Part shown: positions 1 to 32,000 of the stretch, one piece after another
How the letters are laid out: each line of letters opens with the position of its first letter
How positions within the stretch are numbered: the first letter of the stretch is position 1
DNA from: Vermiculatibacterium agrestimuris
GTDB taxonomy: Bacteria; Bacillota; Clostridia; Oscillospirales; Oscillospiraceae
DNA length: 32,000 bases
Direction of reading: 5' to 3'
NCBI RefSeq assembly: GCF_943193085.1
Contig: NZ_CALPCU010000023.1
Coordinates: forward strand, 2,442-34,441
Made by a program: the position numbers and the translations under genes
The notes under the pieces: generated by a model
What the model was told of the DNA's origin: nothing
The model's database searches: none
The model's input: the letters and a program-made list of their open reading frames with translations, nothing else

Positions 1-2
1 AG

Positions 3-347
3 GTGGACGGCGACACCCTCAAGGTCACCAAGGAGATGGAGGACGGCAAGGCCGTCATCGGCATCAAGTTCCCCTGTGTGATTACATACACCAAGCCCGC
101 CTGGGATCCCCGCTATCCCACCATCAAGCGGAAGATGGCCGCCAACCGGGCTGAGATCCCCACTCTGGACGACACCATGTTCCCCGAGATGGATACCACC
201 CGCATCGGCCTGAAAGGCTCTCCCACCCATGTGAAGAAGACCTTCGTGCCCCAGAAGAAGACCGGCGGCGTGAAGATCCAGGAGGCCGACAACGAGACCA
301 GCGCCAAGAAGCTCTTCGAGCTGCTCAGCGGCGCCAGCATTATTTAA
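3..347 (+). CDS. etfB: Electron transfer flavoprotein beta subunit, C-terminal part (5' end lies left of the window)
   Basis: The ORF is open to the window edge. The C-terminal sequence is EtfB-like (..YPTIKRKMAANRAEIPT..GSPT..). etfA follows 15 nt later. GC3-rich codons match the host. Confidence 0.88.
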   Translation: MDGDTLKVTKEMEDGKAVIGIKFPCVITYTKPAWDPRYPTIKRKMAANRAEIPTLDDTMFPEMDTTRIGLKGSPTHVKKTFVPQKKTGGVKIQEADNETSAKKLFELLSGASII

Positions 348-362
348 GGGAGGGGACGTACA

Positions 363-1367
363 ATGGAAGCAAAGACCAAAGACCTGTGGGTATTTGTTGA
401 GACCAACGAGGACGGCACCGCCAAGAACGTGGGCATTGAGCTGCTCAGCCCCGGCAAGATGATGGCTGGCAAGCAGGGCGGCCAGCTGGTGGCCGTTGTC
501 ATCGGCAGCGGCGTGGACGCCGCCGTCAACGACGCCGCCACCCATGGCGCCGACAAGGTGATCGTGGTGGACGGCCCCGAGTACAAGCAGTACAGCACCG
601 ACGCCTATGCCATCGCGCTGTGCACTCTGGTGGAGAAGTACGGCCCCACCAGCATGATGATCGGCGCCACCAACAACGGCCGCGATCTGGGCCCCCGGGT
701 GTCCTGCCGTCTGAACACCGGCCTCACCGCCGACTGCACCGCCCTGGATATTGATGAGGAGAGCGGCAACGTGGCCTGGACCCGTCCCGCCTTCGGCGGC
801 AACCTGATGGCCACCATCCTCTGCCCCGATCACCGTCCTCAGATTGGCACCGTCCGTCCCGGCGTGTTCAAGAAGGCTGAGGCCACTGCCGCCGCCGCTG
901 AGATCATCAAGGAAGACATCCATGTGGACGCCAAGGATATCCGCACCCAGATCCTGGAGCTGATCCAGGACATGGACAGTGAGAAGGTGGATCTGGAAGG
1001 CGCGGAGATCATCGTCTCCGGCGGCCGCGGCGTGGGCGGCCCCGAGGGCTTCGCCCCCGTGAAGGCCCTGGCCGACGTGCTGGGCGCCACCGTGGGCGCT
1101 TCCCGTGCCGCCGTGGACGCCGGCTGGATCGCCCACAGCCACCAGGTGGGCCAGACCGGTAAGACCGTCGGCCCCAAGCTGTACATCGCCTGCGGCATCT
1201 CCGGCGCCATTCAGCACCTGGCCGGTATGAGCGGCTCTGACTGCATCGTGGCCATCAATAAGGATCCCGACGCCCCCATCTTCGATGTGGCCGACTACGG
1301 CGTGGTGGGCAACCTCTTTGAGGTACTGCCTGTCCTCACTGAGGAGATCAAGAAGGCCCGGGCCTAA
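363..1367 (+). CDS. etfA: Electron transfer flavoprotein alpha subunit (FAD-binding)
   Basis: 334-aa ORF with a GGGAGGGG RBS about 8 nt upstream. C-terminal EtfA FAD-binding signature (..VSGGRGVGGPEGF..LGATVGASRAAVDAGW..QVGQTGKTVGPKLYIACGISGAIQH..). Confidence 0.93.
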   Translation: MEAKTKDLWVFVETNEDGTAKNVGIELLSPGKMMAGKQGGQLVAVVIGSGVDAAVNDAATHGADKVIVVDGPEYKQYSTDAYAIALCTLVEKYGPTSMMIGATNNGRDLGPRVSCRLNTGLTADCTALDIDEESGNVAWTRPAFGGNLMATILCPDHRPQIGTVRPGVFKKAEATAAAAEIIKEDIHVDAKDIRTQILELIQDMDSEKVDLEGAEIIVSGGRGVGGPEGFAPVKALADVLGATVGASRAAVDAGWIAHSHQVGQTGKTVGPKLYIACGISGAIQHLAGMSGSDCIVAINKDPDAPIFDVADYGVVGNLFEVLPVLTEEIKKARA

Positions 1368-1490
1368 GCGAAACAATATCCCTTGTTCGTTCCTTGCGCC
1401 GCCCTCCCCGAGCATCTGAGAGCGGCGCAAGGTCATATTTAGACATTGTCTAAAACTTCACAATTGGCCAATTAAAAGGAGGAAAACAGT

Positions 1491-2633
1491 ATGGATTTTC
1501 ATTTTAGCGCGGAAGAGCAGGAAATTCTGGATATGCTCCATGATTTCTGCCTGAAGGAGGTCGCCCCCATCGCCGCCGAGGTGGATGAGAACGAGCGCTT
1601 CCCTGAGGAGACCTGGCACAAGCTGGCTGAGATGGGCATGATGGGCGTTCCCTTCCCCGAGGAGTACGGCGGGGCCGGCCTGACCTATCTCAACTACATC
1701 GGCGTGTGTGAGGAGCTGGCCAAGCACTGCGCCACCACCTCCGTGATGGTCTCCGCCCACACCTCCCTGTGCGCCTGGCCCATTTTCAACTTCGGCACCG
1801 AGGAGCAGAAGGCGAAGTATCTGCCGCCCCTGGCCACCGGCGAGAAGCTGGGCGCCTTCGGCCTGACTGAGCCCGGCGCCGGCACCGACGCCGCCATGCA
1901 GAAGACCACCGCCGAGGATAAGGGCGACCACTGGGTGCTCAACGGTTCCAAGATCTTCATCACCAACGCCGGCTTTGCCGACGTGTTCGTGGTCTTCGCC
2001 ATGACCGACAAGAGCCTGGGCACCAAGGGCATCTCCGCCTTTATCGTGGAGAAGGACTTCCCCGGCTTCAAGGTGGGCGCCCACGAGAAGAAGATGGGCA
2101 TCCGCGGCTCCTCCACCTGCGAGCTTGTCTTTGAGGACTGCATCGTGCCCAAGGAGAACCTGCTGGGCGAGCTGAACAAGGGCTTCAAGGTGGCCATGAT
2201 GACCCTGGACGGCGGCCGGATCGGCATTGCCGCCCAGGCTCTGGGTATCGCCCAGGCCGCCATCGACGAGTGCGTGAAGTACACCAGCGAGCGCGTCCAG
2301 TTTGGCAAGCGCATCAGCCAGTTCCAGAACACCCAGTTCCAGCTGGCCGACATGCAGGCCAGGACCGACGCCGCCCGGCTGCTGGTCTACCGGGCCGCCC
2401 AGGCCAAGCAGGATCACGAGCCCCACAGCCACCTGGCCGCCATGGCCAAGCTGGTGGCCGCTGAGACTGCCTCCGACGTGACCCGCCGCGCTCTTCAGCT
2501 CACCGGCGGTTACGGCTACACCCGGGAGTATCCCTTCGAGCGGTTTATGCGCGACGCCAAGATCACCGAGATCTATGAGGGCACCAGCGAAGTCCAGCGC
2601 ATGGTCATCTCCGGCTGGATGGGCGTGAAATAA
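1491..2633 (+). CDS. Short-chain (butyryl-CoA-type) acyl-CoA dehydrogenase
   Basis: 380-aa ORF with an AAAGGAGGAAAA RBS. ACAD motifs are present (..GLTEPGAGTDA.., ..YEGTSEVQRMVI..). It lies directly downstream of etfBA. Confidence 0.93.
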   Translation: MDFHFSAEEQEILDMLHDFCLKEVAPIAAEVDENERFPEETWHKLAEMGMMGVPFPEEYGGAGLTYLNYIGVCEELAKHCATTSVMVSAHTSLCAWPIFNFGTEEQKAKYLPPLATGEKLGAFGLTEPGAGTDAAMQKTTAEDKGDHWVLNGSKIFITNAGFADVFVVFAMTDKSLGTKGISAFIVEKDFPGFKVGAHEKKMGIRGSSTCELVFEDCIVPKENLLGELNKGFKVAMMTLDGGRIGIAAQALGIAQAAIDECVKYTSERVQFGKRISQFQNTQFQLADMQARTDAARLLVYRAAQAKQDHEPHSHLAAMAKLVAAETASDVTRRALQLTGGYGYTREYPFERFMRDAKITEIYEGTSEVQRMVISGWMGVK

Positions 2634-2660
2634 GGCGCTCACGGCAAAAAATTGAAGCAA

Positions 2661-2697
2661 AAAAAGGCCCGTCCCCTGGGGGACGGGCCTTTTTTGC
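2661..2697. terminator. Bidirectional intrinsic terminator between the acyl-CoA dehydrogenase (+) and sodC (-)
   Basis: aaaaaGGCCCGTCCCCtgggGGACGGGCCtttttt: a GC stem flanked by an A-run and a T-run, sitting between convergent genes. Confidence 0.8.
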
Positions 2698-2747
2698 TTT
2701 TTCCCGTAATGGAGACGCAAGAGCAAGCGCGGGGACGGAGCTGACTC

Positions 2748-3269
2748 TTACGGACGGGAACTTGCCGTTCCACGGATCACGCCGCAGGCGATCTTCGTGC
2801 CGGAATTGCCCGATGGCTGCGTGGTAAAATCATCCGGGTGGTCGTGGATGATGACCGTTCTGCCGATCACCTCATTTACATCAAAGCGATCCGTGAGAAA
2901 CACACAGAGGGCAAACCCGTCGTTTTCAAACAGCGGCGGCAGGTCGCCGGCGTGGTACGGATGGGCGCAGTCGCCCGGATCGTAGTGGGACATGGCGTCC
3001 GCAAAGGGATCGTCCATGCTGCCTGCACAGTCGGTTCCCTTATGAATGTGGAACCCGAAGATCCGCCCCTGGCAGGGGAGGTCGGAATGGGGAAGACCGC
3101 TGATTTCGGCCCGGACGATCACGCCCGCGCAGGTTTGATAGAATCGCACGCTGCCTGATATATCGGGGTAGCTTTCGCTGCCCACGATTTTTGCCGCCGC
3201 CCGCGGTCTGCCGCGCAGGACGGAGAGAAGATGGAGCTTTGAATTGCCGCAGGACGAAAAATGATCCAT
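2748..3269 (-). CDS. sodC: Cu/Zn superoxide dismutase family protein (no signal peptide visible)
   Basis: 173-aa ORF with an AGGAGG RBS 7 nt upstream of the ATG. Cu/Zn-SOD ligand pattern: GFHIH..., H..D...H....HAGDLP, VIIHDHPDD...QPSGNSGTKIACGVI. Confidence 0.85.
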   Translation of the reverse strand: MDHFSSCGNSKLHLLSVLRGRPRAAAKIVGSESYPDISGSVRFYQTCAGVIVRAEISGLPHSDLPCQGRIFGFHIHKGTDCAGSMDDPFADAMSHYDPGDCAHPYHAGDLPPLFENDGFALCVFLTDRFDVNEVIGRTVIIHDHPDDFTTQPSGNSGTKIACGVIRGTASSRP

Positions 3270-3288
3270 AGAAATCCTCCTTTTTACC

Positions 3289-3318
3289 AGATTATGCGGA
3301 GGATAGCGTCCTTGACAA
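3289..3318 (-). promoter_or_regulatory. Candidate sigma-70-type promoter for sodC
   Basis: Minus strand reads TTGTCA, an 18-nt spacer, then TAATCT, just upstream of the sodC RBS. Confidence 0.3.
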
Positions 3319-3332
3319 CCATTTTAGAGCTT

Positions 3333-3407
3333 ATCGTGAAGCAGCTCTGCGAAGGTTTGTGGGTGCTCCACTCCCTGGCCGCCGTTCACCGGGATATCAA
3401 GCCGGAG
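3333..3407 (+). pseudogene. Relic fragment of a Ser/Thr kinase gene (catalytic-loop region only)
   Basis: Translates to IVKQLCEGLWVLHSLAAVHRDIKPE. The intact kinase at about 8377-8451 reads IVKQLCGGLWVLHSLAAVHRDIKPE. The DNA is clearly homologous, and there is no start or remaining gene around the fragment. Confidence 0.65.
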
Positions 3408-3422
3408 ATGGATCGCTCTTTT

Positions 3423-5639
3423 TTACATCGTGTGGTTATACATCCGCACGATGGTGACGACGGACTGCTCCCGGGTGTAGGACTGTTGGGGGGAGAACTG
3501 GTTGTTGCCTGTGCCGCTCATGATGCCGCTGAGCTGCATCTGTCCCACGGCGGCGCTCGCCCAACCGGCCACGGAGCCGTTGTCGTCGAAGGTGGGAGCG
3601 CTGTCCGTCAGGGGTTTCCCCAGGGCTGCCGCCAGCCGGGAGAGCATGGTGGCGGCCTGCTCCCTTGTCAGCTGACCGTTGGGATCAAACAACTCATTTC
3701 CCACACCATTGACCACTTTGGCCGAGGCCATGCGGAGAATGGCGGGGTCGGTGGTGTCGGTGAAGGTGACGGTGGCGTCTACCGGAGCCGCGCCGCCCTT
3801 CACCTTGGTATAGAGCGCATCGGCCAGCAGGCAGAACTCCCGGCGGGTGATGGGCTGGTCGTAGGCGCTTTGCAGCTCGGCGGGCAGAAGCCCTTCCGCA
3901 ATGGCCTGCTCTACAAAAACCTTGGCCCAACCGGCAGGCTCAGCGGCCCCTGTGGCGGGCTGCTGGGGGTTGGGGGCCGCGCCGGGGGCAAAGATGGCTT
4001 CAAATTCATAGTTGTCCCGGATGTTGGAGATGGTGTAGGTGTTGTTCACAAGGCCGTTTGTCCCCACGCTCTTGCCGTTGATCTTGATGTCAGAGACATG
4101 GTAGGCGGTGGGGTCGTAGGGGGTCATGACAAAGGTGACGCTGGAGCCCTCCTTGGCCGTGAACCGGCTGTTGCCGCTGTAAGGGTCCCGGCTAATACCG
4201 TCGGAGGTCTTTACCGTGCCGTAGCTATTGTCGCTCCTATTTGCGATCACATAACCCCCGTCATAGAGATATTTGATGGACAGGGGGATGTCGGCGGTGA
4301 TGGTATTCTGCTCTTTGGAGTCCGGGTAATAGGCGGTGAACTTCAGCACACCCTCCACCACGCCGGGACTCCAGCTTCCGGAGTCCGCCCATACGATCAC
4401 CTCGGTGGATTCGCCAGCCTTCACCATTCTGTAGTCAGAGCCGATAGTAGTCTTAAAGATCCTGTCCTTGTCCTTCCGCTCGCAGGCGGAGGTGTCCACC
4501 TCCGCCTCCAGCCGGAAGGGAAGGCTGCCCTGGTTGGTGATGGTGATGGTCTCTTTCTCTGCTTTGTGAAAGCCCGCGCCCTCAAAGGGAACATCCGAGA
4601 CGCCGAAATCTATGGAGCCGGCGCTGATGGTCCAGTCGATGTCCCCCTTCTTCACATCGGACAGATCCTTGACCTCGTAATCCACGGTGAGAAAGTCCGA
4701 AATGTTCAGGGAGGTGCCGGACTTGCCCACACCAAAGCCACCGCCCACCATGCCGGACCAGGCGTAGCCGTCCAGCAGGAGTCTGGCCTCCATATGGGCG
4801 GTACCGGAGGCCGCGTCCCATGTATCGAGGCGCACCTTGAGGTCTCTGGACTCTCCGGGGGCCAGATCCTTACTGCCGTAGTCGTAGACATGCAGCACTT
4901 TGTCATCGCATTTAAGCCCGCCCCGGTAGTCGAGGTCCACGGAGTGGCTGCCGTTGTTGGTAATGGTGATGGTGATGGGGTCCACCTTGTCTCCCACAAA
5001 GCAGGAGCCAAAGTCCACATGGCTGGGGCTGATGGAAATGCCATACTGGCTTTTGGCCTCGCTGGGGGAGAGGGTACCGGCGTCGCCGCTGCCGGAGGAG
5101 GTGCCGCCGGGCTGGGTCTGGACGCCTTGATAGCGGTTGCCCCACTCGTCCACAAACACATTGTCGCCGTAGTTGCCGGAACCAGAGGAGGAGTTAGCTT
5201 CCACCAGAGTGAATTGGGGCAGGAACTGGATCATACTTTCCACAGGTGCATCGTCAAAAAGAATATAGAAGAAATCCTCATACGCCTTATAGTCCCTGCC
5301 TGCGGGGACGGTGTACTGAATGGTCACATCGGCGCTGTCCCCAGGCTGGATGGAGATGGCGGGCAGATGGTAGACAAGGCCGTTGGCCGTGCTCGTAAAG
5401 GCTTCGGAGGCCAAAGTCTGGGAGCCGGTGTTCTCAATGGAGATGACAAAACTGCCGCACTTGGCCTTTTCCGTCCCGTCATAGGAGATATCTCCCAGGT
5501 CAATGACTTTCTCGCTGGTAGTGTAACCCCAGCCCTCCTCATCGGGTCCGTAGCTGTCCCCAGCCGCAAAAGCCGCGGTGGGCAGCAGGCCAAGACACAG
5601 GGTCAGGGCCAGAAGGGTGGATAGGATACGTTTTTTCAT
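3423..5639 (-). CDS. SLH-domain cell-surface protein with repeated Ig-like (ASH / choice-of-anchor-D-like) modules
   Basis: 738 aa with a GGAAGGAG RBS. Signal peptide MKKRILSTLLALTLCLGLLPTAAFA. Repeats of the type (V/I)DFG...ITI(T)N.G. C-terminal SLH repeats (..FTDT..., FDPNGQLTREQAATMLSRL.., FDDNGSVAGWA..). Confidence 0.88.
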   Translation of the reverse strand: MKKRILSTLLALTLCLGLLPTAAFAAGDSYGPDEEGWGYTTSEKVIDLGDISYDGTEKAKCGSFVISIENTGSQTLASEAFTSTANGLVYHLPAISIQPGDSADVTIQYTVPAGRDYKAYEDFFYILFDDAPVESMIQFLPQFTLVEANSSSGSGNYGDNVFVDEWGNRYQGVQTQPGGTSSGSGDAGTLSPSEAKSQYGISISPSHVDFGSCFVGDKVDPITITITNNGSHSVDLDYRGGLKCDDKVLHVYDYGSKDLAPGESRDLKVRLDTWDAASGTAHMEARLLLDGYAWSGMVGGGFGVGKSGTSLNISDFLTVDYEVKDLSDVKKGDIDWTISAGSIDFGVSDVPFEGAGFHKAEKETITITNQGSLPFRLEAEVDTSACERKDKDRIFKTTIGSDYRMVKAGESTEVIVWADSGSWSPGVVEGVLKFTAYYPDSKEQNTITADIPLSIKYLYDGGYVIANRSDNSYGTVKTSDGISRDPYSGNSRFTAKEGSSVTFVMTPYDPTAYHVSDIKINGKSVGTNGLVNNTYTISNIRDNYEFEAIFAPGAAPNPQQPATGAAEPAGWAKVFVEQAIAEGLLPAELQSAYDQPITRREFCLLADALYTKVKGGAAPVDATVTFTDTTDPAILRMASAKVVNGVGNELFDPNGQLTREQAATMLSRLAAALGKPLTDSAPTFDDNGSVAGWASAAVGQMQLSGIMSGTGNNQFSPQQSYTREQSVVTIVRMYNHTM

Positions 5640-5659
5640 GGTGTGTTCTCCTTCCTTTG

Positions 5660-7501
5660 CTACAGCGTCATATCGTAAAGCCGCATGAGGGTAACGATGG
5701 ACTGCTCCCAGCTATAGGGCCCCTGGGGGCCGAACTGGTTATTGCCCAGGCCGCTCATAATACCGGCGGCCTGCATCTCTCCCACGGCCTCGCTGGCCCA
5801 GGAGGCGATGGAGCCGTTGTCGTCAAAGGTGGGAGCAGCCTTGTCCAGATCGATGCCCAGCACCCCCGCCAGCCGGGAGAGGATGGCGGCGGCCTGCTCT
5901 CTTGTCAGCTGACCGTCGGGGTCAAAAGTCTCTGCCCCCACGCCGGTGACTACCCCCAGGTAGGCCATCTCCCGCACCTCGCGGCTGCTGGTATCGGTGA
6001 AGGTGGGCGGCTCGATGGAGGAAGCATTTGCCCCGGAGAATGGGTTTTCGTGGTAGTCCACCGCCGTTTTATAGAGCTGTGCCGCCAGTTTGCAGAAATC
6101 CGCCCGGCTGATGGGGTCGTCAAAACTGCTGCCAGGCAGTTCGGTGTCCACCCCGCCGCCGCCGTGGAAGCCGGGCATCCCATTGGGGTGGAACAGGCCC
6201 AAGGTGTAGGCCCGGCCAATGGCGTCCCGTGCCCAGTCGGCGGGAGGCTTTTGGCCGGAGGCGATGGCCACCTTGATCCGCTGGTCCCCGGACACATTTT
6301 CAAAGGTGATGACGTCGTCATGCCCGATATAGTCGTAGCCGTCGGCGTCACTGTTCCCCCGGCGCTTAGCCACTGCCAGCACATAGCCGTGCTCCTTGTC
6401 AAAGGGCACCGCCTTCAAGCTGAGGCTCTCCCCGACAGGAATGTCGAATCTCTCGTTGCCCCAGTAGGTGGTGGCGCCGTCCATGGAGGTAAGGTACCCG
6501 GAGGGACCCGCAGGGGATTCCAGCCCCAGACTCACGGATATCTTGCCATCCTTGGTGGTCTGGACATGGATGGGAATTTTGATCTTCCCATTGTGGCTCT
6601 GCCGGTTGCCGCCACCCTCCACCCTGTAGAGCCACTCCAGCTCCAATTCCTCGTCGTGAGAATAGGACCAAGTTTCCGCCGGGGTAGCGGCAATGGTAAG
6701 GGTCATACTCTCACCGGGGGCCAAAGTGGTGGTGGGCAGGGTTTTTTGGCCGTTGATGCGGAGAAAGGAGGCCAGCCCATAGCCCCGCAGCTCCACCTCC
6801 CAGTCGGAGGTGTTGGTGACGGTGAAGGTCTGCTCCTGGGTGGTGCCGCATTCCACCGCCGTGAAATCCAGAGATTCTTGGCTCACGGTGATGGGCACAT
6901 CGCCGCCCATGTCCCCGTCGTAGGTGATGGTATAGGTCACTTCAAAATCGCAGCTCAGATCCCAGGCCTTCAGGGCGGAATGGTTGGCCGGGTAGGTGTA
7001 GGAGAAGTCCAAGCTGAAGGAGGCCCGGTGGGTCTTGGCGTCCATATTGGGCAGGGCCTCGATATTCAGGTGGTAGGTGTGGCCCGGCTCCAGCTCGTAG
7101 ACGGGTATATCGAAGTTCAGGTTGCTCTGCTTTTTGTACTCGTCTCCCTCGATTGTGACAACCACGGCATAGACCCCGGTGCTGATGAGGTAGAGGCTTT
7201 TGTCTCCCTTGTTGGTCATGGTGATGGTCTTGGCCGGAGGAGTGGTGTAGCCGTACTCGGCGCTGCCCAGGTCAATAGAGCCGTTCTCCCCTTCGCTGAA
7301 GGAGAGCGCATATCCCTTTTCAGCGGCCTCGGCCAGGTCGTCGATGTGGTCGTTATAGGGGTCCGTGGGGGGACGCTCCCCAGGGGAGCCGCCGCCGATC
7401 ACGATGTTGGGTGTGCAGTCCTCCTCCGCCAAAGCGGCGGCGGGCAGCAGGCCCAGACACAGGGTCAGGGCCAGAAGGGTGGATAGGATACGTTTTTTCG
7501 T
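5660..7501 (-). CDS. SLH-domain cell-surface protein, paralog of 3423..5639; the start-codon position is ACG instead of ATG (possibly inactivated)
   Basis: Same architecture and C-terminal SLH repeats as the neighbour. The frame is open from a TAA 6 codons upstream of 7501. An AAGGAGG RBS and a complete signal peptide are encoded at 7433-7498, but the codon at 7501-7499 is ACG. The first canonical start (TTG at 7432) would remove the signal peptide. Confidence 0.6.
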   Translation of the reverse strand, partial: TKKRILSTLLALTLCLGLLPAAALAEEDCTPNIVIGGGSPGERPPTDPYNDHIDDLAEAAEKGYALSFSEGENGSIDLGSAEYGYTTPPAKTITMTNKGDKSLYLISTGVYAVVVTIEGDEYKKQSNLNFDIPVYELEPGHTYHLNIEALPNMDAKTHRASFSLDFSYTYPANHSALKAWDLSCDFEVTYTITYDGDMGGDVPITVSQESLDFTAVECGTTQEQTFTVTNTSDWEVELRGYGLASFLRINGQKTLPTTTLAPGESMTLTIAATPAETWSYSHDEELELEWLYRVEGGGNRQSHNGKIKIPIHVQTTKDGKISVSLGLESPAGPSGYLTSMDGATTYWGNERFDIPVGESLSLKAVPFDKEHGYVLAVAKRRGNSDADGYDYIGHDDVITFENVSGDQRIKVAIASGQKPPADWARDAIGRAYTLGLFHPNGMPGFHGGGGVDTELPGSSFDDPISRADFCKLAAQLYKTAVDYHENPFSGANASSIEPPTFTDTSSREVREMAYLGVVTGVGAETFDPDGQLTREQAAAILSRLAGVLGIDLDKAAPTFDDNGSIASWASEAVGEMQAAGIMSGLGNNQFGPQGPYSWEQSIVTLMRLYDMTL

Positions 7502-7519
7502 GGTAGGTTCCTCCTTGCG

Positions 7520-7945
7520 TTAAAATAGGGTCTTCTCTCCCTCTGTAAACAGCTTGTCATTGATTTGGGACAGGCTGGTGCGGTGGATAATGCCGTGGAT
7601 GATGATGGCGTCCCGCTTGTTGGCGGGATAGAGCTGGGCATAGATGGCCTGCTTCAAAAGCCGCTGGGTCTCCTCCAAAGTGGCCTCCAGCCCGATACAC
7701 AGGCACAAAAGCCGGTCCCGGCTGGGGGTGCGGCGGCCGGAAAAGACCTGATGGACATAGACCTCGCTCATGCCTGCCTGCTTGGCAAGGGCCGCCTTGG
7801 GGACGGACTTGCGCTGGTACAGCTCTCCCAGCAGCTCGATGACCGTCTTATCCACAAAAAGGGCCTGGTTTTCCTTGATATAGGTATCGATGTCGGCGGC
7901 GTTCATCAGCTCCCGCTTCAGATCGTCGGTGGTTTTTTCCTTCAC
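7520..7945 (-). CDS. XRE-family helix-turn-helix transcriptional regulator
   Basis: GTG start at 7945 preceded by GGAGGTG with an 8-nt spacer. HTH core ..VPKAALAKQAGMSEVYVHQVFSGRRTPSRDRLL... The 488-aa ORF in the track is an upstream read-through; an alternative ATG lies at 7906. Confidence 0.75.
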   Translation of the reverse strand: MKEKTTDDLKRELMNAADIDTYIKENQALFVDKTVIELLGELYQRKSVPKAALAKQAGMSEVYVHQVFSGRRTPSRDRLLCLCIGLEATLEETQRLLKQAIYAQLYPANKRDAIIIHGIIHRTSLSQINDKLFTEGEKTLF

Positions 7946-7960
7946 CGTCTTCACCTCCAC

Positions 7961-7989
7961 TTTACTTTTCAAAAGGAATCTTCTATAAT
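7961..7989 (+). promoter_or_regulatory. Candidate promoter for the kinase operon
   Basis: TTTACT, a 17-nt spacer, then a perfect TATAAT (7984-7989), in the divergent intergenic region. Confidence 0.4.
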
Positions 7990-8005
7990 AATTTACAGGA
8001 TTTTT

Positions 8006-8758
8006 ATGTGGAAAACAATATGCTGGCTGCATAGTAACGCAAATTTTGGGGTGATCCTTATTTACACCTGGTTGACAAATACGCTTCGGGAGGAATATGA
8101 AGAGGTTCGCCTTCTGAAGGAAAGCCCCCGGGGCAGCGTGCGCTCCATCCGCCATAAGGCCACCGGGCGGCAGTTTATCCTCCGGCGGTTCGCAGGGAAC
8201 CCGGAGGTCTATCAAAAGCTGCTGGAGGTCTCCTGCCCCAACCTGCCCACGGTGTACGAGGTGGCAGTGGGGGAGTCTGACAATCTGGTGCTGGAGGAGT
8301 TTATCCAGGGGGATACCCTGGGCTTTCTTCTGCAGGCTTCTCTCTTTACCCCGGAGGAGACCCGGCGGATCGTAAAGCAGCTCTGCGGGGGGCTGTGGGT
8401 GCTCCATTCCCTGGCCGCCGTCCACCGGGACATCAAGCCGGAAAACGTGATCCTCCGGGGCTCGGACGCCATCCTCATCGACTTCGACGCCGCCCGGCTC
8501 CACAAGGAGACCCATGATACCGACACCCAGATCCTGGGGACCACGGGCTTCGCCGCCCCGGAGCAATATGGCCTTTCCCAGTCCGACCTGCGGACTGATA
8601 TTTACTCCCTGGGTATCCTCATCAACGTGATGCTCACCGGGGAGCACCCCTCCAAAAAGCAGGCGGAGGGCAAGCTGGGCCGGGTGGTGGAGAGGTGTAC
8701 CCATGTGAACCCGGAAAAGCGGTATAAAAACGTGCTTCGGCTGATGGAGGAGCTTTGA
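8006..8758 (+). CDS. Small cytoplasmic Ser/Thr protein kinase-like protein (catalytic domain only)
   Basis: HRDIKPEN catalytic loop, DFD in place of DFG, and GTTGFAAPEQ (APE). The start is uncertain: ATG 8006 has a weak AGGA RBS, and in-frame TTG 8072 is an alternative. The stop is 1 nt before the next gene's ATG. Confidence 0.8.
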   Translation: MWKTICWLHSNANFGVILIYTWLTNTLREEYEEVRLLKESPRGSVRSIRHKATGRQFILRRFAGNPEVYQKLLEVSCPNLPTVYEVAVGESDNLVLEEFIQGDTLGFLLQASLFTPEETRRIVKQLCGGLWVLHSLAAVHRDIKPENVILRGSDAILIDFDAARLHKETHDTDTQILGTTGFAAPEQYGLSQSDLRTDIYSLGILINVMLTGEHPSKKQAEGKLGRVVERCTHVNPEKRYKNVLRLMEEL

Positions 8759-8759
8759 G

Positions 8760-10019
8760 ATGGAGAAACAATGCCCCCACTGCGGCGCCGCCCTGCCCAG
8801 GGAGGCCGCGTTCTGTCTCCACTGCGCCCAAAGCGTCAACCGGCGGGCCCAGGCGAAGGTCCCTGTGCCTTTTCCATGGCGGAAGGCCCTGCGGGTGGGG
8901 CTGCCCCTGCTGGTGGTAATCGGGCTTTTGCTGGGGTGGTATCTCTGCACCCGGCCCAGAACATACGACGACGGCGGCACGGCCACAGTGACCTATACGG
9001 ACAAGGACGGCAGCTATCAGCTTCTGCTGGGCTGGAGCGATACCCGCTTTACCCCGGCCCCTAGGCTCTATCAGGAGGCCGAGGAAAACGGGGAGTACCG
9101 TTTTCCCACCTGCCTGTTTATCAACTACACCGAAAATGACGCCAATGCCGCCAACACCTTTCTCGGTAAGGTGGAGAGCGTCACCGCCCAATTTGGTCCC
9201 CCGGAGGACGAGGGCGGCTACATCACCTACACCGACCCCGCGCCCCACGGCTACTGCCCGGAGGCGGCCATGGTCAGCTTTATCGACTTTCTGGGCCGGG
9301 ACAACCAAGCCCAGGGCACATGGACCATCACCATGAAAAACGGGGATGTGATCCGGCTGCACCAGACCTTGGAGGTCCGCCTCATCAAGACGCTGGATTA
9401 CTACCCGGAGGACTATGCCATGGAGACCGCCGGGGAGCTGCAGGCCCTTATCGACGAGATCGGTGAAACGGTGGACCCCTCTGCGGTTGTGAATATCCAT
9501 CTTCCGGCGGTGACCTACGAGGGGGAACTCACCATCGGAAAGCGGCCGGTGAACCTGCTGGGCAACACTGAGGGGGAAGAACGGACCGTTTTCACCGGCA
9601 CGCTGCGCATCACCACCGGGGCCAACGGCAGGATCAATGAGATCAGCGACATTGACTTTGTGGGCAGCGGCCGGGAGAATGTGGGGATCACCGCCGCCGC
9701 CCGGGTCCACCTGACGGGCTGCACCTTTACCGGCTGGAAGACCGCTGTGCTGCCCCACGGCTATTCCTGGCTGAATTTCCGCTATTGCACGTTTACGGAC
9801 AATGAGGTGGGCTTCCACTTCAACGCCAGCCAGAGCAGTGTGAGCCACTCCCAGTTTGACGGCAACCGCTTCACGGAAAACGGCACCGCCATTCTCTGGG
9901 AGGGAACGCCGGTGGATATAGCCATCAGCTTCCATGAGAGCGTCTTTGCCCACAATGGAACGGACATTGACAACCGCAGCGGTCAGAGTATCGACATCTC
10001 TCAGGCGGTGTTTGAATAA
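8760..10019 (+). CDS. Zinc-ribbon / single-TM / extracellular right-handed beta-helix repeat protein
   Basis: N-terminal CPHCGAALPREAAFCLHCA and a TM segment LRVGLPLLVVIGLLLGWYLC. The C-terminal part has parallel beta-helix-like repeats (..VHLTGCTFTGW.., FRYCTFTDNEVG.., SQFDGNRFTENG.., HESVFAHNG..). It is coupled to the kinase (TGAgATG). Confidence 0.75.
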   Translation: MEKQCPHCGAALPREAAFCLHCAQSVNRRAQAKVPVPFPWRKALRVGLPLLVVIGLLLGWYLCTRPRTYDDGGTATVTYTDKDGSYQLLLGWSDTRFTPAPRLYQEAEENGEYRFPTCLFINYTENDANAANTFLGKVESVTAQFGPPEDEGGYITYTDPAPHGYCPEAAMVSFIDFLGRDNQAQGTWTITMKNGDVIRLHQTLEVRLIKTLDYYPEDYAMETAGELQALIDEIGETVDPSAVVNIHLPAVTYEGELTIGKRPVNLLGNTEGEERTVFTGTLRITTGANGRINEISDIDFVGSGRENVGITAAARVHLTGCTFTGWKTAVLPHGYSWLNFRYCTFTDNEVGFHFNASQSSVSHSQFDGNRFTENGTAILWEGTPVDIAISFHESVFAHNGTDIDNRSGQSIDISQAVFE

Positions 10020-10037
10020 GAGGGCAATAACAAAAAA

Positions 10038-10074
10038 GCACCCAGAAATCAAGGGATTTCTGGGTGCTTTTTTT
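10038..10074. terminator. Bidirectional intrinsic terminator
   Basis: A perfect 13-bp stem (GCACCCAGAAATC aagg GATTTCTGGGTGC) flanked by A6 and T7. It terminates the + strand operon and, on the minus strand, the tRNA. Confidence 0.85.
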
Positions 10075-10108
10075 GGAGCTGCTGGCCGGACTTGAACCGG
10101 CGACCTGC
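10074..10108 (-). tRNA. 3' fragment (positions 42-76 including CCA) of a disrupted tRNA-Thr(CGU) gene; left junction of the inserted element
   Basis: The reverse complement is GCAGGTCGCCGGTTCAAGTCCGGCCAGCAGCTCCA: T-arm plus 3' acceptor CAGCAGC plus CCA. It pairs with the 5' acceptor GCTGCTG found at 23761-23767. Confidence 0.85.
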
Positions 10109-10111
10109 GGT

Positions 10112-10124
10112 TGTCCGTAAGGGG
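10112..10124. repeat. Left terminal inverted repeat (attP-derived arm) TGTCCGTAAGGGG
   Basis: Perfect reverse complement of 23701-23713. It starts 3 nt inside the shared core. Confidence 0.8.
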
Positions 10125-10235
10125 GCAAACTGAGACGATGCCTAATGGCACGAATCTATCATCATGGGGTTAATGGTTTTTGATGGGCAGAGCTAAAATA
10201 AATATAAGATTCGTCCCCAATTGTACATTATGTGA

Positions 10236-10724
10236 TTAACACACTACAGAGTCGAAAATTTTAATGAGTTCTAAAACATCAAAGTAATAGTTTTTGATAT
10301 CTATGAACGTAGCTGTCGGAGCTTTTCCATGGGCAAAATCATGTCTATTCTGAACTAACGAATTAGAGGCATCAATAATCTTTTGCTTATTTGGGTGTTT
10401 GTTGACCGCACATTTGAAACTTTTTTGCCACTGCTCATCGAACTTGCCCAATAGGCCACACATCATCTCATACTTTGCACTCATAGAACCTTTTCTGACG
10501 GCTGTATCGAGATATGTATCAATTCGACTGTCTGATAATTTGGAAAAGTAATCAACAACAATCGAACGATACACAAACTCAGCCGTTCCAGAGGCTTTTA
10601 TAAGAGCATAGCAGGTGAGGTATCGTATTTGCTTGGACAAAGGAGGCATATCGGCAATAAGCGCATCAATATCATTGATTTCTGTAGTGCACTCGTCAAT
10701 TAAATCTTGCAATTCACTCTTCAT
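10236..10724 (-). CDS. HEPN-domain protein (RiboL-PSP / MAE_28990-like), predicted RNase effector
   Basis: ATG at 10724 preceded by GGAG, overlapping the upstream gene's end; the track's 10751 start is a GTG. An Rx4H HEPN motif lies near the C-terminus (LVQNRHDFAHG). The protein looks all-helical and the gene is AT-rich. Confidence 0.65.
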   Translation of the reverse strand: MKSELQDLIDECTTEINDIDALIADMPPLSKQIRYLTCYALIKASGTAEFVYRSIVVDYFSKLSDSRIDTYLDTAVRKGSMSAKYEMMCGLLGKFDEQWQKSFKCAVNKHPNKQKIIDASNSLVQNRHDFAHGKAPTATFIDIKNYYFDVLELIKIFDSVVC

Positions 10725-11841
10725 TGATGTCAACTCCAAAGAGAATTGCACCAGCCAACTGTATTCTTTTCCTTATGTTATCGATATCAGTTGTTCGTTT
10801 ACTAACTGCTTCCTTAAACTGTTCATTGCTCAATAGAGTTTGATGTTGCTCCAATGACACTGCGCTAATATCATGCCCTTTTTTGCTTATTAGAAAAGCT
10901 GACACCATGATTGCATCAAAGATAGCTGGATGAAATTTCTTGGAAAATCCATTTTTTGCGAGATTTCTAAAGGCCTTTTCTCCAACTGAACTGTTGACTG
11001 CTTCTACCGTGTGCAAAAACTCAGATCTAAATTTGCTTATATCCTCCGCAGTATCATTTCTGTGATTATCCATAAAGGAGTTCAGTGACTTTTTGAGAGA
11101 AATCTGTTTGGCATCACTCTTTAAGATGTCTTCTGTTTTCATTACAAAGAATCTGAGAATATACTCGAGATCTCGCATTCTGCTGTCTGGTACAACTGCT
11201 CCAAACAGTTTTCTCCATGTTGTGTTTTCGTTGAGTTCGAAAAGCAAGGAATTAAATGTTCCTTGATAGACGCAATTGCGAATTTCCTGAGGAGTGAGGC
11301 TGCGGCCGCTTGTATTAATGCGTTCAAAAATTTGATATAAACTCGTATCATCGTTTTCGGGTTTCTTCTGTTCAAAAACAATTGCATGGATTGTGGTACT
11401 CCGAATTTTTCGTTGGTCATCGGTAGACAATTCAACAAAGGATTTGTTGCGCCACCTTTGGTTTATTTTCTCAGAATTAGATAGTTTAAAAGCTTTTCCA
11501 TCTGCAGAAAAAACACCTCTCTTAACATAATCATAAACGGTCATGATCCTTTGATATCCGTCTACAATCAGCTTCTGACTTCCGGACTGGGCAAGAAAAA
11601 TACTTGGGACTGGAAGCCCCAGTAGGATTGACTCAATAAATCTGCTGGCCTCTGTTTTGTCCCATACATATTTGCGCTGCAGTTCGGGTTTCAGTAATTC
11701 ATCGTCTTCATACATTGAAATAAGCTCTCTAAAAGAAAGATCTGCGCCCCAAGATGAGATGTTAAACAGAGAATCATCTGAGTAATCATCTTCGATTTCG
11801 GACTTAATTTCTTCGATATTGGGATTTTCCTTTGCTTCCAT
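10714..11841 (-). CDS. DUF262 (ParB-like / GmrSD N-terminal-type) domain protein without a DUF1524 nuclease domain
   Basis: Motifs ..LQRKYVWDK..ASRFIESILLGLPVPSIFL...LIVDGYQRI (DGQQR variant) and ..FERINTSGRSLTPQEIRN... ATG 11841 has an AAGGAG RBS. The upstream in-frame extension to 12042 lacks an RBS. Confidence 0.75.
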   Translation of the reverse strand: MEAKENPNIEEIKSEIEDDYSDDSLFNISSWGADLSFRELISMYEDDELLKPELQRKYVWDKTEASRFIESILLGLPVPSIFLAQSGSQKLIVDGYQRIMTVYDYVKRGVFSADGKAFKLSNSEKINQRWRNKSFVELSTDDQRKIRSTTIHAIVFEQKKPENDDTSLYQIFERINTSGRSLTPQEIRNCVYQGTFNSLLFELNENTTWRKLFGAVVPDSRMRDLEYILRFFVMKTEDILKSDAKQISLKKSLNSFMDNHRNDTAEDISKFRSEFLHTVEAVNSSVGEKAFRNLAKNGFSKKFHPAIFDAIMVSAFLISKKGHDISAVSLEQHQTLLSNEQFKEAVSKRTTDIDNIRKRIQLAGAILFGVDINEE

Positions 11842-12214
11842 TGTTGAATATCTCCTTACAAAATCATCTGTTGAAAAGTGCTCTCCTTCAATTTGAATAA
11901 TCCTGGTTTCCTTCATGCCAATCCATTTAGGAATACAAACACAAATTATGGCAGTTTTTTTCCAAAGCAGAATTTCATATATATCTGTTGCCCTATCTTT
12001 GCGAATAGGTGTAATACCATGTACCAAGTATTTCATATGCAATATGCACCTCTCTTTGAGTCAGCATACGCATATAAGAGGCTGTTTATCCTCGCTGTTC
12101 CAAAACTATGAAGTACAAAAGTTTGTTTGCTTCGGTCTCTTTTTGAAATGACAAGCCGTAATAGCCACTTATGACCGGATTATCAAAATCGGCTCCATAA
12201 TGTTTTCATTACCG

Positions 12215-12550
12215 CTATAAGTTAATCGGTTCACTAATCTCGGACACAAATAAATCCATCAAATCATGATTGGCACCCACATTGGTGACTTCGAAATGGC
12301 TGACACAGTGCTGGAGCCAAGGGAAGGTATCGCTCATCTCCCGGATCAGATCAAAGATCTCCAGGTCGGTGGTCTTGTGCTTGGAATGATAGCCAGAATA
12401 CTGCTCGTGGGAGAAATCATGGGATGTCAGAAACCGCTGGATCAGGGCATAGGCTCCCTTGGGGTTGGTCTGGGAGTAATGCGTCTTCAAATCTTTGATG
12501 CGAAGGTCAAAATAAAGCGCCTTCAGGTGCTTTGCCTCACGCCGGGTCAT
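12215..12550 (-). CDS. vapD: VapD-like (Cas2-fold) endoribonuclease family protein
   Basis: 111 aa. Aligns by eye with H. influenzae VapD: ..YFDL.IKD...Y......AY..I...L....F...Q.S.Y.........W.....V....V....D... The start overlaps the upstream stop (TGATGA). Confidence 0.65.
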   Translation of the reverse strand: MTRREAKHLKALYFDLRIKDLKTHYSQTNPKGAYALIQRFLTSHDFSHEQYSGYHSKHKTTDLEIFDLIREMSDTFPWLQHCVSHFEVTNVGANHDLMDLFVSEISEPINL

Positions 12551-12885
12551 CAGGCTGCGCTCTCTCGGCCAGCGTAGTGAAGCAGTACATCCTCCACGGA
12601 AAAGTCATTTTCGTCCTCGCCGTCATCGCTGTTGTACCACAGCCACTTTGCCACATAGGGCATGAACCAATCCTTGTCTTTCAAAGTGGTGATAAGCCGT
12701 CCAAAGATGCCGTAGTCCTTGGCGGCGCCAGTGCCATAGTAGCAGACAGTGCCATCGGACTGGGTTTCCTTGCGGAAACCATATTTCCCAAAGGCGTTGT
12801 CCACAGAGGACTGAATCGTCTGGGGCGTATATTTTTGTGCTTGTTCAATGCGCTCAATGTCCAATTTCATTTCCAGTTTCAGCAT
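12550..12885 (-). CDS. Hypothetical 111-aa acidic-tailed protein, partner of the VapD-like gene (candidate antitoxin, VapX position)
   Basis: ATG 12885 with an AGGAGG RBS 8 nt upstream. Its stop overlaps the vapD-like start. I recognise no family. Confidence 0.6.
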   Translation of the reverse strand: MLKLEMKLDIERIEQAQKYTPQTIQSSVDNAFGKYGFRKETQSDGTVCYYGTGAAKDYGIFGRLITTLKDKDWFMPYVAKWLWYNSDDGEDENDFSVEDVLLHYAGRESAA

Positions 12886-12964
12886 ATCACAGCACCTCCT
12901 GAAAAGATTGACCACCCTTATTATATCAGGGTGGTCGAAATAGTGCAATCTTTTTCATGCTTTA

Positions 12965-14638
12965 TTAGGTAATAATCGCCATAGGCTTAGCATCATCTGA
13001 ACTTTCGGCAGGGGAGATGGCCCCATTCAGCATGACCGCCGGGTCGATGTACCCAATGAACTTATAGTAAATATCTACCTGCTGAGTGATGGCACCGTCA
13101 TCGCTGCGTTCCTTTTCGTGCACTACGATCTTTTCAATAAGCTCATTGAGGATGCGGGCGTTGAGTTCTTTGAGGTCGGTATATTGCCTGACCAGCGGGA
13201 GGAAAGCCTCCACATCGTCATAGATCTGTTCGCTGGCGGAGATGGCTTCCGCCAGCGTTTTTTGTGCTTCCAGAAGGGCAACCCGCTCCTGCTCGTAGCT
13301 GGGCATCATGGACTGATACCGCTCCTCGGTGATCTTTTCCAGCGCCCGGTCCTCATAGAGCTTATTGGAGACCTTCTCCAACTCGCCCAGGCGTTTCTCC
13401 ACTCGTTTGAGCTCCCTCCTTTGTCGCTCGGTGTTCTGCTGTTGCTGGGCTTGCTTGGCGGCCAGGAGCATCTGGGCGTAGTCCAGCTCCGCCACGGTTG
13501 CCCACTGGGCGTTGCGGCGGATATCCTCCAGCACCAGGGTGTTGAGCGTTTTCCAGCCGATGGCGTGGGAGGTGCAACGGCTTTTGCCGTAGTTTTTGTA
13601 GACCCAGCAGGAGAAGCCGGTGTAGCGGCCTCGTTTGCCGTCATAGCTAAGATTGAGGGAAGAGCCGCAGTCGGCGCACTTGACCAGCCCGGCGAAGGGC
13701 TGGACCTCATGGCTGCCGTTCTCCCGCCGTCGGGCTTTCATCATCTGGTGGACGGTGTCCCACAGCTCCTGGGTGACCAGGGGTTCATGGGTGTTCTCGG
13801 TGATGATCCATTCCTCCTCCGGGGCGGGGATGCGAGTCTTGTCAAAGAAACCTTTGAGTTTGGTGCGCCCGAACACGAGCTGCCCCAGGTAGACCCGGTT
13901 ATTGAGGATGGCCCGGATGGAGGTGGCGTGCCAATCATAGGGCTTACGCCAGTACTCGCTTTTGAAGTAGTCGGGGTTATTCTGGTTGAAGTATGCCTGG
14001 GGATTGAGGATGCCACGCTCCCGGAGAATCTTGGTCATCCGCACATAGCCCACGCCCTCGGCGAACATCTGGAAGATGTCCCGCACCACATCGGCGGCGG
14101 GTGGGTCTACGATGAGGTGATGCCGGTCGGCGGGGTCTTTGACATAGCCGAAGGGGGCGTGGCTGCCCAGATACATTCCGGCCTTGGCTCTGGCCCGATG
14201 GGCGGCCTTGGTCTTACTGGAAGCCTGCCGGGCATAGAAGGAGTTGATCACATTGGTAAAGGGGAGCACCAGGCTGTCCAGGCCCTTTTGGGAGTCGATG
14301 TTCTCCGCCAGAGAGAGGAACCGGATGCCCTTTTCCTCAAAGTAGTGCTCGATGTACATCCCCATCTCGGCGTACTCTCGACCGAACCGGGAGAGGTCTT
14401 TGACGATAACCGTGTTGATGCGCCCAGTCTCGATGTCGTCGATCATCCGCTTGAAGTCAGGCCGCTCGAAGTTGGTGCCGCTCCAGCCATCGTCACAGTA
14501 GTACCCACCGATGGTGATGTGCTGTTCCTCACAGTATTGGGTGAGGATGGCCTTTTGGGTCTGGATGCTCCCGGATTCCCCAACGCTGCCGTCGTCCTGA
14601 CTGAGCCGACAGTAGATGGCGGCAATTTCTTTGCTCAT
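12965..14638 (-). CDS. Large serine recombinase (TnpX/TndX-like, with a DUF4368-like C-terminus)
   Basis: ATG 14638 with an AGGAGG RBS. N-terminal resolvase catalytic domain (AAIYCRLSQDD...), recombinase domain, Cys cluster (CADCGSSL...FSCWVYKNYGKSRCTSH), a coiled coil, and a C-terminal ..ELNARILNELIEKIVVHE.. motif. Confidence 0.9.
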   Translation of the reverse strand: MSKEIAAIYCRLSQDDGSVGESGSIQTQKAILTQYCEEQHITIGGYYCDDGWSGTNFERPDFKRMIDDIETGRINTVIVKDLSRFGREYAEMGMYIEHYFEEKGIRFLSLAENIDSQKGLDSLVLPFTNVINSFYARQASSKTKAAHRARAKAGMYLGSHAPFGYVKDPADRHHLIVDPPAADVVRDIFQMFAEGVGYVRMTKILRERGILNPQAYFNQNNPDYFKSEYWRKPYDWHATSIRAILNNRVYLGQLVFGRTKLKGFFDKTRIPAPEEEWIITENTHEPLVTQELWDTVHQMMKARRRENGSHEVQPFAGLVKCADCGSSLNLSYDGKRGRYTGFSCWVYKNYGKSRCTSHAIGWKTLNTLVLEDIRRNAQWATVAELDYAQMLLAAKQAQQQQNTERQRRELKRVEKRLGELEKVSNKLYEDRALEKITEERYQSMMPSYEQERVALLEAQKTLAEAISASEQIYDDVEAFLPLVRQYTDLKELNARILNELIEKIVVHEKERSDDGAITQQVDIYYKFIGYIDPAVMLNGAISPAESSDDAKPMAIIT

Positions 14639-14670
14639 GCTTGATTCCTCCTTAGCCACAGACAATACCC

Positions 14671-14874
14671 CTAATCCTTGCCCAAAGCTATACCAGAACC
14701 CACCAAAGAATCCTTCGTAACTTTGGGCGGAATAGACGAGGTGAGGGAAGCGGTGATGAGGTCGCCCATCTTCTGAAACACATCCCTGCTGCCGCCGTAG
14801 TAGCTGGTGGTGATATACCGAACGCCGCGGATGGTCTGGCTGTGGGCGATCATGCTGTCCTCGAATAGAAACAT
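14671..14874 (-). CDS. Hypothetical 67-aa protein immediately upstream of the recombinase
   Basis: AGGAGG RBS 9 nt upstream of the ATG. GC3-rich codons. It ends 33 nt before the recombinase start. Confidence 0.5.
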   Translation of the reverse strand: MFLFEDSMIAHSQTIRGVRYITTSYYGGSRDVFQKMGDLITASLTSSIPPKVTKDSLVGSGIALGKD

Positions 14875-14889
14875 CGGCTGGTACCTCCT

Positions 14890-15003
14890 TTACATTTTCT
14901 GCTGCCAGGTTTGCTGTTCTTCGTGGTCATCTGCCTTGTGGCCCATAGAAATTTTCTTCTTCCGCTCTTGGGAGAGGGCCTTGCGGTCGTCGTAGCCAGT
15001 CAT
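14890..15003 (-). CDS. Possible 37-aa basic/acidic peptide, or the genuine C-terminal tail of the relaxase (same frame)
   Basis: ATG at 15003 overlaps the TGA of the nested ORF. GC3 bias returns to this frame (MTGYDDRKALSQERKKKISMGHKADDHEEQQTWQQKM). Confidence 0.3.
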   Translation of the reverse strand: MTGYDDRKALSQERKKKISMGHKADDHEEQQTWQQKM

Positions 15004-16170
15004 GGATGCGGCTGGAGCAAGGCGCTGGCTACGCTCCAGAGCATGGCCCAGAGCGGCCACAGAGCGTACAATCCCACCAGGATCGGGATGGCCCACAGCC
15101 ATGCCAGACTGGGTGTGGGCAGGTGTAGCTTCGGCAGAGAAGGCCGCCAGCCTTTCTTCCTCCCAGCCTGTTCCTGTCGCTCCAGCAGCTGATGGATCGT
15201 TGCCGCTTCCTTGGTCAGCGCCTCCGCCTGGGCATGCACTGCCTGCATGGTAGCGAGGCTGTTCTTCAATATGTCGGACTGGCTCGCCGTCAGACGGTAC
15301 AGGGTGCTGAGGATCGCCAACAGGTCGTTCCATTCCTCCCCCATAGGATGTCGCTCTGGCGGCAAGTTCCTCTCCTTCAATTCTTCGATGGAGCATTTCT
15401 GCTCGGATCCTAAACTCACGCTCCATGACCTCCTTTCGGTATTTGTCCTCGTGGAGACGGTTATCCCGGCACTTCTTCCCTTTGGGAGTAGTATAGGTGA
15501 TGGCCTGCCGGGTGGGTTCCCACCGCACCTGGTAGCCCCGCTGTTCCATCTCCCGGATGAAGTCCTCCCGGCGTTTAGCCCTCCTCATACACAGGTCGAT
15601 GGTGTTCATGAGCTGGAATTTCCAACTCTCACCCCGGACCGCCGAGCGGTACTCACCGGGGCGCATCTTCTTATCCTGGACGTGCCTTTTGGGTGACTCC
15701 AGTACTTGCAGACCGTGGGTGCGACATATCTGGTCGCTGATCTGGCGCTGCCGTTGGAGGTCCGCGGCGTTTTGGTGCAGCTTGCGGCCATCCTTCCAGC
15801 TGACGCTGTTGACGATGAGGTGGTTGTGGAGGTGGTCTGCGTCCACATGGGTGGCCACCACCACTTCAAACTCCGGGAACAGCCGTTGGGCCAACTCCAG
15901 CCCGATGGTGTGGACTTCTTCTGGGGTGACGTCTTCCGCTGGAGAGAAGGACTGGACGAACTGATAGAACATCCTGCCATCGGATTTCTGGAACCGCCGC
16001 TTGGTGGTCATCATCTCATCGTAGGCAGACTGGGCAACGCAGTTGTGACCAGTCACCAGTCGGTGGTCTTTCCATGCGGTTTTCTTCTCCTGCGCCGCAT
16101 AGGCCAGCACCCGATGTAGCGAGCTACCGCTTTGAGCCTTGTTTTTGATCGCGGTGAAGGTTGCCATCAT
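14890..16170 (-). CDS. Relaxase/mobilization nuclease (MobA/VirD2 family); the relaxase domain is the first ~290 aa and the C-terminal ~140 codons have a non-coding-like signature
   Basis: 3-His motif HVDADHLHNHLIVNSV and an N-terminal Tyr region. AGGAGG RBS, with an ATGA overlap onto the mobC stop. Downstream of about 15420 the GC3 bias moves to another frame (see the nested ORF). Confidence 0.85.
   Translation of the reverse strand: MMATFTAIKNKAQSGSSLHRVLAYAAQEKKTAWKDHRLVTGHNCVAQSAYDEMMTTKRRFQKSDGRMFYQFVQSFSPAEDVTPEEVHTIGLELAQRLFPEFEVVVATHVDADHLHNHLIVNSVSWKDGRKLHQNAADLQRQRQISDQICRTHGLQVLESPKRHVQDKKMRPGEYRSAVRGESWKFQLMNTIDLCMRRAKRREDFIREMEQRGYQVRWEPTRQAITYTTPKGKKCRDNRLHEDKYRKEVMEREFRIRAEMLHRRIEGEELAARATSYGGGMERPVGDPQHPVPSDGEPVRHIEEQPRYHAGSACPGGGADQGSGNDPSAAGATGTGWEEERLAAFSAEATPAHTQSGMAVGHPDPGGIVRSVAALGHALERSQRLAPAASMTGYDDRKALSQERKKKISMGHKADDHEEQQTWQQKM
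15000..15419 (-). CDS. Nested out-of-frame gene inside the relaxase ORF: 139-aa coiled-coil protein with a C-terminal Trp-rich TM helix (MobB-like position)
   Basis: GTG start with AAGGAGG 9 nt upstream. In sampled stretches GC3 is about 17 of 20 codons in this frame versus about 9 of 20 in the relaxase frame. The sequence is protein-like (..EEWNDLLAILSTLYRLTASQSDILKNSLATMQAVHAQAEAL.., LAWLWAIPILVGLYALWPLWAMLW). Its stop overlaps the next ATG (ATGA). Confidence 0.6.
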   Translation of the reverse strand: MSLGSEQKCSIEELKERNLPPERHPMGEEWNDLLAILSTLYRLTASQSDILKNSLATMQAVHAQAEALTKEAATIHQLLERQEQAGRKKGWRPSLPKLHLPTPSLAWLWAIPILVGLYALWPLWAMLWSVASALLQPHP

Positions 16171-16487
16171 CGCACCTCCTTGGAAAGTTGGCTGATCTGC
16201 TGGTAGAGCTTGGCATAGCCATCCACCAGGTCATCACCTCGGAGGATTTTCAACTTGCCCATGTTGGCCAGAGTGGTGAGCTGGTTTAGGTTCCGCCCCT
16301 GAGCCTTCAACTCGCTCAGCACAGCATCCAGGCCATCCACCCGGACGATCTCTTTGCCCAACGCACAGACGGTCATGTAGTCGGTGACCGTCATCCCGGC
16401 ACCCCGGGCCAGGTGTTGGACGAGACTTTTCATGGTGGGCGTCATTCGGATGGTGACGATCTCGGTCTTGCGTTTTTCTCTGCGCAT
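16167..16487 (-). CDS. mobC: MobC-family relaxosome accessory protein
   Basis: ATG 16487 after GGGGGAGAAAGGA. RHH-like N-terminus (..IVTIRMTPTMKSLVQHLA..) and a MobC motif (..LKAQGRNLNQLTTLAN..). The stop overlaps the relaxase start. Confidence 0.8.
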   Translation of the reverse strand: MRREKRKTEIVTIRMTPTMKSLVQHLARGAGMTVTDYMTVCALGKEIVRVDGLDAVLSELKAQGRNLNQLTTLANMGKLKILRGDDLVDGYAKLYQQISQLSKEVR

Positions 16488-16561
16488 GTTTTTCCTTTCT
16501 CCCCCTCTGGGGGCTGGGGCACGGGGCAGCGCCCCGACCGCATCCGGCGTATAGCCGGGGG

Positions 16562-17619
16562 CTATGCTTGCCTCACCCAAGGGTGAGCGTCCGCATCCCT
16601 GACTTGAGTCCCAGGGGCGATAGGGTCAACGGTTCCGGGGGCTTGTTCAGCGTCACTTTCGGCACGGTGGAGCTCGATGAGCCGCTTGCCGTTACTCCTG
16701 CGGACGATGGCGGTGATGCCTTGTTCCGTAAGTGCCGCAGCGCTTTGGAGGATCTTCCGGGAGACGGTCTTGGGCGTGACGCCCTCCGCACCGTCAGGGT
16801 CGATACGCTTGGCCAACTCGGTGGGAGTGCCGATCCAGCTTGCTTTATTCCGCAGAAATTCAGAGAGGAGAAACACGACCCGCTCCTCCAGAAGCAGTGG
16901 CTGAGTGTAGGAGTCCGATACCAGCTCCCATACGTTTTCGGCGTTCCGCTCCAGCCCCATCTCCCGGTACTCAATGTCCCGGCCTACACAGTAGAGGGTG
17001 GCTCTGCGGCTGCCCCGCCGATCCTCCACCAGCGTGAAGCTGGAATCCACCGCGCCGCTGATGGCGGTGGTGCCGGAGATGCGGCTGAACACATCCTCGG
17101 CGGGTTCCTTGCGTAGATGATGGATGAGCAGGACGGCGATGCCGTGAGCGTCGGCCAGCCGCTTGAGGACAGAGAGGTCTCGGTAGTCATTGGCATAGAG
17201 TTGGTTCCCCGGATCATCTGGAGGGTGTCGATGATGACCAGGACGGTGTCCGGGTGTTCTGCAAGGAAGGCTTTGAGTTGCTGTTCCAGTCCACGGCCCA
17301 GCAGAGCGGCCTCGGTGGAGAAGTGAACGGTGGGCGGCGCGTCCTCGGTAATGTCCAGCAGCCGGTTTTGGATACGGAGCTGGGAGTCCTCCAGACAGAG
17401 ATAGAGGGTAGTGCCCTGCTTCGCTGGCCTGCCCCAGACGCTTTCGCCTTTGGCGACCTGTACGCTGAGCCACAGGGCCAGCCAGGACTTGCCCACCTTG
17501 GGCGACCCGGCCAGGATGTGGAGTCCCTGGGAGAGCAGCGTGTCCACGATAAAGGGCAGCGGCACGAAGGGCTTGGCCATCAGTGTGACGCCGTCAATGG
17601 TGTTGAGCTTTTGATTCAA
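16562..17619 (-). pseudogene. RepA-like AAA (AAA_25-type) ATPase with a C-terminal winged-helix-like region, interrupted by a 1-nt frameshift
   Basis: TTG 17619 with an AGGAGG RBS 7 nt upstream. Walker A is GSPKVGKS. The N-terminal part (frame of ORF 16984..17763) and the C-terminal part (frame of ORF 16562..17473) join at the G4 run (plus-strand CCCC, 17207-17210). One extra G gives ..IIDTLQMIRGNQLYANDYRDL... Total length is 1058 nt, that is 3n+2. Confidence 0.75.
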
Positions 17620-17643
17620 GAGAAAACCTCCTTTGCGATGTGG

Positions 17644-17672
17644 TTGGCATTGGCCTCTGCCTGTGTTAGAAT
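17644..17672 (+). promoter_or_regulatory. Strong sigma-70-type promoter for the + strand operon of the element
   Basis: TTGGCA, a 17-nt spacer, then TGtTAGAAT (extended -10). It lies about 85 nt upstream of the 17757 ATG. Confidence 0.5.
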
Positions 17673-17756
17673 ACAGAGGAGGAATGCTTTTTGAAATCTG
17701 AAAGTGATGTTGGCGATTTTTCAAAAGTTCGCTTGCAGACAAAAAGGAGGGACGAT

Positions 17757-18767
17757 ATGGCATCGGAATATGGGCTGTATCTTTCTCTGCTCCCGGATGG
17801 GCAGATAAAAAGAGACCTCACCGGGTCGGCCGGCAAGGTCCCCTTGGAGGATACAACGATCCAGGATGAGTTGATTTTATTTTCTGAGTTGAACTTTGAG
17901 CCGTATGCTCTGGTGGTAGACCTGGTCCGCAATTGTGCGGGGAGCATTATGGTGCAGGATGAAGGTCATTATGGAGAGGTCGACATGAAGGAGTTTCAGT
18001 TCATGGCGGACACCGTGATCGACCTGGTGACCACCATGGAGAAAGAGTCTCCTCTGTATGGCACGCTGCTTCGCACCCAGATCGAAGATCAGATCACGAC
18101 GGACGATGGAACTGCCATGTATCCGATTCGCACCGGGCAGGAGCTGGTTGCTCTGTTGACCGGAGTGATGCAGTTTCAGTTCGTGGTCAATGAGGTGCTG
18201 CATGACCTTTGCGAGAAGACACCGCTTGAACCAAAGAAGTACGAGGGCCTGTGGGAGATGCCGGTGACGGAGGTCTTAACACTGGAGGGGGATGGTTTGA
18301 CTACACGATACCATTTCCGTTCGGCGGTGGACTACTACCATTTTCTTCTTCTGCATTTTGTGGCGGACAAGCCAAATGTGTCTCTGTGCCAGTGCTGCGG
18401 CAGATATTTTATTCCCAAGACGAAAAAGAAAACGCTGTACTGTGACCGTATTCTGAAGGATGGCAAGACTTGTAAGGAGTGGGGGCCGATCCTGAAGCAC
18501 AAGCTGGCTGCTCGGAGGAACGAGGTCATCGAGGCTTTTGACCGGGCCAAGCGGAAAATGTACAAGCGCTACGAGCGGGCGGCAAATAAGATCAACCAGA
18601 AGCCCTCGGAGAAGGATCTGAGCTACGCTGAATACTATGAGTGGCTGGACAGGGCAACCAAGGCGAGAGATGATTATTTGGAGGGGAAAATCACAGTGGA
18701 AGACTGTTTGCGACAAATTGGGGAAGAAAAAGATGAAGATGGAAACTTTATCGAACTTATGGTATAA
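17757..18767 (+). CDS. Hypothetical 336-aa protein with a Cys cluster (CQCCGRYF...YCDR...TCKEW) and a basic helical C-terminus
   Basis: AAAAGGAGGG RBS 6 nt upstream of the ATG. Composition (about 55% GC in a sampled line) resembles the element core. It is divergent from the ATPase/mob operon. Confidence 0.7.
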   Translation: MASEYGLYLSLLPDGQIKRDLTGSAGKVPLEDTTIQDELILFSELNFEPYALVVDLVRNCAGSIMVQDEGHYGEVDMKEFQFMADTVIDLVTTMEKESPLYGTLLRTQIEDQITTDDGTAMYPIRTGQELVALLTGVMQFQFVVNEVLHDLCEKTPLEPKKYEGLWEMPVTEVLTLEGDGLTTRYHFRSAVDYYHFLLLHFVADKPNVSLCQCCGRYFIPKTKKKTLYCDRILKDGKTCKEWGPILKHKLAARRNEVIEAFDRAKRKMYKRYERAANKINQKPSEKDLSYAEYYEWLDRATKARDDYLEGKITVEDCLRQIGEEKDEDGNFIELMV

Positions 18768-18856
18768 TAGCTTGGCAAGTAGAATTACAAAATATGAACC
18801 TGCACCATTGATGCGGAGGGTCAAATCTTTGCAATGAAAAATTGGGGGACGAGTTG

Positions 18857-21800
18857 ATGGATAACAAAAAATTGGATCGTTGGGCTGAACTGCTTTTAGA
18901 TACGGGTAAGCGCAACAATCTGATCAACTTTAGAGATACAAAGGCATCCACTGTTGAAGTTGTTGCTCCGGCCCCTGATACCATATGGGAGAAGGCCAAT
19001 GGTTCTGGGGACTTGGAGGTCTATGATCCTGGCCTCATTACCTTTGACGATGAGGACGAACAGCGTTCTCCTGAAGACGGCGAAAGAGAGACAAAACTAA
19101 GCCGTGAAGATTATCTTCAAACCTACAGCCCTATGTTGAAAAAAGCAAGCCAAATGTTGCTATACAGCCTTGGACCAAGCCCCATTCGCACTTTACAGAA
19201 TATTGACAAGAAGGCTCAATCTGCTATTGAGGAAACTGGCGTTAATGTCGCATATATGGCATTTGGCTTTATTCACTGGAAGGAGAGCAATTCTTCTCAA
19301 TATGAATATAGGGCACCTATTCTTTTGGCGCCGGTTCAATTTAGCAGGGAAACTGCCATTGCACCCTACCATATTGTTGTATCTTCCGATGAAATAGCAG
19401 TAAACCCCACATTCTCCTATAGGATGAACGCTGAACACGGGATTCGCCTTCCAGAGTATGAGGACGAGGGCCTTGACAGCTATTTGGATAAGGTTGCAGA
19501 GCTGGTCGGAAAATTGGGCTGGGCTGTGACGAGAGAGTGTAAAATCGGGCTGTTTTCCTTCCTGAAAATGAATATGTATCGCGATCTGAAGGATCATGCA
19601 GCTGCCATCTTGAAGAATAGAAATATTAGGACCTTGCTTGGCGAGCAGGTTGAGCGTGACAACGCCGAAAGTAGTTTTGATGAAGAAGCACTGGACTATG
19701 GAGGTGCCTTGATCCAACTTCATAGTGTCGTCGATGCGGACTCCAGCCAAATCGAGGCCATCGAGATGGCGAAATCTGGAGTGAGCTTTGTCTTGCAGGG
19801 CCCTCCGGGGACTGGAAAAAGCCAAACTATCACAAATATTATTGCTGAGTGCTTGAACGACGGGAAGAAGGTTTTGTTCGTTTCTGAAAAGCAGGCTGCT
19901 TTAACTGTTGTGTATGACAAGCTGAGGCAGGCTGGCTTGAATGATTTCTGCCTGGAACTTCATAGTTATAAGGCAAATCGGAAAGGCGTAATTGCCGAGC
20001 TGTGCCGTACATTACGCCTGGACAAAACAACCGTTTCAACCAAGGCAGATGAAGAAGTTACGACCAAAGAGAAGGCACAAAGGCAACTTGACCTTTATGC
20101 CGAGGAGCTACATAAGCAAAGACCGGGAATCGAAAGAAGCCTTTATCAGCTCTATGAGGAACACTCCGCCTGTCGACATGTCCCGGAACTCGAATTTCAG
20201 GTTCCTGCGATTGAGGACAAGGGTGCAAACTATTTAACTTCGGCGATTGAATTTTTGGAGCAGTATGTAGATTATCTCCCTTCAGTGGGCTATGACTACC
20301 ACAAAAACCCGTGGTATGGATATAAGAACCAAGATACCTCCTACCAAACCACAATTCAAGTTAAGAGTGATTTGCAGGAATCGATAAAGTTTTTTCAAAC
20401 TCTCATTTTGCTTTCTGACGAACTGGCCACCAAGTATGGTGTAGCATTGGAAGGGATTGACAGCGCACGATATTGGCGAGATTTCTTGTCATTTGTAGTG
20501 ACCTCAGATATCATTACACCTGCATTCTTGAAAGACCCCAATCTGGTAGATGCCCTGCGCAGGATGGCGGCCTTAAGTGCAGAGATCCACGAGATCCAAA
20601 CGAGTCTTGATGCTGTATATGGTCAGGACATTTACCAAATTGATGGAGCGGAATACTGTAAAAAGCTCACAACACAGTTTGGTAGTTTCTTTTCTCGCCT
20701 ATTCAATCAGGAATATCGGCAGACAGTTGCGAATCTCCAGGTTTGCAAGCGGAGCGATGGCAAACTGTCATATCAGGATGCCGTAGCCCTTACCCGGAAA
20801 CTTTCGGAATATCAGGAAAAGACCCAAGCGTTTGAAGCACTTGAGGTCTCGGCCAAGGGAGGCCTGGGACCGGGATATACCGGCCTTCAGGGAGACTGGG
20901 CGCACGTTGAAGAGCAACTTGACCAGATGGGGGCCATCATAAATGGAAAGCACGACTATGGTCGGTTGGCAGAGCTTTCTCTGTCGGAATTTCAGGCCGA
21001 ACAGCCGACTTTTGAAAATCTTGCGAAGAGGCTTTCTGCTTGCCTTGATCTGTTTGGCGACTGGTATGATCGGCTTGCGGCAGCGTTTGATAACGAGATT
21101 TTTGATTTGCGTACTGTCCAGGATCAAGAGGCTCTTGCCAAGCTCGAAGCCTGTCACTGCGATGCCGATAAAATTGATAACTGGTGTAGATTCCGCACGT
21201 TGTTGGCTCAACTGCGAGATGTTGGATTGCTGTCCTTTGTTGACTATGTGATCTCGCAAAATTATGAGGCGAAGAATATGGTCACCGCATATAAGCGAGC
21301 ATTTTTGCATCAATGGATCGACTGCATTATTGCCACTACACCTGCCTTGGCTGATTTCAATCGGGTGATTCAGGACAGAGCTGTGGTTACATTCTCACAA
21401 AAAGACACTACGCAGTTCGACATTAGCAAAGCACAAATCCGCCAGAAGCTCTCAGCCCAAAGACCGTCTCTTGATATGGTTTCATCTGGTAGTGCTGTTT
21501 CTATTTTGCTCCGTGAGGGAGAGAAGAAAAGACGGCAAAAGAATATCCGTACCTTGCTGGCGGAGACCGGGGAGCTTATCCAGATCATAAAGCCTTGCTT
21601 TATGATGTCGCCATTGAGCGTCAGTACGTTTCTGGATCCAGATATCATACATTTTGATACAGTGATTTTTGACGAGGCGTCGCAGATATTCCCCCAGGAT
21701 GCGGTGGGCGCTATATATCGCGCTAAACAGCTCATCGTGGTGGGCGATTCCAAGCAAATGCCGCCCAGCAACTTTTTCTCTGCAACTGTGGAGGATGACT

Positions 21801-23473
21801 CACCAGATGAAGAGATTGGCGATGTGACGGATTTTGAATCCATCCTTGATATGTGCTCCACCACTATGCCGCAAATGCGCTTGCGGTGGCATTATCGTAG
21901 CCGGTATGAGCAGCTGATTGCTTTCTCTAACCGCAATTTTTATGACGGGGATTTGGTTACATTTCCCTCCGCAACAGCAGATACACATGGCGTGGGTGTA
22001 GACTATTACCATGTGGATGGAATATTTGACCGCAAAAGTCATACAAACCGAAAGGAAGCAGAATTTGTTGTTGATCTCATTTTTAAGCATATTCAAGAGT
22101 ATCCGGGCAGAAGCCTTGGCGTAGTGGCGTTCAGCGTAGCACAGCAGGAACTGATCGATAACCTCCTGTCAAAGCGACGTCAAGAAAATCCGGATATGGA
22201 GGGCTTTTTCAAAGGAGAGCGCAAGGAACCATTTTTTATCAAAAACCTTGAAACGGTGCAGGGCGATGAACGGGATACTATCATATTCAGCGTTGCATAT
22301 GGCATTGACTCTCAAGGGCGCCTGCTCCATAATTTTGGCCCTCTGAATCGGGTCGGCGGTGAACGCCGACTGAATGTTGCGGTCACCCGAGCAAAGTGCA
22401 ATGTGCAGTTGGTATCCTCCATGCATTATACGGACATTGACCTGAGCCGTACATCGTCAACTGGAGTTACATTGTTGCGGGCGTATCTGGACTATGCCGA
22501 GAATGGCACTATTGCCTTGGAGCGAGCGGTCTCAATCAGCCCTTTTGAACAATTTGATTCCGAGTTTGAAATGGAAGTTTGCGATTTCCTGCGGGACAAT
22601 GGATTTGAAGTAGATATGCAGGTCGGTTGTTCTGGATTCCGCATAGATCTTGGTTTACGTCGGTCAGGAAGTTCGGATTATGTCTTGGCGATTGAATGTG
22701 ATGGAGCTACCTATCATTCATCAAAAAATGCCCGTGATCGGGATCGCCTCCGTCAAGAGATCTTGGAGCGTATGGGCTGGAAATTTTACCGCATTTGGTC
22801 CACGGACTGGTTCAAAAACAAGAGAGTGGAAAAGGAGCGCTTGTTGGGGGCGGCAAAACAGGCGGTAAAGGCTCCCACCTCAGTAGTCCAGCCTATGCTG
22901 GATATAGAAGAATCCGCCGCTGAGATTTTTGAGACCGTATCAACTGCCAATGATTTTAAGTTTCAACAATACAAAATAGCCGATATCCCCGCTCTATCCA
23001 AACGGTATTTACCAAATAACTTTAAGGGTATGGTGAAGGCCATTTTGGAAATAGAGGCCCCTCTTTCAGAGGATCTGCTTTTAAAGCGCACGGTTATATA
23101 CTTTGGCCGAGAGAAAGTGACGAGCGTTGTTCAACGGACCTACGAGCAACTAATGCAAGGGTGTCGTCGGGATGGGATCATTCGTCGGGATGGCTTTTTA
23201 TATCTGGAGGGGCAGAGTGAGTGCCCGTTCCGAACACCTTCTAACGATTTGAAGCGTGACATCAAAGATATCTGCTTGGAGGAGTTAGCTTCTGGGCTGC
23301 TCGAACTGCTTCGTCAAAATGTAACGGCAGATAAGACTGGGCTCTATCACGCCTTTGCGGGGCAGTGCGGTTGCAGTCGGGTTGGCAAAGCTATTAATGA
23401 GCGGTTTGACGATGCACTTGGACTGTTAAAGGACAAAATAAATGTGGACGGAATTATGCTTTCGATTAAATAG
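18857..23473 (+). CDS. DUF4011 / SF1 (Upf1/DNA2-like) helicase / Vsr-MTES_1575-like endonuclease / DUF3320 giant protein (Hhe-like candidate defence gene)
   Basis: 1538 aa. N-terminal DUF4011-like region (..LLDTGKRNNLINF..). Walker A GPPGTGKSQTI and motif II VIFDEASQ. Also WHYRSR, VQGDERD and RLNVAVTRAK. A C-terminal nuclease-like block follows (..GFRIDLGL...YVLAIECDGATYHSSKNARDRDRLRQEILERMGWKFYRIWSTDW..), then a DUF3320-like tail. A sampled line gives about 42% GC. Confidence 0.85.
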   Translation: MDNKKLDRWAELLLDTGKRNNLINFRDTKASTVEVVAPAPDTIWEKANGSGDLEVYDPGLITFDDEDEQRSPEDGERETKLSREDYLQTYSPMLKKASQMLLYSLGPSPIRTLQNIDKKAQSAIEETGVNVAYMAFGFIHWKESNSSQYEYRAPILLAPVQFSRETAIAPYHIVVSSDEIAVNPTFSYRMNAEHGIRLPEYEDEGLDSYLDKVAELVGKLGWAVTRECKIGLFSFLKMNMYRDLKDHAAAILKNRNIRTLLGEQVERDNAESSFDEEALDYGGALIQLHSVVDADSSQIEAIEMAKSGVSFVLQGPPGTGKSQTITNIIAECLNDGKKVLFVSEKQAALTVVYDKLRQAGLNDFCLELHSYKANRKGVIAELCRTLRLDKTTVSTKADEEVTTKEKAQRQLDLYAEELHKQRPGIERSLYQLYEEHSACRHVPELEFQVPAIEDKGANYLTSAIEFLEQYVDYLPSVGYDYHKNPWYGYKNQDTSYQTTIQVKSDLQESIKFFQTLILLSDELATKYGVALEGIDSARYWRDFLSFVVTSDIITPAFLKDPNLVDALRRMAALSAEIHEIQTSLDAVYGQDIYQIDGAEYCKKLTTQFGSFFSRLFNQEYRQTVANLQVCKRSDGKLSYQDAVALTRKLSEYQEKTQAFEALEVSAKGGLGPGYTGLQGDWAHVEEQLDQMGAIINGKHDYGRLAELSLSEFQAEQPTFENLAKRLSACLDLFGDWYDRLAAAFDNEIFDLRTVQDQEALAKLEACHCDADKIDNWCRFRTLLAQLRDVGLLSFVDYVISQNYEAKNMVTAYKRAFLHQWIDCIIATTPALADFNRVIQDRAVVTFSQKDTTQFDISKAQIRQKLSAQRPSLDMVSSGSAVSILLREGEKKRRQKNIRTLLAETGELIQIIKPCFMMSPLSVSTFLDPDIIHFDTVIFDEASQIFPQDAVGAIYRAKQLIVVGDSKQMPPSNFFSATVEDDSPDEEIGDVTDFESILDMCSTTMPQMRLRWHYRSRYEQLIAFSNRNFYDGDLVTFPSATADTHGVGVDYYHVDGIFDRKSHTNRKEAEFVVDLIFKHIQEYPGRSLGVVAFSVAQQELIDNLLSKRRQENPDMEGFFKGERKEPFFIKNLETVQGDERDTIIFSVAYGIDSQGRLLHNFGPLNRVGGERRLNVAVTRAKCNVQLVSSMHYTDIDLSRTSSTGVTLLRAYLDYAENGTIALERAVSISPFEQFDSEFEMEVCDFLRDNGFEVDMQVGCSGFRIDLGLRRSGSSDYVLAIECDGATYHSSKNARDRDRLRQEILERMGWKFYRIWSTDWFKNKRVEKERLLGAAKQAVKAPTSVVQPMLDIEESAAEIFETVSTANDFKFQQYKIADIPALSKRYLPNNFKGMVKAILEIEAPLSEDLLLKRTVIYFGREKVTSVVQRTYEQLMQGCRRDGIIRRDGFLYLEGQSECPFRTPSNDLKRDIKDICLEELASGLLELLRQNVTADKTGLYHAFAGQCGCSRVGKAINERFDDALGLLKDKINVDGIMLSIK

Positions 23474-23542
23474 AAAATTGTAAAATCCCTTTTTCTCCTT
23501 GGGGAGAATATGATTTACCATCGTTGAGTTTTCCAAAACAAA

Positions 23543-23589
23543 GCATTCCCGCTTTTCGAGGATATGAAAAGCGGGAATGCTCTATTTTT
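23543..23589 (+). terminator. Intrinsic terminator after the helicase gene
   Basis: A 14-bp stem (GCATTCCCGCTTTT ... AAAAGCGGGAATGC) followed by tctaTTTTT. Confidence 0.8.
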
Positions 23590-23664
23590 GGAGCTACTGG
23601 CCGGACTTGAACCGGCGACCTGCTGATTACGAATCAGCTGCTCTACCAACTGAGCCACAGTAGC
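23589..23664 (-). tRNA. Complete tRNA-Thr (anticodon CGU), element-borne
   Basis: The reverse complement is GCTACTG TG GCTC AGTTGGTA GAGC A GCTGA TTCGTAA TCAGC AGGTC GCCGG TTCAAGT CCGGC CAGTAGC T CCA. This is a 76-nt perfect cloverleaf with an encoded CCA. Confidence 0.9.
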
Positions 23665-23700
23665 GTATAAAATTGTTGAATTTGCGGAGTGGAGGAATGT

Positions 23701-23713
23701 CCCCTTACGGACA
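23701..23713. repeat. Right terminal inverted repeat (attP-derived arm) CCCCTTACGGACA
   Basis: Perfect reverse complement of 10112-10124. It ends 6 nt inside the shared core. Confidence 0.8.
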
Positions 23714-23719
23714 GCCACT

Positions 23720-23767
23720 GACCTGCTGATTACGAATCAGCTGCTCTACCAACTGAGCCACAGCAGC
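23720..23767 (-). tRNA. 5' fragment (positions 1-48) of the disrupted host tRNA-Thr(CGU) gene; right junction
   Basis: The reverse complement is GCTGCTGTGGCTCAGTTGGTAGAGCAGCTGATTCGTAATCAGCAGGTC. It is identical to the element tRNA except position 4, and it then breaks off into element sequence. Confidence 0.85.
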
Positions 23768-23823
23768 ATATGAAATTATTTCGCCTTAAACGGAGCTGCT
23801 CTACAGCTGCTTTGCAACTCAGA

Positions 23824-23852
23824 AGTCTATCATATTTTGAAGCCCCCGTCAA
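23824..23852 (-). promoter_or_regulatory. Candidate host promoter of the (split) tRNA-Thr gene
   Basis: Minus strand reads TTGACG, a 17-nt spacer, then TAGACT, about 55 nt upstream of tRNA position 1. Confidence 0.3.
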
Positions 23853-23871
23853 TCCCGAAAAGGAGGCTTTT

Positions 23872-24477
23872 TTATTCCTGTCGCCGGGGAAAGACCAGGA
23901 GCAGGCCGGGCAGAACGGCCCCTGCGGTAAGAGTAAGAGGGACGACAGCGGGGAAGAGTAAGACTTGAGCACCCAGCAGTCCGAGAGCCAAAACGACGGC
24001 CAAAACACTTTTGGGCAGCGTGGAGAGAAAGTCCAGCCAGGCGCACCGAAGGGAGGCCTCCGGCCAGGTGAGGGCGGGGAAGAGGTGAAGTCCCACCCCC
24101 CAAAGGAGGATCAGCCCAGCAAATCCAAGCCCCGACAGGGCGGTGAAGATCCCGCCCAGGTCGAGGTAGTACCAGACGGCGGTGGCCAAAAGGATGTTCA
24201 GGCTCAAAAACAGAAGGCCCCAGGCCATTTTGGACAGAAACCGACTGCGGAAGGTAGAGCAATAGGCGCGCAGCAACTTGACCGGCGCGTCCTTTGCCAG
24301 CTGCTCCATCACATATCCCATGGCCGACAGGGCGGGCCCAAGGGTGAAAATGGGCAGACAGGTGAGCAGGAAAACAAAATTCAGTCCCACCCAATCGGGA
24401 AAGTTCTGCGCCAGGACAGTGAGATACCAGCGAAAGCCCTGACGGCTTCCGGGGGCCTTCTCATGCTTGTTTGCCAT
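23872..24477 (-). CDS. YesL/DUF624-family integral membrane protein
   Basis: ATG 24477 with an AAGGAGG RBS. Multi-TM protein (..FVFLLTCLPIFTLGPALSAM..). It sits in the typical position next to a sugar ABC operon. Confidence 0.7.
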   Translation of the reverse strand: MANKHEKAPGSRQGFRWYLTVLAQNFPDWVGLNFVFLLTCLPIFTLGPALSAMGYVMEQLAKDAPVKLLRAYCSTFRSRFLSKMAWGLLFLSLNILLATAVWYYLDLGGIFTALSGLGFAGLILLWGVGLHLFPALTWPEASLRCAWLDFLSTLPKSVLAVVLALGLLGAQVLLFPAVVPLTLTAGAVLPGLLLVFPRRQE

Positions 24478-24531
24478 GTCGCCCGCCTCCTTGAGATCCC
24501 GGAGCTGAAAGCCCTGGAAAGAATAAAACCA

Positions 24532-24545
24532 TTGTAACGTTTCCA
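24532..24545. promoter_or_regulatory. Imperfect LacI-family/cre-like operator upstream of yesL
   Basis: TTGTAACGTTTCCA matches the perfect palindrome at 24698-24711 at 12 of 14 positions. Confidence 0.45.
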
Positions 24546-24653
24546 GCTTCAAAAGGCAAGGGGACAGCGGGAGAATCTTTCGTGATATTTGACAATTTTG
24601 CAGGCTGGTTTTTCATAAAGCCTACAAATTTGTGTGATATGGCCCAAAAATCC

Positions 24654-24682
24654 TTGCCTTCCTTGGCCGGATGTTGTATAGT
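24654..24682 (+). promoter_or_regulatory. Promoter of the ABC transporter operon
   Basis: TTGCCT, a 17-nt spacer, then TATAGT. The operator palindrome starts 15 nt downstream of the -10. Confidence 0.5.
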
Positions 24683-24696
24683 ATGAATCAGAAAAG

Positions 24697-24712
24697 CTGG
24701 AAACGTTTCCAG
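24697..24712. promoter_or_regulatory. Perfect 16-bp palindromic LacI-family/cre-like operator
   Basis: CTGGAAACGTTTCCAG is self-complementary and CG-centred (TGNAANCGNTTNCA type). It lies between the -10 and the RBS of the binding-protein gene. Confidence 0.6.
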
Positions 24713-24761
24713 AAAATTCGACCGAAAGCACATCACATACATTTTGAAGGAGGAACACACA

Positions 24762-26060
24762 ATGAAAAAGAGTTGGCTCGCACTGGCGCTCACCGGCGCC
24801 ATGACCCTCGGCCTTCTGGCCGGCTGCGGCGGCGGAGATAAGCCCGCCGTCGGAAGCGGCGACGGCAAGGGCAGCGTCTACTATCTGAACTTCAAGCCCG
24901 AGCAGGACAAGGACTGGCAGGCCCTGGCCCAGACCTACACCGAGAAGACCGGTGTGCCCGTCACCGTGGTCACTGCCGCCTCCGGCCAGTACGAGACCAC
25001 CCTGATGGCCGAGATCGGCAAGAGCGAGGCCCCCACCATGTTCCAGGTCAACGGCCCCGTGGGTCTGAACAACTGGAAGGATTACTGCTACGACCTCACC
25101 GGCTCCAAGGTGCTGGGCGAGCTCACCAGCGAGGACTTCACCCTGAAAAACGGCGACGAGGTGGCCGGCATTGGTTACGTCATCGAGACCTATGGCCTCA
25201 TTACCAACACCAAGCTGCTGGAGCAGGCGGGCTACAAGACCTCCGACATCCAGAGTTTTGCCGATCTGAAGAAGGTGGCCGAGGACATCACCGCCCGGAA
25301 GGATGAGCTGGGCTTTGCCGCCTTTACCTCCGCCGGTATGGACGGCTCCTCTGACTGGCGCTTTAAGACCCACCTGGCCAACCTGCCCATCTATTTTGAG
25401 TACCAGGCCGACGGCATCGGCTCCACCGAGGCCATCAAGGGCTCCTTCCTGGATAACTACCGCCAGATGTGGGATCTCTATATCAACAACGCCACCTGCG
25501 ATCCCAAGGATCTGTCCGCCAAGACCGGCGATGACGCCGTGGCCGAGTTCGTGAACGGCGAGGCTGTCTTCTACCAGAACGGCACCTGGGCCTACGGCGA
25601 CGTGAAGAGCCTGGGCGACGACAGCCTGGCCATGATCCCCCTGTACGTGGGCGCCGGCGACGAGGCCAAGCAGGGCCTGTGCACCGGCACCGAGAACTAC
25701 TGGTGCGTCAACAAGAACGCCAAGGCCGAGGACATTCAGGCCACCCTGGACTTCATGTACTGGTGCGTCACCTCCGACGAGGGCACCACCTCCATGGCCA
25801 GCGATATGGGCTTTGTCATCCCCTTCAAGGCCGCCAAGGAGTCGGAGAACCTCTTTGTCAAGCAGGACGCCGAGCTCACCGCCGCCGGCAAGACTCCCGT
25901 GTCCTGGAACTTCACCACCATGCCCTCCGAGGAGTGGAAGAATGTTCTGGGCTCCGCCCTGACGGCTTACGCCGCCGACCAGACCGATGCCAACTGGGCC
26001 GCCGTGGTCTCCGCCTTCGTGGACAACTGGGCCGCCGAGTACAAGCTGGCCAACGGCTGA
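24762..26060 (+). CDS. Sugar ABC transporter substrate-binding lipoprotein
   Basis: GAAGGAGGAA RBS. Lipobox signal peptide MKKSWLALALTGAMTLGLLAGC. Family-1 solute-binding-protein-like sequence. Confidence 0.88.
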   Translation: MKKSWLALALTGAMTLGLLAGCGGGDKPAVGSGDGKGSVYYLNFKPEQDKDWQALAQTYTEKTGVPVTVVTAASGQYETTLMAEIGKSEAPTMFQVNGPVGLNNWKDYCYDLTGSKVLGELTSEDFTLKNGDEVAGIGYVIETYGLITNTKLLEQAGYKTSDIQSFADLKKVAEDITARKDELGFAAFTSAGMDGSSDWRFKTHLANLPIYFEYQADGIGSTEAIKGSFLDNYRQMWDLYINNATCDPKDLSAKTGDDAVAEFVNGEAVFYQNGTWAYGDVKSLGDDSLAMIPLYVGAGDEAKQGLCTGTENYWCVNKNAKAEDIQATLDFMYWCVTSDEGTTSMASDMGFVIPFKAAKESENLFVKQDAELTAAGKTPVSWNFTTMPSEEWKNVLGSALTAYAADQTDANWAAVVSAFVDNWAAEYKLANG

Positions 26061-26093
26061 GCCCCTCGGGCACAAATCAAATAAAAAAGGAAA

Positions 26094-26121
26094 AGGGGCG
26101 GGCGTCTGCCCGCTCCTTTTT
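26094..26121 (+). terminator. Intra-operon intrinsic terminator/attenuator after the binding-protein gene
   Basis: AGGGGCGGGC gtct GCCCGCTCCT followed by TTTTT. Confidence 0.6.
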
Positions 26122-26183
26122 GAAAAGAGAGCCCTTCCCCCCCGGCGGGGGAGGAATTTGAGATATGGAGGTGGCTTACCGCT

Positions 26184-27035
26184 ATGGAACGAGCGCTGAA
26201 ACGCTGGTCTCCCTTGTTTATCCTGCCCACATTCCTGGCTTTTGCCATCGGCTTCATCTACCCCTTTGTTGAGGGCGCGTACCTGTCCCTGTGCCAGTTC
26301 ACCACCGTGCGGGACGCCAAGTTCATAGGCTTCGGCAACTATATCCGGGCTTTCGGCGACAGCCAGTTTCTGGATTCCTTCTGGTTTACCGTAGCCTTTA
26401 CAGTGGTGTCGGTGGTGCTCATCAACGTCATCGCCTTCCTTTTCGCGCTGATGCTGACGAAGAACCTGAAGGGAACCAACATCTTCCGCACCGTGTTCTT
26501 TATGCCCAACCTCATCGGCGGCATCGTGCTGGGCTATATCTGGCAGATCCTCATCAACTGTGTGCTGTCCCTTGTGGGTAAGCCCCTGCTGGCGCTGAAC
26601 GCCACGGCGGGCTACTGGGGCCTCATCATCCTCATGTGCTGGCAGCAGATCGGCTATATGATGATCATCTATATCGCCGGGCTCCAGGCGGTGCCCGACG
26701 ACCTGACCGAGGCGGCCCAGATCGACGGGGCTACCCCCCTTCAGACCCTGCTGCGGGTGAAGCTGCCTATGGTGATGCCCTCCATCACCATCTGCACCTT
26801 CCTCACCCTCACCAACGGCTTCAAGCTCTTCGACCAGAACCTGGCCCTCACCGCCGGCGAGCCCAACCACGCCACCGAGATGCTGGCCTACAATATCTAT
26901 AATACCTTCTACGCCCGCTCCGGCCCCCAGTGGAAGGGCATGGGCCAGGCCAAAGCAGTTCTGTTCTGTATTCTGGTAGTGGCCATCTCCATGCTCCAGC
27001 TCAAGGCCACCCGTTCCCGGGAGGTGCAGCAGTAA
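26184..27035 (+). CDS. Sugar ABC transporter permease (MalF/UgpA-like)
   Basis: 283 aa and multi-TM. EAA-loop region ..EAAQIDGATPLQTLLRVKLPM... Confidence 0.88.
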   Translation: MERALKRWSPLFILPTFLAFAIGFIYPFVEGAYLSLCQFTTVRDAKFIGFGNYIRAFGDSQFLDSFWFTVAFTVVSVVLINVIAFLFALMLTKNLKGTNIFRTVFFMPNLIGGIVLGYIWQILINCVLSLVGKPLLALNATAGYWGLIILMCWQQIGYMMIIYIAGLQAVPDDLTEAAQIDGATPLQTLLRVKLPMVMPSITICTFLTLTNGFKLFDQNLALTAGEPNHATEMLAYNIYNTFYARSGPQWKGMGQAKAVLFCILVVAISMLQLKATRSREVQQ

Positions 27036-27877
27036 TGACAAAAAAGAAAACCGCCGTCAACGGCCTTTTGATCGCCCTGCTCACAGCGCTGAGTGTCGCC
27101 TGGGTCTACCCGGTGTTCATGATCCTGATGAACACCCTGAAGACCGAGCGCGCCATCACCACCTCCACCGCCTTCCTTCTTCCCACGGCGGAGACCTTCG
27201 CGGGAGTTCAGAACTATGTCAGTGCCATCGTCTCCCAGGGATTTTTACAGGCCCTGGGCTATAGCCTGCTCATCACCTTCACCTCGGTGGCCCTCATCCT
27301 GATCTGCTGCTCCATGTGCGCATGGTATATCACCCGGGTCAAGGGCTGGGTGAGCAAAATTCTCTATTTTCTCTTTGTACTGTCCATGGTGGTGCCCTTC
27401 CAGATGGTCATGTTCACCCTGTCCTCCACGGCGGACATGCTCAAGCTGAACACCCCCTGGAACATCTGCGTCATCTACCTGGGCTTCGGCGCGGGCCTGG
27501 CGGTGTTCATGTTCTGCGGCTTTGTCCGCTCGGTGCCCCTTGAGGTGGAGGAGGCCTCCATGATCGACGGGTGCAATCCAGTGCAGACCTTCTTCCTCAT
27601 CGTCCTGCCCATGCTCAAGCCCACCCTGGTGAGCGTGGGCATCCTGGAGGCCATGTGGGTGTGGAACGACTACCTGCTGCCCACTCTGGTATTGGACATC
27701 AAGAAATATATGACCATCCCCATGCTCATCCAGCGCTTCCGGGGCTCCTTCGGGCGGGTGGAGATGGGCCCCATGATGGCCTGCATCATGCTCACCATCA
27801 TCCCCATCATCATCGTCTACCTGGCCGGACAGAAGTATATCATCAAAGGGGTTGCCGCCGGCGCTGTAAAGGGATAA
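27035..27877 (+). CDS. Sugar ABC transporter permease (MalG/UgpE-like)
   Basis: ATG overlaps the upstream TAA (TAATG), with a GGGAGGTG RBS. EAA loop ..EEASMIDGCNPVQTFFLIVLPM... Confidence 0.88.
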   Translation: MTKKKTAVNGLLIALLTALSVAWVYPVFMILMNTLKTERAITTSTAFLLPTAETFAGVQNYVSAIVSQGFLQALGYSLLITFTSVALILICCSMCAWYITRVKGWVSKILYFLFVLSMVVPFQMVMFTLSSTADMLKLNTPWNICVIYLGFGAGLAVFMFCGFVRSVPLEVEEASMIDGCNPVQTFFLIVLPMLKPTLVSVGILEAMWVWNDYLLPTLVLDIKKYMTIPMLIQRFRGSFGRVEMGPMMACIMLTIIPIIIVYLAGQKYIIKGVAAGAVKG

Positions 27878-27910
27878 AATAGTCGAAGATCATCGAAAGG
27901 GGGGAGAGCC

Positions 27911-28951
27911 ATGCCCATGACCATCAAGGATATCGCCCAGCGCTCGGGCTACGCCGTGGGCACGGTCTCCCGTGTCCTCAACGGCCACCCCGACGTCAGC
28001 GACGCGGCCCGGGAGCGCATCCTGGCCGTGGTGGCGGAGACCGGCTTCCGCCCCAATGACACCGCCCGGCACCTGAAACAGCGGGGCAGCCGGGAGGTGG
28101 CCATTATCGTCAAGGGCGCGGGCAACCTCCTCTTCGCCCGTATTTTGGAGGAGGCCCAGCGGCTTTTGAAGGCCGACCACCGCCCCGCGGCGGTCTATTA
28201 CCTGGACGAGAATGATGACGAGGTGGAGCAGGCCCTGCGGGTGTGCCGGGAGCTAAAGCCCCTGGGCTTTCTCTTCCTGGGCGGCAACCGGGACAACTTC
28301 AAGCGCTCTTTTGAACACGTGACCCTGCCCAGCGTCCTGGTGACCACCCGGGCGGATACTCTGGGCTTTCCCAACCTCTCCAGCGTCTCTACCGATGACG
28401 TGGAGGGGGCCTCTCAAGCCGTGGGCTGCCTGTTGGACGCCGGCCACCGGCAGGTGGGGATCATCGGCGGCGAGAGCTGTGTGGCCGCCCCCGTTATGGG
28501 CTGCAACACCAGCCAGCTGCGCCTGATGGGCTGCCAGCAGGCCTGCACCCAGCGGGGGGTGCCCTTCGACCCTCAGCGCCAATCCGCCATCGCCCGCTAT
28601 TCCATGGAGGGGGGCTATGAGGCCACGGTGACGCTCCTGGAGCAGTTCCCCGGCCTCACCGCCATCTTCGCCATGTCCGACGTGATGGCCATTGGCGCCA
28701 TCCGGGCCCTCCACGACCAGGGGATCCGGGTGCCCCAGGACGTGTCGGTGGTGGGCTACGACGGCATCGAGCAGGCCGGCTACTGCGTTCCGCGGCTGGC
28801 CACTGTCTGCCAGAATTGGGAACAACTGGCCCGGCGTGGAGTGGAGATCCTCCTGAACCAGGCCGAGGGCGGCTGCGCCGTCCACGAGATCGTCCCCTTC
28901 TACCTCTCCATGGGAGAGAGCGTGGGACGCAAGGAAGAAAACTCTCATTGA
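27911..28951 (+). CDS. LacI-family transcriptional regulator
   Basis: N-terminal HTH MTIKDIAQRSGYAVGTVSRVLNG followed by a periplasmic-binding-fold sugar-sensor domain. Confidence 0.9.
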   Translation: MPMTIKDIAQRSGYAVGTVSRVLNGHPDVSDAARERILAVVAETGFRPNDTARHLKQRGSREVAIIVKGAGNLLFARILEEAQRLLKADHRPAAVYYLDENDDEVEQALRVCRELKPLGFLFLGGNRDNFKRSFEHVTLPSVLVTTRADTLGFPNLSSVSTDDVEGASQAVGCLLDAGHRQVGIIGGESCVAAPVMGCNTSQLRLMGCQQACTQRGVPFDPQRQSAIARYSMEGGYEATVTLLEQFPGLTAIFAMSDVMAIGAIRALHDQGIRVPQDVSVVGYDGIEQAGYCVPRLATVCQNWEQLARRGVEILLNQAEGGCAVHEIVPFYLSMGESVGRKEENSH

Positions 28952-28965
28952 CAGGATGGATGACC

Positions 28966-30450
28966 ATGCGAAGCAGCGGTGTGTTGATGCACCTGACCAG
29001 CCTGAGCTCTCCCTACGGTATCGGCGCCATGGGCCAGGCGGCCCGTGACTTTGCCGACTTTTTGGCCCGGAGCGGCCAGACCTATTGGCAGCTTCTGCCT
29101 ATGGGCCCGACCAGCTACGGCGATTCTCCCTACCAGAGCTTCTCCACCTTTGCCGGCAACCCCTATCTCATCGACCTGGACGAGCTGGCACAGGCGGGTC
29201 TTCTGGAAGGCGCGGAGTATCAGACGGTGGACTGGGGGGACGATCCCGAAAGCGTGGATTACGGGCTTCTGTACGAAAAACGCTATCCTGTCCTGCGCAA
29301 GGCGGTAGTGAGACTGCGGGAAAACCTGCCGGCGGACTACCCCCTCTTTCTGGCGGAGAACGCCCCGTGGCTGCCTGACTACGCCCTTTACATGGCGCTG
29401 AAGGATCACTATGAGGGACAGCCCTGGTGGGAGTGGCCGGAGCCTCTTCGCAGCCGCCAGGGCGCCGCGCTGGAGGAATCCCGCCGCTGTCTGGCGGAGG
29501 GGGTGGCCTTCTGGCAGGGGGTGCAGTACCTCTTCTTCCACCAGTGGAGGGCGCTGAAAAAGTACGCCAACGACAAGGGCATCCGCTTCATCGGCGACCT
29601 GCCCATCTATGTGCCTTTGGACTCCGCCGACGTGTGGGCCCGGCCCGACCAGTTCCAGCTGGACGACCAGCTGCGGCCTGTGGAGGTCTCCGGCTGTCCC
29701 CCCGACGGCTTCACCGCGGACGGCCAGCTCTGGGGCACCCCCCTGTTTGACTGGGAGAGGATGGAGCGGGACGGCTACAGCTGGTGGATCGAGCGGATCC
29801 GCCGCCAGCGGGGGTTCTGCGACGTGCTGCGCATCGACCACTTCCGGGGTTTTGAAGCCTACTATGCCATCCCCTACGGGGAGGAGACCGCTCGCAACGG
29901 CCACTGGCGGCAGGGCCCGGGAATAAAGCTGTTCCAGGCGGTGGAGCGGGCGCTGGGAAAGCAGGACATCATCGCCGAAGATCTGGGTTTTCTCACCGAG
30001 GGCGTGTATCAGCTCATCCGAGACACCGGCTTTCCCGGTATGAAGGTACTCCAGTTTGCCTTCGACAGCCGGGAGGAAAGCGACTATCTGCCCCACAACT
30101 ATGGAAAGCGCTGTGTGGCCTATGTGGGCACCCACGACAATGACACCGCCCTGGGCTGGCTGGGAACCTGCGCCCCGGAGGATCGGGCTTTCGCCCTGGA
30201 CTATCTGAAGCTGACCGAGGCCGAGGGCTATCACTGGGGCCTGATGCGGGGGATCTGGGCCTCCTCGGCGGAGCTGGCGGTGGTCACCGCCCAGGATCTG
30301 CTGGGTCTGGGGCATGAAGCCCGGATGAATGAACCGTCCACCCTGGGAATGAATTGGAAATGGCGCGCCCTTCCCGGGGCCTTTACCAGGGAGCTTGCCC
30401 AAAAGCTCCGGCACGAGACCGGGATCTACCGCCGGCTGCCCCGGCAGTGA
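28966..30450 (+). CDS. malQ: 4-alpha-glucanotransferase (amylomaltase)
   Basis: MRSSGVLMHLTSLSSPYGIG..., ..SPYQS.S.FAGNPYLID.., ..LRIDHFRGF.., ..IAEDLG... An alternative in-frame ATG lies at 28960. Confidence 0.9.
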   Translation: MRSSGVLMHLTSLSSPYGIGAMGQAARDFADFLARSGQTYWQLLPMGPTSYGDSPYQSFSTFAGNPYLIDLDELAQAGLLEGAEYQTVDWGDDPESVDYGLLYEKRYPVLRKAVVRLRENLPADYPLFLAENAPWLPDYALYMALKDHYEGQPWWEWPEPLRSRQGAALEESRRCLAEGVAFWQGVQYLFFHQWRALKKYANDKGIRFIGDLPIYVPLDSADVWARPDQFQLDDQLRPVEVSGCPPDGFTADGQLWGTPLFDWERMERDGYSWWIERIRRQRGFCDVLRIDHFRGFEAYYAIPYGEETARNGHWRQGPGIKLFQAVERALGKQDIIAEDLGFLTEGVYQLIRDTGFPGMKVLQFAFDSREESDYLPHNYGKRCVAYVGTHDNDTALGWLGTCAPEDRAFALDYLKLTEAEGYHWGLMRGIWASSAELAVVTAQDLLGLGHEARMNEPSTLGMNWKWRALPGAFTRELAQKLRHETGIYRRLPRQ

Positions 30451-30513
30451 AAAAACGGGGGCGGCCGATGGAAAGCCGTTTTGTGGACGGCGCTTTGATC
30501 TGAAGATGAAAAA

Positions 30514-30546
30514 AGAGCCTCTTCCGTGACGGAAGAGGCTCTTTTT
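30514..30546. terminator. Bidirectional intrinsic terminator between malQ (+) and gerQ (-)
   Basis: A 12-bp stem (AGAGCCTCTTCC gtgac GGAAGAGGCTCT) flanked by A5 and T4-5. Confidence 0.85.
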
Positions 30547-30555
30547 GGCTCTTTT

Positions 30556-31086
30556 TCAGCCCCAACCCAGGTTCTGGGTGGGACAGCCAGGGCCCGGGCA
30601 GGGGAGGGGGGCGGTGTCCTGACCGACCACGCCGCTGCCCATGCCGTAGCTCATATCCACCCCGGGGGCGAAGCCGGGGGCTGTGGCGGGACTTACATCC
30701 CCACTGACGGCGGTCTGGCCCCCCTGGCCAAAGAGGGGATTATTGACATGCCAGGGCCGGTGTCCGGGCAGATAGAAGGTGACGAACTTGACGGAGAAAA
30801 TGTCGCAGGTGACAAAGGTCTGGCTCAGCTCCTGGTAGAGGGTCACAACGCTGGTGCCCACGGCGAAGAGCACGCCGGCCTTGGCGGTGAGGGTCTGGGT
30901 GCCCACCAGGAACTCGATGACCACGTACTGGCCCAGGTTTTCGGAGAGAAATTGCTGCATGGAGCCCTCCATGGCCGGGGTATCGAAGTCCTGCTGGGGC
31001 GGGGTGGTGATGGTGCTTTGGTCGGCGGCGTTCAGCGCGGCGGCCAGAGACGAATCCTGTGTGGGATTGGGATATAATCTTGCCAT
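30556..31086 (-). CDS. gerQ: GerQ-like spore coat / germination protein
   Basis: Q/P-rich N-terminus followed by a GerQ-like core (..FLSENLGQYVVIEFLVGTQ...GVLFAVGTSVVTLYQ......CDIFSVKFVTF). It lies directly downstream of a cwlJ-like gene, as in Bacillus. Confidence 0.6.
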   Translation of the reverse strand: MARLYPNPTQDSSLAAALNAADQSTITTPPQQDFDTPAMEGSMQQFLSENLGQYVVIEFLVGTQTLTAKAGVLFAVGTSVVTLYQELSQTFVTCDIFSVKFVTFYLPGHRPWHVNNPLFGQGGQTAVSGDVSPATAPGFAPGVDMSYGMGSGVVGQDTAPLPCPGPGCPTQNLGWG

Positions 31087-31105
31087 AATGTGGATAGCCT
31101 CCCTT

Positions 31106-31540
31106 TCAAGTGTCCGCGTATGCGGCGGTGGGATTGTAGAAGCAATGGTCGCCGATGCGGACTACAAAGGAGCCCACGGCGGATGGGAAATTAGGTTTAC
31201 AGGTGTCGCTGTAGGGATTGAAGAACCACAGGGCGGAGCCCAGGTTGGTCAGCCGGTGGCCCGCCATGGCCCACTCGGCGATGTCCCAGTGGATCTGCTC
31301 CAGGCTCATGTTGTAGATGTTCTGGGCGTTGTATGTCCCGCCCACGGTCTCCATGGCGCAGACGAACTGACGGGGCTGGAAGATGACCTGCTTGACGGTC
31401 TTATATTTGGCGTACTCGCCGTATGTAATGTTCACACGGTTCATCACTACCGAGGCCACCGCCTTCATGCCATTTTCTCCCTCGCCCCCCGCCTCGCATT
31501 TGATGATGCGGGCCAGGGCCTCCAAATCGGAATATGCCAT
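31106..31540 (-). CDS. cwlJ: CwlJ/SleB-family spore cortex-lytic hydrolase
   Basis: ATG 31540 with an AAGGAG RBS. Hydrolase_2-type sequence ..LARIIKCEAGGEGENGMKAVASVVMNRV...QVIFQPRQF... Confidence 0.8.
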   Translation of the reverse strand: MAYSDLEALARIIKCEAGGEGENGMKAVASVVMNRVNITYGEYAKYKTVKQVIFQPRQFVCAMETVGGTYNAQNIYNMSLEQIHWDIAEWAMAGHRLTNLGSALWFFNPYSDTCKPNFPSAVGSFVVRIGDHCFYNPTAAYADT

Positions 31541-31562
31541 TGTCTCACTCCTTTGTCGGCGG

Positions 31563-32000
31563 TCAAACGGGCGGAAGGTCGTCGATCTCATCGAATTGGA
31601 GCTGGCTCAGCGTCCCCGTCTGCTCGCGGTACTCGTTCAGAAGAAGATCGTAAAAGCGCAGCAGGGCGGCCCCCAGCACCAAAACGGAGGCCAGGATATT
31701 GACCTGGGCGGAGCGCAGAGCCAAAGGATCTTCTCCCGTCTGAGCCCTCTCCAGGGTGCCCAGGGCCAGGCGAAAGAAAAAGCCCAGAGAGCCGATGACC
31801 AGAGCCGAGGAGGCCCGCTTGAAGGGCAGGGGAGAGGGAAGGGACTGCGCGTCGCCGCCCCGAAGCGCGGCGGCGACCTGACCGCGCTGGATGAGCAGCG
31901 ACCAAAAGGAAAAGAGAACGGAGAGGATCAAAAGGATGAGAAAGAAGACCGAGCCGTCCAACTGAAGCAGTCCCCGCTGAAGCTCCGCGCGTTCCTCCAT
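31563..32000 (-). CDS. Hypothetical multi-TM membrane protein (may extend beyond the window)
   Basis: The ORF is open to the right edge, has hydrophobic segments and host-like GC3 bias. I recognise no family. Confidence 0.45.
   Translation of the reverse strand: MEERAELQRGLLQLDGSVFFLILLILSVLFSFWSLLIQRGQVAAALRGGDAQSLPSPLPFKRASSALVIGSLGFFFRLALGTLERAQTGEDPLALRSAQVNILASVLVLGAALLRFYDLLLNEYREQTGTLSQLQFDEIDDLPPV

Follow-up and report, generated by a model that had tools for sequence, protein, structure and literature searches.

A probable serine-recombinase insertion in the variable loop of a tRNA-Thr(CGU) gene: an integrative mobilizable element that carries a complete spare copy of its target

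In the window (the entire 32,000-nt stretch of DNA that was analysed), a host gene for tRNA-Thr(CGU) is divided into two halves by an insert that occupies positions 10109-23719 (13,611 bp, or 13,618 bp when one copy of a shared 7-nt sequence is counted). The gene content identifies this insert as an integrative mobilizable element (IME). With a probability of about 80%, the IME was inserted into the tRNA gene by its own large serine recombinase (LSR), and the split gene is probably replaced functionally by a spare copy that the element brings along. The features of the two junctions are as follows:

23824..23852, minus strand: promoter-like site of the host tRNA gene, TTGACG-17-TAGACT with TG before the -10 box, upstream of the split 5' half
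23720..23767, minus strand: 5' fragment of the host tRNA-Thr(CGU), tRNA positions 1-48, B arm of attL, GCTGCTGTGGCTCAGTTGGTAGAGCAGCTGATTCGTAATCAGCAGGTC (repeat D1); core GGTC at 23723-23720, presumed crossover GT at 23722-23721
23698..23719, no strand assigned: element's left end (P' arm of attP), AGTGGCTGTCCGTAAGGGGACA; it forms an inverted repeat with the right end (I3, 19 nt, 89%)
23589..23664, minus strand: intact element-borne tRNA-Thr(CGU)
23535..23588, no strand assigned: hairpin directly after the element-borne tRNA, likely a terminator (I1)
10109..10127: element's right end (P arm of attP), minus-strand sequence TGCCCCCTTACGGACAACC (I3)
10074..10108, minus strand: 3' fragment of the host tRNA-Thr(CGU), tRNA positions 42-76, B' arm of attR, GCAGGTCGCCGGTTCAAGTCCGGCCAGCAGCTCCA (repeat D2); core GGTC at 10105-10102, presumed crossover GT at 10104-10103
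10032..10073, no strand assigned: terminator hairpin of the host tRNA gene, identical in the empty site (I2)

Both tRNA halves are located on the minus strand exactly where the first-pass annotation had placed them. They overlap by the 7 nt GCAGGTC. Joined in silico they form a 76-mer, and ARAGORN recognises it as tRNA-Thr(CGU) with a perfect cloverleaf, as had been predicted. The 5' fragment by itself reaches 39.3 bits against Rfam RF00005. That the DNA between the halves is an insertion, also proposed by the annotation along with a search for an uninterrupted gene, is borne out by a syntenic empty site: Nine or more contigs from the same species have exactly this tRNA-Thr(CGU), uninterrupted and between the same flanking genes, and their flanks are 99.0-99.7% identical to the window. 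Comparison with the empty site by blastn places the breakpoints at window positions 23720 and 10108 with an overlap of 7 nt, i.e. in the variable loop and, as the annotation had stated, not at the tRNA's 3' end. Between the breakpoints, the G+C content amounts to 0.38-0.47, compared to 0.60 before the drop. The promoter-like site at 23824..23852 is identical in an empty-site contig. The empty site was reached exclusively from the flank with the DUF624 gene; relatives of the 419-aa gene in the flank (81-88% identity) were considered as empty sites and rejected, because no tRNA adjoins them. An exact 91-nt empty-site pattern had no match in JGI metagenome contigs, its A-run being one base longer than that of the real sites. 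Exact-protein look-ups with the 419-aa flank protein, the LSR, the 1538-aa helicase (ATG start) and a spurious ORF spanning attR had no match either. A tandem pair of host tRNA genes was rejected too, since the empty site comprises only one tRNA within a 233-nt intergenic space.

The intact tRNA-Thr(CGU) at 23664-23589 had escaped the first-pass annotation. It was detected by ARAGORN, scores 73.4 bits with RF00005 (gathering score 29) and, according to the empty-site alignment, is part of the insert, at 55 nt from its left end. Its sole difference from the host gene is one compensatory pair, 4:69, which is A-U instead of G-C. This means that the two halves are parts of one gene, from which the third copy is distinct. 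The earlier conclusion that the host gene is destroyed has to be revised: The gene is physically split, but the element contains a complete one. A classical tyrosine-integrase island, in which 23664-23589 would be the regenerated target, 10108-10074 the 3' fragment displaced from it and the 5' half a remnant with no relation to them, can be dismissed with near certainty. An intact tRNA accompanied by a distant 42-nt 3' repeat (D2) is indeed the signature for which Islander searches (PMC4383910), but the empty-site alignment refutes this interpretation, as host DNA continues through the 5' half up to 23720 and the intact tRNA is inside the insert. Furthermore, the pairing partner of the 3' fragment's acceptor strand is the 5' half and not the intact copy, and no tyrosine recombinase is encoded in the element. 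The genes that it does encode are listed below:

18842..23473, plus strand: DUF4011 / SF1 helicase / MTES_1575 nuclease protein, cargo, PADLOC PDC-S37, Hhe-like (start at 18857 according to other callers)
17691..18767, plus strand: DUF6076 protein
16562..17763, minus strand: AAA_25 (RepA/DnaB-like) backbone gene; a frameshift near 17200 splits the copy in the window
16167..16580, minus strand: NikA/MobC-like relaxase accessory protein
14890..16170, minus strand: MobA/VirD2-type relaxase (PF03432, E = 1.1e-37)
12965..14638, minus strand: LSR with Resolvase, Recombinase, Zn-ribbon and DUF4368 domains
12550-12948, minus strand: 132-aa protein of unknown function
12215-12550, minus strand: VapD family protein
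10236..12042, minus strand: gene pair GmrSD_N (NsnA / PD-T4-2_A-like) plus RiboL-PSP HEPN, cargo, G+C 38%

The element has its own LSR as integrase, a relaxase and a NikA-like accessory protein and is devoid of a conjugation pore: Domain and profile searches of the element yielded no match to VirB4, T4CP or other type IV secretion genes. This combination defines it as an IME. Family matches among the remaining ORFs of 100 aa or more were to defence, AAA_25, VapD and DUF6076. A recombination directionality factor was not identified in the element. The frameshift in the AAA_25 gene may indicate that this copy of the element is partly disabled or may be a sequencing error. The relaxase and the NikA/MobC-like protein would allow transfer with the help of a conjugative system, and the low-G+C defence genes at both ends would represent cargo.

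The LSR contains the catalytic domain PF00239 (residues 15-164, E = 1.8e-29; motif AAIYCRLSQDD in the translation), the Recombinase domain PF07508 (E = 1.7e-23), the zinc ribbon PF13408 (E = 9e-11) and DUF4368, i.e. PF14287 (residues 475-541, E = 8e-23). The nearest solved structure is the catalytic domain of TnpX (2mhc, E = 1.6e-27). The best named NCBIfam model, CcrB, attains 148 bits, far under its cut-off of 900 bits, followed by XisF with 128.7 bits (cut-off 375). Plasmid and phage collections harbour no relatives with more than 40% identity. In Clostridia genomes, 43 related loci were found whose LSRs are 62-92% identical to that of the window. At 23 of them (24 with the window) CTTA-n3-ACAACC-nnn-GGTC is joined to the 3' part of a tRNA-Thr, and at 10 (11 with the window) the 5' part of a tRNA-Thr is joined to GGTC-nnn-GGTTGT-nnn-TAAGG. 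All of these 24 right and 11 left junctions are at the same position of tRNA-Thr(CGU) or its remnant; the same nucleotide of the same tRNA was hit in more than 20 species. The recurrence of this junction type next to the relatives of the LSR in 43 genomes, together with a palindromic attP, supports the proposal of the annotation that the LSR at 12965-14638 is the agent of insertion.

The reconstructed attP, CCTTAC-GG-ACAACC-GCA-GGTC-AGT-GGCTGT-CCG-TAAGG, is a palindrome with its dyad centre on the GT of the variable loop. The attP sites rebuilt for six elements are imperfect palindromes in the style of serine integrases, and 35 P and P' half-sites could be merged into a single consensus, C-G-c-TGGTTGT-nnn-TAAGG. 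The B and B' half-sites correspond to the anticodon arm and the T arm of the tRNA. TAAG is found at +14 to +17 in P and P', and TACG and C(G/A)AG at +9 to +12 in B and B'. As far as so short a motif permits, these positions are compatible with the model for the LI integrase, in which the outer motif is 5 bp nearer the centre in attB than in attP (PMC3783163). The 7-nt core that had been postulated holds for the copy in the window, where GCAGGTC is the overlap, but it is allele-specific: In L075 and L078, near-identical copies of this element, and in most relatives, identity with the tRNA is limited to GGTC, and this is the minimal core common to element and tRNA. The dinucleotide exchanged would be GT. 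A 19-nt terminal inverted repeat located directly inside a 7-nt direct repeat could also be expected of a DDE-type transposon that generates a target-site duplication GCAGGTC. There is next to no probability left for such an origin: A transposase is not encoded in the element, the empty site has one copy of the 'duplication' as part of the tRNA, and both the reduction of the core to GGTC in near-identical copies and relatives and the constant insertion nucleotide refute it. Site-specific recombination by the LSR also agrees with the behaviour of the ends, since in-silico excision restores a perfect tRNA-Thr(CGU) in five of the six elements with both ends visible, each with a different, matching acceptor stem. 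The element may still be able to excise at present. Neither a degenerate attP pattern in IMG/VR and JGI metagenome contigs, i.e. an excised form, nor element-specific attL and attR patterns in IMG/VR had any match.

From these data, the following course of events is proposed. The LSR would recombine the palindromic attP with an attB in the host tRNA-Thr(CGU) gene that stretches from anticodon loop to T-loop, and the crossover in the variable loop would be at G46-T47. Serine integrases swap no more than 2 bp, and the crossover has to be flanked on either side by element-specific arms. Consequently, attP would be unable to carry a tRNA fragment that rebuilds the gene. The element would supply a complete tRNA-Thr(CGU) close to attL, in the orientation of the host gene. 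After integration, this spare tRNA would be situated about 160 nt downstream of the intact host promoter, with neither a promoter nor a terminator predicted in between. Because the site at 23824..23852 is the sole promoter-like sequence upstream of the spare tRNA, none is predicted in the spacer and a terminator hairpin of its own comes after the spare copy, transcription probably starts at the host promoter, with a leader composed of the dead 5' half and the attL arm. RNase P would release the spare tRNA, so that the split gene is replaced.

Conservation in the family is consistent with expression and use of the spare copy. In a simple consensus scan, 7 of 11 loci showed a promoter-like site upstream of the host 5' half, and none of the 11 showed one in the short element-side spacer. 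At all 11 left junctions, window included, an intact tRNA-Thr(CGU) is located 33-95 nt inside the element; for this reason, the function of the split gene has very probably been replaced and not lost. In 15 intact tRNA-Thr(CGU) copies upstream of LSR genes of the family, 99.3% of the cells of the cloverleaf are paired. Both-sided changes occur in 12 of the 21 pairs in these copies, a number that is partly selected, as ARAGORN reports only good cloverleaves. Still, the insertion could be real and the element-borne tRNA a passenger from an earlier host or an internal attB, which serves as a landing pad for further elements or as an excision regulator, while the host tolerates the loss of tRNA-Thr(CGU) because tRNA-Thr(UGU) can read ACG. 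Such a role without functional replacement is unlikely, even though several observations point in its direction: The element copy contains a perfect attB, the repeat shared with the host gene goes 13 nt further upstream than the mature 5' end and so hints at capture from a chromosome, different family members use the same chromosomal site, and dispensable genes are the usual targets disrupted by serine-recombinase IMEs (reviewed in PMC5704250). A relic, however, would decay, whereas the left junctions without exception retain an intact cloverleaf gene whose place and orientation are fixed and which shows compensatory changes. In L037, in-silico excision no longer yields a tRNA from the host halves, but the element copy is intact. 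Moreover, tandem arrays were not seen in the 43 loci. Functional replacement is thus preferred. Since the window was the only part of the host genome visible, the host could be able to do without the spare copy, through a further tRNA-Thr(CGU) gene or because tRNA-Thr(UGU) reads the codon by wobble.

The element was encountered again, with 95.5-99.9% identity over up to 5.4 kb, in the tRNA-Thr gene of a second host with acceptor CACCAGC and other flanking genes. Its presence in two host backgrounds suggests mobilization. Within one species, occupied and empty sites coexist, and many independent contigs of a closely related strain (92-95%) have a sibling element, with different cargo, in the very site that is used in the window. 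The anti-phage cargo of the family varies and includes PDC-S37, a PD-T4-2-like pair, AbiH and a reverse transcriptase. An assembly chimera, in which an element that truly belongs to the second host was threaded into an empty tRNA gene via the shared tRNA sequence, is very improbable. One would think of it since no independent contig combines the flank of the window's host with this element, the six independent right junctions of the element are without exception those of the second host, empty-site contigs of the window's host are common, and assemblies visibly break at the tRNA repeat: All contigs with the identical helicase gene stop inside the element tRNA, and the left junction of the second host is beyond them. 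But two mis-joins would be required, via shared sequences of 41 and 26 nt that are shorter than the final k of current assemblers. The sibling element in the exact site and the exact G+C boundaries and junctions argue against a chimera as well.

By the textbook rule, tRNA genes are targets of tyrosine integrases and are rebuilt from an attP fragment, and serine integrases target protein genes or dispensable sites. The clade of serine recombinases described here, present in at least 43 species-level Clostridia genomes, is an exception to this rule: It targets the middle of one tRNA, and the repair problem is met by bringing along a full spare gene, which seems to borrow the promoter of the host. 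Tentatively, this might be an unrecognised general strategy, by which a serine-recombinase element colonises an important tRNA gene with the help of a whole spare and a promoter trap behind attL. If so, long residence would lead to decay of the host halves, as suggested by the loci L030, L031, L033 and L037, until the only host tRNA-Thr(CGU) is element-borne and the left end of the element is held in place by selection. As the spare tRNA is a perfect attB, each resident element would offer a portable landing pad to the family member that comes next, and the locus would be a self-renewing hotspot for defence cargo. It is relevant to gut ecology that these elements bring varied anti-phage cargo through a single chromosomal hotspot. 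Annotation is affected, too: Tools that look for a tRNA and one displaced fragment misplace the boundaries of these islands, and short-read assemblies break at the triple repeat. With their natural attB of about 40 bp, which many gut Firmicutes already possess in conserved form, the enzymes might be useful for DNA insertion into hard-to-engineer anaerobes.

Among known systems, Tn4451/Tn4453 (TnpX) and Tn5397 (TndX) are elements of Clostridia that likewise employ an LSR with a C-terminal DUF4368, and Tn4451 is an IME as well; TndX is about 35% identical to the LSR of the window. DUF4368 has been considered the mark of a 'multi-targeting' clade that comprises 0.73% of the site-specific LSRs (bioRxiv 10.1101/2021.11.05.467528). 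In contrast to TnpX and TndX with their low target specificity, the clade of the window LSR is strictly confined to a single nucleotide position of tRNA-Thr(CGU), and a tRNA gene is carried along. The skin element (SpoIVCA) in sigK and the fdxN element (XisF) are LSR elements inserted mid-gene, too, whose precise excision restores the gene, a situation termed 'regulated gene integrity'. However, that gene is non-functional until programmed excision, and these elements are not mobilizable and have no replacement copy. The Ccr recombinases of SCCmec insert site-specifically at the 3' end of rlmH (orfX), a conserved housekeeping gene that is not abolished. SCC spares its target by inserting at the extreme 3' end, whereas the element in the window cuts mid-gene and supplies a replacement. 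For the Paracoccus phage vB_PamS_Pami6, a serine-recombinase element, a predicted site in a tRNA-Met gene has been reported (PMC6536676); this is a single case of an alphaproteobacterial prophage, and a mid-gene split or a whole spare tRNA is not mentioned in the text consulted. An incomplete search of the full-text literature turned up no report of serine-recombinase elements that bring an entire replacement tRNA. Tyrosine-integrase islands (Islander; P4-like, ICE, IME) resemble the element in their conserved tRNA target, the retained function and the fragments that mark their ends. There, attP holds a tRNA fragment, integration rebuilds the gene and one fragment is displaced. In the element described here, a serine recombinase is at work, neither half of the host gene keeps its place, and the element supplies a separate gene in full.

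The host gene is a tRNA-Thr(CGU) gene that is split into two halves. Their positions, as listed by the first-pass annotation, were confirmed by reading the minus strand:

23767-23720, minus strand: 5' half of the host tRNA-Thr(CGU), tRNA positions 1-48, GCTGCTGTGGCTCAGTTGGTAGAGCAGCTGATTCGTAATCAGCAGGTC
10108-10074, minus strand: 3' half of the host tRNA-Thr(CGU), tRNA positions 42-76, GCAGGTCGCCGGTTCAAGTCCGGCCAGCAGCTCCA

Joined in silico via the shared GCAGGTC, they yield 76 nt recognized by ARAGORN as tRNA-Thr(CGU) with a perfect cloverleaf. The 5' half alone reaches 39.3 bits, exceeding the Rfam tRNA gathering threshold. G+C is ~0.60 outside both breakpoints and 0.38-0.47 between them. An intact tRNA at this locus in relatives, whose absence had been set beforehand as refutation, is present in nine empty-site contigs (L060-L068) originating from Logan assemblies and an ENA/NCBI assembly. 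These contigs carry the DUF624 protein whose gene lies directly upstream of the 5' half and to which P0122 is 100% identical. In each (9/9), the DUF624 gene is followed by a single intact tRNA-Thr(CGU) and, in eight of the nine, then by the 419-aa gene of the window; the remaining contig, L064, stops just past the tRNA. In L061, the tRNA corresponds to the joined sequence in every base. Using blastn, L061 1-5758 aligns with the window up to 23720 (99.7% identity) and L061 5752-7423 with the window from 10108 (99.0% identity), and the two alignments overlap by 7 nt. Therefore, window 10109-23719 is an insertion, as had been proposed for the DNA between the halves. It comprises 13,611 bp, or 13,618 bp counting one repeat copy. 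A classical tyrosine-type tRNA island is ruled out, since neither the alignment with the empty site nor the way in which the acceptor sides pair would fit it.

The host flank at 7520-10019, also found in L044, L052 and L059, is a conserved cluster encoding an HTH protein, a Ser/Thr kinase and the 419-aa zinc-ribbon/beta-helix protein. The neighbour downstream of these three genes varies: it is tRNA-Thr in the window, glgB at 81% identity and an AraC-like gene at 88%.

While the two halves had been recognized correctly, a third, intact tRNA-Thr(CGU) detected by both ARAGORN and Rfam was overlooked in the first-pass annotation:

23664-23589, minus strand: spare tRNA-Thr(CGU), according to ARAGORN the sole complete tRNA in the window, Rfam 73.4 bits

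Located 55 nt inward from the insert's left end, the spare gene deviates from the host tRNA only at positions 4 and 69, which form one compensatory pair (A-U versus G-C in the host). Together with the pairing of GCTGCTG in the 5' half with CAGCAGC in the 3' half, this proves that the two fragments belong to one gene and that the intact copy is a separate, third tRNA gene. The empty site contains a single tRNA in a 233-nt intergenic space. Thus, the intact copy is cargo of the element and not a second host gene, and a tandem host tRNA pair is rejected. In a repeat search, the intact copy matched the 5' half over 61 nt (93% identity) and the 3' half over 42 nt, and a 19-nt terminal inverted repeat was located immediately inside both junctions. 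The 61-nt repeat includes 13 nt ahead of the mature 5' end (minus strand, 23665-23677 versus 23768-23780; AATAATTTCATAT versus AACAATTTTATAC), a hint that the spare gene originated from a tRNA-Thr locus on a chromosome and was taken up with its leader. At the related loci L005 and L022, host gene and element copy have the same sequence, and the spare tRNA of the window shares its acceptor with the host gene of a sister strain. This suggests that the element tRNA was captured from, or gene-converted with, related hosts.

On minus-strand reading, the insert is organized as follows:

Left junction at 23720: P' arm
23664-23589, minus strand: spare tRNA, with its own terminator hairpin at 23535-23588
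Plus strand: 1543-aa DUF4011/SF1-helicase/MTES_1575-nuclease protein (PADLOC PDC-S37, Hhe-like)
Next: DUF6076 protein
16562-17763, minus strand: AAA_25 (RepA/DnaB-like) backbone gene, two overlapping frames split near 17200
Next: NikA/MobC-like protein
Next: MobA/VirD2 relaxase
12965-14638, minus strand: large serine recombinase (LSR), 557 aa, domains Resolvase, Recombinase, Zn-ribbon and DUF4368
Next: 132-aa protein without known function
Next: VapD protein
Next: GmrSD_N (NsnA/PD-T4-2_A-like) and HEPN pair
Right junction at 10108: P arm

No tyrosine recombinase, DDE transposase or type IV secretion genes are found in the insert. Judged by its gene content, it is an integrative mobilizable element. 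The backbone has a high G+C content (57-60%), and the defence cargo, located at both ends, a low one. In about 28 relatives, both parts of the AAA_25 gene are in a single frame; the split occurs in the window copy only and represents either a disabling frameshift or a sequencing error. All three Logan contigs with an identical helicase-nuclease gene (L082-L084) end ~141 nt past this gene, inside the element-borne tRNA.

The element is also present in a second host, in six independent contigs that match up to 5.4 kb of the right part at 95.5-99.9% nucleotide identity. There, it abuts another tRNA-Thr 3' half (acceptor CACCAGC), and both the terminator and the neighbouring genes (ABC transporter) differ. 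The flanks of the sister strain show 92-95% identity to the window, and its copy of the chromosomal site is occupied by a sibling element (L044-L051, e.g. L044 5147-10202) with a related LSR and other cargo. That cargo lies between the right end and the LSR gene and comprises AbiH, DUF1016/YhcG and a reverse transcriptase. Defence cargo thus seems to have a hotspot at this position. The combination of host and element seen in the window was not seen in a second contig, as would be expected of an assembly chimera. However, to create a chimera, the assembler would have had to err twice, through repeats of 41 nt and 26 nt, and the sister strain demonstrates genuine use of the site, so that we regard this explanation as highly improbable. 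Within the species of the window, the site is polymorphic, i.e. occupied or empty. Together with the second host and the sibling element, this is evidence that the element moves. Our search of IMG/VR and JGI metagenome contigs found no excised attP form, and present-day activity of the element is inferred. In the second host, a 100-kb contig carries an element copy (L074 212-3348) with tandem recombinase genes, one for a 532-aa LSR without DUF4368 and one for a 466-aa DUF4368 LSR whose catalytic-domain match is only faint. This copy is a rearranged or composite variant.

The attachment sites are, as judged from their half-site sequences, of the serine-integrase type. Read from the centre outward, 35 element-side half-sites share the single consensus C-G-c-T-G-G-T-T-G-T-n-n-n-T-A-A-G-G. 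Hence, attP is a palindrome, ACAACCAGC-GGTC-GCTGGTTGT, with the outer boxes CCTTA/TAAGG and a dyad centred on the GT of GGTC; the reconstructed attP of the window element is TGCCCCCTTACGGACAACCGCAGGTCAGTGGCTGTCCGTAAGGGGACA. The host-side half-sites are the anticodon arm (outward CTGnTGATTACGAATCAG, anticodon at +10 to +12) and the T arm (outward CgnnGGTTCgAgTC), so that attB corresponds approximately to tRNA positions 28-64. The crossover would occur at G46-T47 in the variable loop. GGTT occurs at +5 to +8 in B' as well as in the P half-sites. In P, the outer TAAG occupies +14 to +17; B and B' have the corresponding TACG or C(G/A)AG at +9 to +12. In the LI integrase system, the zinc-ribbon motif is shifted 5 bp inward (PMC3783163), and the offset found here appears compatible with such a shift.

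The 7-nt core described in the first-pass annotation turned out to be a feature of one allele. Family-wide, element ends and tRNA share only GGTC. The window (10102-10114, minus strand) and L074, L076, L077 and L079 from the second host have the right-arm allele ACAACC-GCAG-GTC. The sibling element (L044 5230-5250), most of the family and the attR of L075 and L078, which are 99.8% identical copies and read ACAACCAGCGGTC, have ACAACC-AGCG-GTC. GCAG, which copies the tRNA, and AGCG represent three changes in 4 nt beside the crossover between near-identical elements. A DDE transposon with target duplication was rejected: no transposase is present, the 'duplication' differs between copies, and insertion is always at the same nucleotide.

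In a search using one genome per species, 43 loci with LSRs 62-92% identical to that of the window were found, all in Oscillospiraceae, Lachnospiraceae or other Clostridia. They have the AAA_25, relaxase and LSR backbone genes in common. Downstream of the LSR gene, 23 of the 43 loci (24 with the window) carry CTTA-n3-ACAACC-nnn-GGTC fused to a tRNA-Thr 3' part. Upstream, a tRNA-Thr(CGU) 5' part ending in GGTC is fused to nnn-GGTTGT-nnn-TAAGG in 10 of the 43 (11 with the window). In all 11 left junctions, an intact tRNA-Thr(CGU) lies 33-95 nt inward in the same orientation. Both ends are seen in six elements (10.9-17.2 kb); in five of these, in-silico excision restores a perfect tRNA-Thr(CGU). 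The restored tRNAs have distinct acceptors with matching sides (GCTGGAT/ATCCAGC, GCTGGAA/TTCCAGC, GCTGGCA/TGCCAGC, GCTGGTG/CACCAGC and GCTGCTG/CAGCAGC). The elements form a family, and a spare tRNA belongs to its design. Four loci with LSRs 71-75% identical to that of the window, L011, L023, L035 and L041 (Oscillibacter valericigenes genome), have neither a tRNA-Thr fragment nor an end motif within 10 kb on either side; these elements may be larger, or their target may be different. The triple tRNA repeat breaks short-read assemblies, so that such elements will often be fragmented or missed.

Strand exchange by serine integrases takes place at a 2-bp core and requires the enzyme's own arm sequences on each side. 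Therefore, attP cannot double as a tRNA fragment that rebuilds the gene. The family would circumvent this limit by bringing a whole tRNA gene. The sequence data are consistent with the spare tRNA being a working replacement for the split gene. At the 11 left junctions, it is always located immediately behind attL and oriented like the host gene. In 15 intact copies upstream of the LSR gene, the cloverleaf is kept (99.3% of cells paired), and 12 of the 21 pairs have changes on both sides. A sigma-70-like promoter is predicted upstream of the host 5' half at 7 of 11 loci and a promoter-like site in the element-side spacer at none of the 11. In the window, it is the following:

23852-23824: predicted sigma-70-like promoter, TTGACG-17-TAGACT, extended -10, upstream of the host 5' half

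Here, no terminator is predicted ahead of the spare tRNA, and a strong hairpin follows it. Transcription from the host promoter would run through the dead 5' half and the attL arm into the spare tRNA, which RNase P might then free. In Anaerotignum lactatifermentans DSM 14214 (L037; 356-510, 17614-17670), in-silico excision yields no tRNA: the host halves have decayed past recognition, the 3' half is degenerate and the element tRNA 33 nt inward is intact. The 5' halves in L030 (4029-4182), L031 (3656-3810) and L033 (2684-2838) are likewise degenerate. At these four Lachnospirales/Anaerotignum-type loci, just ~20 nt of the host 5' half, from the anticodon loop to GGTC, are recognizable; the insertion there is either ancient and fixed or lies in a pseudo-attB. 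In the circular form, attP would lie only 82-144 bp from the element's own tRNA attB, with which it would have to avoid recombining. As the main rival left, the spare tRNA could be a passenger, or serve as an internal attB, and not be needed as a replacement. We consider this unlikely and favour the replacement.

According to a review on integrative mobilizable elements, those with serine recombinases disrupt dispensable genes, and tyrosine integrases target tRNA 3' ends (PMC5704250). In a Mycobacterium prophage survey, all reported attB sites overlapping tRNA or tmRNA genes were used by tyrosine integrases. A limited literature search turned up no account of a tRNA being split by a serine-recombinase element that also supplies a complete replacement; large island databases may hold such loci unremarked. 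One exception was found among serine recombinases, that of a Paracoccus phage with predicted integration into tRNA-Met (PMC6536676). DUF4368 occurs in 0.73% of site-specific LSRs (bioRxiv 10.1101/2021.11.05.467528). The LSR belongs to the TnpX/TndX-like, DUF4368-bearing branch, with only ~35% identity to TndX. In contrast to the 'multi-targeting' DUF4368 branch, the LSRs of this family are strictly site-specific.

Follow-up and report, generated by a model that had tools for sequence, protein, structure and literature searches.

A divergent PD-T4-2-like DUF262-HEPN gene pair as a candidate anti-phage module of a mobilizable element

The DUF262-HEPN gene pair described here lies in a window of 32,000 nucleotides, the whole stretch of DNA analysed. 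It is a diverged representative of PD-T4-2, a two-gene system with existing experimental validation, and not a new system type. At a probability of roughly 70%, the pair is read as an anti-phage module of two genes, PD-T4-2-like in type, that travels as cargo of a mobilizable element and works through a stepwise mechanism in which the DUF262 protein (A) licenses the HEPN protein (B). The domains favour this reading, as do catalytic motifs that are intact, the strict coupling of A and B across phyla, the mobile and defence context and the homology to PD-T4-2. PD-T4-2 is listed as ‘DUF262, HEPN’ by Vassallo 2022 (PMC9519451, Table S1). Its protection against T4 was reported both from transplant into E. 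coli K-12 and from deletion in the native strain, ECOR65 (PMC9519451). The original prediction had regarded DUF262-HEPN pairs as experimentally uncharacterised, a view that PD-T4-2, as a validated system of this kind, overturns.

Layout of the gene pair

Both genes are encoded on the minus strand. In the ORF list, the DUF262 gene occupies a frame at 10714..12042 and the HEPN gene a frame at 10236..10751. The core of gene A begins at the ATG at 11841 (10714..11841; 375 aa) and its homologues are 372-375 aa long. A Shine-Dalgarno sequence, AAGGAGA, can be read on the same strand 9 nt upstream of this ATG (11851..11857). Gene B runs from the ATG at 10724 (10236..10724; 162 aa), a start supported by its family of 462 clusters (50% identity), in which nearly every length falls within 160-168 aa. 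The end of gene A and the beginning of gene B share 11 nt, read from the sequence as ATGAAGAGTGA (10714..10724, minus strand). This overlap, which had already been noted, points to translational coupling of the two genes, and by their layout A and B are a translationally coupled operon.

The GC content across 10-12 kb is 0.378-0.395 (~38%), the minimum of the window, against ~0.60 (~60%) in the flanks; the region is thus the most AT-rich part of the window, as had been claimed. A simple scan returned no convincing promoter or terminator for the operon, and no sigma-70-like promoter was detected upstream of gene A. The two small ORFs upstream (12215-12948) were considered as further components and rejected. 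They occur solely in copies of the same element and are therefore placed outside the DUF262-HEPN module.

The carrier element

The pair stands at the left end of an integrative mobilizable element of ~13.6 kb (10109..23719), recognised from Pfam, PADLOC and tRNA calls. The element encodes a large serine recombinase (12965-14665, minus strand) and a MobA/VirD2 relaxase (14890-16170, minus strand). A second defence gene, for a PDC-S37/Hhe-like helicase-nuclease (18842-23473, plus strand), was identified by PADLOC. Terminal inverted repeats are found at 10109-10124 and 23701-23716, flanked by the two halves of a host tRNA (10074-10108 and 23720-23767). The element splits the host tRNA-Thr gene and brings its own replacement copy, a tRNA-Thr found by the tRNA calls at 23589-23664 on the minus strand. 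In two other loci (L004 and L005), the same element borders on the 3′ end of another host tRNA. The pair had been placed at the far left of the element, and the boundary at about 10109, 127 nt past the HEPN stop, agrees with this. The content and boundaries of the element also support the description of the module as mobile-element cargo.

The DUF262 protein

The product of gene A matches the Pfam family GmrSD_N/DUF262 with E=1e-26, above the gathering threshold, and has no other Pfam domain. A DUF1524 nuclease was sought with Pfam in A, B and the scanned ORFs of the element and its flanks, and none was found. The assignment of A as a DUF262 protein without a fused DUF1524 is thereby borne out. 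The DGYQR and FERINTSG motifs reported for A are both present, the former as residues 94-98 (codons 11562-11548, minus strand, from the sequence). The protein consists of the DUF262 domain, a ParB/Srx-fold NTPase domain spanning residues ~39-192, followed by a ParBDB-like helical domain at its C-terminus. Alignments of 80 A and 79 B proteins, which include the real PD-T4-2, show that P52, Q55, R56, W60, D94, G95, Q97, R98, R174 and N176 are invariant across the A proteins.

A total of 2968 homologues of A were collected at E<=0.001. Two PADLOC models match A over their full length: NsnA (E=4e-70; 235 bits) and PD-T4-2_A (E=1.6e-51; 173.5 bits), the latter spanning profile positions 16-360 of 363. 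The PADLOC models for HEC-05 (BrxU-like), HEC-06 and SspE give weak matches confined to the N-terminal part. No NCBIfam family matches A or B, and a PDB sequence search with the profiles of both families gave no match. In the AF2 model of A, the N-domain has a pLDDT below 50, the input alignment being too shallow and too similar. A fold search with this low-confidence model returned nothing significant, with BrxU and a DndBCDE-DndI chain at E~0.7.

The ATG at 11841 had been taken as the start of the DUF262 gene. It stands as a canonical start with a Shine-Dalgarno sequence, but it is probably not the end of the gene, which appears to continue a further 195 nt to an ATG at 12036. The long form from this ATG is 440 aa. 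The open frame, the homologues and the codon-level conservation all point to an in-frame N-terminal extension of 65 codons (11842..12036, minus strand). Upstream of the canonical Met, 24 of 59 related loci have 60 or more codons free of stops in frame 0, and over the same stretch in these loci frames +1 and +2 contain means of 5.2 and 7.9 stops. The extension is conserved at the amino-acid level (pN<pS in 15/15 pairs), and many homologues of A have been annotated by gene callers at 437-440 aa. The extension thus appears to be coding and probably forms an extra domain, small and variable. Pfam found no match in eight N-terminal extension sequences. The canonical Shine-Dalgarno and internal ATG are kept within the long form of the gene, and a Shine-Dalgarno of the AGGAG/GGAGG type is present at this position in most of the extension-bearing loci and in some that are extension-free.

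The HEPN protein

The product of gene B matches Pfam HEPN_RiboL-PSP (PF18735) with E=7.2e-14, above the gathering score, with HEPN_MAE_28990 as the second match. Its NRHDFAH motif supplies R127-x4-H132, with the codons of the two residues read from the sequence at 10346-10344 and 10331-10329 (minus strand). An RNxFAHG motif is conserved in the family, and E49, L123, R127 and H132 are invariant across 79 B proteins. The AF2 model is all-alpha, with seven helices and a mean pLDDT of 94.6. The Pfam match, the motif and the model uphold the identification of B as a 162-aa all-helical HEPN protein with an Rx4H motif. B has the all-alpha core and Rx4-6H motif of the HEPN superfamily, and its fold search was not significant: no PDB hit had E<0.9, and the HEPN structures 4nqf, 7ae8 and 1ufb appeared only at E>2. 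B is predicted to be an RNase effector in the form of a minimal HEPN.

Relationship to PD-T4-2

HHpred assigned the A protein of PD-T4-2 to PF03235 and the B protein to PF18735 and PF18737 (PMC9519451). These are the families of the window pair, and this forms the link between the two systems. A search for PD-T4-2 by its cluster accession failed, RCO39066.1 being absent from the listing; the real locus was recovered through the 50-nt lambda-red primer arms in the primer table of the paper. E. coli 2009C-3133 (L098:6001-7603) carries the same sequence as the PD-T4-2 of ECOR65. Between the window A protein and PD-T4-2A, identity over 343 aa comes to 27% (E=3e-29). Pairwise BLASTP detects no similarity between B and PD-T4-2B. 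At the profile level, hhalign matches the B family to PD-T4-2B with 87% probability (E=3.9e-6), aligning GTIE with GWIE and RNxFAHG with RNAAAHT. Real PD-T4-2B itself matches PF18735 with E=2.3e-7. The PADLOC model PD-T4-2_B scores weakly on the window B (E=0.009; 14 bits) against 213 bits for real PD-T4-2B, and is matched by 96 of 115 representatives of the B family.

Both pairs comprise two genes in the same order, abutting or overlapping and of similar size (364+167 aa for PD-T4-2, 375+162 aa in the window). As in PD-T4-2, A comes first and B follows on the same strand in a self-contained two-gene operon. In each, A is a DUF262 protein (PF03235) without DUF1524, B is a PF18735 protein with PF18737 as the second match, and the DGxQR and Rx4H residues are common to both. 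Both are also carried by mobile elements, PD-T4-2 by a P4-like satellite and the window pair by the mobilizable element. The differences lie in the PADLOC scores for A and B (538/213 bits for real PD-T4-2, 173.5/14 bits for the window), in the 65-aa N-terminal extension that window A probably has, and in the host, a high-GC gut Bacillota-type genome in which a mobilizable element with a serine recombinase carries the pair. Because A is only 27% identical to PD-T4-2A and B matches at the profile level only, the window pair is, from sequence comparison, a member of a distinct, widespread clade.

Members of this clade also occur in E. coli, as a pair in a P2-like prophage (WP_000132387.1 and WP_157903713.1; L093 and L095) and a pair on a 3.9-kb plasmid (L094). 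Their A proteins are 54-55% identical to that of the window and their B proteins 31% identical over the full length. The operon structure is the same, and the location, between cI and int, is a hotspot for mobile elements. Unlike the window pair, they have a HEPN protein with a ~45-aa C-terminal tail (211 aa) and an A protein without the N-terminal extension. No experimental test of the P2-prophage or 3.9-kb plasmid variant was found. The E. coli DUF262-HEPN pairs of the P2 prophage, small plasmids, IncX1 and IncF were each considered as PD-T4-2 itself and were ruled out by their PADLOC scores.

Related loci

The DUF262 alignment alone retrieved 80 loci in genomes of many phyla. A HEPN ORF lies directly downstream of the DUF262 gene in 79 of these, on the same strand and with its start a few nucleotides from, or overlapping, the DUF262 stop; the sole exception is a contig end. 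There is no third conserved gene, any other neighbouring family being present in at most 9 of the 80 loci, which indicates that the two genes together form the functional unit. Three loci (L040, L089 and L092) combine a split DUF262 ORF with an intact HEPN ORF, though assembly errors are possible there.

The neighbours vary; the commonest across the 80 loci are Dcm/Vsr, HsdM/HsdS of type I R-M systems, a ResIII-PLD nuclease, BREX PglZ, a Schlafen-like ATPase and integrases. A setting among defence genes, as had been expected of such a module, is borne out, with R-M genes, BREX PglZ and integrases recurring. Other copies are found after type I hsdM-hsdS, between cI and int of a P2-like prophage, on 3.9-kb plasmids and on IncX1 plasmids. 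The median identity to the window among 76 loci is 73% for the N-domain of A, 40% for its C-domain and 30.5% for HEPN. These values fit a conserved enzymatic core joined to fast-evolving recognition and effector parts.

Alternative explanations

The pair could instead be an addiction module of the toxin-antitoxin (TA) kind, in which HEPN is the toxin, DUF262 the neutraliser and phage defence secondary to stabilising the element or plasmid. HEPN RNases act as toxins in HEPN-MNT systems according to the literature, and the HepT/MntA pair resembles that of the window in having a small all-helical Rx4H HEPN in a two-gene overlapping operon, HepT being among the weak fold matches. Overlapping genes are found in many TA pairs. 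A place right at the terminus of a mobilizable element would also suit such a role, as would the copies on 3.9-kb E. coli plasmids with little else and those adjoining rep on IncX1 plasmids. The partner in the window, however, is a ParB-fold NTPase and not a minimal nucleotidyltransferase (Pfam finds no MNT domain in A), and the fold match has E>2. A putative antitoxin of 375-440 aa would be an enzyme, and its NTPase domain is conserved to a much greater degree than the ‘toxin’ (median identity 73% against 30.5%), the opposite of what is expected of a simple binder. The three loci with a split DUF262 would be lethal under a strict TA model, assembly errors aside, and phage defence is what has been validated for the closest relative with an experimental test (PMC9519451). 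TA and defence roles are not mutually exclusive, and a module that is primarily addictive is judged unlikely.

DUF262 proteins also form part of the GmrSD, BrxU and SspE enzymes, which share with A an N-terminal DUF262 NTPase bearing DGxQR. A DNA-targeting mode like that of type IV restriction, in which the ParB-like domain of A nicks or cuts phage DNA and HEPN is a non-catalytic adaptor, would accord with a HEPN survey that counts ParB-fold domains among R-M endoDNase domains, and with neighbours that are mostly R-M genes. In GmrSD, BrxU and SspE, however, cutting is performed by the DUF1524 His-Me nuclease, which the window pair lacks, and DUF262 is the NTPase/sensor part; the output predicted for the pair is RNA cleavage by a separate protein. 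The R and H of HEPN are invariant in 79/79 partners, which argues for a catalytic RNase, and the restriction mode is considered very unlikely. DUF262 without DUF1524 has also been treated for Menshen and Dazbog (PMC10952713, PMC12065111). Menshen (NsnABC) has an NsnA-like sensor, defined as ParB-DUF262 with the helical DNA-binding domain ParBDB and in some cases with variable extra N-terminal domains, and effectors that are mostly predicted RNases (PMC12065111). The pair might be a remnant or minimal form of it, with A as NsnA, the ABC-ATPase and effector elsewhere and HEPN an accessory, given that NsnA is the best PADLOC match of A and outscores PD-T4-2_A. A is NsnA-like, but the NsnA model is a broad one, giving 197-229 bits to real PD-T4-2A and to four further E. 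coli DUF262 proteins that have HEPN partners. Directly downstream of A lies HEPN and then the element end, not an NsnB ABC-ATPase/DUF3696, and in 79/80 loci HEPN takes this place. Among the ten element and flanking ORFs, PADLOC matches no NsnB or NsnC, Pfam no ABC-ATPase, and no ORF resembles the NsnC effector (inPIN plus nuclease); the effector is a separate minimal HEPN. The Menshen paper itself classes PD-T4-2 as a separate DUF262 system, and a remnant or minimal form of Menshen is the most improbable of these readings.

Proposed mechanism

The PD-T4-2-type reading would proceed in steps. A and B would be produced from one translationally coupled transcript and would assemble with the HEPN dimer kept inactive. 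On infection, A would recognise a phage nucleic-acid cue, for which the modified DNA recognised by GmrSD, BrxU and SspE is the precedent. Binding or hydrolysis of NTP at the DGxQR pocket would then change the conformation of A, and this switch would free or activate the HEPN active site (R127/H132). HEPN would cut cellular and/or phage RNA and phage production would stop, probably with growth arrest.

For the whole family, we infer that an NTPase/DNA sensor licenses an RNase, and likewise what triggers the module, that A and B form a complex, which RNA is cut and that infection ends abortively. A literature search found no mechanistic study of PD-T4-2 or of any DUF262-HEPN pair, and no statement of abortive infection as the mode of PD-T4-2. 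The coupling of modified-DNA or NTP sensing to RNA cleavage and abortive infection is the working hypothesis of the field.

It is a long shot, though a conceivable one, that the clade has a biology of its own beyond that of PD-T4-2, in the form of co-assembling isoforms or of NTPase-domain chemistry that licenses HEPN. The ParB-like domain keeps its median identity of 73% from Bacillota to Bacteroidota and Proteobacteria while the C-domain and HEPN evolve fast. Unrelated N-terminal domains have been added in ~40% of loci, with the internal ribosome-binding site and start codon kept. Two isoforms could co-assemble, the long one a sensor and the short one the core. The NTPase step could also act on a universal ligand or on HEPN, for example as a CTP-type switch or a nucleotide-dependent modification. 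If true, a chemical step of the NTPase domain would amount to a novel means of licensing a HEPN RNase.

Significance

In annotation, ‘PD-T4-2-like system’ is the fitting label for the pair, and neither ‘type IV restriction enzyme’ nor ‘Menshen’. Defence-finder models may miss this clade because its HEPN component scores marginally on them. The pair extends PD-T4-2-type defence beyond E. coli to a clade spread by mobile elements among gut Bacillota, Bacteroidota, Proteobacteria and other phyla. The clade offers handles on mechanism in its highly conserved NTPase core and in a minimal 162-aa effector with a confident model. Further handles are naturally occurring variants, some with added N-terminal domains and some lacking them, and its easily tested E. 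coli relatives at 54% identity.

The DUF262-HEPN gene pair

The DUF262 gene (A) is carried on the minus strand by an ORF at 10714..12042, and the HEPN gene (B) by an ORF at 10236..10751 on the same strand. The canonical start of A, the ATG at 11841, is preceded by the Shine-Dalgarno sequence AAGGAGA at a distance of 9 nt and gives a protein of 375 aa; homologues annotated without an extension measure 372-375 aa. Gene B encodes 162 aa from ATG 10724, a length that is near-uniform among its 120 closest database relatives and ranges from 160 to 168 aa in the wider HEPN family. The overlap between the genes is 11 nt, ATGAAGAGTGA. The GC content of 0.38-0.40 over 10-12 kb is the window minimum, with flanks of ~0.60, so the original prediction of two overlapping genes in the lowest-GC part of the window was borne out.

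The sole Pfam match of A is GmrSD_N/DUF262 (E=1e-26), while B matches HEPN_RiboL-PSP (E=7e-14), with HEPN_MAE_28990 second. These HMM searches uphold both domain assignments and the predicted lack of a DUF1524 domain in A. The motifs quoted in the prediction are present and conserved. Residues P52, Q55, R56, W60, D94, G95, Q97, R98, R174 and N176 are invariant in 80 related A proteins, as are E49, L123, R127 and H132 in the 79 partner proteins of B. The AlphaFold2 model of B consists of seven helices (mean pLDDT 94.6), as expected of the all-helical partner proposed. The N-domain of A was poorly modelled, and the alignment behind the model was shallow. Fold searches with the two models returned nothing significant, and a sequence search found no solved structures of relatives for either family.

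Relationship to PD-T4-2 and other DUF262 systems

The association of these genes was noted in earlier comparative genomics, as the prediction had stated; Anantharaman et al. 2013 described RiboL-PSP and MAE_28990 HEPN genes ‘in operon with ParB’. The accompanying claim that the pair had not been characterised experimentally is wrong. The PD-T4-2 system of Vassallo et al. 2022 is listed as ‘DUF262, HEPN’, and its HHpred tables give PF03235 for protein A and PF18735 with PF18737 for protein B (PMC9519451). These are the families obtained for the window proteins. PD-T4-2 protected E. coli K-12 against T4, and deletion of the native system from ECOR65 restored T4 plaquing on that strain (PMC9519451). 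The DUF262 systems without DUF1524 named in a review are PD-T4-2, Menshen and Dazbog, with PF18735 given for PD-T4-2.

For direct comparison, the 50 nt at each end of PD-T4-2 were taken from the lambda-red deletion primers in the PD-T4-2 paper. Both arms occur exactly in E. coli 2009C-3133 (L098:6001-6050 and 7554-7603), at a locus where DUF262 and HEPN genes lie between psu and int in a P4-like satellite adjoining ssrA. The PADLOC PD-T4-2_A and PD-T4-2_B models score 538 and 213 bits on this pair, and 173.5 and 14 bits on the window pair. Window A and PD-T4-2A share 27% identity across 343 aligned residues (E=3e-29). BLAST found no pairwise similarity between window B and PD-T4-2B. A HEPN-family profile of 115 representatives does match PD-T4-2B (87% probability, E=3.9e-6), aligning GTIE with GWIE and RNxFAHG with RNAAAHT, and 96 of the 115 representatives match PADLOC PD-T4-2_B. 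With 27% identity in A and a likeness of B at the profile level only, the window pair appears from these comparisons to have the system type and architecture of PD-T4-2, yet to form a distinct, distant clade. The domains had been read correctly, and the pair ranks as a divergent member of a system type that is already known and validated by experiment.

Two other classifications were considered. Menshen is suggested by the PADLOC search with A, in which NsnA (E=4e-70) and PD-T4-2_A (E=1.6e-51) both matched over the full length. The NsnA model is broad: it also gives 197-229 bits for the genuine PD-T4-2A and for four further DUF262 proteins from E. coli that have HEPN partners. Menshen also requires the NsnB ABC-ATPase and the NsnC effector downstream of NsnA (PMC12065111); neither was found among the ten element and flanking ORFs scanned or in the related loci, and this assignment was rejected. 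A type IV enzyme resembling GmrSD, BrxU or SspE, which share the DUF262 domain, was likewise rejected as the required DUF1524 nuclease is absent.

Distribution and genomic setting

When one genome of each species was scanned with an alignment of DUF262 alone, 80 loci were obtained, spread over Bacillota, Bacteroidota, Proteobacteria, Verrucomicrobia, Patescibacteria, Acidobacteria and Desulfobacterota. In 79/80, an ORF that fits the profile of the HEPN family begins a few nt at most from the DUF262 stop, on the same strand; the remaining locus stops at a contig edge. Every other neighbouring protein family occurs in at most 9/80 loci, and the DUF262-HEPN pair itself is the unit.

The recurrent neighbours are tyrosine integrases (9/80 loci), Dcm methylases (8/80), Vsr and a ResIII-PLD-DUF3427 helicase-nuclease (6/80 each), and HsdS, HsdM, an Eco57I-like methylase, PglZ and a Schlafen-like ATPase (3/80 each). 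At least one is present in 25 loci. On metagenome contigs the pair is found 3′ of type I hsdM-hsdS, elsewhere 3′ of an AAA/S8-peptidase pair, and in one further setting amid IS elements and restriction-modification debris. Judged by neighbour counts, the setting is that of defence islands and mobile elements.

The DUF262 gene is divided into two ORFs beside an intact HEPN ORF at three loci (L040:5983-7100, L089:5650-7150 and L092:5980-7111). If these are not assembly errors, they argue against DUF262 as an essential antitoxin.

The N-terminal extension of gene A

The frame of gene A remains open to ATG 12036, giving 440 aa with an extension at 11842-12036 (minus strand). At least 60 open frame-0 codons precede the canonical Met in 24/59 related loci, all from Bacillota-type genomes. 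Over the same 180 nt the other two frames of these loci contain a mean of 5.2 and 7.9 stops; where the extension is lacking, frame 0 has 4.6. The extensions, 65-130 aa long, belong to several sequence types unrelated to one another; a Pfam search with eight of them gave no match, and pN<pS in 15/15 pairs within the type of the window. Since an AGGAG/GGAGG-type Shine-Dalgarno sequence is retained a few nt before the canonical internal ATG in most extension-bearing loci, long and short isoforms of A may both be made. The variable extensions resemble the variable N-terminal sensor domains of type II Menshen NsnA (PMC12065111).

The carrier element

The carrier of the pair, an integrative mobilizable element of ~13.6 kb (about 10109-23719), encodes a MobA/VirD2 relaxase along with a large serine recombinase. 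Its insertion has divided a tRNA-Thr(CGT) gene of the host into a 5′ part at 23720-23767 and a 3′ part at 10074-10108, whose acceptor halves match (GCTGCTG/CAGCAGC). The 16-nt terminal inverted repeats are GGTTGTCCGTAAGGGG at 10109-10124 and its reverse complement at 23701-23716. The element itself carries an intact tRNA-Thr(CGT) at 23589-23664, apparently a replacement for the gene split by insertion. On two other metagenome contigs (L004, L005) the same element adjoins the tRNA 3′ end of a different host. The GC content of the DUF262-HEPN cassette, 38% against 46-59% in the remainder of the element, suggests separate acquisition.

A putative second defence cargo is the 1543-aa DUF4011/SF1-helicase/MTES_1575 REase protein at 18842-23473 (+), which matches the PADLOC candidate family PDC-S37 over the full length (1457 bits) and Hhe partially; a DUF6076 protein (17691-18767) is encoded 5′ of it. 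Between the serine recombinase and DUF262 genes lie two small minus-strand ORFs of 111 and 132 aa (12215-12550 and 12550-12948). Neither matches a Pfam or PADLOC model, and both occur only in copies of the same element (L004, L005), being absent beside other DUF262-HEPN pairs. By eye, the 111-aa protein has a VapD/Cas2-like look.

In the adjoining host DNA, a protein with a Ser/Thr protein kinase domain (7565-8758, +) is followed by a zinc-ribbon and beta-helix protein (8760-10019, +). The former matches many PADLOC PD-T4-6 models, with E values as low as 4e-29, probably owing to similarity shared by kinases in general.

Proposed mechanism and E. coli relatives

DUF262 is described as a ParB/Srx-fold NTPase binding nucleotide phosphates through its DGxQR motif, and in GmrSD, BrxU and SspE it links modified-DNA recognition to nuclease activation. 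HEPN domains are metal-independent, dimeric RNases with a composite Rx4-6H site, DARNA being a recent example. Based on this literature and the strict translational coupling of the genes, A would keep the HEPN dimer inactive and sense a phage nucleic-acid cue. NTP binding or hydrolysis by A would then release or activate the RNase, leading to translation arrest. Across 76 loci from several phyla, the A N-domain has a median identity of 73% to that of the window, the A C-domain 40% and HEPN 30.5%, and codons of the A N-domain show pN of 0.035-0.09 with saturated pS. This pattern is in keeping with a sensor-NTPase acting on a HEPN RNase.

Closer relatives than PD-T4-2 are present in E. coli. P2-like prophages carry a pair between cI and int (54% identity in A, 31% in B), and 3.9-kb plasmids carry one with 55% identity in A. 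Such tiny plasmids of E. coli and Klebsiella, among them the E. coli plasmid pLR-27_3 (L094, 3948 bp), contain hardly anything besides a pair of the window clade, part of rep and a gene for a VbhA-family antitoxin. More distant pairs adjoin rep on IncX1 plasmids, or occur on IncF plasmids, where the HEPN is of MAE_28990 type. The clade and its E. coli relatives would offer convenient material for studying how the PD-T4-2 family as a whole works.

Follow-up and report, generated by a model that had tools for sequence, protein, structure and literature searches.

Relaxase genes with nested accessory genes

Several plasmids carry relaxase genes that hold a second gene in another reading frame. 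Plasmids of the ColE1 type have mobB, mobC, and mobD, two of them wholly and the third partly contained in mobA (PMC5935869). The RefSeq annotation of ColE1 itself places mbeB and mbeD inside mbeA, a relaxase gene of the PF03432 type. mbeB starts in the +1 frame just past the nuclease domain, at MbeA codon 230, where an AAAGGAG-like Shine-Dalgarno (SD) sequence is followed after 9 nt by ATG AGC. MbeB has a helical N-terminal part and then a transmembrane (TM) segment, and across the overlap the MbeA frame reads as low-complexity sequence rich in G, R, E, and D.

The Staphylococcus aureus plasmid pC221 carries mobCAB (PMC4993578). Reading the overlap directly from the pC221 sequence, we find that mobB starts in the +1 frame at mobA codon 234. 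The overlap is partial: the two frames share about 82 codons before mobA ends, and mobB extends further. MobB, 221 to 230 aa long, is a DUF334 (PF03904) protein, DUF334 covering its membrane part, with a helical N-terminal part and, judging from its translation, apparently several hydrophobic segments. A third case is RSF1010 (R1162). Its relaxase is a primase fusion from a different family, MOBQ, and its MobB is a membrane-associated protein of about 137 aa. The RSF1010 mobB gene sits within mobA/repB, in a different frame (PMC2200642 and PMC5572225), and its product is required for the type IV transport signals of the relaxase (Parker and Meyer 2007, as relayed in PMC3297438).

The relaxase operon and its element

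How does the present locus compare? It lies in a window (the whole stretch of DNA that was analyzed) of 32,000 nt and is the mobC-relaxase operon of an integrative mobilizable element from Oscillospirales (Clostridia). The relaxase ORF (14890..16170, minus strand) encodes 426 aa and matches PF03432 with an E value of 1.1e-37, the nuclease domain scoring 129.7 bits against a gathering cutoff of 24.6. This MobA/VirD2-like domain occupies aa 24 to 154 (15709..16101, minus strand). Its histidine motif, HVDADHLHNH, aligns with HTDKDHYHNH of pC221 MobA, giving a common HxDxDHxHNH, and the two relaxases are homologous at 34% identity (E value of 9e-31). In an alignment of 23 sequences (A1), H108, D110, H113, H115, and H117 are invariant, so the histidine-triad metal motif HxDxxHxHxH is kept, and Y24, a candidate for the N-terminal catalytic tyrosine that would nick the oriT, is nearly invariant. 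A search with the relaxase returned 2281 proteins at an E value of ≤1e-5, while the PDB sequence search gave no match at an E value of ≤0.01. More than 100 homologues share 58 to 82% identity and are full length at 405 to 444 aa, the exceptions being two of 260 and 356 aa. On these matches the relaxase is assigned to the MobA/VirD2 type (PF03432), in the pC221 MobA-like branch.

Upstream, as in pC221, is a MobC-type gene. This NikA/MobC-like relaxosome accessory gene (16167..16580, minus strand) matches PF21983 (E value of 2.1e-17), PF05713 (3.5e-4), and the NCBIfam model MobA (NF041264; 2.1e-9), and it ends 4 nt into the relaxase ORF. On the other side, a large serine recombinase (12965..14665, minus strand; PF00239, PF07508, PF13408, and PF14287) provides the context of an integrase, which agrees with the serine-recombinase setting first proposed for this DNA and distinguishes the integrated element from the plasmid pC221. 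The 32,000-nt window itself has no genes for a coupling protein or a type IV secretion system.

A nested ORF with a conserved start site

Inside the relaxase gene, the ORF list contains a 139-aa ORF with a GTG start (15000..15419, minus strand) that the comparison of homologous loci described below marks as a candidate gene for a MobB/MbeB-like accessory protein. Its start is offset by 751 nt from that of the relaxase, which places it in the +1 frame (751 mod 3 = 1); the ORF lies downstream of the nuclease domain on the same strand and spans relaxase codons 251 to 390, all of which is dual coding. An internal SD sequence, AAGGAGG, is set in relaxase codons K246-E247-V248 (15429..15435, minus strand), exactly 9 nt upstream of the GTG. 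The initial annotation had reported this ORF with its SD sequence, and both are found in the sequence as described. At the far end of the ORF, its TGA and an ATG of the relaxase frame overlap as ATGA (15000 to 15003).

Codon composition follows the same boundaries. GC3 in the relaxase frame is 0.70 to 0.87 up to about codon 240, falls to 0.33 to 0.43 at codons 250 to 330, and is back to about 0.7 over the last 40 or so codons. Where it drops, the GC content at relaxase position 1 (position 3 of the nested codons) climbs to 0.77 to 0.90. Plotted by frame across 14890 to 16170, the coding signature moves to the nested frame and then returns; the ORF list and the fall in GC3 bear out the earlier observation that the relaxase frame stays open for 426 codons but loses its signature near 15420.

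The start site resembles those of the known nested genes. When the two relaxases are aligned, the pC221 mobB start at codon 234 falls on window codon 251, and the start context is common to both: AAAGGGG in pC221 or AAGGAGG in the window, a gap of 9 to 10 nt, ATG or GTG, and then AGY. Unlike pC221 mobA, the window relaxase spans the whole nested gene and continues for about 37 codons to a conserved C terminus. ColE1 mbeB, like the window ORF, lies entirely within a PF03432-type relaxase gene and is read in the +1 frame. BLASTP gave no alignment between MbeA and the window relaxase, however, and MbeA, a HEN-motif relaxase, aligns marginally with pC221 MobA (E value of 0.002, motif III only). 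Because the correspondence of the ColE1 start site rests on its context and its distance from motif III, with no significant regional alignment, it is a resemblance. ColE1 also differs in its host (Proteobacteria, against Clostridia for the window), in being a plasmid, and in having a second nested gene, mbeD; none was found in the window. RSF1010, which had been put forward as the precedent, holds as an analogue, in that a small accessory mobilization protein is encoded in a different frame of the relaxase gene, a likeness drawn from published descriptions and not from sequence. Nearer precedents are pC221 mobB and ColE1 mbeB, which share with the window ORF the +1 frame and the arrangement SD-N9/10-NTG-AGY.

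How well is this arrangement conserved? We compared 62 full-length homologous loci from 8 clades below 60% identity. The relaxase frame is open to about 420 to 480 aa in all 62, and both frames are open in 61, with nested ORFs of 135 to 173 aa; to the earlier question of which frame is conserved, the alignment answers that both are. The nested start codon (ATG, GTG, or TTG) falls at the identical nucleotide in 60 of the 62 loci, and the spacing of 9 nt from AAGGAG to the start is the same in all. At this point the relaxase codon ends in T and is followed by G (60 of 62), the base before the T being A, G, or T but never C, while the encoded relaxase residue ranges over R, L, H, Y, C, V, N, and D. 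Since the residue varies and NTG is kept, it would be the start codon, and not the relaxase residue, that is selected. The SD sequence is likewise held by codon choice: K246 is AAG in 61 of 62 loci against a background use of 59%, and E247 is GAG in 55 of 59 against 70%. In most loci a nested-frame stop lies 1 to 5 codons upstream of the start, and initiation would therefore be independent. The nested gene, conserved in many species, is missing from annotation in this element family; the nested-in-relaxase layout is already known from ColE1, pC221, and RSF1010.

The nested product and its possible role

The predicted nested protein is largely helical. Its AlphaFold2 model (mean pLDDT of 73.7, pTM of 0.26) has a single long helix at aa 27 to 87 (15159..15341, minus strand; pLDDT of about 80 to 87), whose coding sequence overlaps that of the variable, G/P/A/D-rich relaxase linker. 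Ahead of it is the most conserved segment, the motif E-E-L-K-x-R-N at aa 12 to 18 (15366..15386, minus strand), in which E13, L14, and N18 are invariant in alignment A3. After a basic linker comes a predicted C-terminal TM helix at aa 105 to 135 (15015..15107, minus strand), modeled as helices 105 to 119 and 121 to 135. The Trp-rich stretch LAWLWAIPILVGLYALWPL has a Kyte-Doolittle value of 1.78 over 19 residues, so the helix plus Trp-rich TM segment noticed at the outset is recovered. A hydrophobic 19-mer of ≥1.6 occurs near the C-terminal end in 59 of 61 nested ORFs, preceded by a median net charge of +2, and the TM helix persists even where nested sequences no longer align. In every case the nested product is predicted to combine a long helix with a membrane helix at its C terminus.

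Sequence similarity is of little help in identifying it. Pfam, NCBIfam, and PDB sequence searches with the nested protein yielded nothing beyond generic coiled-coil noise. PF04837 (MbeB_N) gave no match and, at E values of up to 10, is absent among the families listed for 29 relatives, as is PF03904 (DUF334); ColE1 MbeB itself matches PF04837 at 3.6e-22, and pC221 MobB matches DUF334 at 1.4e-64. With hhalign, the comparisons with ColE1 MbeB (E value of 0.16, in an unrelated stretch) and with pC221 MobB/DUF334 (0.23, single sequence) were not significant. A profile-profile comparison with pC221 MobB gave a weak match of only 11 columns, SIEELKERN against ELNELKRQN (E value of 0.038, probability of 1.4%). 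The window protein and pC221 MobB have in common a weakly matching ELK(K/R)(R/Q)N motif near the N terminus and a helical N-terminal part followed by hydrophobic membrane segment(s), the window protein having one TM segment and no significant DUF334 match; ColE1 MbeB has the same layout, with no significant similarity to the window protein.

We consider it likely that the ORF is a genuine accessory gene of the mobB/mbeB kind nested in the relaxase gene, as had been suggested from its likeness to mobB-in-mobA overprinting; the conserved SD and start, the nested architecture, the synonymous suppression, and the frame-specific substitutions all point to it. That it is the evolutionary counterpart of mobB/mbeB is a somewhat weaker claim, which we favor on position, frame, start context, and architecture; to RSF1010 mobB it would be an analogue. 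In the scheme we propose, ribosomes starting at 16170 would make the 426-aa relaxase, consisting of the nuclease domain, a variable linker, and the conserved C-terminal part, while the SD sequence in relaxase codons K246-E247 would recruit others to the GTG at 15419 in the +1 frame. These would produce the 139-aa protein with its EELKxRN motif, helix of about 60 residues, basic linker, and C-terminal membrane anchor. Such a membrane-anchored relaxosome accessory protein could, by analogy with the plasmid systems, hold the complex of relaxase and DNA at the membrane or link it to a coupling protein supplied by a helper conjugative element, a tethering role that we put forward tentatively, at slightly under an even chance.

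Might a real nested gene serve another purpose? Its product might act in entry exclusion or immunity, in the manner of ColE1 MbeD/Exc, or might regulate excision or transfer. ColE1-type mobD, the counterpart of ColE1 mbeD, is also located inside the relaxase gene and encodes a putative entry-exclusion protein (PMC5935869), and the ColE1 gene is annotated as "MbeD family mobilization/exclusion protein." A small tail-anchored membrane protein, moreover, suits many roles, and homology does not fix its function. Against this, the position and start context match mobB/mbeB and not mbeD, whose start is further downstream, and the MbeD translation, inspected by eye, has no obvious hydrophobic stretch, unlike the nested protein. 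We regard such a role as unlikely, although it deserves consideration, and retain the accessory protein of the mobB/mbeB kind.

Probable selection on both frames

GC3-rich DNA can carry long ORFs that are not genes, and the same window has an example in the recombinase gene, where a shadow ORF of 508 aa runs antisense. Could the nested ORF be another such noncoding shadow, its conservation a by-product of relaxase coding? Its product matches no known protein family, and when synonymous relaxase codons were permuted under relaxase-only coding, the median chance of an open nested frame was 0.06 per locus, with p values at several loci that were not small and reached 0.95. Under nested-only coding, the median chance of an open relaxase frame was 0.02 per locus. 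Taking the largest p value per clade across the 8 clades, Fisher p was 2e-8 for the open relaxase frame and 1.7e-3 for the open nested frame.

The substitution pattern argues against a shadow ORF. The fastest-evolving site class in the overlap is relaxase position 1 (nested position 3), the opposite of what relaxase-only coding would give. Where the relaxase residue is identical, synonymous differences drop from 0.25 to 0.097 within the overlap, a 2.5-fold suppression; these tests are pairwise counts on 62 phylogenetically related loci, for which binomial p values overstate independence. Selection on the nested protein is itself weak, with rates of 0.16 at positions 1 and 2 against 0.23 at position 3. 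Along the overlap, position-specific rates form a mosaic of nested-constrained, relaxase-constrained, and dual-constrained segments. All three positions are constrained in the EELKxRN region (0.09/0.05/0.06 at relaxase codons 257 to 264); the long helix has a nested-frame pattern in parts, with a middle (relaxase codons 281 to 312) that is fast at all three positions. A second site with low rates at all three positions reads T-G-W-E in the relaxase and Q-A-G-(K/R) in the nested protein (15160..15171, minus strand). Its TGW is invariant or nearly so in the 62 loci, and the Thr334 codon is ACA in 57 of 60, against a background of 16%; the fixing of this rare codon suggests that the nested Gln is being kept. 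Together with the start codon and SD sequence maintained by synonymous choice while the relaxase residue varies, and with a C-terminal TM helix present even past alignable similarity, these observations make a shadow ORF very improbable. That both frames are translated and selected is, on this comparative evidence, highly likely.

The C-terminal part of the relaxase

If the nested gene is real, is the relaxase frame that surrounds it? The initial annotation had allowed that the relaxase might have lost its stop, in which case the nested frame would be the only real gene past codon 250. In the overlap, GC3 and the main substitution periodicity do follow the nested frame, one 260-aa homologue exists (P0112), and the linker translation is G/P/A-rich, variable, rich in indels, and poorly conserved at aa 270 to 330; from this composition and variability, the linker is probably disordered. 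A stop lost in the window alone is nonetheless scarcely credible. The relaxase frame is open in all 62 loci and all 8 clades, against the chance of about 0.02 per locus, and full-length homologues number more than 100. Beyond codon 250 it retains the motifs TGWExER and LGxxLE and a charged tail, DRK..KKIAxGHKxDDHE, and relatives of 338 to 341 aa without the nested ORF have the same C-terminal motifs directly after the nuclease domain. Since these motifs are conserved and are present in the shorter relatives, the relaxase did not lose a stop.

The tail itself (aa 390 to 426 and the stop; DRKAL..ERKKKI..GHKADDHEEQ; 14890..15002, minus strand) has the substitution pattern of the relaxase frame, with rates of 0.05-0.14/0.08-0.11/0.27-0.31 at the three positions over relaxase codons 393 to 416. 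An independent 37-codon ORF had also been proposed here. The ATGA overlap and the recovery of GC3 stand, but only 6 of 61 loci have an ATG that overlaps or adjoins the nested stop, and in about half of the 61 no start codon of any type is present nearby in the relaxase frame. Comparative evidence thus identifies the C terminus as ancestral and the last 37 codons as the relaxase's own conserved end, not a third ORF.

A frameshift, either programmed on the ribosome or due to a sequencing or mutational indel, that would fuse the nuclease domain to the helix and TM segment in one membrane-anchored protein is likewise barely plausible: 3 of 177 nested-profile clusters are such fusions, of 345 to 395 aa (P0254, P0278, and P0292), but they switch frame at different places, as expected of independent indels or assembly errors, the nested-frame stop 1 to 5 codons before the start leaves almost no room to shift in most loci, the SD sequence and start codon are conserved, conserved motifs continue in the relaxase frame past the switch, and no conserved slippery sequence was seen by eye in the aligned start contexts.

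How the long and short relaxases are related is a separate matter. The 85-aa linker may be an insertion relative to the 340-aa relaxases, but because pC221 and ColE1 also have the nested start, its loss in the short relaxases is equally possible.

Origin, significance, and distribution

Accepting the nested accessory gene, one may ask whether the mobB/mbeB initiation site in relaxase codons, K-E/G-x-x-x-[H/Y/R]-E = SD-N9-NTG-AGY, was a single ancient invention. This is a speculative idea, and we hold it to be rather less probable than not. If true, the same start site would have come down to the ColE1-type plasmids of Proteobacteria, to the pC221-type plasmids of staphylococci, and, in gut Oscillospirales, to a very large family of integrated mobilizable elements. 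The protein encoded in the overprinted frame would have changed beyond sequence recognition while the start site, the frame, the helix-plus-membrane-anchor layout, and ELKxxN persisted, and the pair, systematically unannotated outside ColE1, would rank with the most ancient and widely distributed gene overlaps in bacteria.

The locus reveals no new kind of mechanism. It is of interest in three respects. (i) Annotations of a large family of mobilizable elements in gut Clostridia lack a conserved gene that encodes a small membrane protein, and models of their mobilization miss a probable relaxosome component. (ii) The locus offers a clean natural example of overprinting, in which a fast-evolving linker hosts the helix of another protein and short islands are constrained in both frames. 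(iii) It links integrated elements of Gram-positive bacteria with the classical mobilization modules of ColE1 and pC221.

As to where the nested family occurs, a tblastn search with its window member found no match among 72,556 plasmids, which suggests that the family is restricted to integrated elements and metagenome-assembled genomes. Oscillospiraceae isolates with the element include Oscillibacter sp. 1-3 and Flavonifractor sp. An306. Direct matches to the nested product form only 67 clusters at 90% identity, mostly from short contigs, and its profile finds 177 clusters at 50% identity among 1.84 billion representatives. As a side observation, the mobilizable elements here carry defense genes.

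Layout and codon signature

The relaxase ORF (426 codons, 14890..16170, minus strand) carries a MobA/VirD2 nuclease domain (PF03432, E 1.1e-37) at residues 24-154. Lying within it is an ORF of 139 codons with a GTG start (15000..15419, minus strand), which begins 751 nt from the relaxase start and is therefore in the +1 frame; the 3' end of an AAGGAGG lies exactly 9 nt before the GTG. The ORF list and the sequence agree with the initial annotation on this ORF and its start, and the nested TGA overlaps an ATG in the relaxase frame, as it stated. Its further claim, that the relaxase coding signature is lost mid-ORF where the nested frame is GC3-rich, holds when GC is computed per codon position in 30-codon windows. 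Relaxase-frame GC3 is 0.70-0.87 to about codon 240, falls to 0.33-0.43 over codons 250-330, where GC at the relaxase first position (the nested third position) reaches 0.77-0.90, and returns to about 0.7 in the final 40 or so codons.

A 114-aa database protein, P0122, is 100% identical to a shorter version of the nested ORF (15000-15344, minus strand); its start is presumably the internal ATG of Met26. That the GTG at 15419, not Met26, is the real start is indicated by the Shine-Dalgarno (SD) sequence and by the conservation of the N-terminal motif. How little ORF length by itself means in the window is illustrated by an open frame of 508 aa on the strand opposite the serine recombinase gene (13118-14644, plus strand), a pure shadow ORF of GC3-rich coding DNA.

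Conservation of both frames

With the relaxase as query, more than 100 proteins were retrieved at 58-82% identity; almost all are 405-444 aa long with 91-100% coverage, the only outliers being one 260-aa and one 356-aa form. The nested product retrieved 67 clusters (114-143 aa, identity down to 46%), mostly from short contigs, and its profile found 177 clusters at 50% identity among 1.84 billion representative proteins. When 80 genomic loci were fetched from one-genome-per-species contigs, 62, the window included, encoded a full-length relaxase (about 420-480 aa), and 61 of these 62 had a +1-frame ORF of 135-173 aa at the same place. The start codon lies at the identical nucleotide in 60/62 loci, and between the end of the nested ORF and the relaxase stop lie 33-58 codons. 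These loci form 8 clusters below 60% identity and cover Oscillospiraceae, Ruminococcus, Faecalibacterium, Flavonifractor, Lawsonibacter, Butyricicoccus, and Angelakisella. The exception is L009, in which the nested ORF (4749-5201) is broken by one internal stop and the relaxase is intact. Together with L027 and L064, two loci with in-frame stops in their relaxase ORFs, it represents occasional decayed copies.

Could one frame stay open merely because the other codes? Synonymous codons were shuffled among sites of the same amino acid, a conservative procedure because the dual-constrained codon composition is retained. If the nested frame alone codes, the relaxase frame is open with a median probability of 0.02 per locus; if the relaxase alone codes, the nested frame is open with a median probability of 0.06. 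When each cluster of the 8 was represented by its least favourable locus, the combined p values by Fisher's method, computed like all locus statistics without phylogenetic correction, were 2e-8 (relaxase frame open) and 1.7e-3 (nested frame open). Both frames are conserved far beyond chance.

Initiation of the nested gene

The consensus DNA over the 62 loci reads AAGGAG, 9 nt, NTG AGY. The relaxase residue at the start position is variable (R, L, H, Y, C, V, N, or D). Its codon ends in T in 60/62 loci, with A, G, or T and never C before the T, and is followed by the G of an invariant Glu codon, so that in these 60 the nested frame reads ATG, GTG, or TTG. Upstream, the Lys246 codon is AAG in 61/62 loci versus 59% background, and the Glu247 codon is GAG in 55/59 versus 70%; the SD is retained through synonymous choice.

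Might the nested frame instead be entered by frameshifting? Three proteins of 345-395 aa from the 177-cluster profile search (P0254, P0278, and P0292) do have the relaxase N-terminus and nuclease domain fused to the nested frame; all three include the nested helix, the first two also the transmembrane (TM) helix, before which P0292 ends. A frameshift fusion is very unlikely, since these proteins change frame at three different places and most loci have a nested-frame stop 1-5 codons 5' of the nested start, which argues for internal initiation. The fusions are probably independent indels or assembly errors, and they could be natural variants.

Dual constraint

Substitutions were compared in 28 disjoint locus pairs, 77-97% identical in the relaxase N-terminus, without phylogenetic correction. 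Differences per site at codon positions 1/2/3 were 0.06/0.05/0.25 in the N-terminus (relaxase codons 1-245), 0.23/0.16/0.16 in the overlap (codons 252-389), and 0.15/0.13/0.31 in the tail (codons 392-426), with synonymous differences at identical residues of 0.25, 0.097, and 0.24, respectively. Within the overlap, third positions of the nested frame change fastest, and the synonymous differences between loci that share a relaxase residue are 2.5-fold lower.

In a finer scan with 8-codon windows, all three positions are slow over codons 241-264 (SD, start, and nested EELKxRN motif) and again over codons 337-344. Codons 265-280, 313-336, and 345-368 show the nested-frame pattern, codons 281-312 are fast at every position, and the relaxase-frame pattern returns from 385 on. 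At codons 334-337, relaxase T-G-W-E corresponds to nested Q-A-G-K/R; the W never varies over the 62 loci, and the other three residues hardly do. The codon for Thr334 is the rare ACA in 57/60 loci versus 16% background, which preserves the nested Gln, and Val or Asp is tolerated at the nested Ala via synonymous Gly changes in the relaxase. This mosaic of constraints indicates that both proteins are selected and that the nested one is fast-evolving. Judged by these comparative patterns, 15000-15419 encodes two predicted proteins, each under selection, the nested one with its own initiation site.

The relaxase C terminus

The initial annotation offered, as an alternative, a relaxase that had lost its stop. 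Set against this are the full-length frame in 62 loci and the motifs TGWExER, LGxxLE, and D-x-K-x-L..E..KKIAxGHKxDDHE, conserved after a variable, indel-rich, G/P/A/D-rich stretch (residues 260-333). In Lachnospiraceae, Anaerotignum, Anaerovorax, and others, relaxase genes for proteins of 338-341 aa (loci L041, L042, L049-L053, L055, and L056) lack the nested ORF, its SD, and its start; in these proteins EGW, LGKNLES, and TDRK..KKLAAGHK follow the nuclease domain directly, and the nested gene was either lost from their genes or never present. Because the motifs are conserved and occur also in these relatives, the C-terminal part belongs to the relaxase. A separate downstream ORF of 37 codons, also proposed, fails because a relaxase-frame ATG overlaps or adjoins the nested stop in only 6/61 loci and about half of the 61 have no start codon of any kind near it in that frame; by their conservation, the last 37 codons are assigned to the relaxase tail.

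Predicted nested protein

All nested ORFs share an initial MS, an E-L-K-x-R-N motif (residues 12-18), QAGKK..R.S.LP, and a hydrophobic C terminus. A 19-residue window with a Kyte-Doolittle mean of at least 1.6 lies 1-17 residues from the C-end in 59/61, with net positive charge N-terminal to it, even in the Ruminococcus clade, where the nested sequence no longer aligns. In an AlphaFold2 model built with 44 sequences (mean pLDDT 73.7), residues 11-17 form a short helix and residues 27-87 one of 61 residues; a basic linker without structure then leads to the TM helix at 105-135. The predicted product is shaped like a tail-anchored membrane protein whose helical rod lies in the cytoplasm.

Comparison with known systems

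In RSF1010, mobB is contained in mobA/repB in a different frame (PMC2200642; PMC5572225). Of mobB, mobC, and mobD in ColE1-type plasmids, two are wholly contained in mobA and one is partly so (PMC5935869); genes annotated "MbeB family" and "MbeD family" in RefSeq lie inside ColE1 mbeA. Staphylococcal pC221 carries mobCAB (PMC4993578). A review of integrative mobilisable elements (PMC5704250) makes no mention of overlapping genes or MobB. In ColE1 and pC221 the nested gene is likewise in the +1 frame, starting at relaxase codons 230 and 234, compared with 251 in the window, and the start context is AAAGGAG (ColE1) or AAAGGGG (pC221), 9-10 nt, ATG AGC, compared with AAGGAGG, 9 nt, GTG AGT. The pC221 MobA is 34% identical to the window relaxase (E 9e-31), and their nested start codons share a column of the three-way relaxase alignment; ColE1 MbeA is too diverged to align at the start site, so its correspondence is a resemblance only. 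ColE1 MbeB and pC221 MobB, like the window protein, have a helical N-part with membrane segments after it, and where mbeB overlaps it the MbeA frame is of low complexity and rich in G/R/E/D.

Is the window protein a member of the same families? It has no match to PF04837 or PF03904, neither of which is among the families listed for 29 relatives. By hhalign it scored E 0.16 against ColE1 MbeB, E 0.23 against pC221 MobB, and E 0.038 over 11 columns only (SIEELKERN / ELNELKRQN) against a profile of 18 MobB homologues. It is thus not a demonstrated MbeB or DUF334 family member. We file the nested gene as a putative accessory gene overprinted in the relaxase gene, the positional counterpart of pC221 mobB; the mobB-in-mobA-like overprinting first suggested is supported by the gene's own initiation site, the conserved architecture of its product, and dual selection. 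The dual-coding region is real and neatly conserved. It usefully corrects the annotation and adds one more case of a known arrangement, without pointing to a new mechanism.

An E-L-K-(K/E/R)-(R/Q)-(N/A) motif, not significant, occurs near the N terminus in the window protein (15366-15386, minus strand), pC221 MobB (37-45), and ColE1 MbeB (12-18, KLKERA). Several of its residues in pC221 MobB are invariant in the 18 homologues, and its distance from the start is similar in the window protein and MbeB.

Proposed function

What might the nested protein do? R1162 MobB is membrane-associated. The same protein is needed for the type IV transport signals of its relaxase, according to Parker and Meyer (2007) as cited in PMC3297438. 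Because of these two properties, the nested protein would by analogy be an accessory factor of the relaxosome, membrane-anchored and of the MobB/MbeB type. It would link the relaxase, perhaps via the C-terminal part for which the same DNA also codes, either to the membrane or to the coupling protein of a helper. Alternatively, it may act in exclusion or regulation.

The element and its neighbours

The operon runs from a NikA/MobC-like gene (16167-16580, minus strand), whose stop overlaps the relaxase start, through the relaxase and nested genes and a 67-aa ORF without a Pfam or NCBIfam match (14671-14874, minus strand) to a large serine recombinase with DUF4368. No ORF scanned in the window matched a type IV secretion system or a coupling protein; the element is therefore an integrative mobilisable element that must take its transfer machinery from a helper. 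Host-like genes flank it (ETF, acyl-CoA dehydrogenase, SLH proteins, and an ABC transporter). Nearby are an AAA_25 gene, DUF6076, and, at 10236-12042 (minus strand) and 18842-23473 (plus strand), a RiboL-PSP HEPN protein, a GmrSD_N protein, and a 1543-aa DUF4011/SF1 helicase/MTES_1575 nuclease protein, these last three likely anti-phage cargo of the element. GC3 of the 1543-aa protein gene is 0.49, far below its neighbours.

Beside mobC, the AAA_25 (RepA/DnaB-like) gene occupies two overlapping frames (16562-17763, minus strand): an N-part ORF (16984..17763, minus strand) and a second ORF without a Pfam match (16562..17473, minus strand; HHLRK...), which looks like the rest of the protein. A pseudogene with a frameshift, an error in sequencing, or a programmed shift could each account for the split.

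Follow-up and report, generated by a model that had tools for sequence, protein, structure and literature searches.

What becomes of a tRNA gene when a mobile element lands in its middle and the junctions do not restore it? The locus described here, in a 32,000-nucleotide stretch of Vermiculatibacterium agrestimuris DNA (the window), raises this question, as one host tRNA-Thr(CGU) gene lies in two pieces at the ends of an element of about 13.6 kb (about 10109-23719), and a complete gene for the same tRNA lies between them. The answer that we consider probable is that an integrative mobilizable element (IME) splits the tRNA-Thr(CGU) gene, supplies a whole replacement gene and captures the host promoter for it.

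We first describe the anatomy of the locus. The sole ARAGORN call in the 32-kb window was a tRNA-Thr(cgt) at 23589-23664 on the minus strand. This spare tRNA scored 73.4 bits against Rfam RF00005 (E = 8e-15; gathering score 29), and its minimum free energy fold was a canonical cloverleaf with anticodon CGU. A 20-nt T-arm probe matched exactly two places, while two matches were found in 0 of 100 shuffles. The split host gene consists of an orphan 5' half and an orphan 3' part, the latter containing the variable loop, T arm, acceptor 3' strand and CCA. A 7-bp core, GCAGGTC, is common to both junctions; at attL it occupies bases 23720-23726, with the crossover inside it. The host tRNA rebuilt from the two pieces was a perfect cloverleaf and differed from the spare tRNA only at positions 4 (G to A) and 69 (C to T), i.e. 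by one compensatory acceptor-stem pair, G4:C69 in the host and A4:U69 in the element. The 5' end of the spare tRNA (23664) was 55 nt from the junction at 23719/23720, and its orientation was that of the split gene. A sequence-only reading of this DNA had proposed both this placement, 55 nt inside the right junction, and identity to the host tRNA except for this one pair, and both were borne out. The features of the locus are as follows.

10032-10073, minus strand: terminator hairpin of the original host tRNA-Thr gene, with a 19-bp perfect stem and a T run
10074-10108, minus strand: orphan 3' part of the host tRNA-Thr(CGU), positions 42-76, with C69; host half of attR
10109-10127: left-end recombinase-binding arm (P arm of attR), an imperfect inverted repeat of 23698-23716
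10236-10751, minus strand: cargo, HEPN RiboL-PSP protein (Pfam, PADLOC)
10714-12042, minus strand: cargo, DUF262/GmrSD_N protein, NsnA / PD-T4-2_A-like (Pfam, PADLOC)
12965-14665, minus strand: large serine recombinase, 566 aa, TnpX-like (Pfam, structure match)
14671-14874, minus strand: 67-aa ORF between relaxase and recombinase
14890-16170, minus strand: MobA/VirD2-type relaxase, PF03432 (Pfam)
16167-16580, minus strand: NikA/MobC-like accessory protein (Pfam)
16562-17763, minus strand: AAA_25 (RepA/DnaB-like) gene (Pfam)
17691-18767, plus strand: DUF6076 protein of the conserved backbone (Pfam; kept in the related loci L158-L163)
18842-23473, plus strand: cargo, 1543-aa DUF4011 helicase with MTES_1575 nuclease domain (Pfam, PADLOC)
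23535-23588: bidirectional hairpin terminator directly 3' of the spare tRNA, which also ends the helicase gene (inverted repeat, terminator scan)
23589-23664, minus strand: element-borne tRNA-Thr(CGU), complete, A4:U69 allele, CCA encoded (ARAGORN, Rfam)
23665-23719, minus strand: 55-nt spacer from the crossover to the spare tRNA, including the P' arm at 23698-23716
23720-23767, minus strand: orphan 5' half of the host tRNA-Thr(CGU), positions 1-48, with G4; host half of attL
23824-23852, minus strand: candidate host tRNA promoter, TTGACG-17-TAGACT, with an extended -10 TG (promoter scan)

A hairpin homologous to that at 10032-10073 also follows the tRNA 3' part in the sister hosts L158 and L164. 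Two other arrangements were considered and rejected. Two tandem host tRNA-Thr genes do not account for the locus, as the full copy is flanked by the two halves of one split gene and is enclosed by a pair of inverted repeats and a block of low G+C. Regeneration of the tRNA at a junction, as by tyrosine integrases, was rejected because no intact tRNA spans a junction: ARAGORN called none across either, and the Rfam match at attL was a T-arm-less fragment, the orphan 5' half (39.3 bits). The attL sequence consists of this half followed by the recombinase-binding arm, and the missing tRNA segment is not supplied by the element end. Compensation here therefore differs from the att regeneration of tyrosine integrases, as the earlier reading had held.

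The inverted repeats that bound the element (10109-10127 and 23698-23716) are imperfect, 19 nt long and 89% complementary; the flanks have a G+C content of about 60% and the element interior 38-58%. Its only recombinase is the large serine recombinase at 12965-14665, with the domain order Resolvase, Recombinase, Zn_ribbon_recom and DUF4368 (PF00239, E = 1.8e-29; PF07508, E = 1.7e-23; PF13408, E = 9e-11; C-terminal PF14287, E = 8e-23). The best match among solved structures was the catalytic domain of TnpX (2mhc, E = 1.6e-27), and this match together with the DUF4368 tail confirms the earlier description of the recombinase as TnpX-like. The 67-aa ORF next to it had no match in Pfam or PADLOC; its position and size are kept in relatives (its counterpart in L158 is at 9765-9968), and we regard its product as a candidate for a directionality factor. 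Nothing pointed to a conjugation pore: the scanned ORFs of the element had neither a VirB4 nor a coupling-protein domain. A serine recombinase and a relaxase in an element that has no conjugation-pore genes define it as an IME. The cargo includes a DUF262 protein and a HEPN protein, probably a defence pair, and the 1543-aa helicase-nuclease is a PADLOC candidate defence protein (PDC-S37 / Hhe-like) that is absent from L158. Using the intact 354-aa L158 protein as a tblastn query, we found that the AAA_25 gene is frameshifted near 17198-17200 (residues 1-140 in frame -3 and residues 145-354 in frame -2), so the copy of the element in the window may be impaired.

No empty site for the window locus was recovered among the flank homologues, and we therefore judge from its relatives that this copy is likely to have been mobile. 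The closest flank homologues (95% identity) are occupied by another member of the family, and in a species at 81% identity the tRNA is absent from the homologous locus. Exact look-up of the window's recombinase (with two start codons) and of two flanking host proteins matched no record. Hints of mobility among the relatives are an identical recombinase protein at two host tRNA alleles (L158 and L163) and the swapping of cargo on a common backbone.

We reconstructed the att sites by comparing the window with its relatives. attL reads host ...CAGCAGGTC, then GCTGGTTGTnnnTAAGG, and attR reads CCTTAnnnACAACC(AGC)GGTC, followed by the T arm, the acceptor 3' strand and CCA; the CCTTAnnnACAACC motif adjoins the tRNA 3' part in about 17 related loci. 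The predicted attP is a palindrome around GGTC, with arms CCCTTAC..ACAACC and GGTTGT..GTAAGGG. attB runs from the 3' strand of the anticodon stem through the variable loop to the 5' strand of the T stem. Judged from these reconstructed sites, the crossover must fall in the variable-loop GGUC (positions 45-48), and the symmetry of the site suggests GT as the central dinucleotide. The recombining sites share 4-7 bp of identity, 7 bp in the window and 4-5 bp (GGTC) in relatives. Long direct repeats are absent from the element ends, which have a short core and inverted-repeat arms, as in large serine recombinases. Every junction recovered was at the same position, in tRNA-Thr(CGU) or in an element-borne copy, with the core GGTC; the recombinase family of the window does not display the low target specificity typical of TnpX/TndX.

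In the mechanism we propose, the TnpX-like recombinase would recombine the palindromic attP with attB inside tRNA-Thr(CGU) and cut the gene at the variable loop into two orphan pieces; this usage of sites is deduced from the junctions. Since few identical bases are needed and the attP arms are unlike the attB arms, the junction cannot rebuild the tRNA, and the gene would thus be left in two pieces. The element would compensate for the loss with a complete tRNA-Thr(CGU) gene that has a terminator of its own and lies 55 nt inside attL, in the orientation of the split gene.

The sequence-only reading had pointed to related elements as the place to look for a tRNA beside the att arm, and such a tRNA was found at nearly all of their informative attL junctions. 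Scanning a genome collection with the recombinase gave 37 loci, 63-91% identical, from Oscillospiraceae, Flavonifractor, Intestinimonas, Oscillibacter, Lachnospiraceae and Anaerotignum. A co-oriented tRNA-Thr(cgt) was located upstream of the recombinase at 14 of the 37 loci, and attR with the tRNA 3' part was seen at about 17 genome loci. At all 11 attL junctions (the window and 10 loci) a full tRNA-Thr(cgt) followed within 33-95 nt. Metagenomes scanned with the attL pattern yielded at least 120 stretches. From the 129 metagenomic matches listed, 13 were left out as too near a contig end, and 105 of the 116 informative junctions had a tRNA-Thr(cgt) on the same strand no more than 400 nt from attL. 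The 11 exceptions among the matches listed comprised one chance match, L085, in which the spare tRNA is truncated, L114, in which it is cleanly deleted from an otherwise typical spacer and terminator, and eight junctions of a different host clade. We considered whether these eight were a 'tRNA-less' subfamily and rejected it: in at least five of them a promoter and a tRNA-Thr(cgt) lay 0.5-2.7 kb further inward, beyond a small cargo gene or additional junction scars. Spare tRNAs are characteristic of the family, and the arrangement is common to well over a hundred related elements in gut Clostridia.

We next compared the state of the spare copies with that of the orphan pieces. In 15 element tRNAs, 99.3% of the stem cells form a standard pair, and 12 of the 21 stem pairs show compensatory changes. 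The identity elements for E. coli ThrRS are G1:C72, C2:G71, G35 and U36. All of them are present in the window copy and invariant in the 15 copies, including the G1:C72 and C2:G71 pairs, and the 4:69 change is outside them. By contrast, the orphan 5' half in the 33-nt spacer class has 16-19 differences and keeps only the stretch adjacent to the crossover, ATTCGTAA..ACAGGTC. In L031 (Anaerotignum lactatifermentans) both the 5' half and the 3' part have decayed and the element copy is intact. An intact copy beside decayed pieces would be expected if selection had shifted from the pieces to the element copy. These patterns suggest that the spare copy works as a tRNA and would be processed and aminoacylated; in our reading it probably also confers a fitness benefit. 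It is possibly dispensable, and rare derivatives have lost or truncated it (L114 and L085). In many bacteria tRNA-Thr(UGU) can read ACG, and the CGU isoacceptor of tRNA-Thr is dispensable in E. coli, so disruption of the gene may cost little.

To establish where the spare tRNA came from, we turned to the closest relatives of the window, L158-L163, whose recombinase is 92% identical to that of the window. A 5.75-kb core from the DUF6076 gene to the recombinase gene is common to the window and this group (82%), and the module of attL, spacer and tRNA is common to the window and L158 (92% over 184 nt), while both cargo slots differ between these two. The tRNA thus belongs to the element, as had been claimed, since its module is part of a backbone shared with L158 despite other cargo. 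The host flank on the attR side of L158 is 92% identical to the window host over 2.6 kb, and the split host tRNA of L158, when reconstructed, has A4:U69 and equals the element tRNA of the window; the hosts L164-L168, with a flank protein 95% identical, have U69 too. Both A4:U69 and G4:C69 would therefore once have been working chromosomal genes. Being identical to the chromosomal allele of a sister strain, the element allele arrived by horizontal transfer. The comparison implies that the window host had G4:C69 before the split and that A4:U69 was brought by the element from a sister lineage. On this evidence the spare copy is probably, as the earlier reading had it, a diverged functional homologue and not a duplication artefact. 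In L163 the same recombinase protein has a markedly different host 3' part as its neighbour, a sign of recent transfer from host to host.

Similarity between element and host alleles is also what would be seen if the tRNA were a non-functional passenger, i.e. a piece of host DNA that was acquired through imprecise or alternative excision and has simply persisted so far. The element copy is often identical or nearly so to local or sister-host alleles: it equals the host halves in L004, L017 and at least 11 metagenomic cases among the matches listed, the terminator is host-like as well in L004 and L017, and derivatives without the spare copy exist. However, the element copy is very different from the host halves in L002, L003 and L009. 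Its position and orientation are kept although the recombinases share only 63-92% identity and come from Oscillospiraceae, Lachnospiraceae and Anaerotignum, and it is intact where both orphan pieces have decayed. The metagenomic tRNAs among the matches listed comprise 34 distinct sequences, all with anticodon CGT, and strong extended -10 host promoters are kept upstream of decayed orphans (L025-L027 and L031). We therefore consider a passenger origin very improbable. As the tRNA pool is exchanged between elements and chromosomes, 'element gene' and 'captured host DNA' are not mutually exclusive descriptions.

We then examined how a replacement gene without a nearby promoter could be transcribed. 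The spare tRNA lies downstream of both the orphan 5' half and the candidate host promoter, as previously noted, and the site at 23852-23824 was the only promoter-like site on the tRNA strand in 23400-24000. Equivalent promoters were found upstream of the orphan half in L002, L003, L004, L009, L011 and L017, and there too this was the only promoter-like site. No promoter motif was found in the 55-nt spacer of the window in two scans, or in the 54-57 nt spacer class as a whole (the window, L158 and L106). Spacers of 33-61 nt are essentially devoid of an extended -10; the one match, TGATAAGGT, in the single 59-nt spacer L091, is inside the recombinase-binding arm and looks like chance. Since this class of spacer has no recognizable promoter, the host tRNA promoter most likely drives the spare copy, with transcription passing the orphan half and attL before it reaches the element tRNA. 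The product would be a long precursor containing the leader, orphan half, attL, spacer and tRNA, which RNase P could mature. In the leader itself (23768-23823) there is a possible older junction scar, GTAGAGCAGCT...CCGTTTAAGG, with a score reached by 5 of 500 shuffles, and we regard it as suggestive only.

Many of the longer spacers (76-95 nt) have an internal promoter, for example TTGATA-17-TATAAT, with the -35 inside the recombinase-binding arm, or TGTGGTAAACT. As these classes have a promoter of their own, dependence on the host promoter is not a rule of the family. For the 54-57 nt class it is plausible that the spare tRNA is transcribed from the host promoter only when the element is integrated, and promoter capture appears to be the best reading for the element in the window. 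At the other end of the element a weak promoter-like site (10255-10227) was no better than chance would predict. A terminator was not found between 10236 and 10127, so that in the circular form transcripts of the DUF262-HEPN genes may read through across attP.

The spare tRNA also includes an intact attB sequence and could thus serve as the next landing site for related elements, which would produce arrays and junction scars. Such structures were found. Units of orphan half, attL and spacer stand in series before a working tRNA in at least ten metagenomic stretches (serial attL junctions in L042, L048, L074, L097, L105, L137, L141, L155, L094 and L096), with three levels in L042 and L096. In L014, attR adjoins the interior of another element; next to it is a counterpart (74% over 750 nt) of the gene found after the element tRNA in L004. 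L033 has a full tRNA without attL and a normal attR, and in L032 a full tRNA is followed by a truncated recombinase; we infer that these two forms are leftovers of alternative attL x attR pairings in tandem arrays.

These observations could mean that the tRNA is mainly a portable landing pad, kept for its attB so that elements pile up and hitch-hike, with tRNA function incidental. The complete attB, the serial units, the L014 junction and the resemblance of L033 and L032 to alternative-excision products of arrays all fit this explanation. Yet, judged from other large serine recombinases, attB should need only about 40-50 bp around the variable loop, whereas the whole cloverleaf is kept, even in the acceptor and D arms, which are distant from the site, with the pairing and compensatory changes described above for the 15 copies. 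The orphan halves, which keep only the recombinase half-site, decay elsewhere. A role as landing pad alone therefore seems unlikely to us, and it does not exclude tRNA function. Combined with compensation, the serial junctions lead us to a more tentative proposal, to which we give slightly less than an even chance. The tRNA-Thr(CGU) locus in gut Clostridia would be a conveyor belt, where each incoming element breaks the gene in place and puts its own copy behind the resident promoter, this copy becoming the next landing site. Alternative excisions would leave scars upstream or locked-in element bodies downstream.

Finally, the tRNA could serve the element rather than the host. Many phages carry tRNAs for codon supply or against anticodon nucleases, and the spare tRNA might likewise decode ACG in the cargo or replace a tRNA under nuclease attack. 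Besides the phage precedent, the many defence-type genes on the window's element, including that of the HEPN protein, are in keeping with such a role. ACG use was alike in the element (31 of 193 Thr codons) and the host (23 of 173), and codon supply is thus not supported. In addition, the tRNA carried is in every case the very isoacceptor that the insertion destroys, and it is always beside attL; neither is predicted by a role for the element. We consider this explanation extremely improbable, and compensation for the split host gene remains the reading we prefer.

Elements of several other kinds have a comparable relation to their targets. Tyrosine-integrase islands and prophages (P4, P22, HP1 and L5 type; the Islander class, PMC4383910) are likewise site-specific in tRNA genes, leave a working tRNA, have a displaced fragment marking one end and form tandem arrays. 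Their attP holds the tRNA 3' segment, so that the gene is rebuilt at the junction and one orphan fragment remains (PMC4383910). The element in the window differs in having a large serine recombinase, two orphans and a separate whole gene with a terminator. Closest in recombinase domain architecture, including the DUF4368 tail, are the clostridial elements Tn4451/Tn4453 (TnpX) and Tn5397 (TndX), and Tn4451 is a mobilizable element too (PMC5704250). TnpX/TndX elements have low target specificity and a 2-bp GA crossover (in part PMC5704250); unlike them, the family of the window is strictly confined to the variable-loop region of tRNA-Thr(CGU) and carries a spare gene.

Genes are likewise split by SPbeta in spsM, skin in sigK, A118 in comK and streptococcal mobilizable elements in rumA. 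These also use a large serine recombinase at a specific internal site with minimal identity, and excision restores the gene. They have no substitute copy, the loss being tolerated or excision acting as a switch (in part PMC5704250), whereas the window's element has a built-in substitute. SCCmec-type cassettes use CcrAB serine recombinases at the 3' end of rlmH/orfX. In the SCCmec and ssrA systems the element end re-supplies only the last few target bases, unlike the element in the window, which cuts in mid-RNA and brings a full second gene. The ssrA-specific islands of Dehalococcoides also combine serine recombinases with an RNA gene target, and in the part of the source available (PMC3146451) they resemble SCCmec in that the target stays functional, the site is regenerated and cassettes accumulate in tandem. 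According to the available part of its description (PMC6536676), Paracoccus phage vB_PamS_Pami6 has a serine recombinase and a tRNA-Met integration site, with no mention in that part of a complete spare tRNA beside the junction; it is a phage of a different phylum, whereas ours is a mobilizable element.

The sequence-only reading took the present arrangement as not known to have been described for TnpX/TndX-type elements, and we likewise found no published description of a serine-recombinase element that splits a tRNA gene and carries a complete substitute, in a search of full-text literature that lies mostly outside the subscription journals. Recombinase, relaxase and tRNA are each ordinary; what is apparently new is the combination of whole-gene substitution, promoter capture and serial replacement. 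Tyrosine-integrase islands rebuild the gene, and serine-recombinase elements disrupt dispensable genes, according to a 2017 review of IMEs (PMC5704250). Breaking the target gene and bringing a whole replacement would be a third strategy, and a logical answer to the constraint that the attP arms of such recombinases cannot equal the attB arms. In practical terms, a site-specific recombinase with an attB in a conserved tRNA and a complementing gene could be of use in landing-pad design for gut anaerobes that are hard to manipulate.

The family is abundant in gut Clostridia (Oscillospiraceae, Flavonifractor, Intestinimonas, Lachnospiraceae and Anaerotignum), where it shuttles defence genes. On the conveyor-belt view, promoter capture in the spacer classes that have no promoter would leave one copy of the tRNA, and only one, active whether the element is in or out. 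Serial landing would explain why many gut metagenome contigs have tRNA fragments arrayed upstream of tRNA-Thr(CGU), and the process as a whole offers a concrete mechanism for the horizontal turnover of a core translation gene. If the locus is indeed a conveyor belt, the chromosomal tRNA-Thr(CGU) of many species would be a gene delivered by mobile elements and serially replaced by them.

The leader (23768-23823), which separates the host promoter from the orphan 5' half, was found to carry GTAGAGCAGCT...CCGTTTAAGG, followed by AATAATTTCATAT. From its sequence, it weakly resembles an older junction scar that has decayed and been internally deleted, with pieces of a tRNA D/anticodon stem, a recombinase arm and a spacer end. 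The score of this alignment was attained in 5 of 500 shuffles. Adjacent to the leader, the orphan 5' half can pair with CAGUGGC, the start of the element arm, in a 7-bp acceptor-like stem, giving a tRNA-like fold that lacks the T arm (23713-23767; Rfam, 39.3 bits). This pairing is probably a coincidence, because the arm sequence at this position differs in relatives.

We found arrays in a separate host clade, in which the tRNA starts with GCCACTGTGGCTCAATGG (L096, 4047-4997; L109, 756-1349; L067, L136 and L094). These arrays run from an orphan half through a recombinase arm and a terminator hairpin to a small ArsC/Spx-like cargo gene and a duplicated tRNA promoter; either more orphans or the working tRNA come next. 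The duplication covers the promoter as well as the tRNA.

Within the window element, the following cargo and backbone features were distinguished:

10236-12042, first cargo slot: DUF262 protein (NsnA / PD-T4-2_A-like), its gene overlapping that of a HEPN RiboL-PSP protein
12215-12948, two short ORFs, of 111 and 132 aa, in the interval that separates the DUF262 gene from the recombinase
14671-14874, 67-aa ORF between the relaxase and the recombinase
16562-17763, AAA_25 (RepA/DnaB-like) backbone gene
18842-23473, second cargo slot: 1543-aa DUF4011 helicase with MTES_1575 nuclease (PADLOC PDC-S37, Hhe-like)

Both cargo slots are occupied by defence-type genes, and the same two slots hold other cargo in relatives: radical SAM, AAA_14, AMP-binding and small resolvase genes in L158, the closest relative, and AbiH, DUF1016 and reverse transcriptase genes in the related locus L164. 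The AAA_25 gene lies in two frames, with a frameshift near 17198-17200, and its counterpart in L158 is unbroken (354 aa); the split reflects either a defective copy of the element or an assembly error. The position and size of the 67-aa ORF are unchanged in relatives (9765-9968 in L158), and its product may act as a recombination directionality factor. Neither this ORF nor the 111-aa and 132-aa ORFs had a match in Pfam or PADLOC.

Comparison of the host flanks with those of L158 showed that the promoter-side flank is unrelated (window 23768-27000 versus L158 1-2350), with DUF624 and sugar ABC transporter genes in the window and Zip, Cob_adeno_trans and EutN in L158; the opposite flank is 92% identical. 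Rearrangements seem to be frequent at the tRNA-Thr(CGU) locus, as at a hot spot.

Decayed members of the family were also found. In L032 (951-2238), a full tRNA-Thr(cgt) immediately follows a host promoter that is a homologue of the one in L158, and 3' of it come its terminator and a recombinase gene without its first 216 codons; this locus is a locked-in, decayed remnant of a family member. An old resident element was found in Anaerotignum lactatifermentans DSM 14214 (L031, 404-17640), with L026 and L027 as companion loci. Its orphan 3' part is mutated; the element tRNA is intact, and so is the host promoter. Identity in the orphan 5' half has fallen to about half, and the only part of it retained is the recombinase half-site (ATTCGTAA..ACAGGTC), suggesting selection for excision competence.
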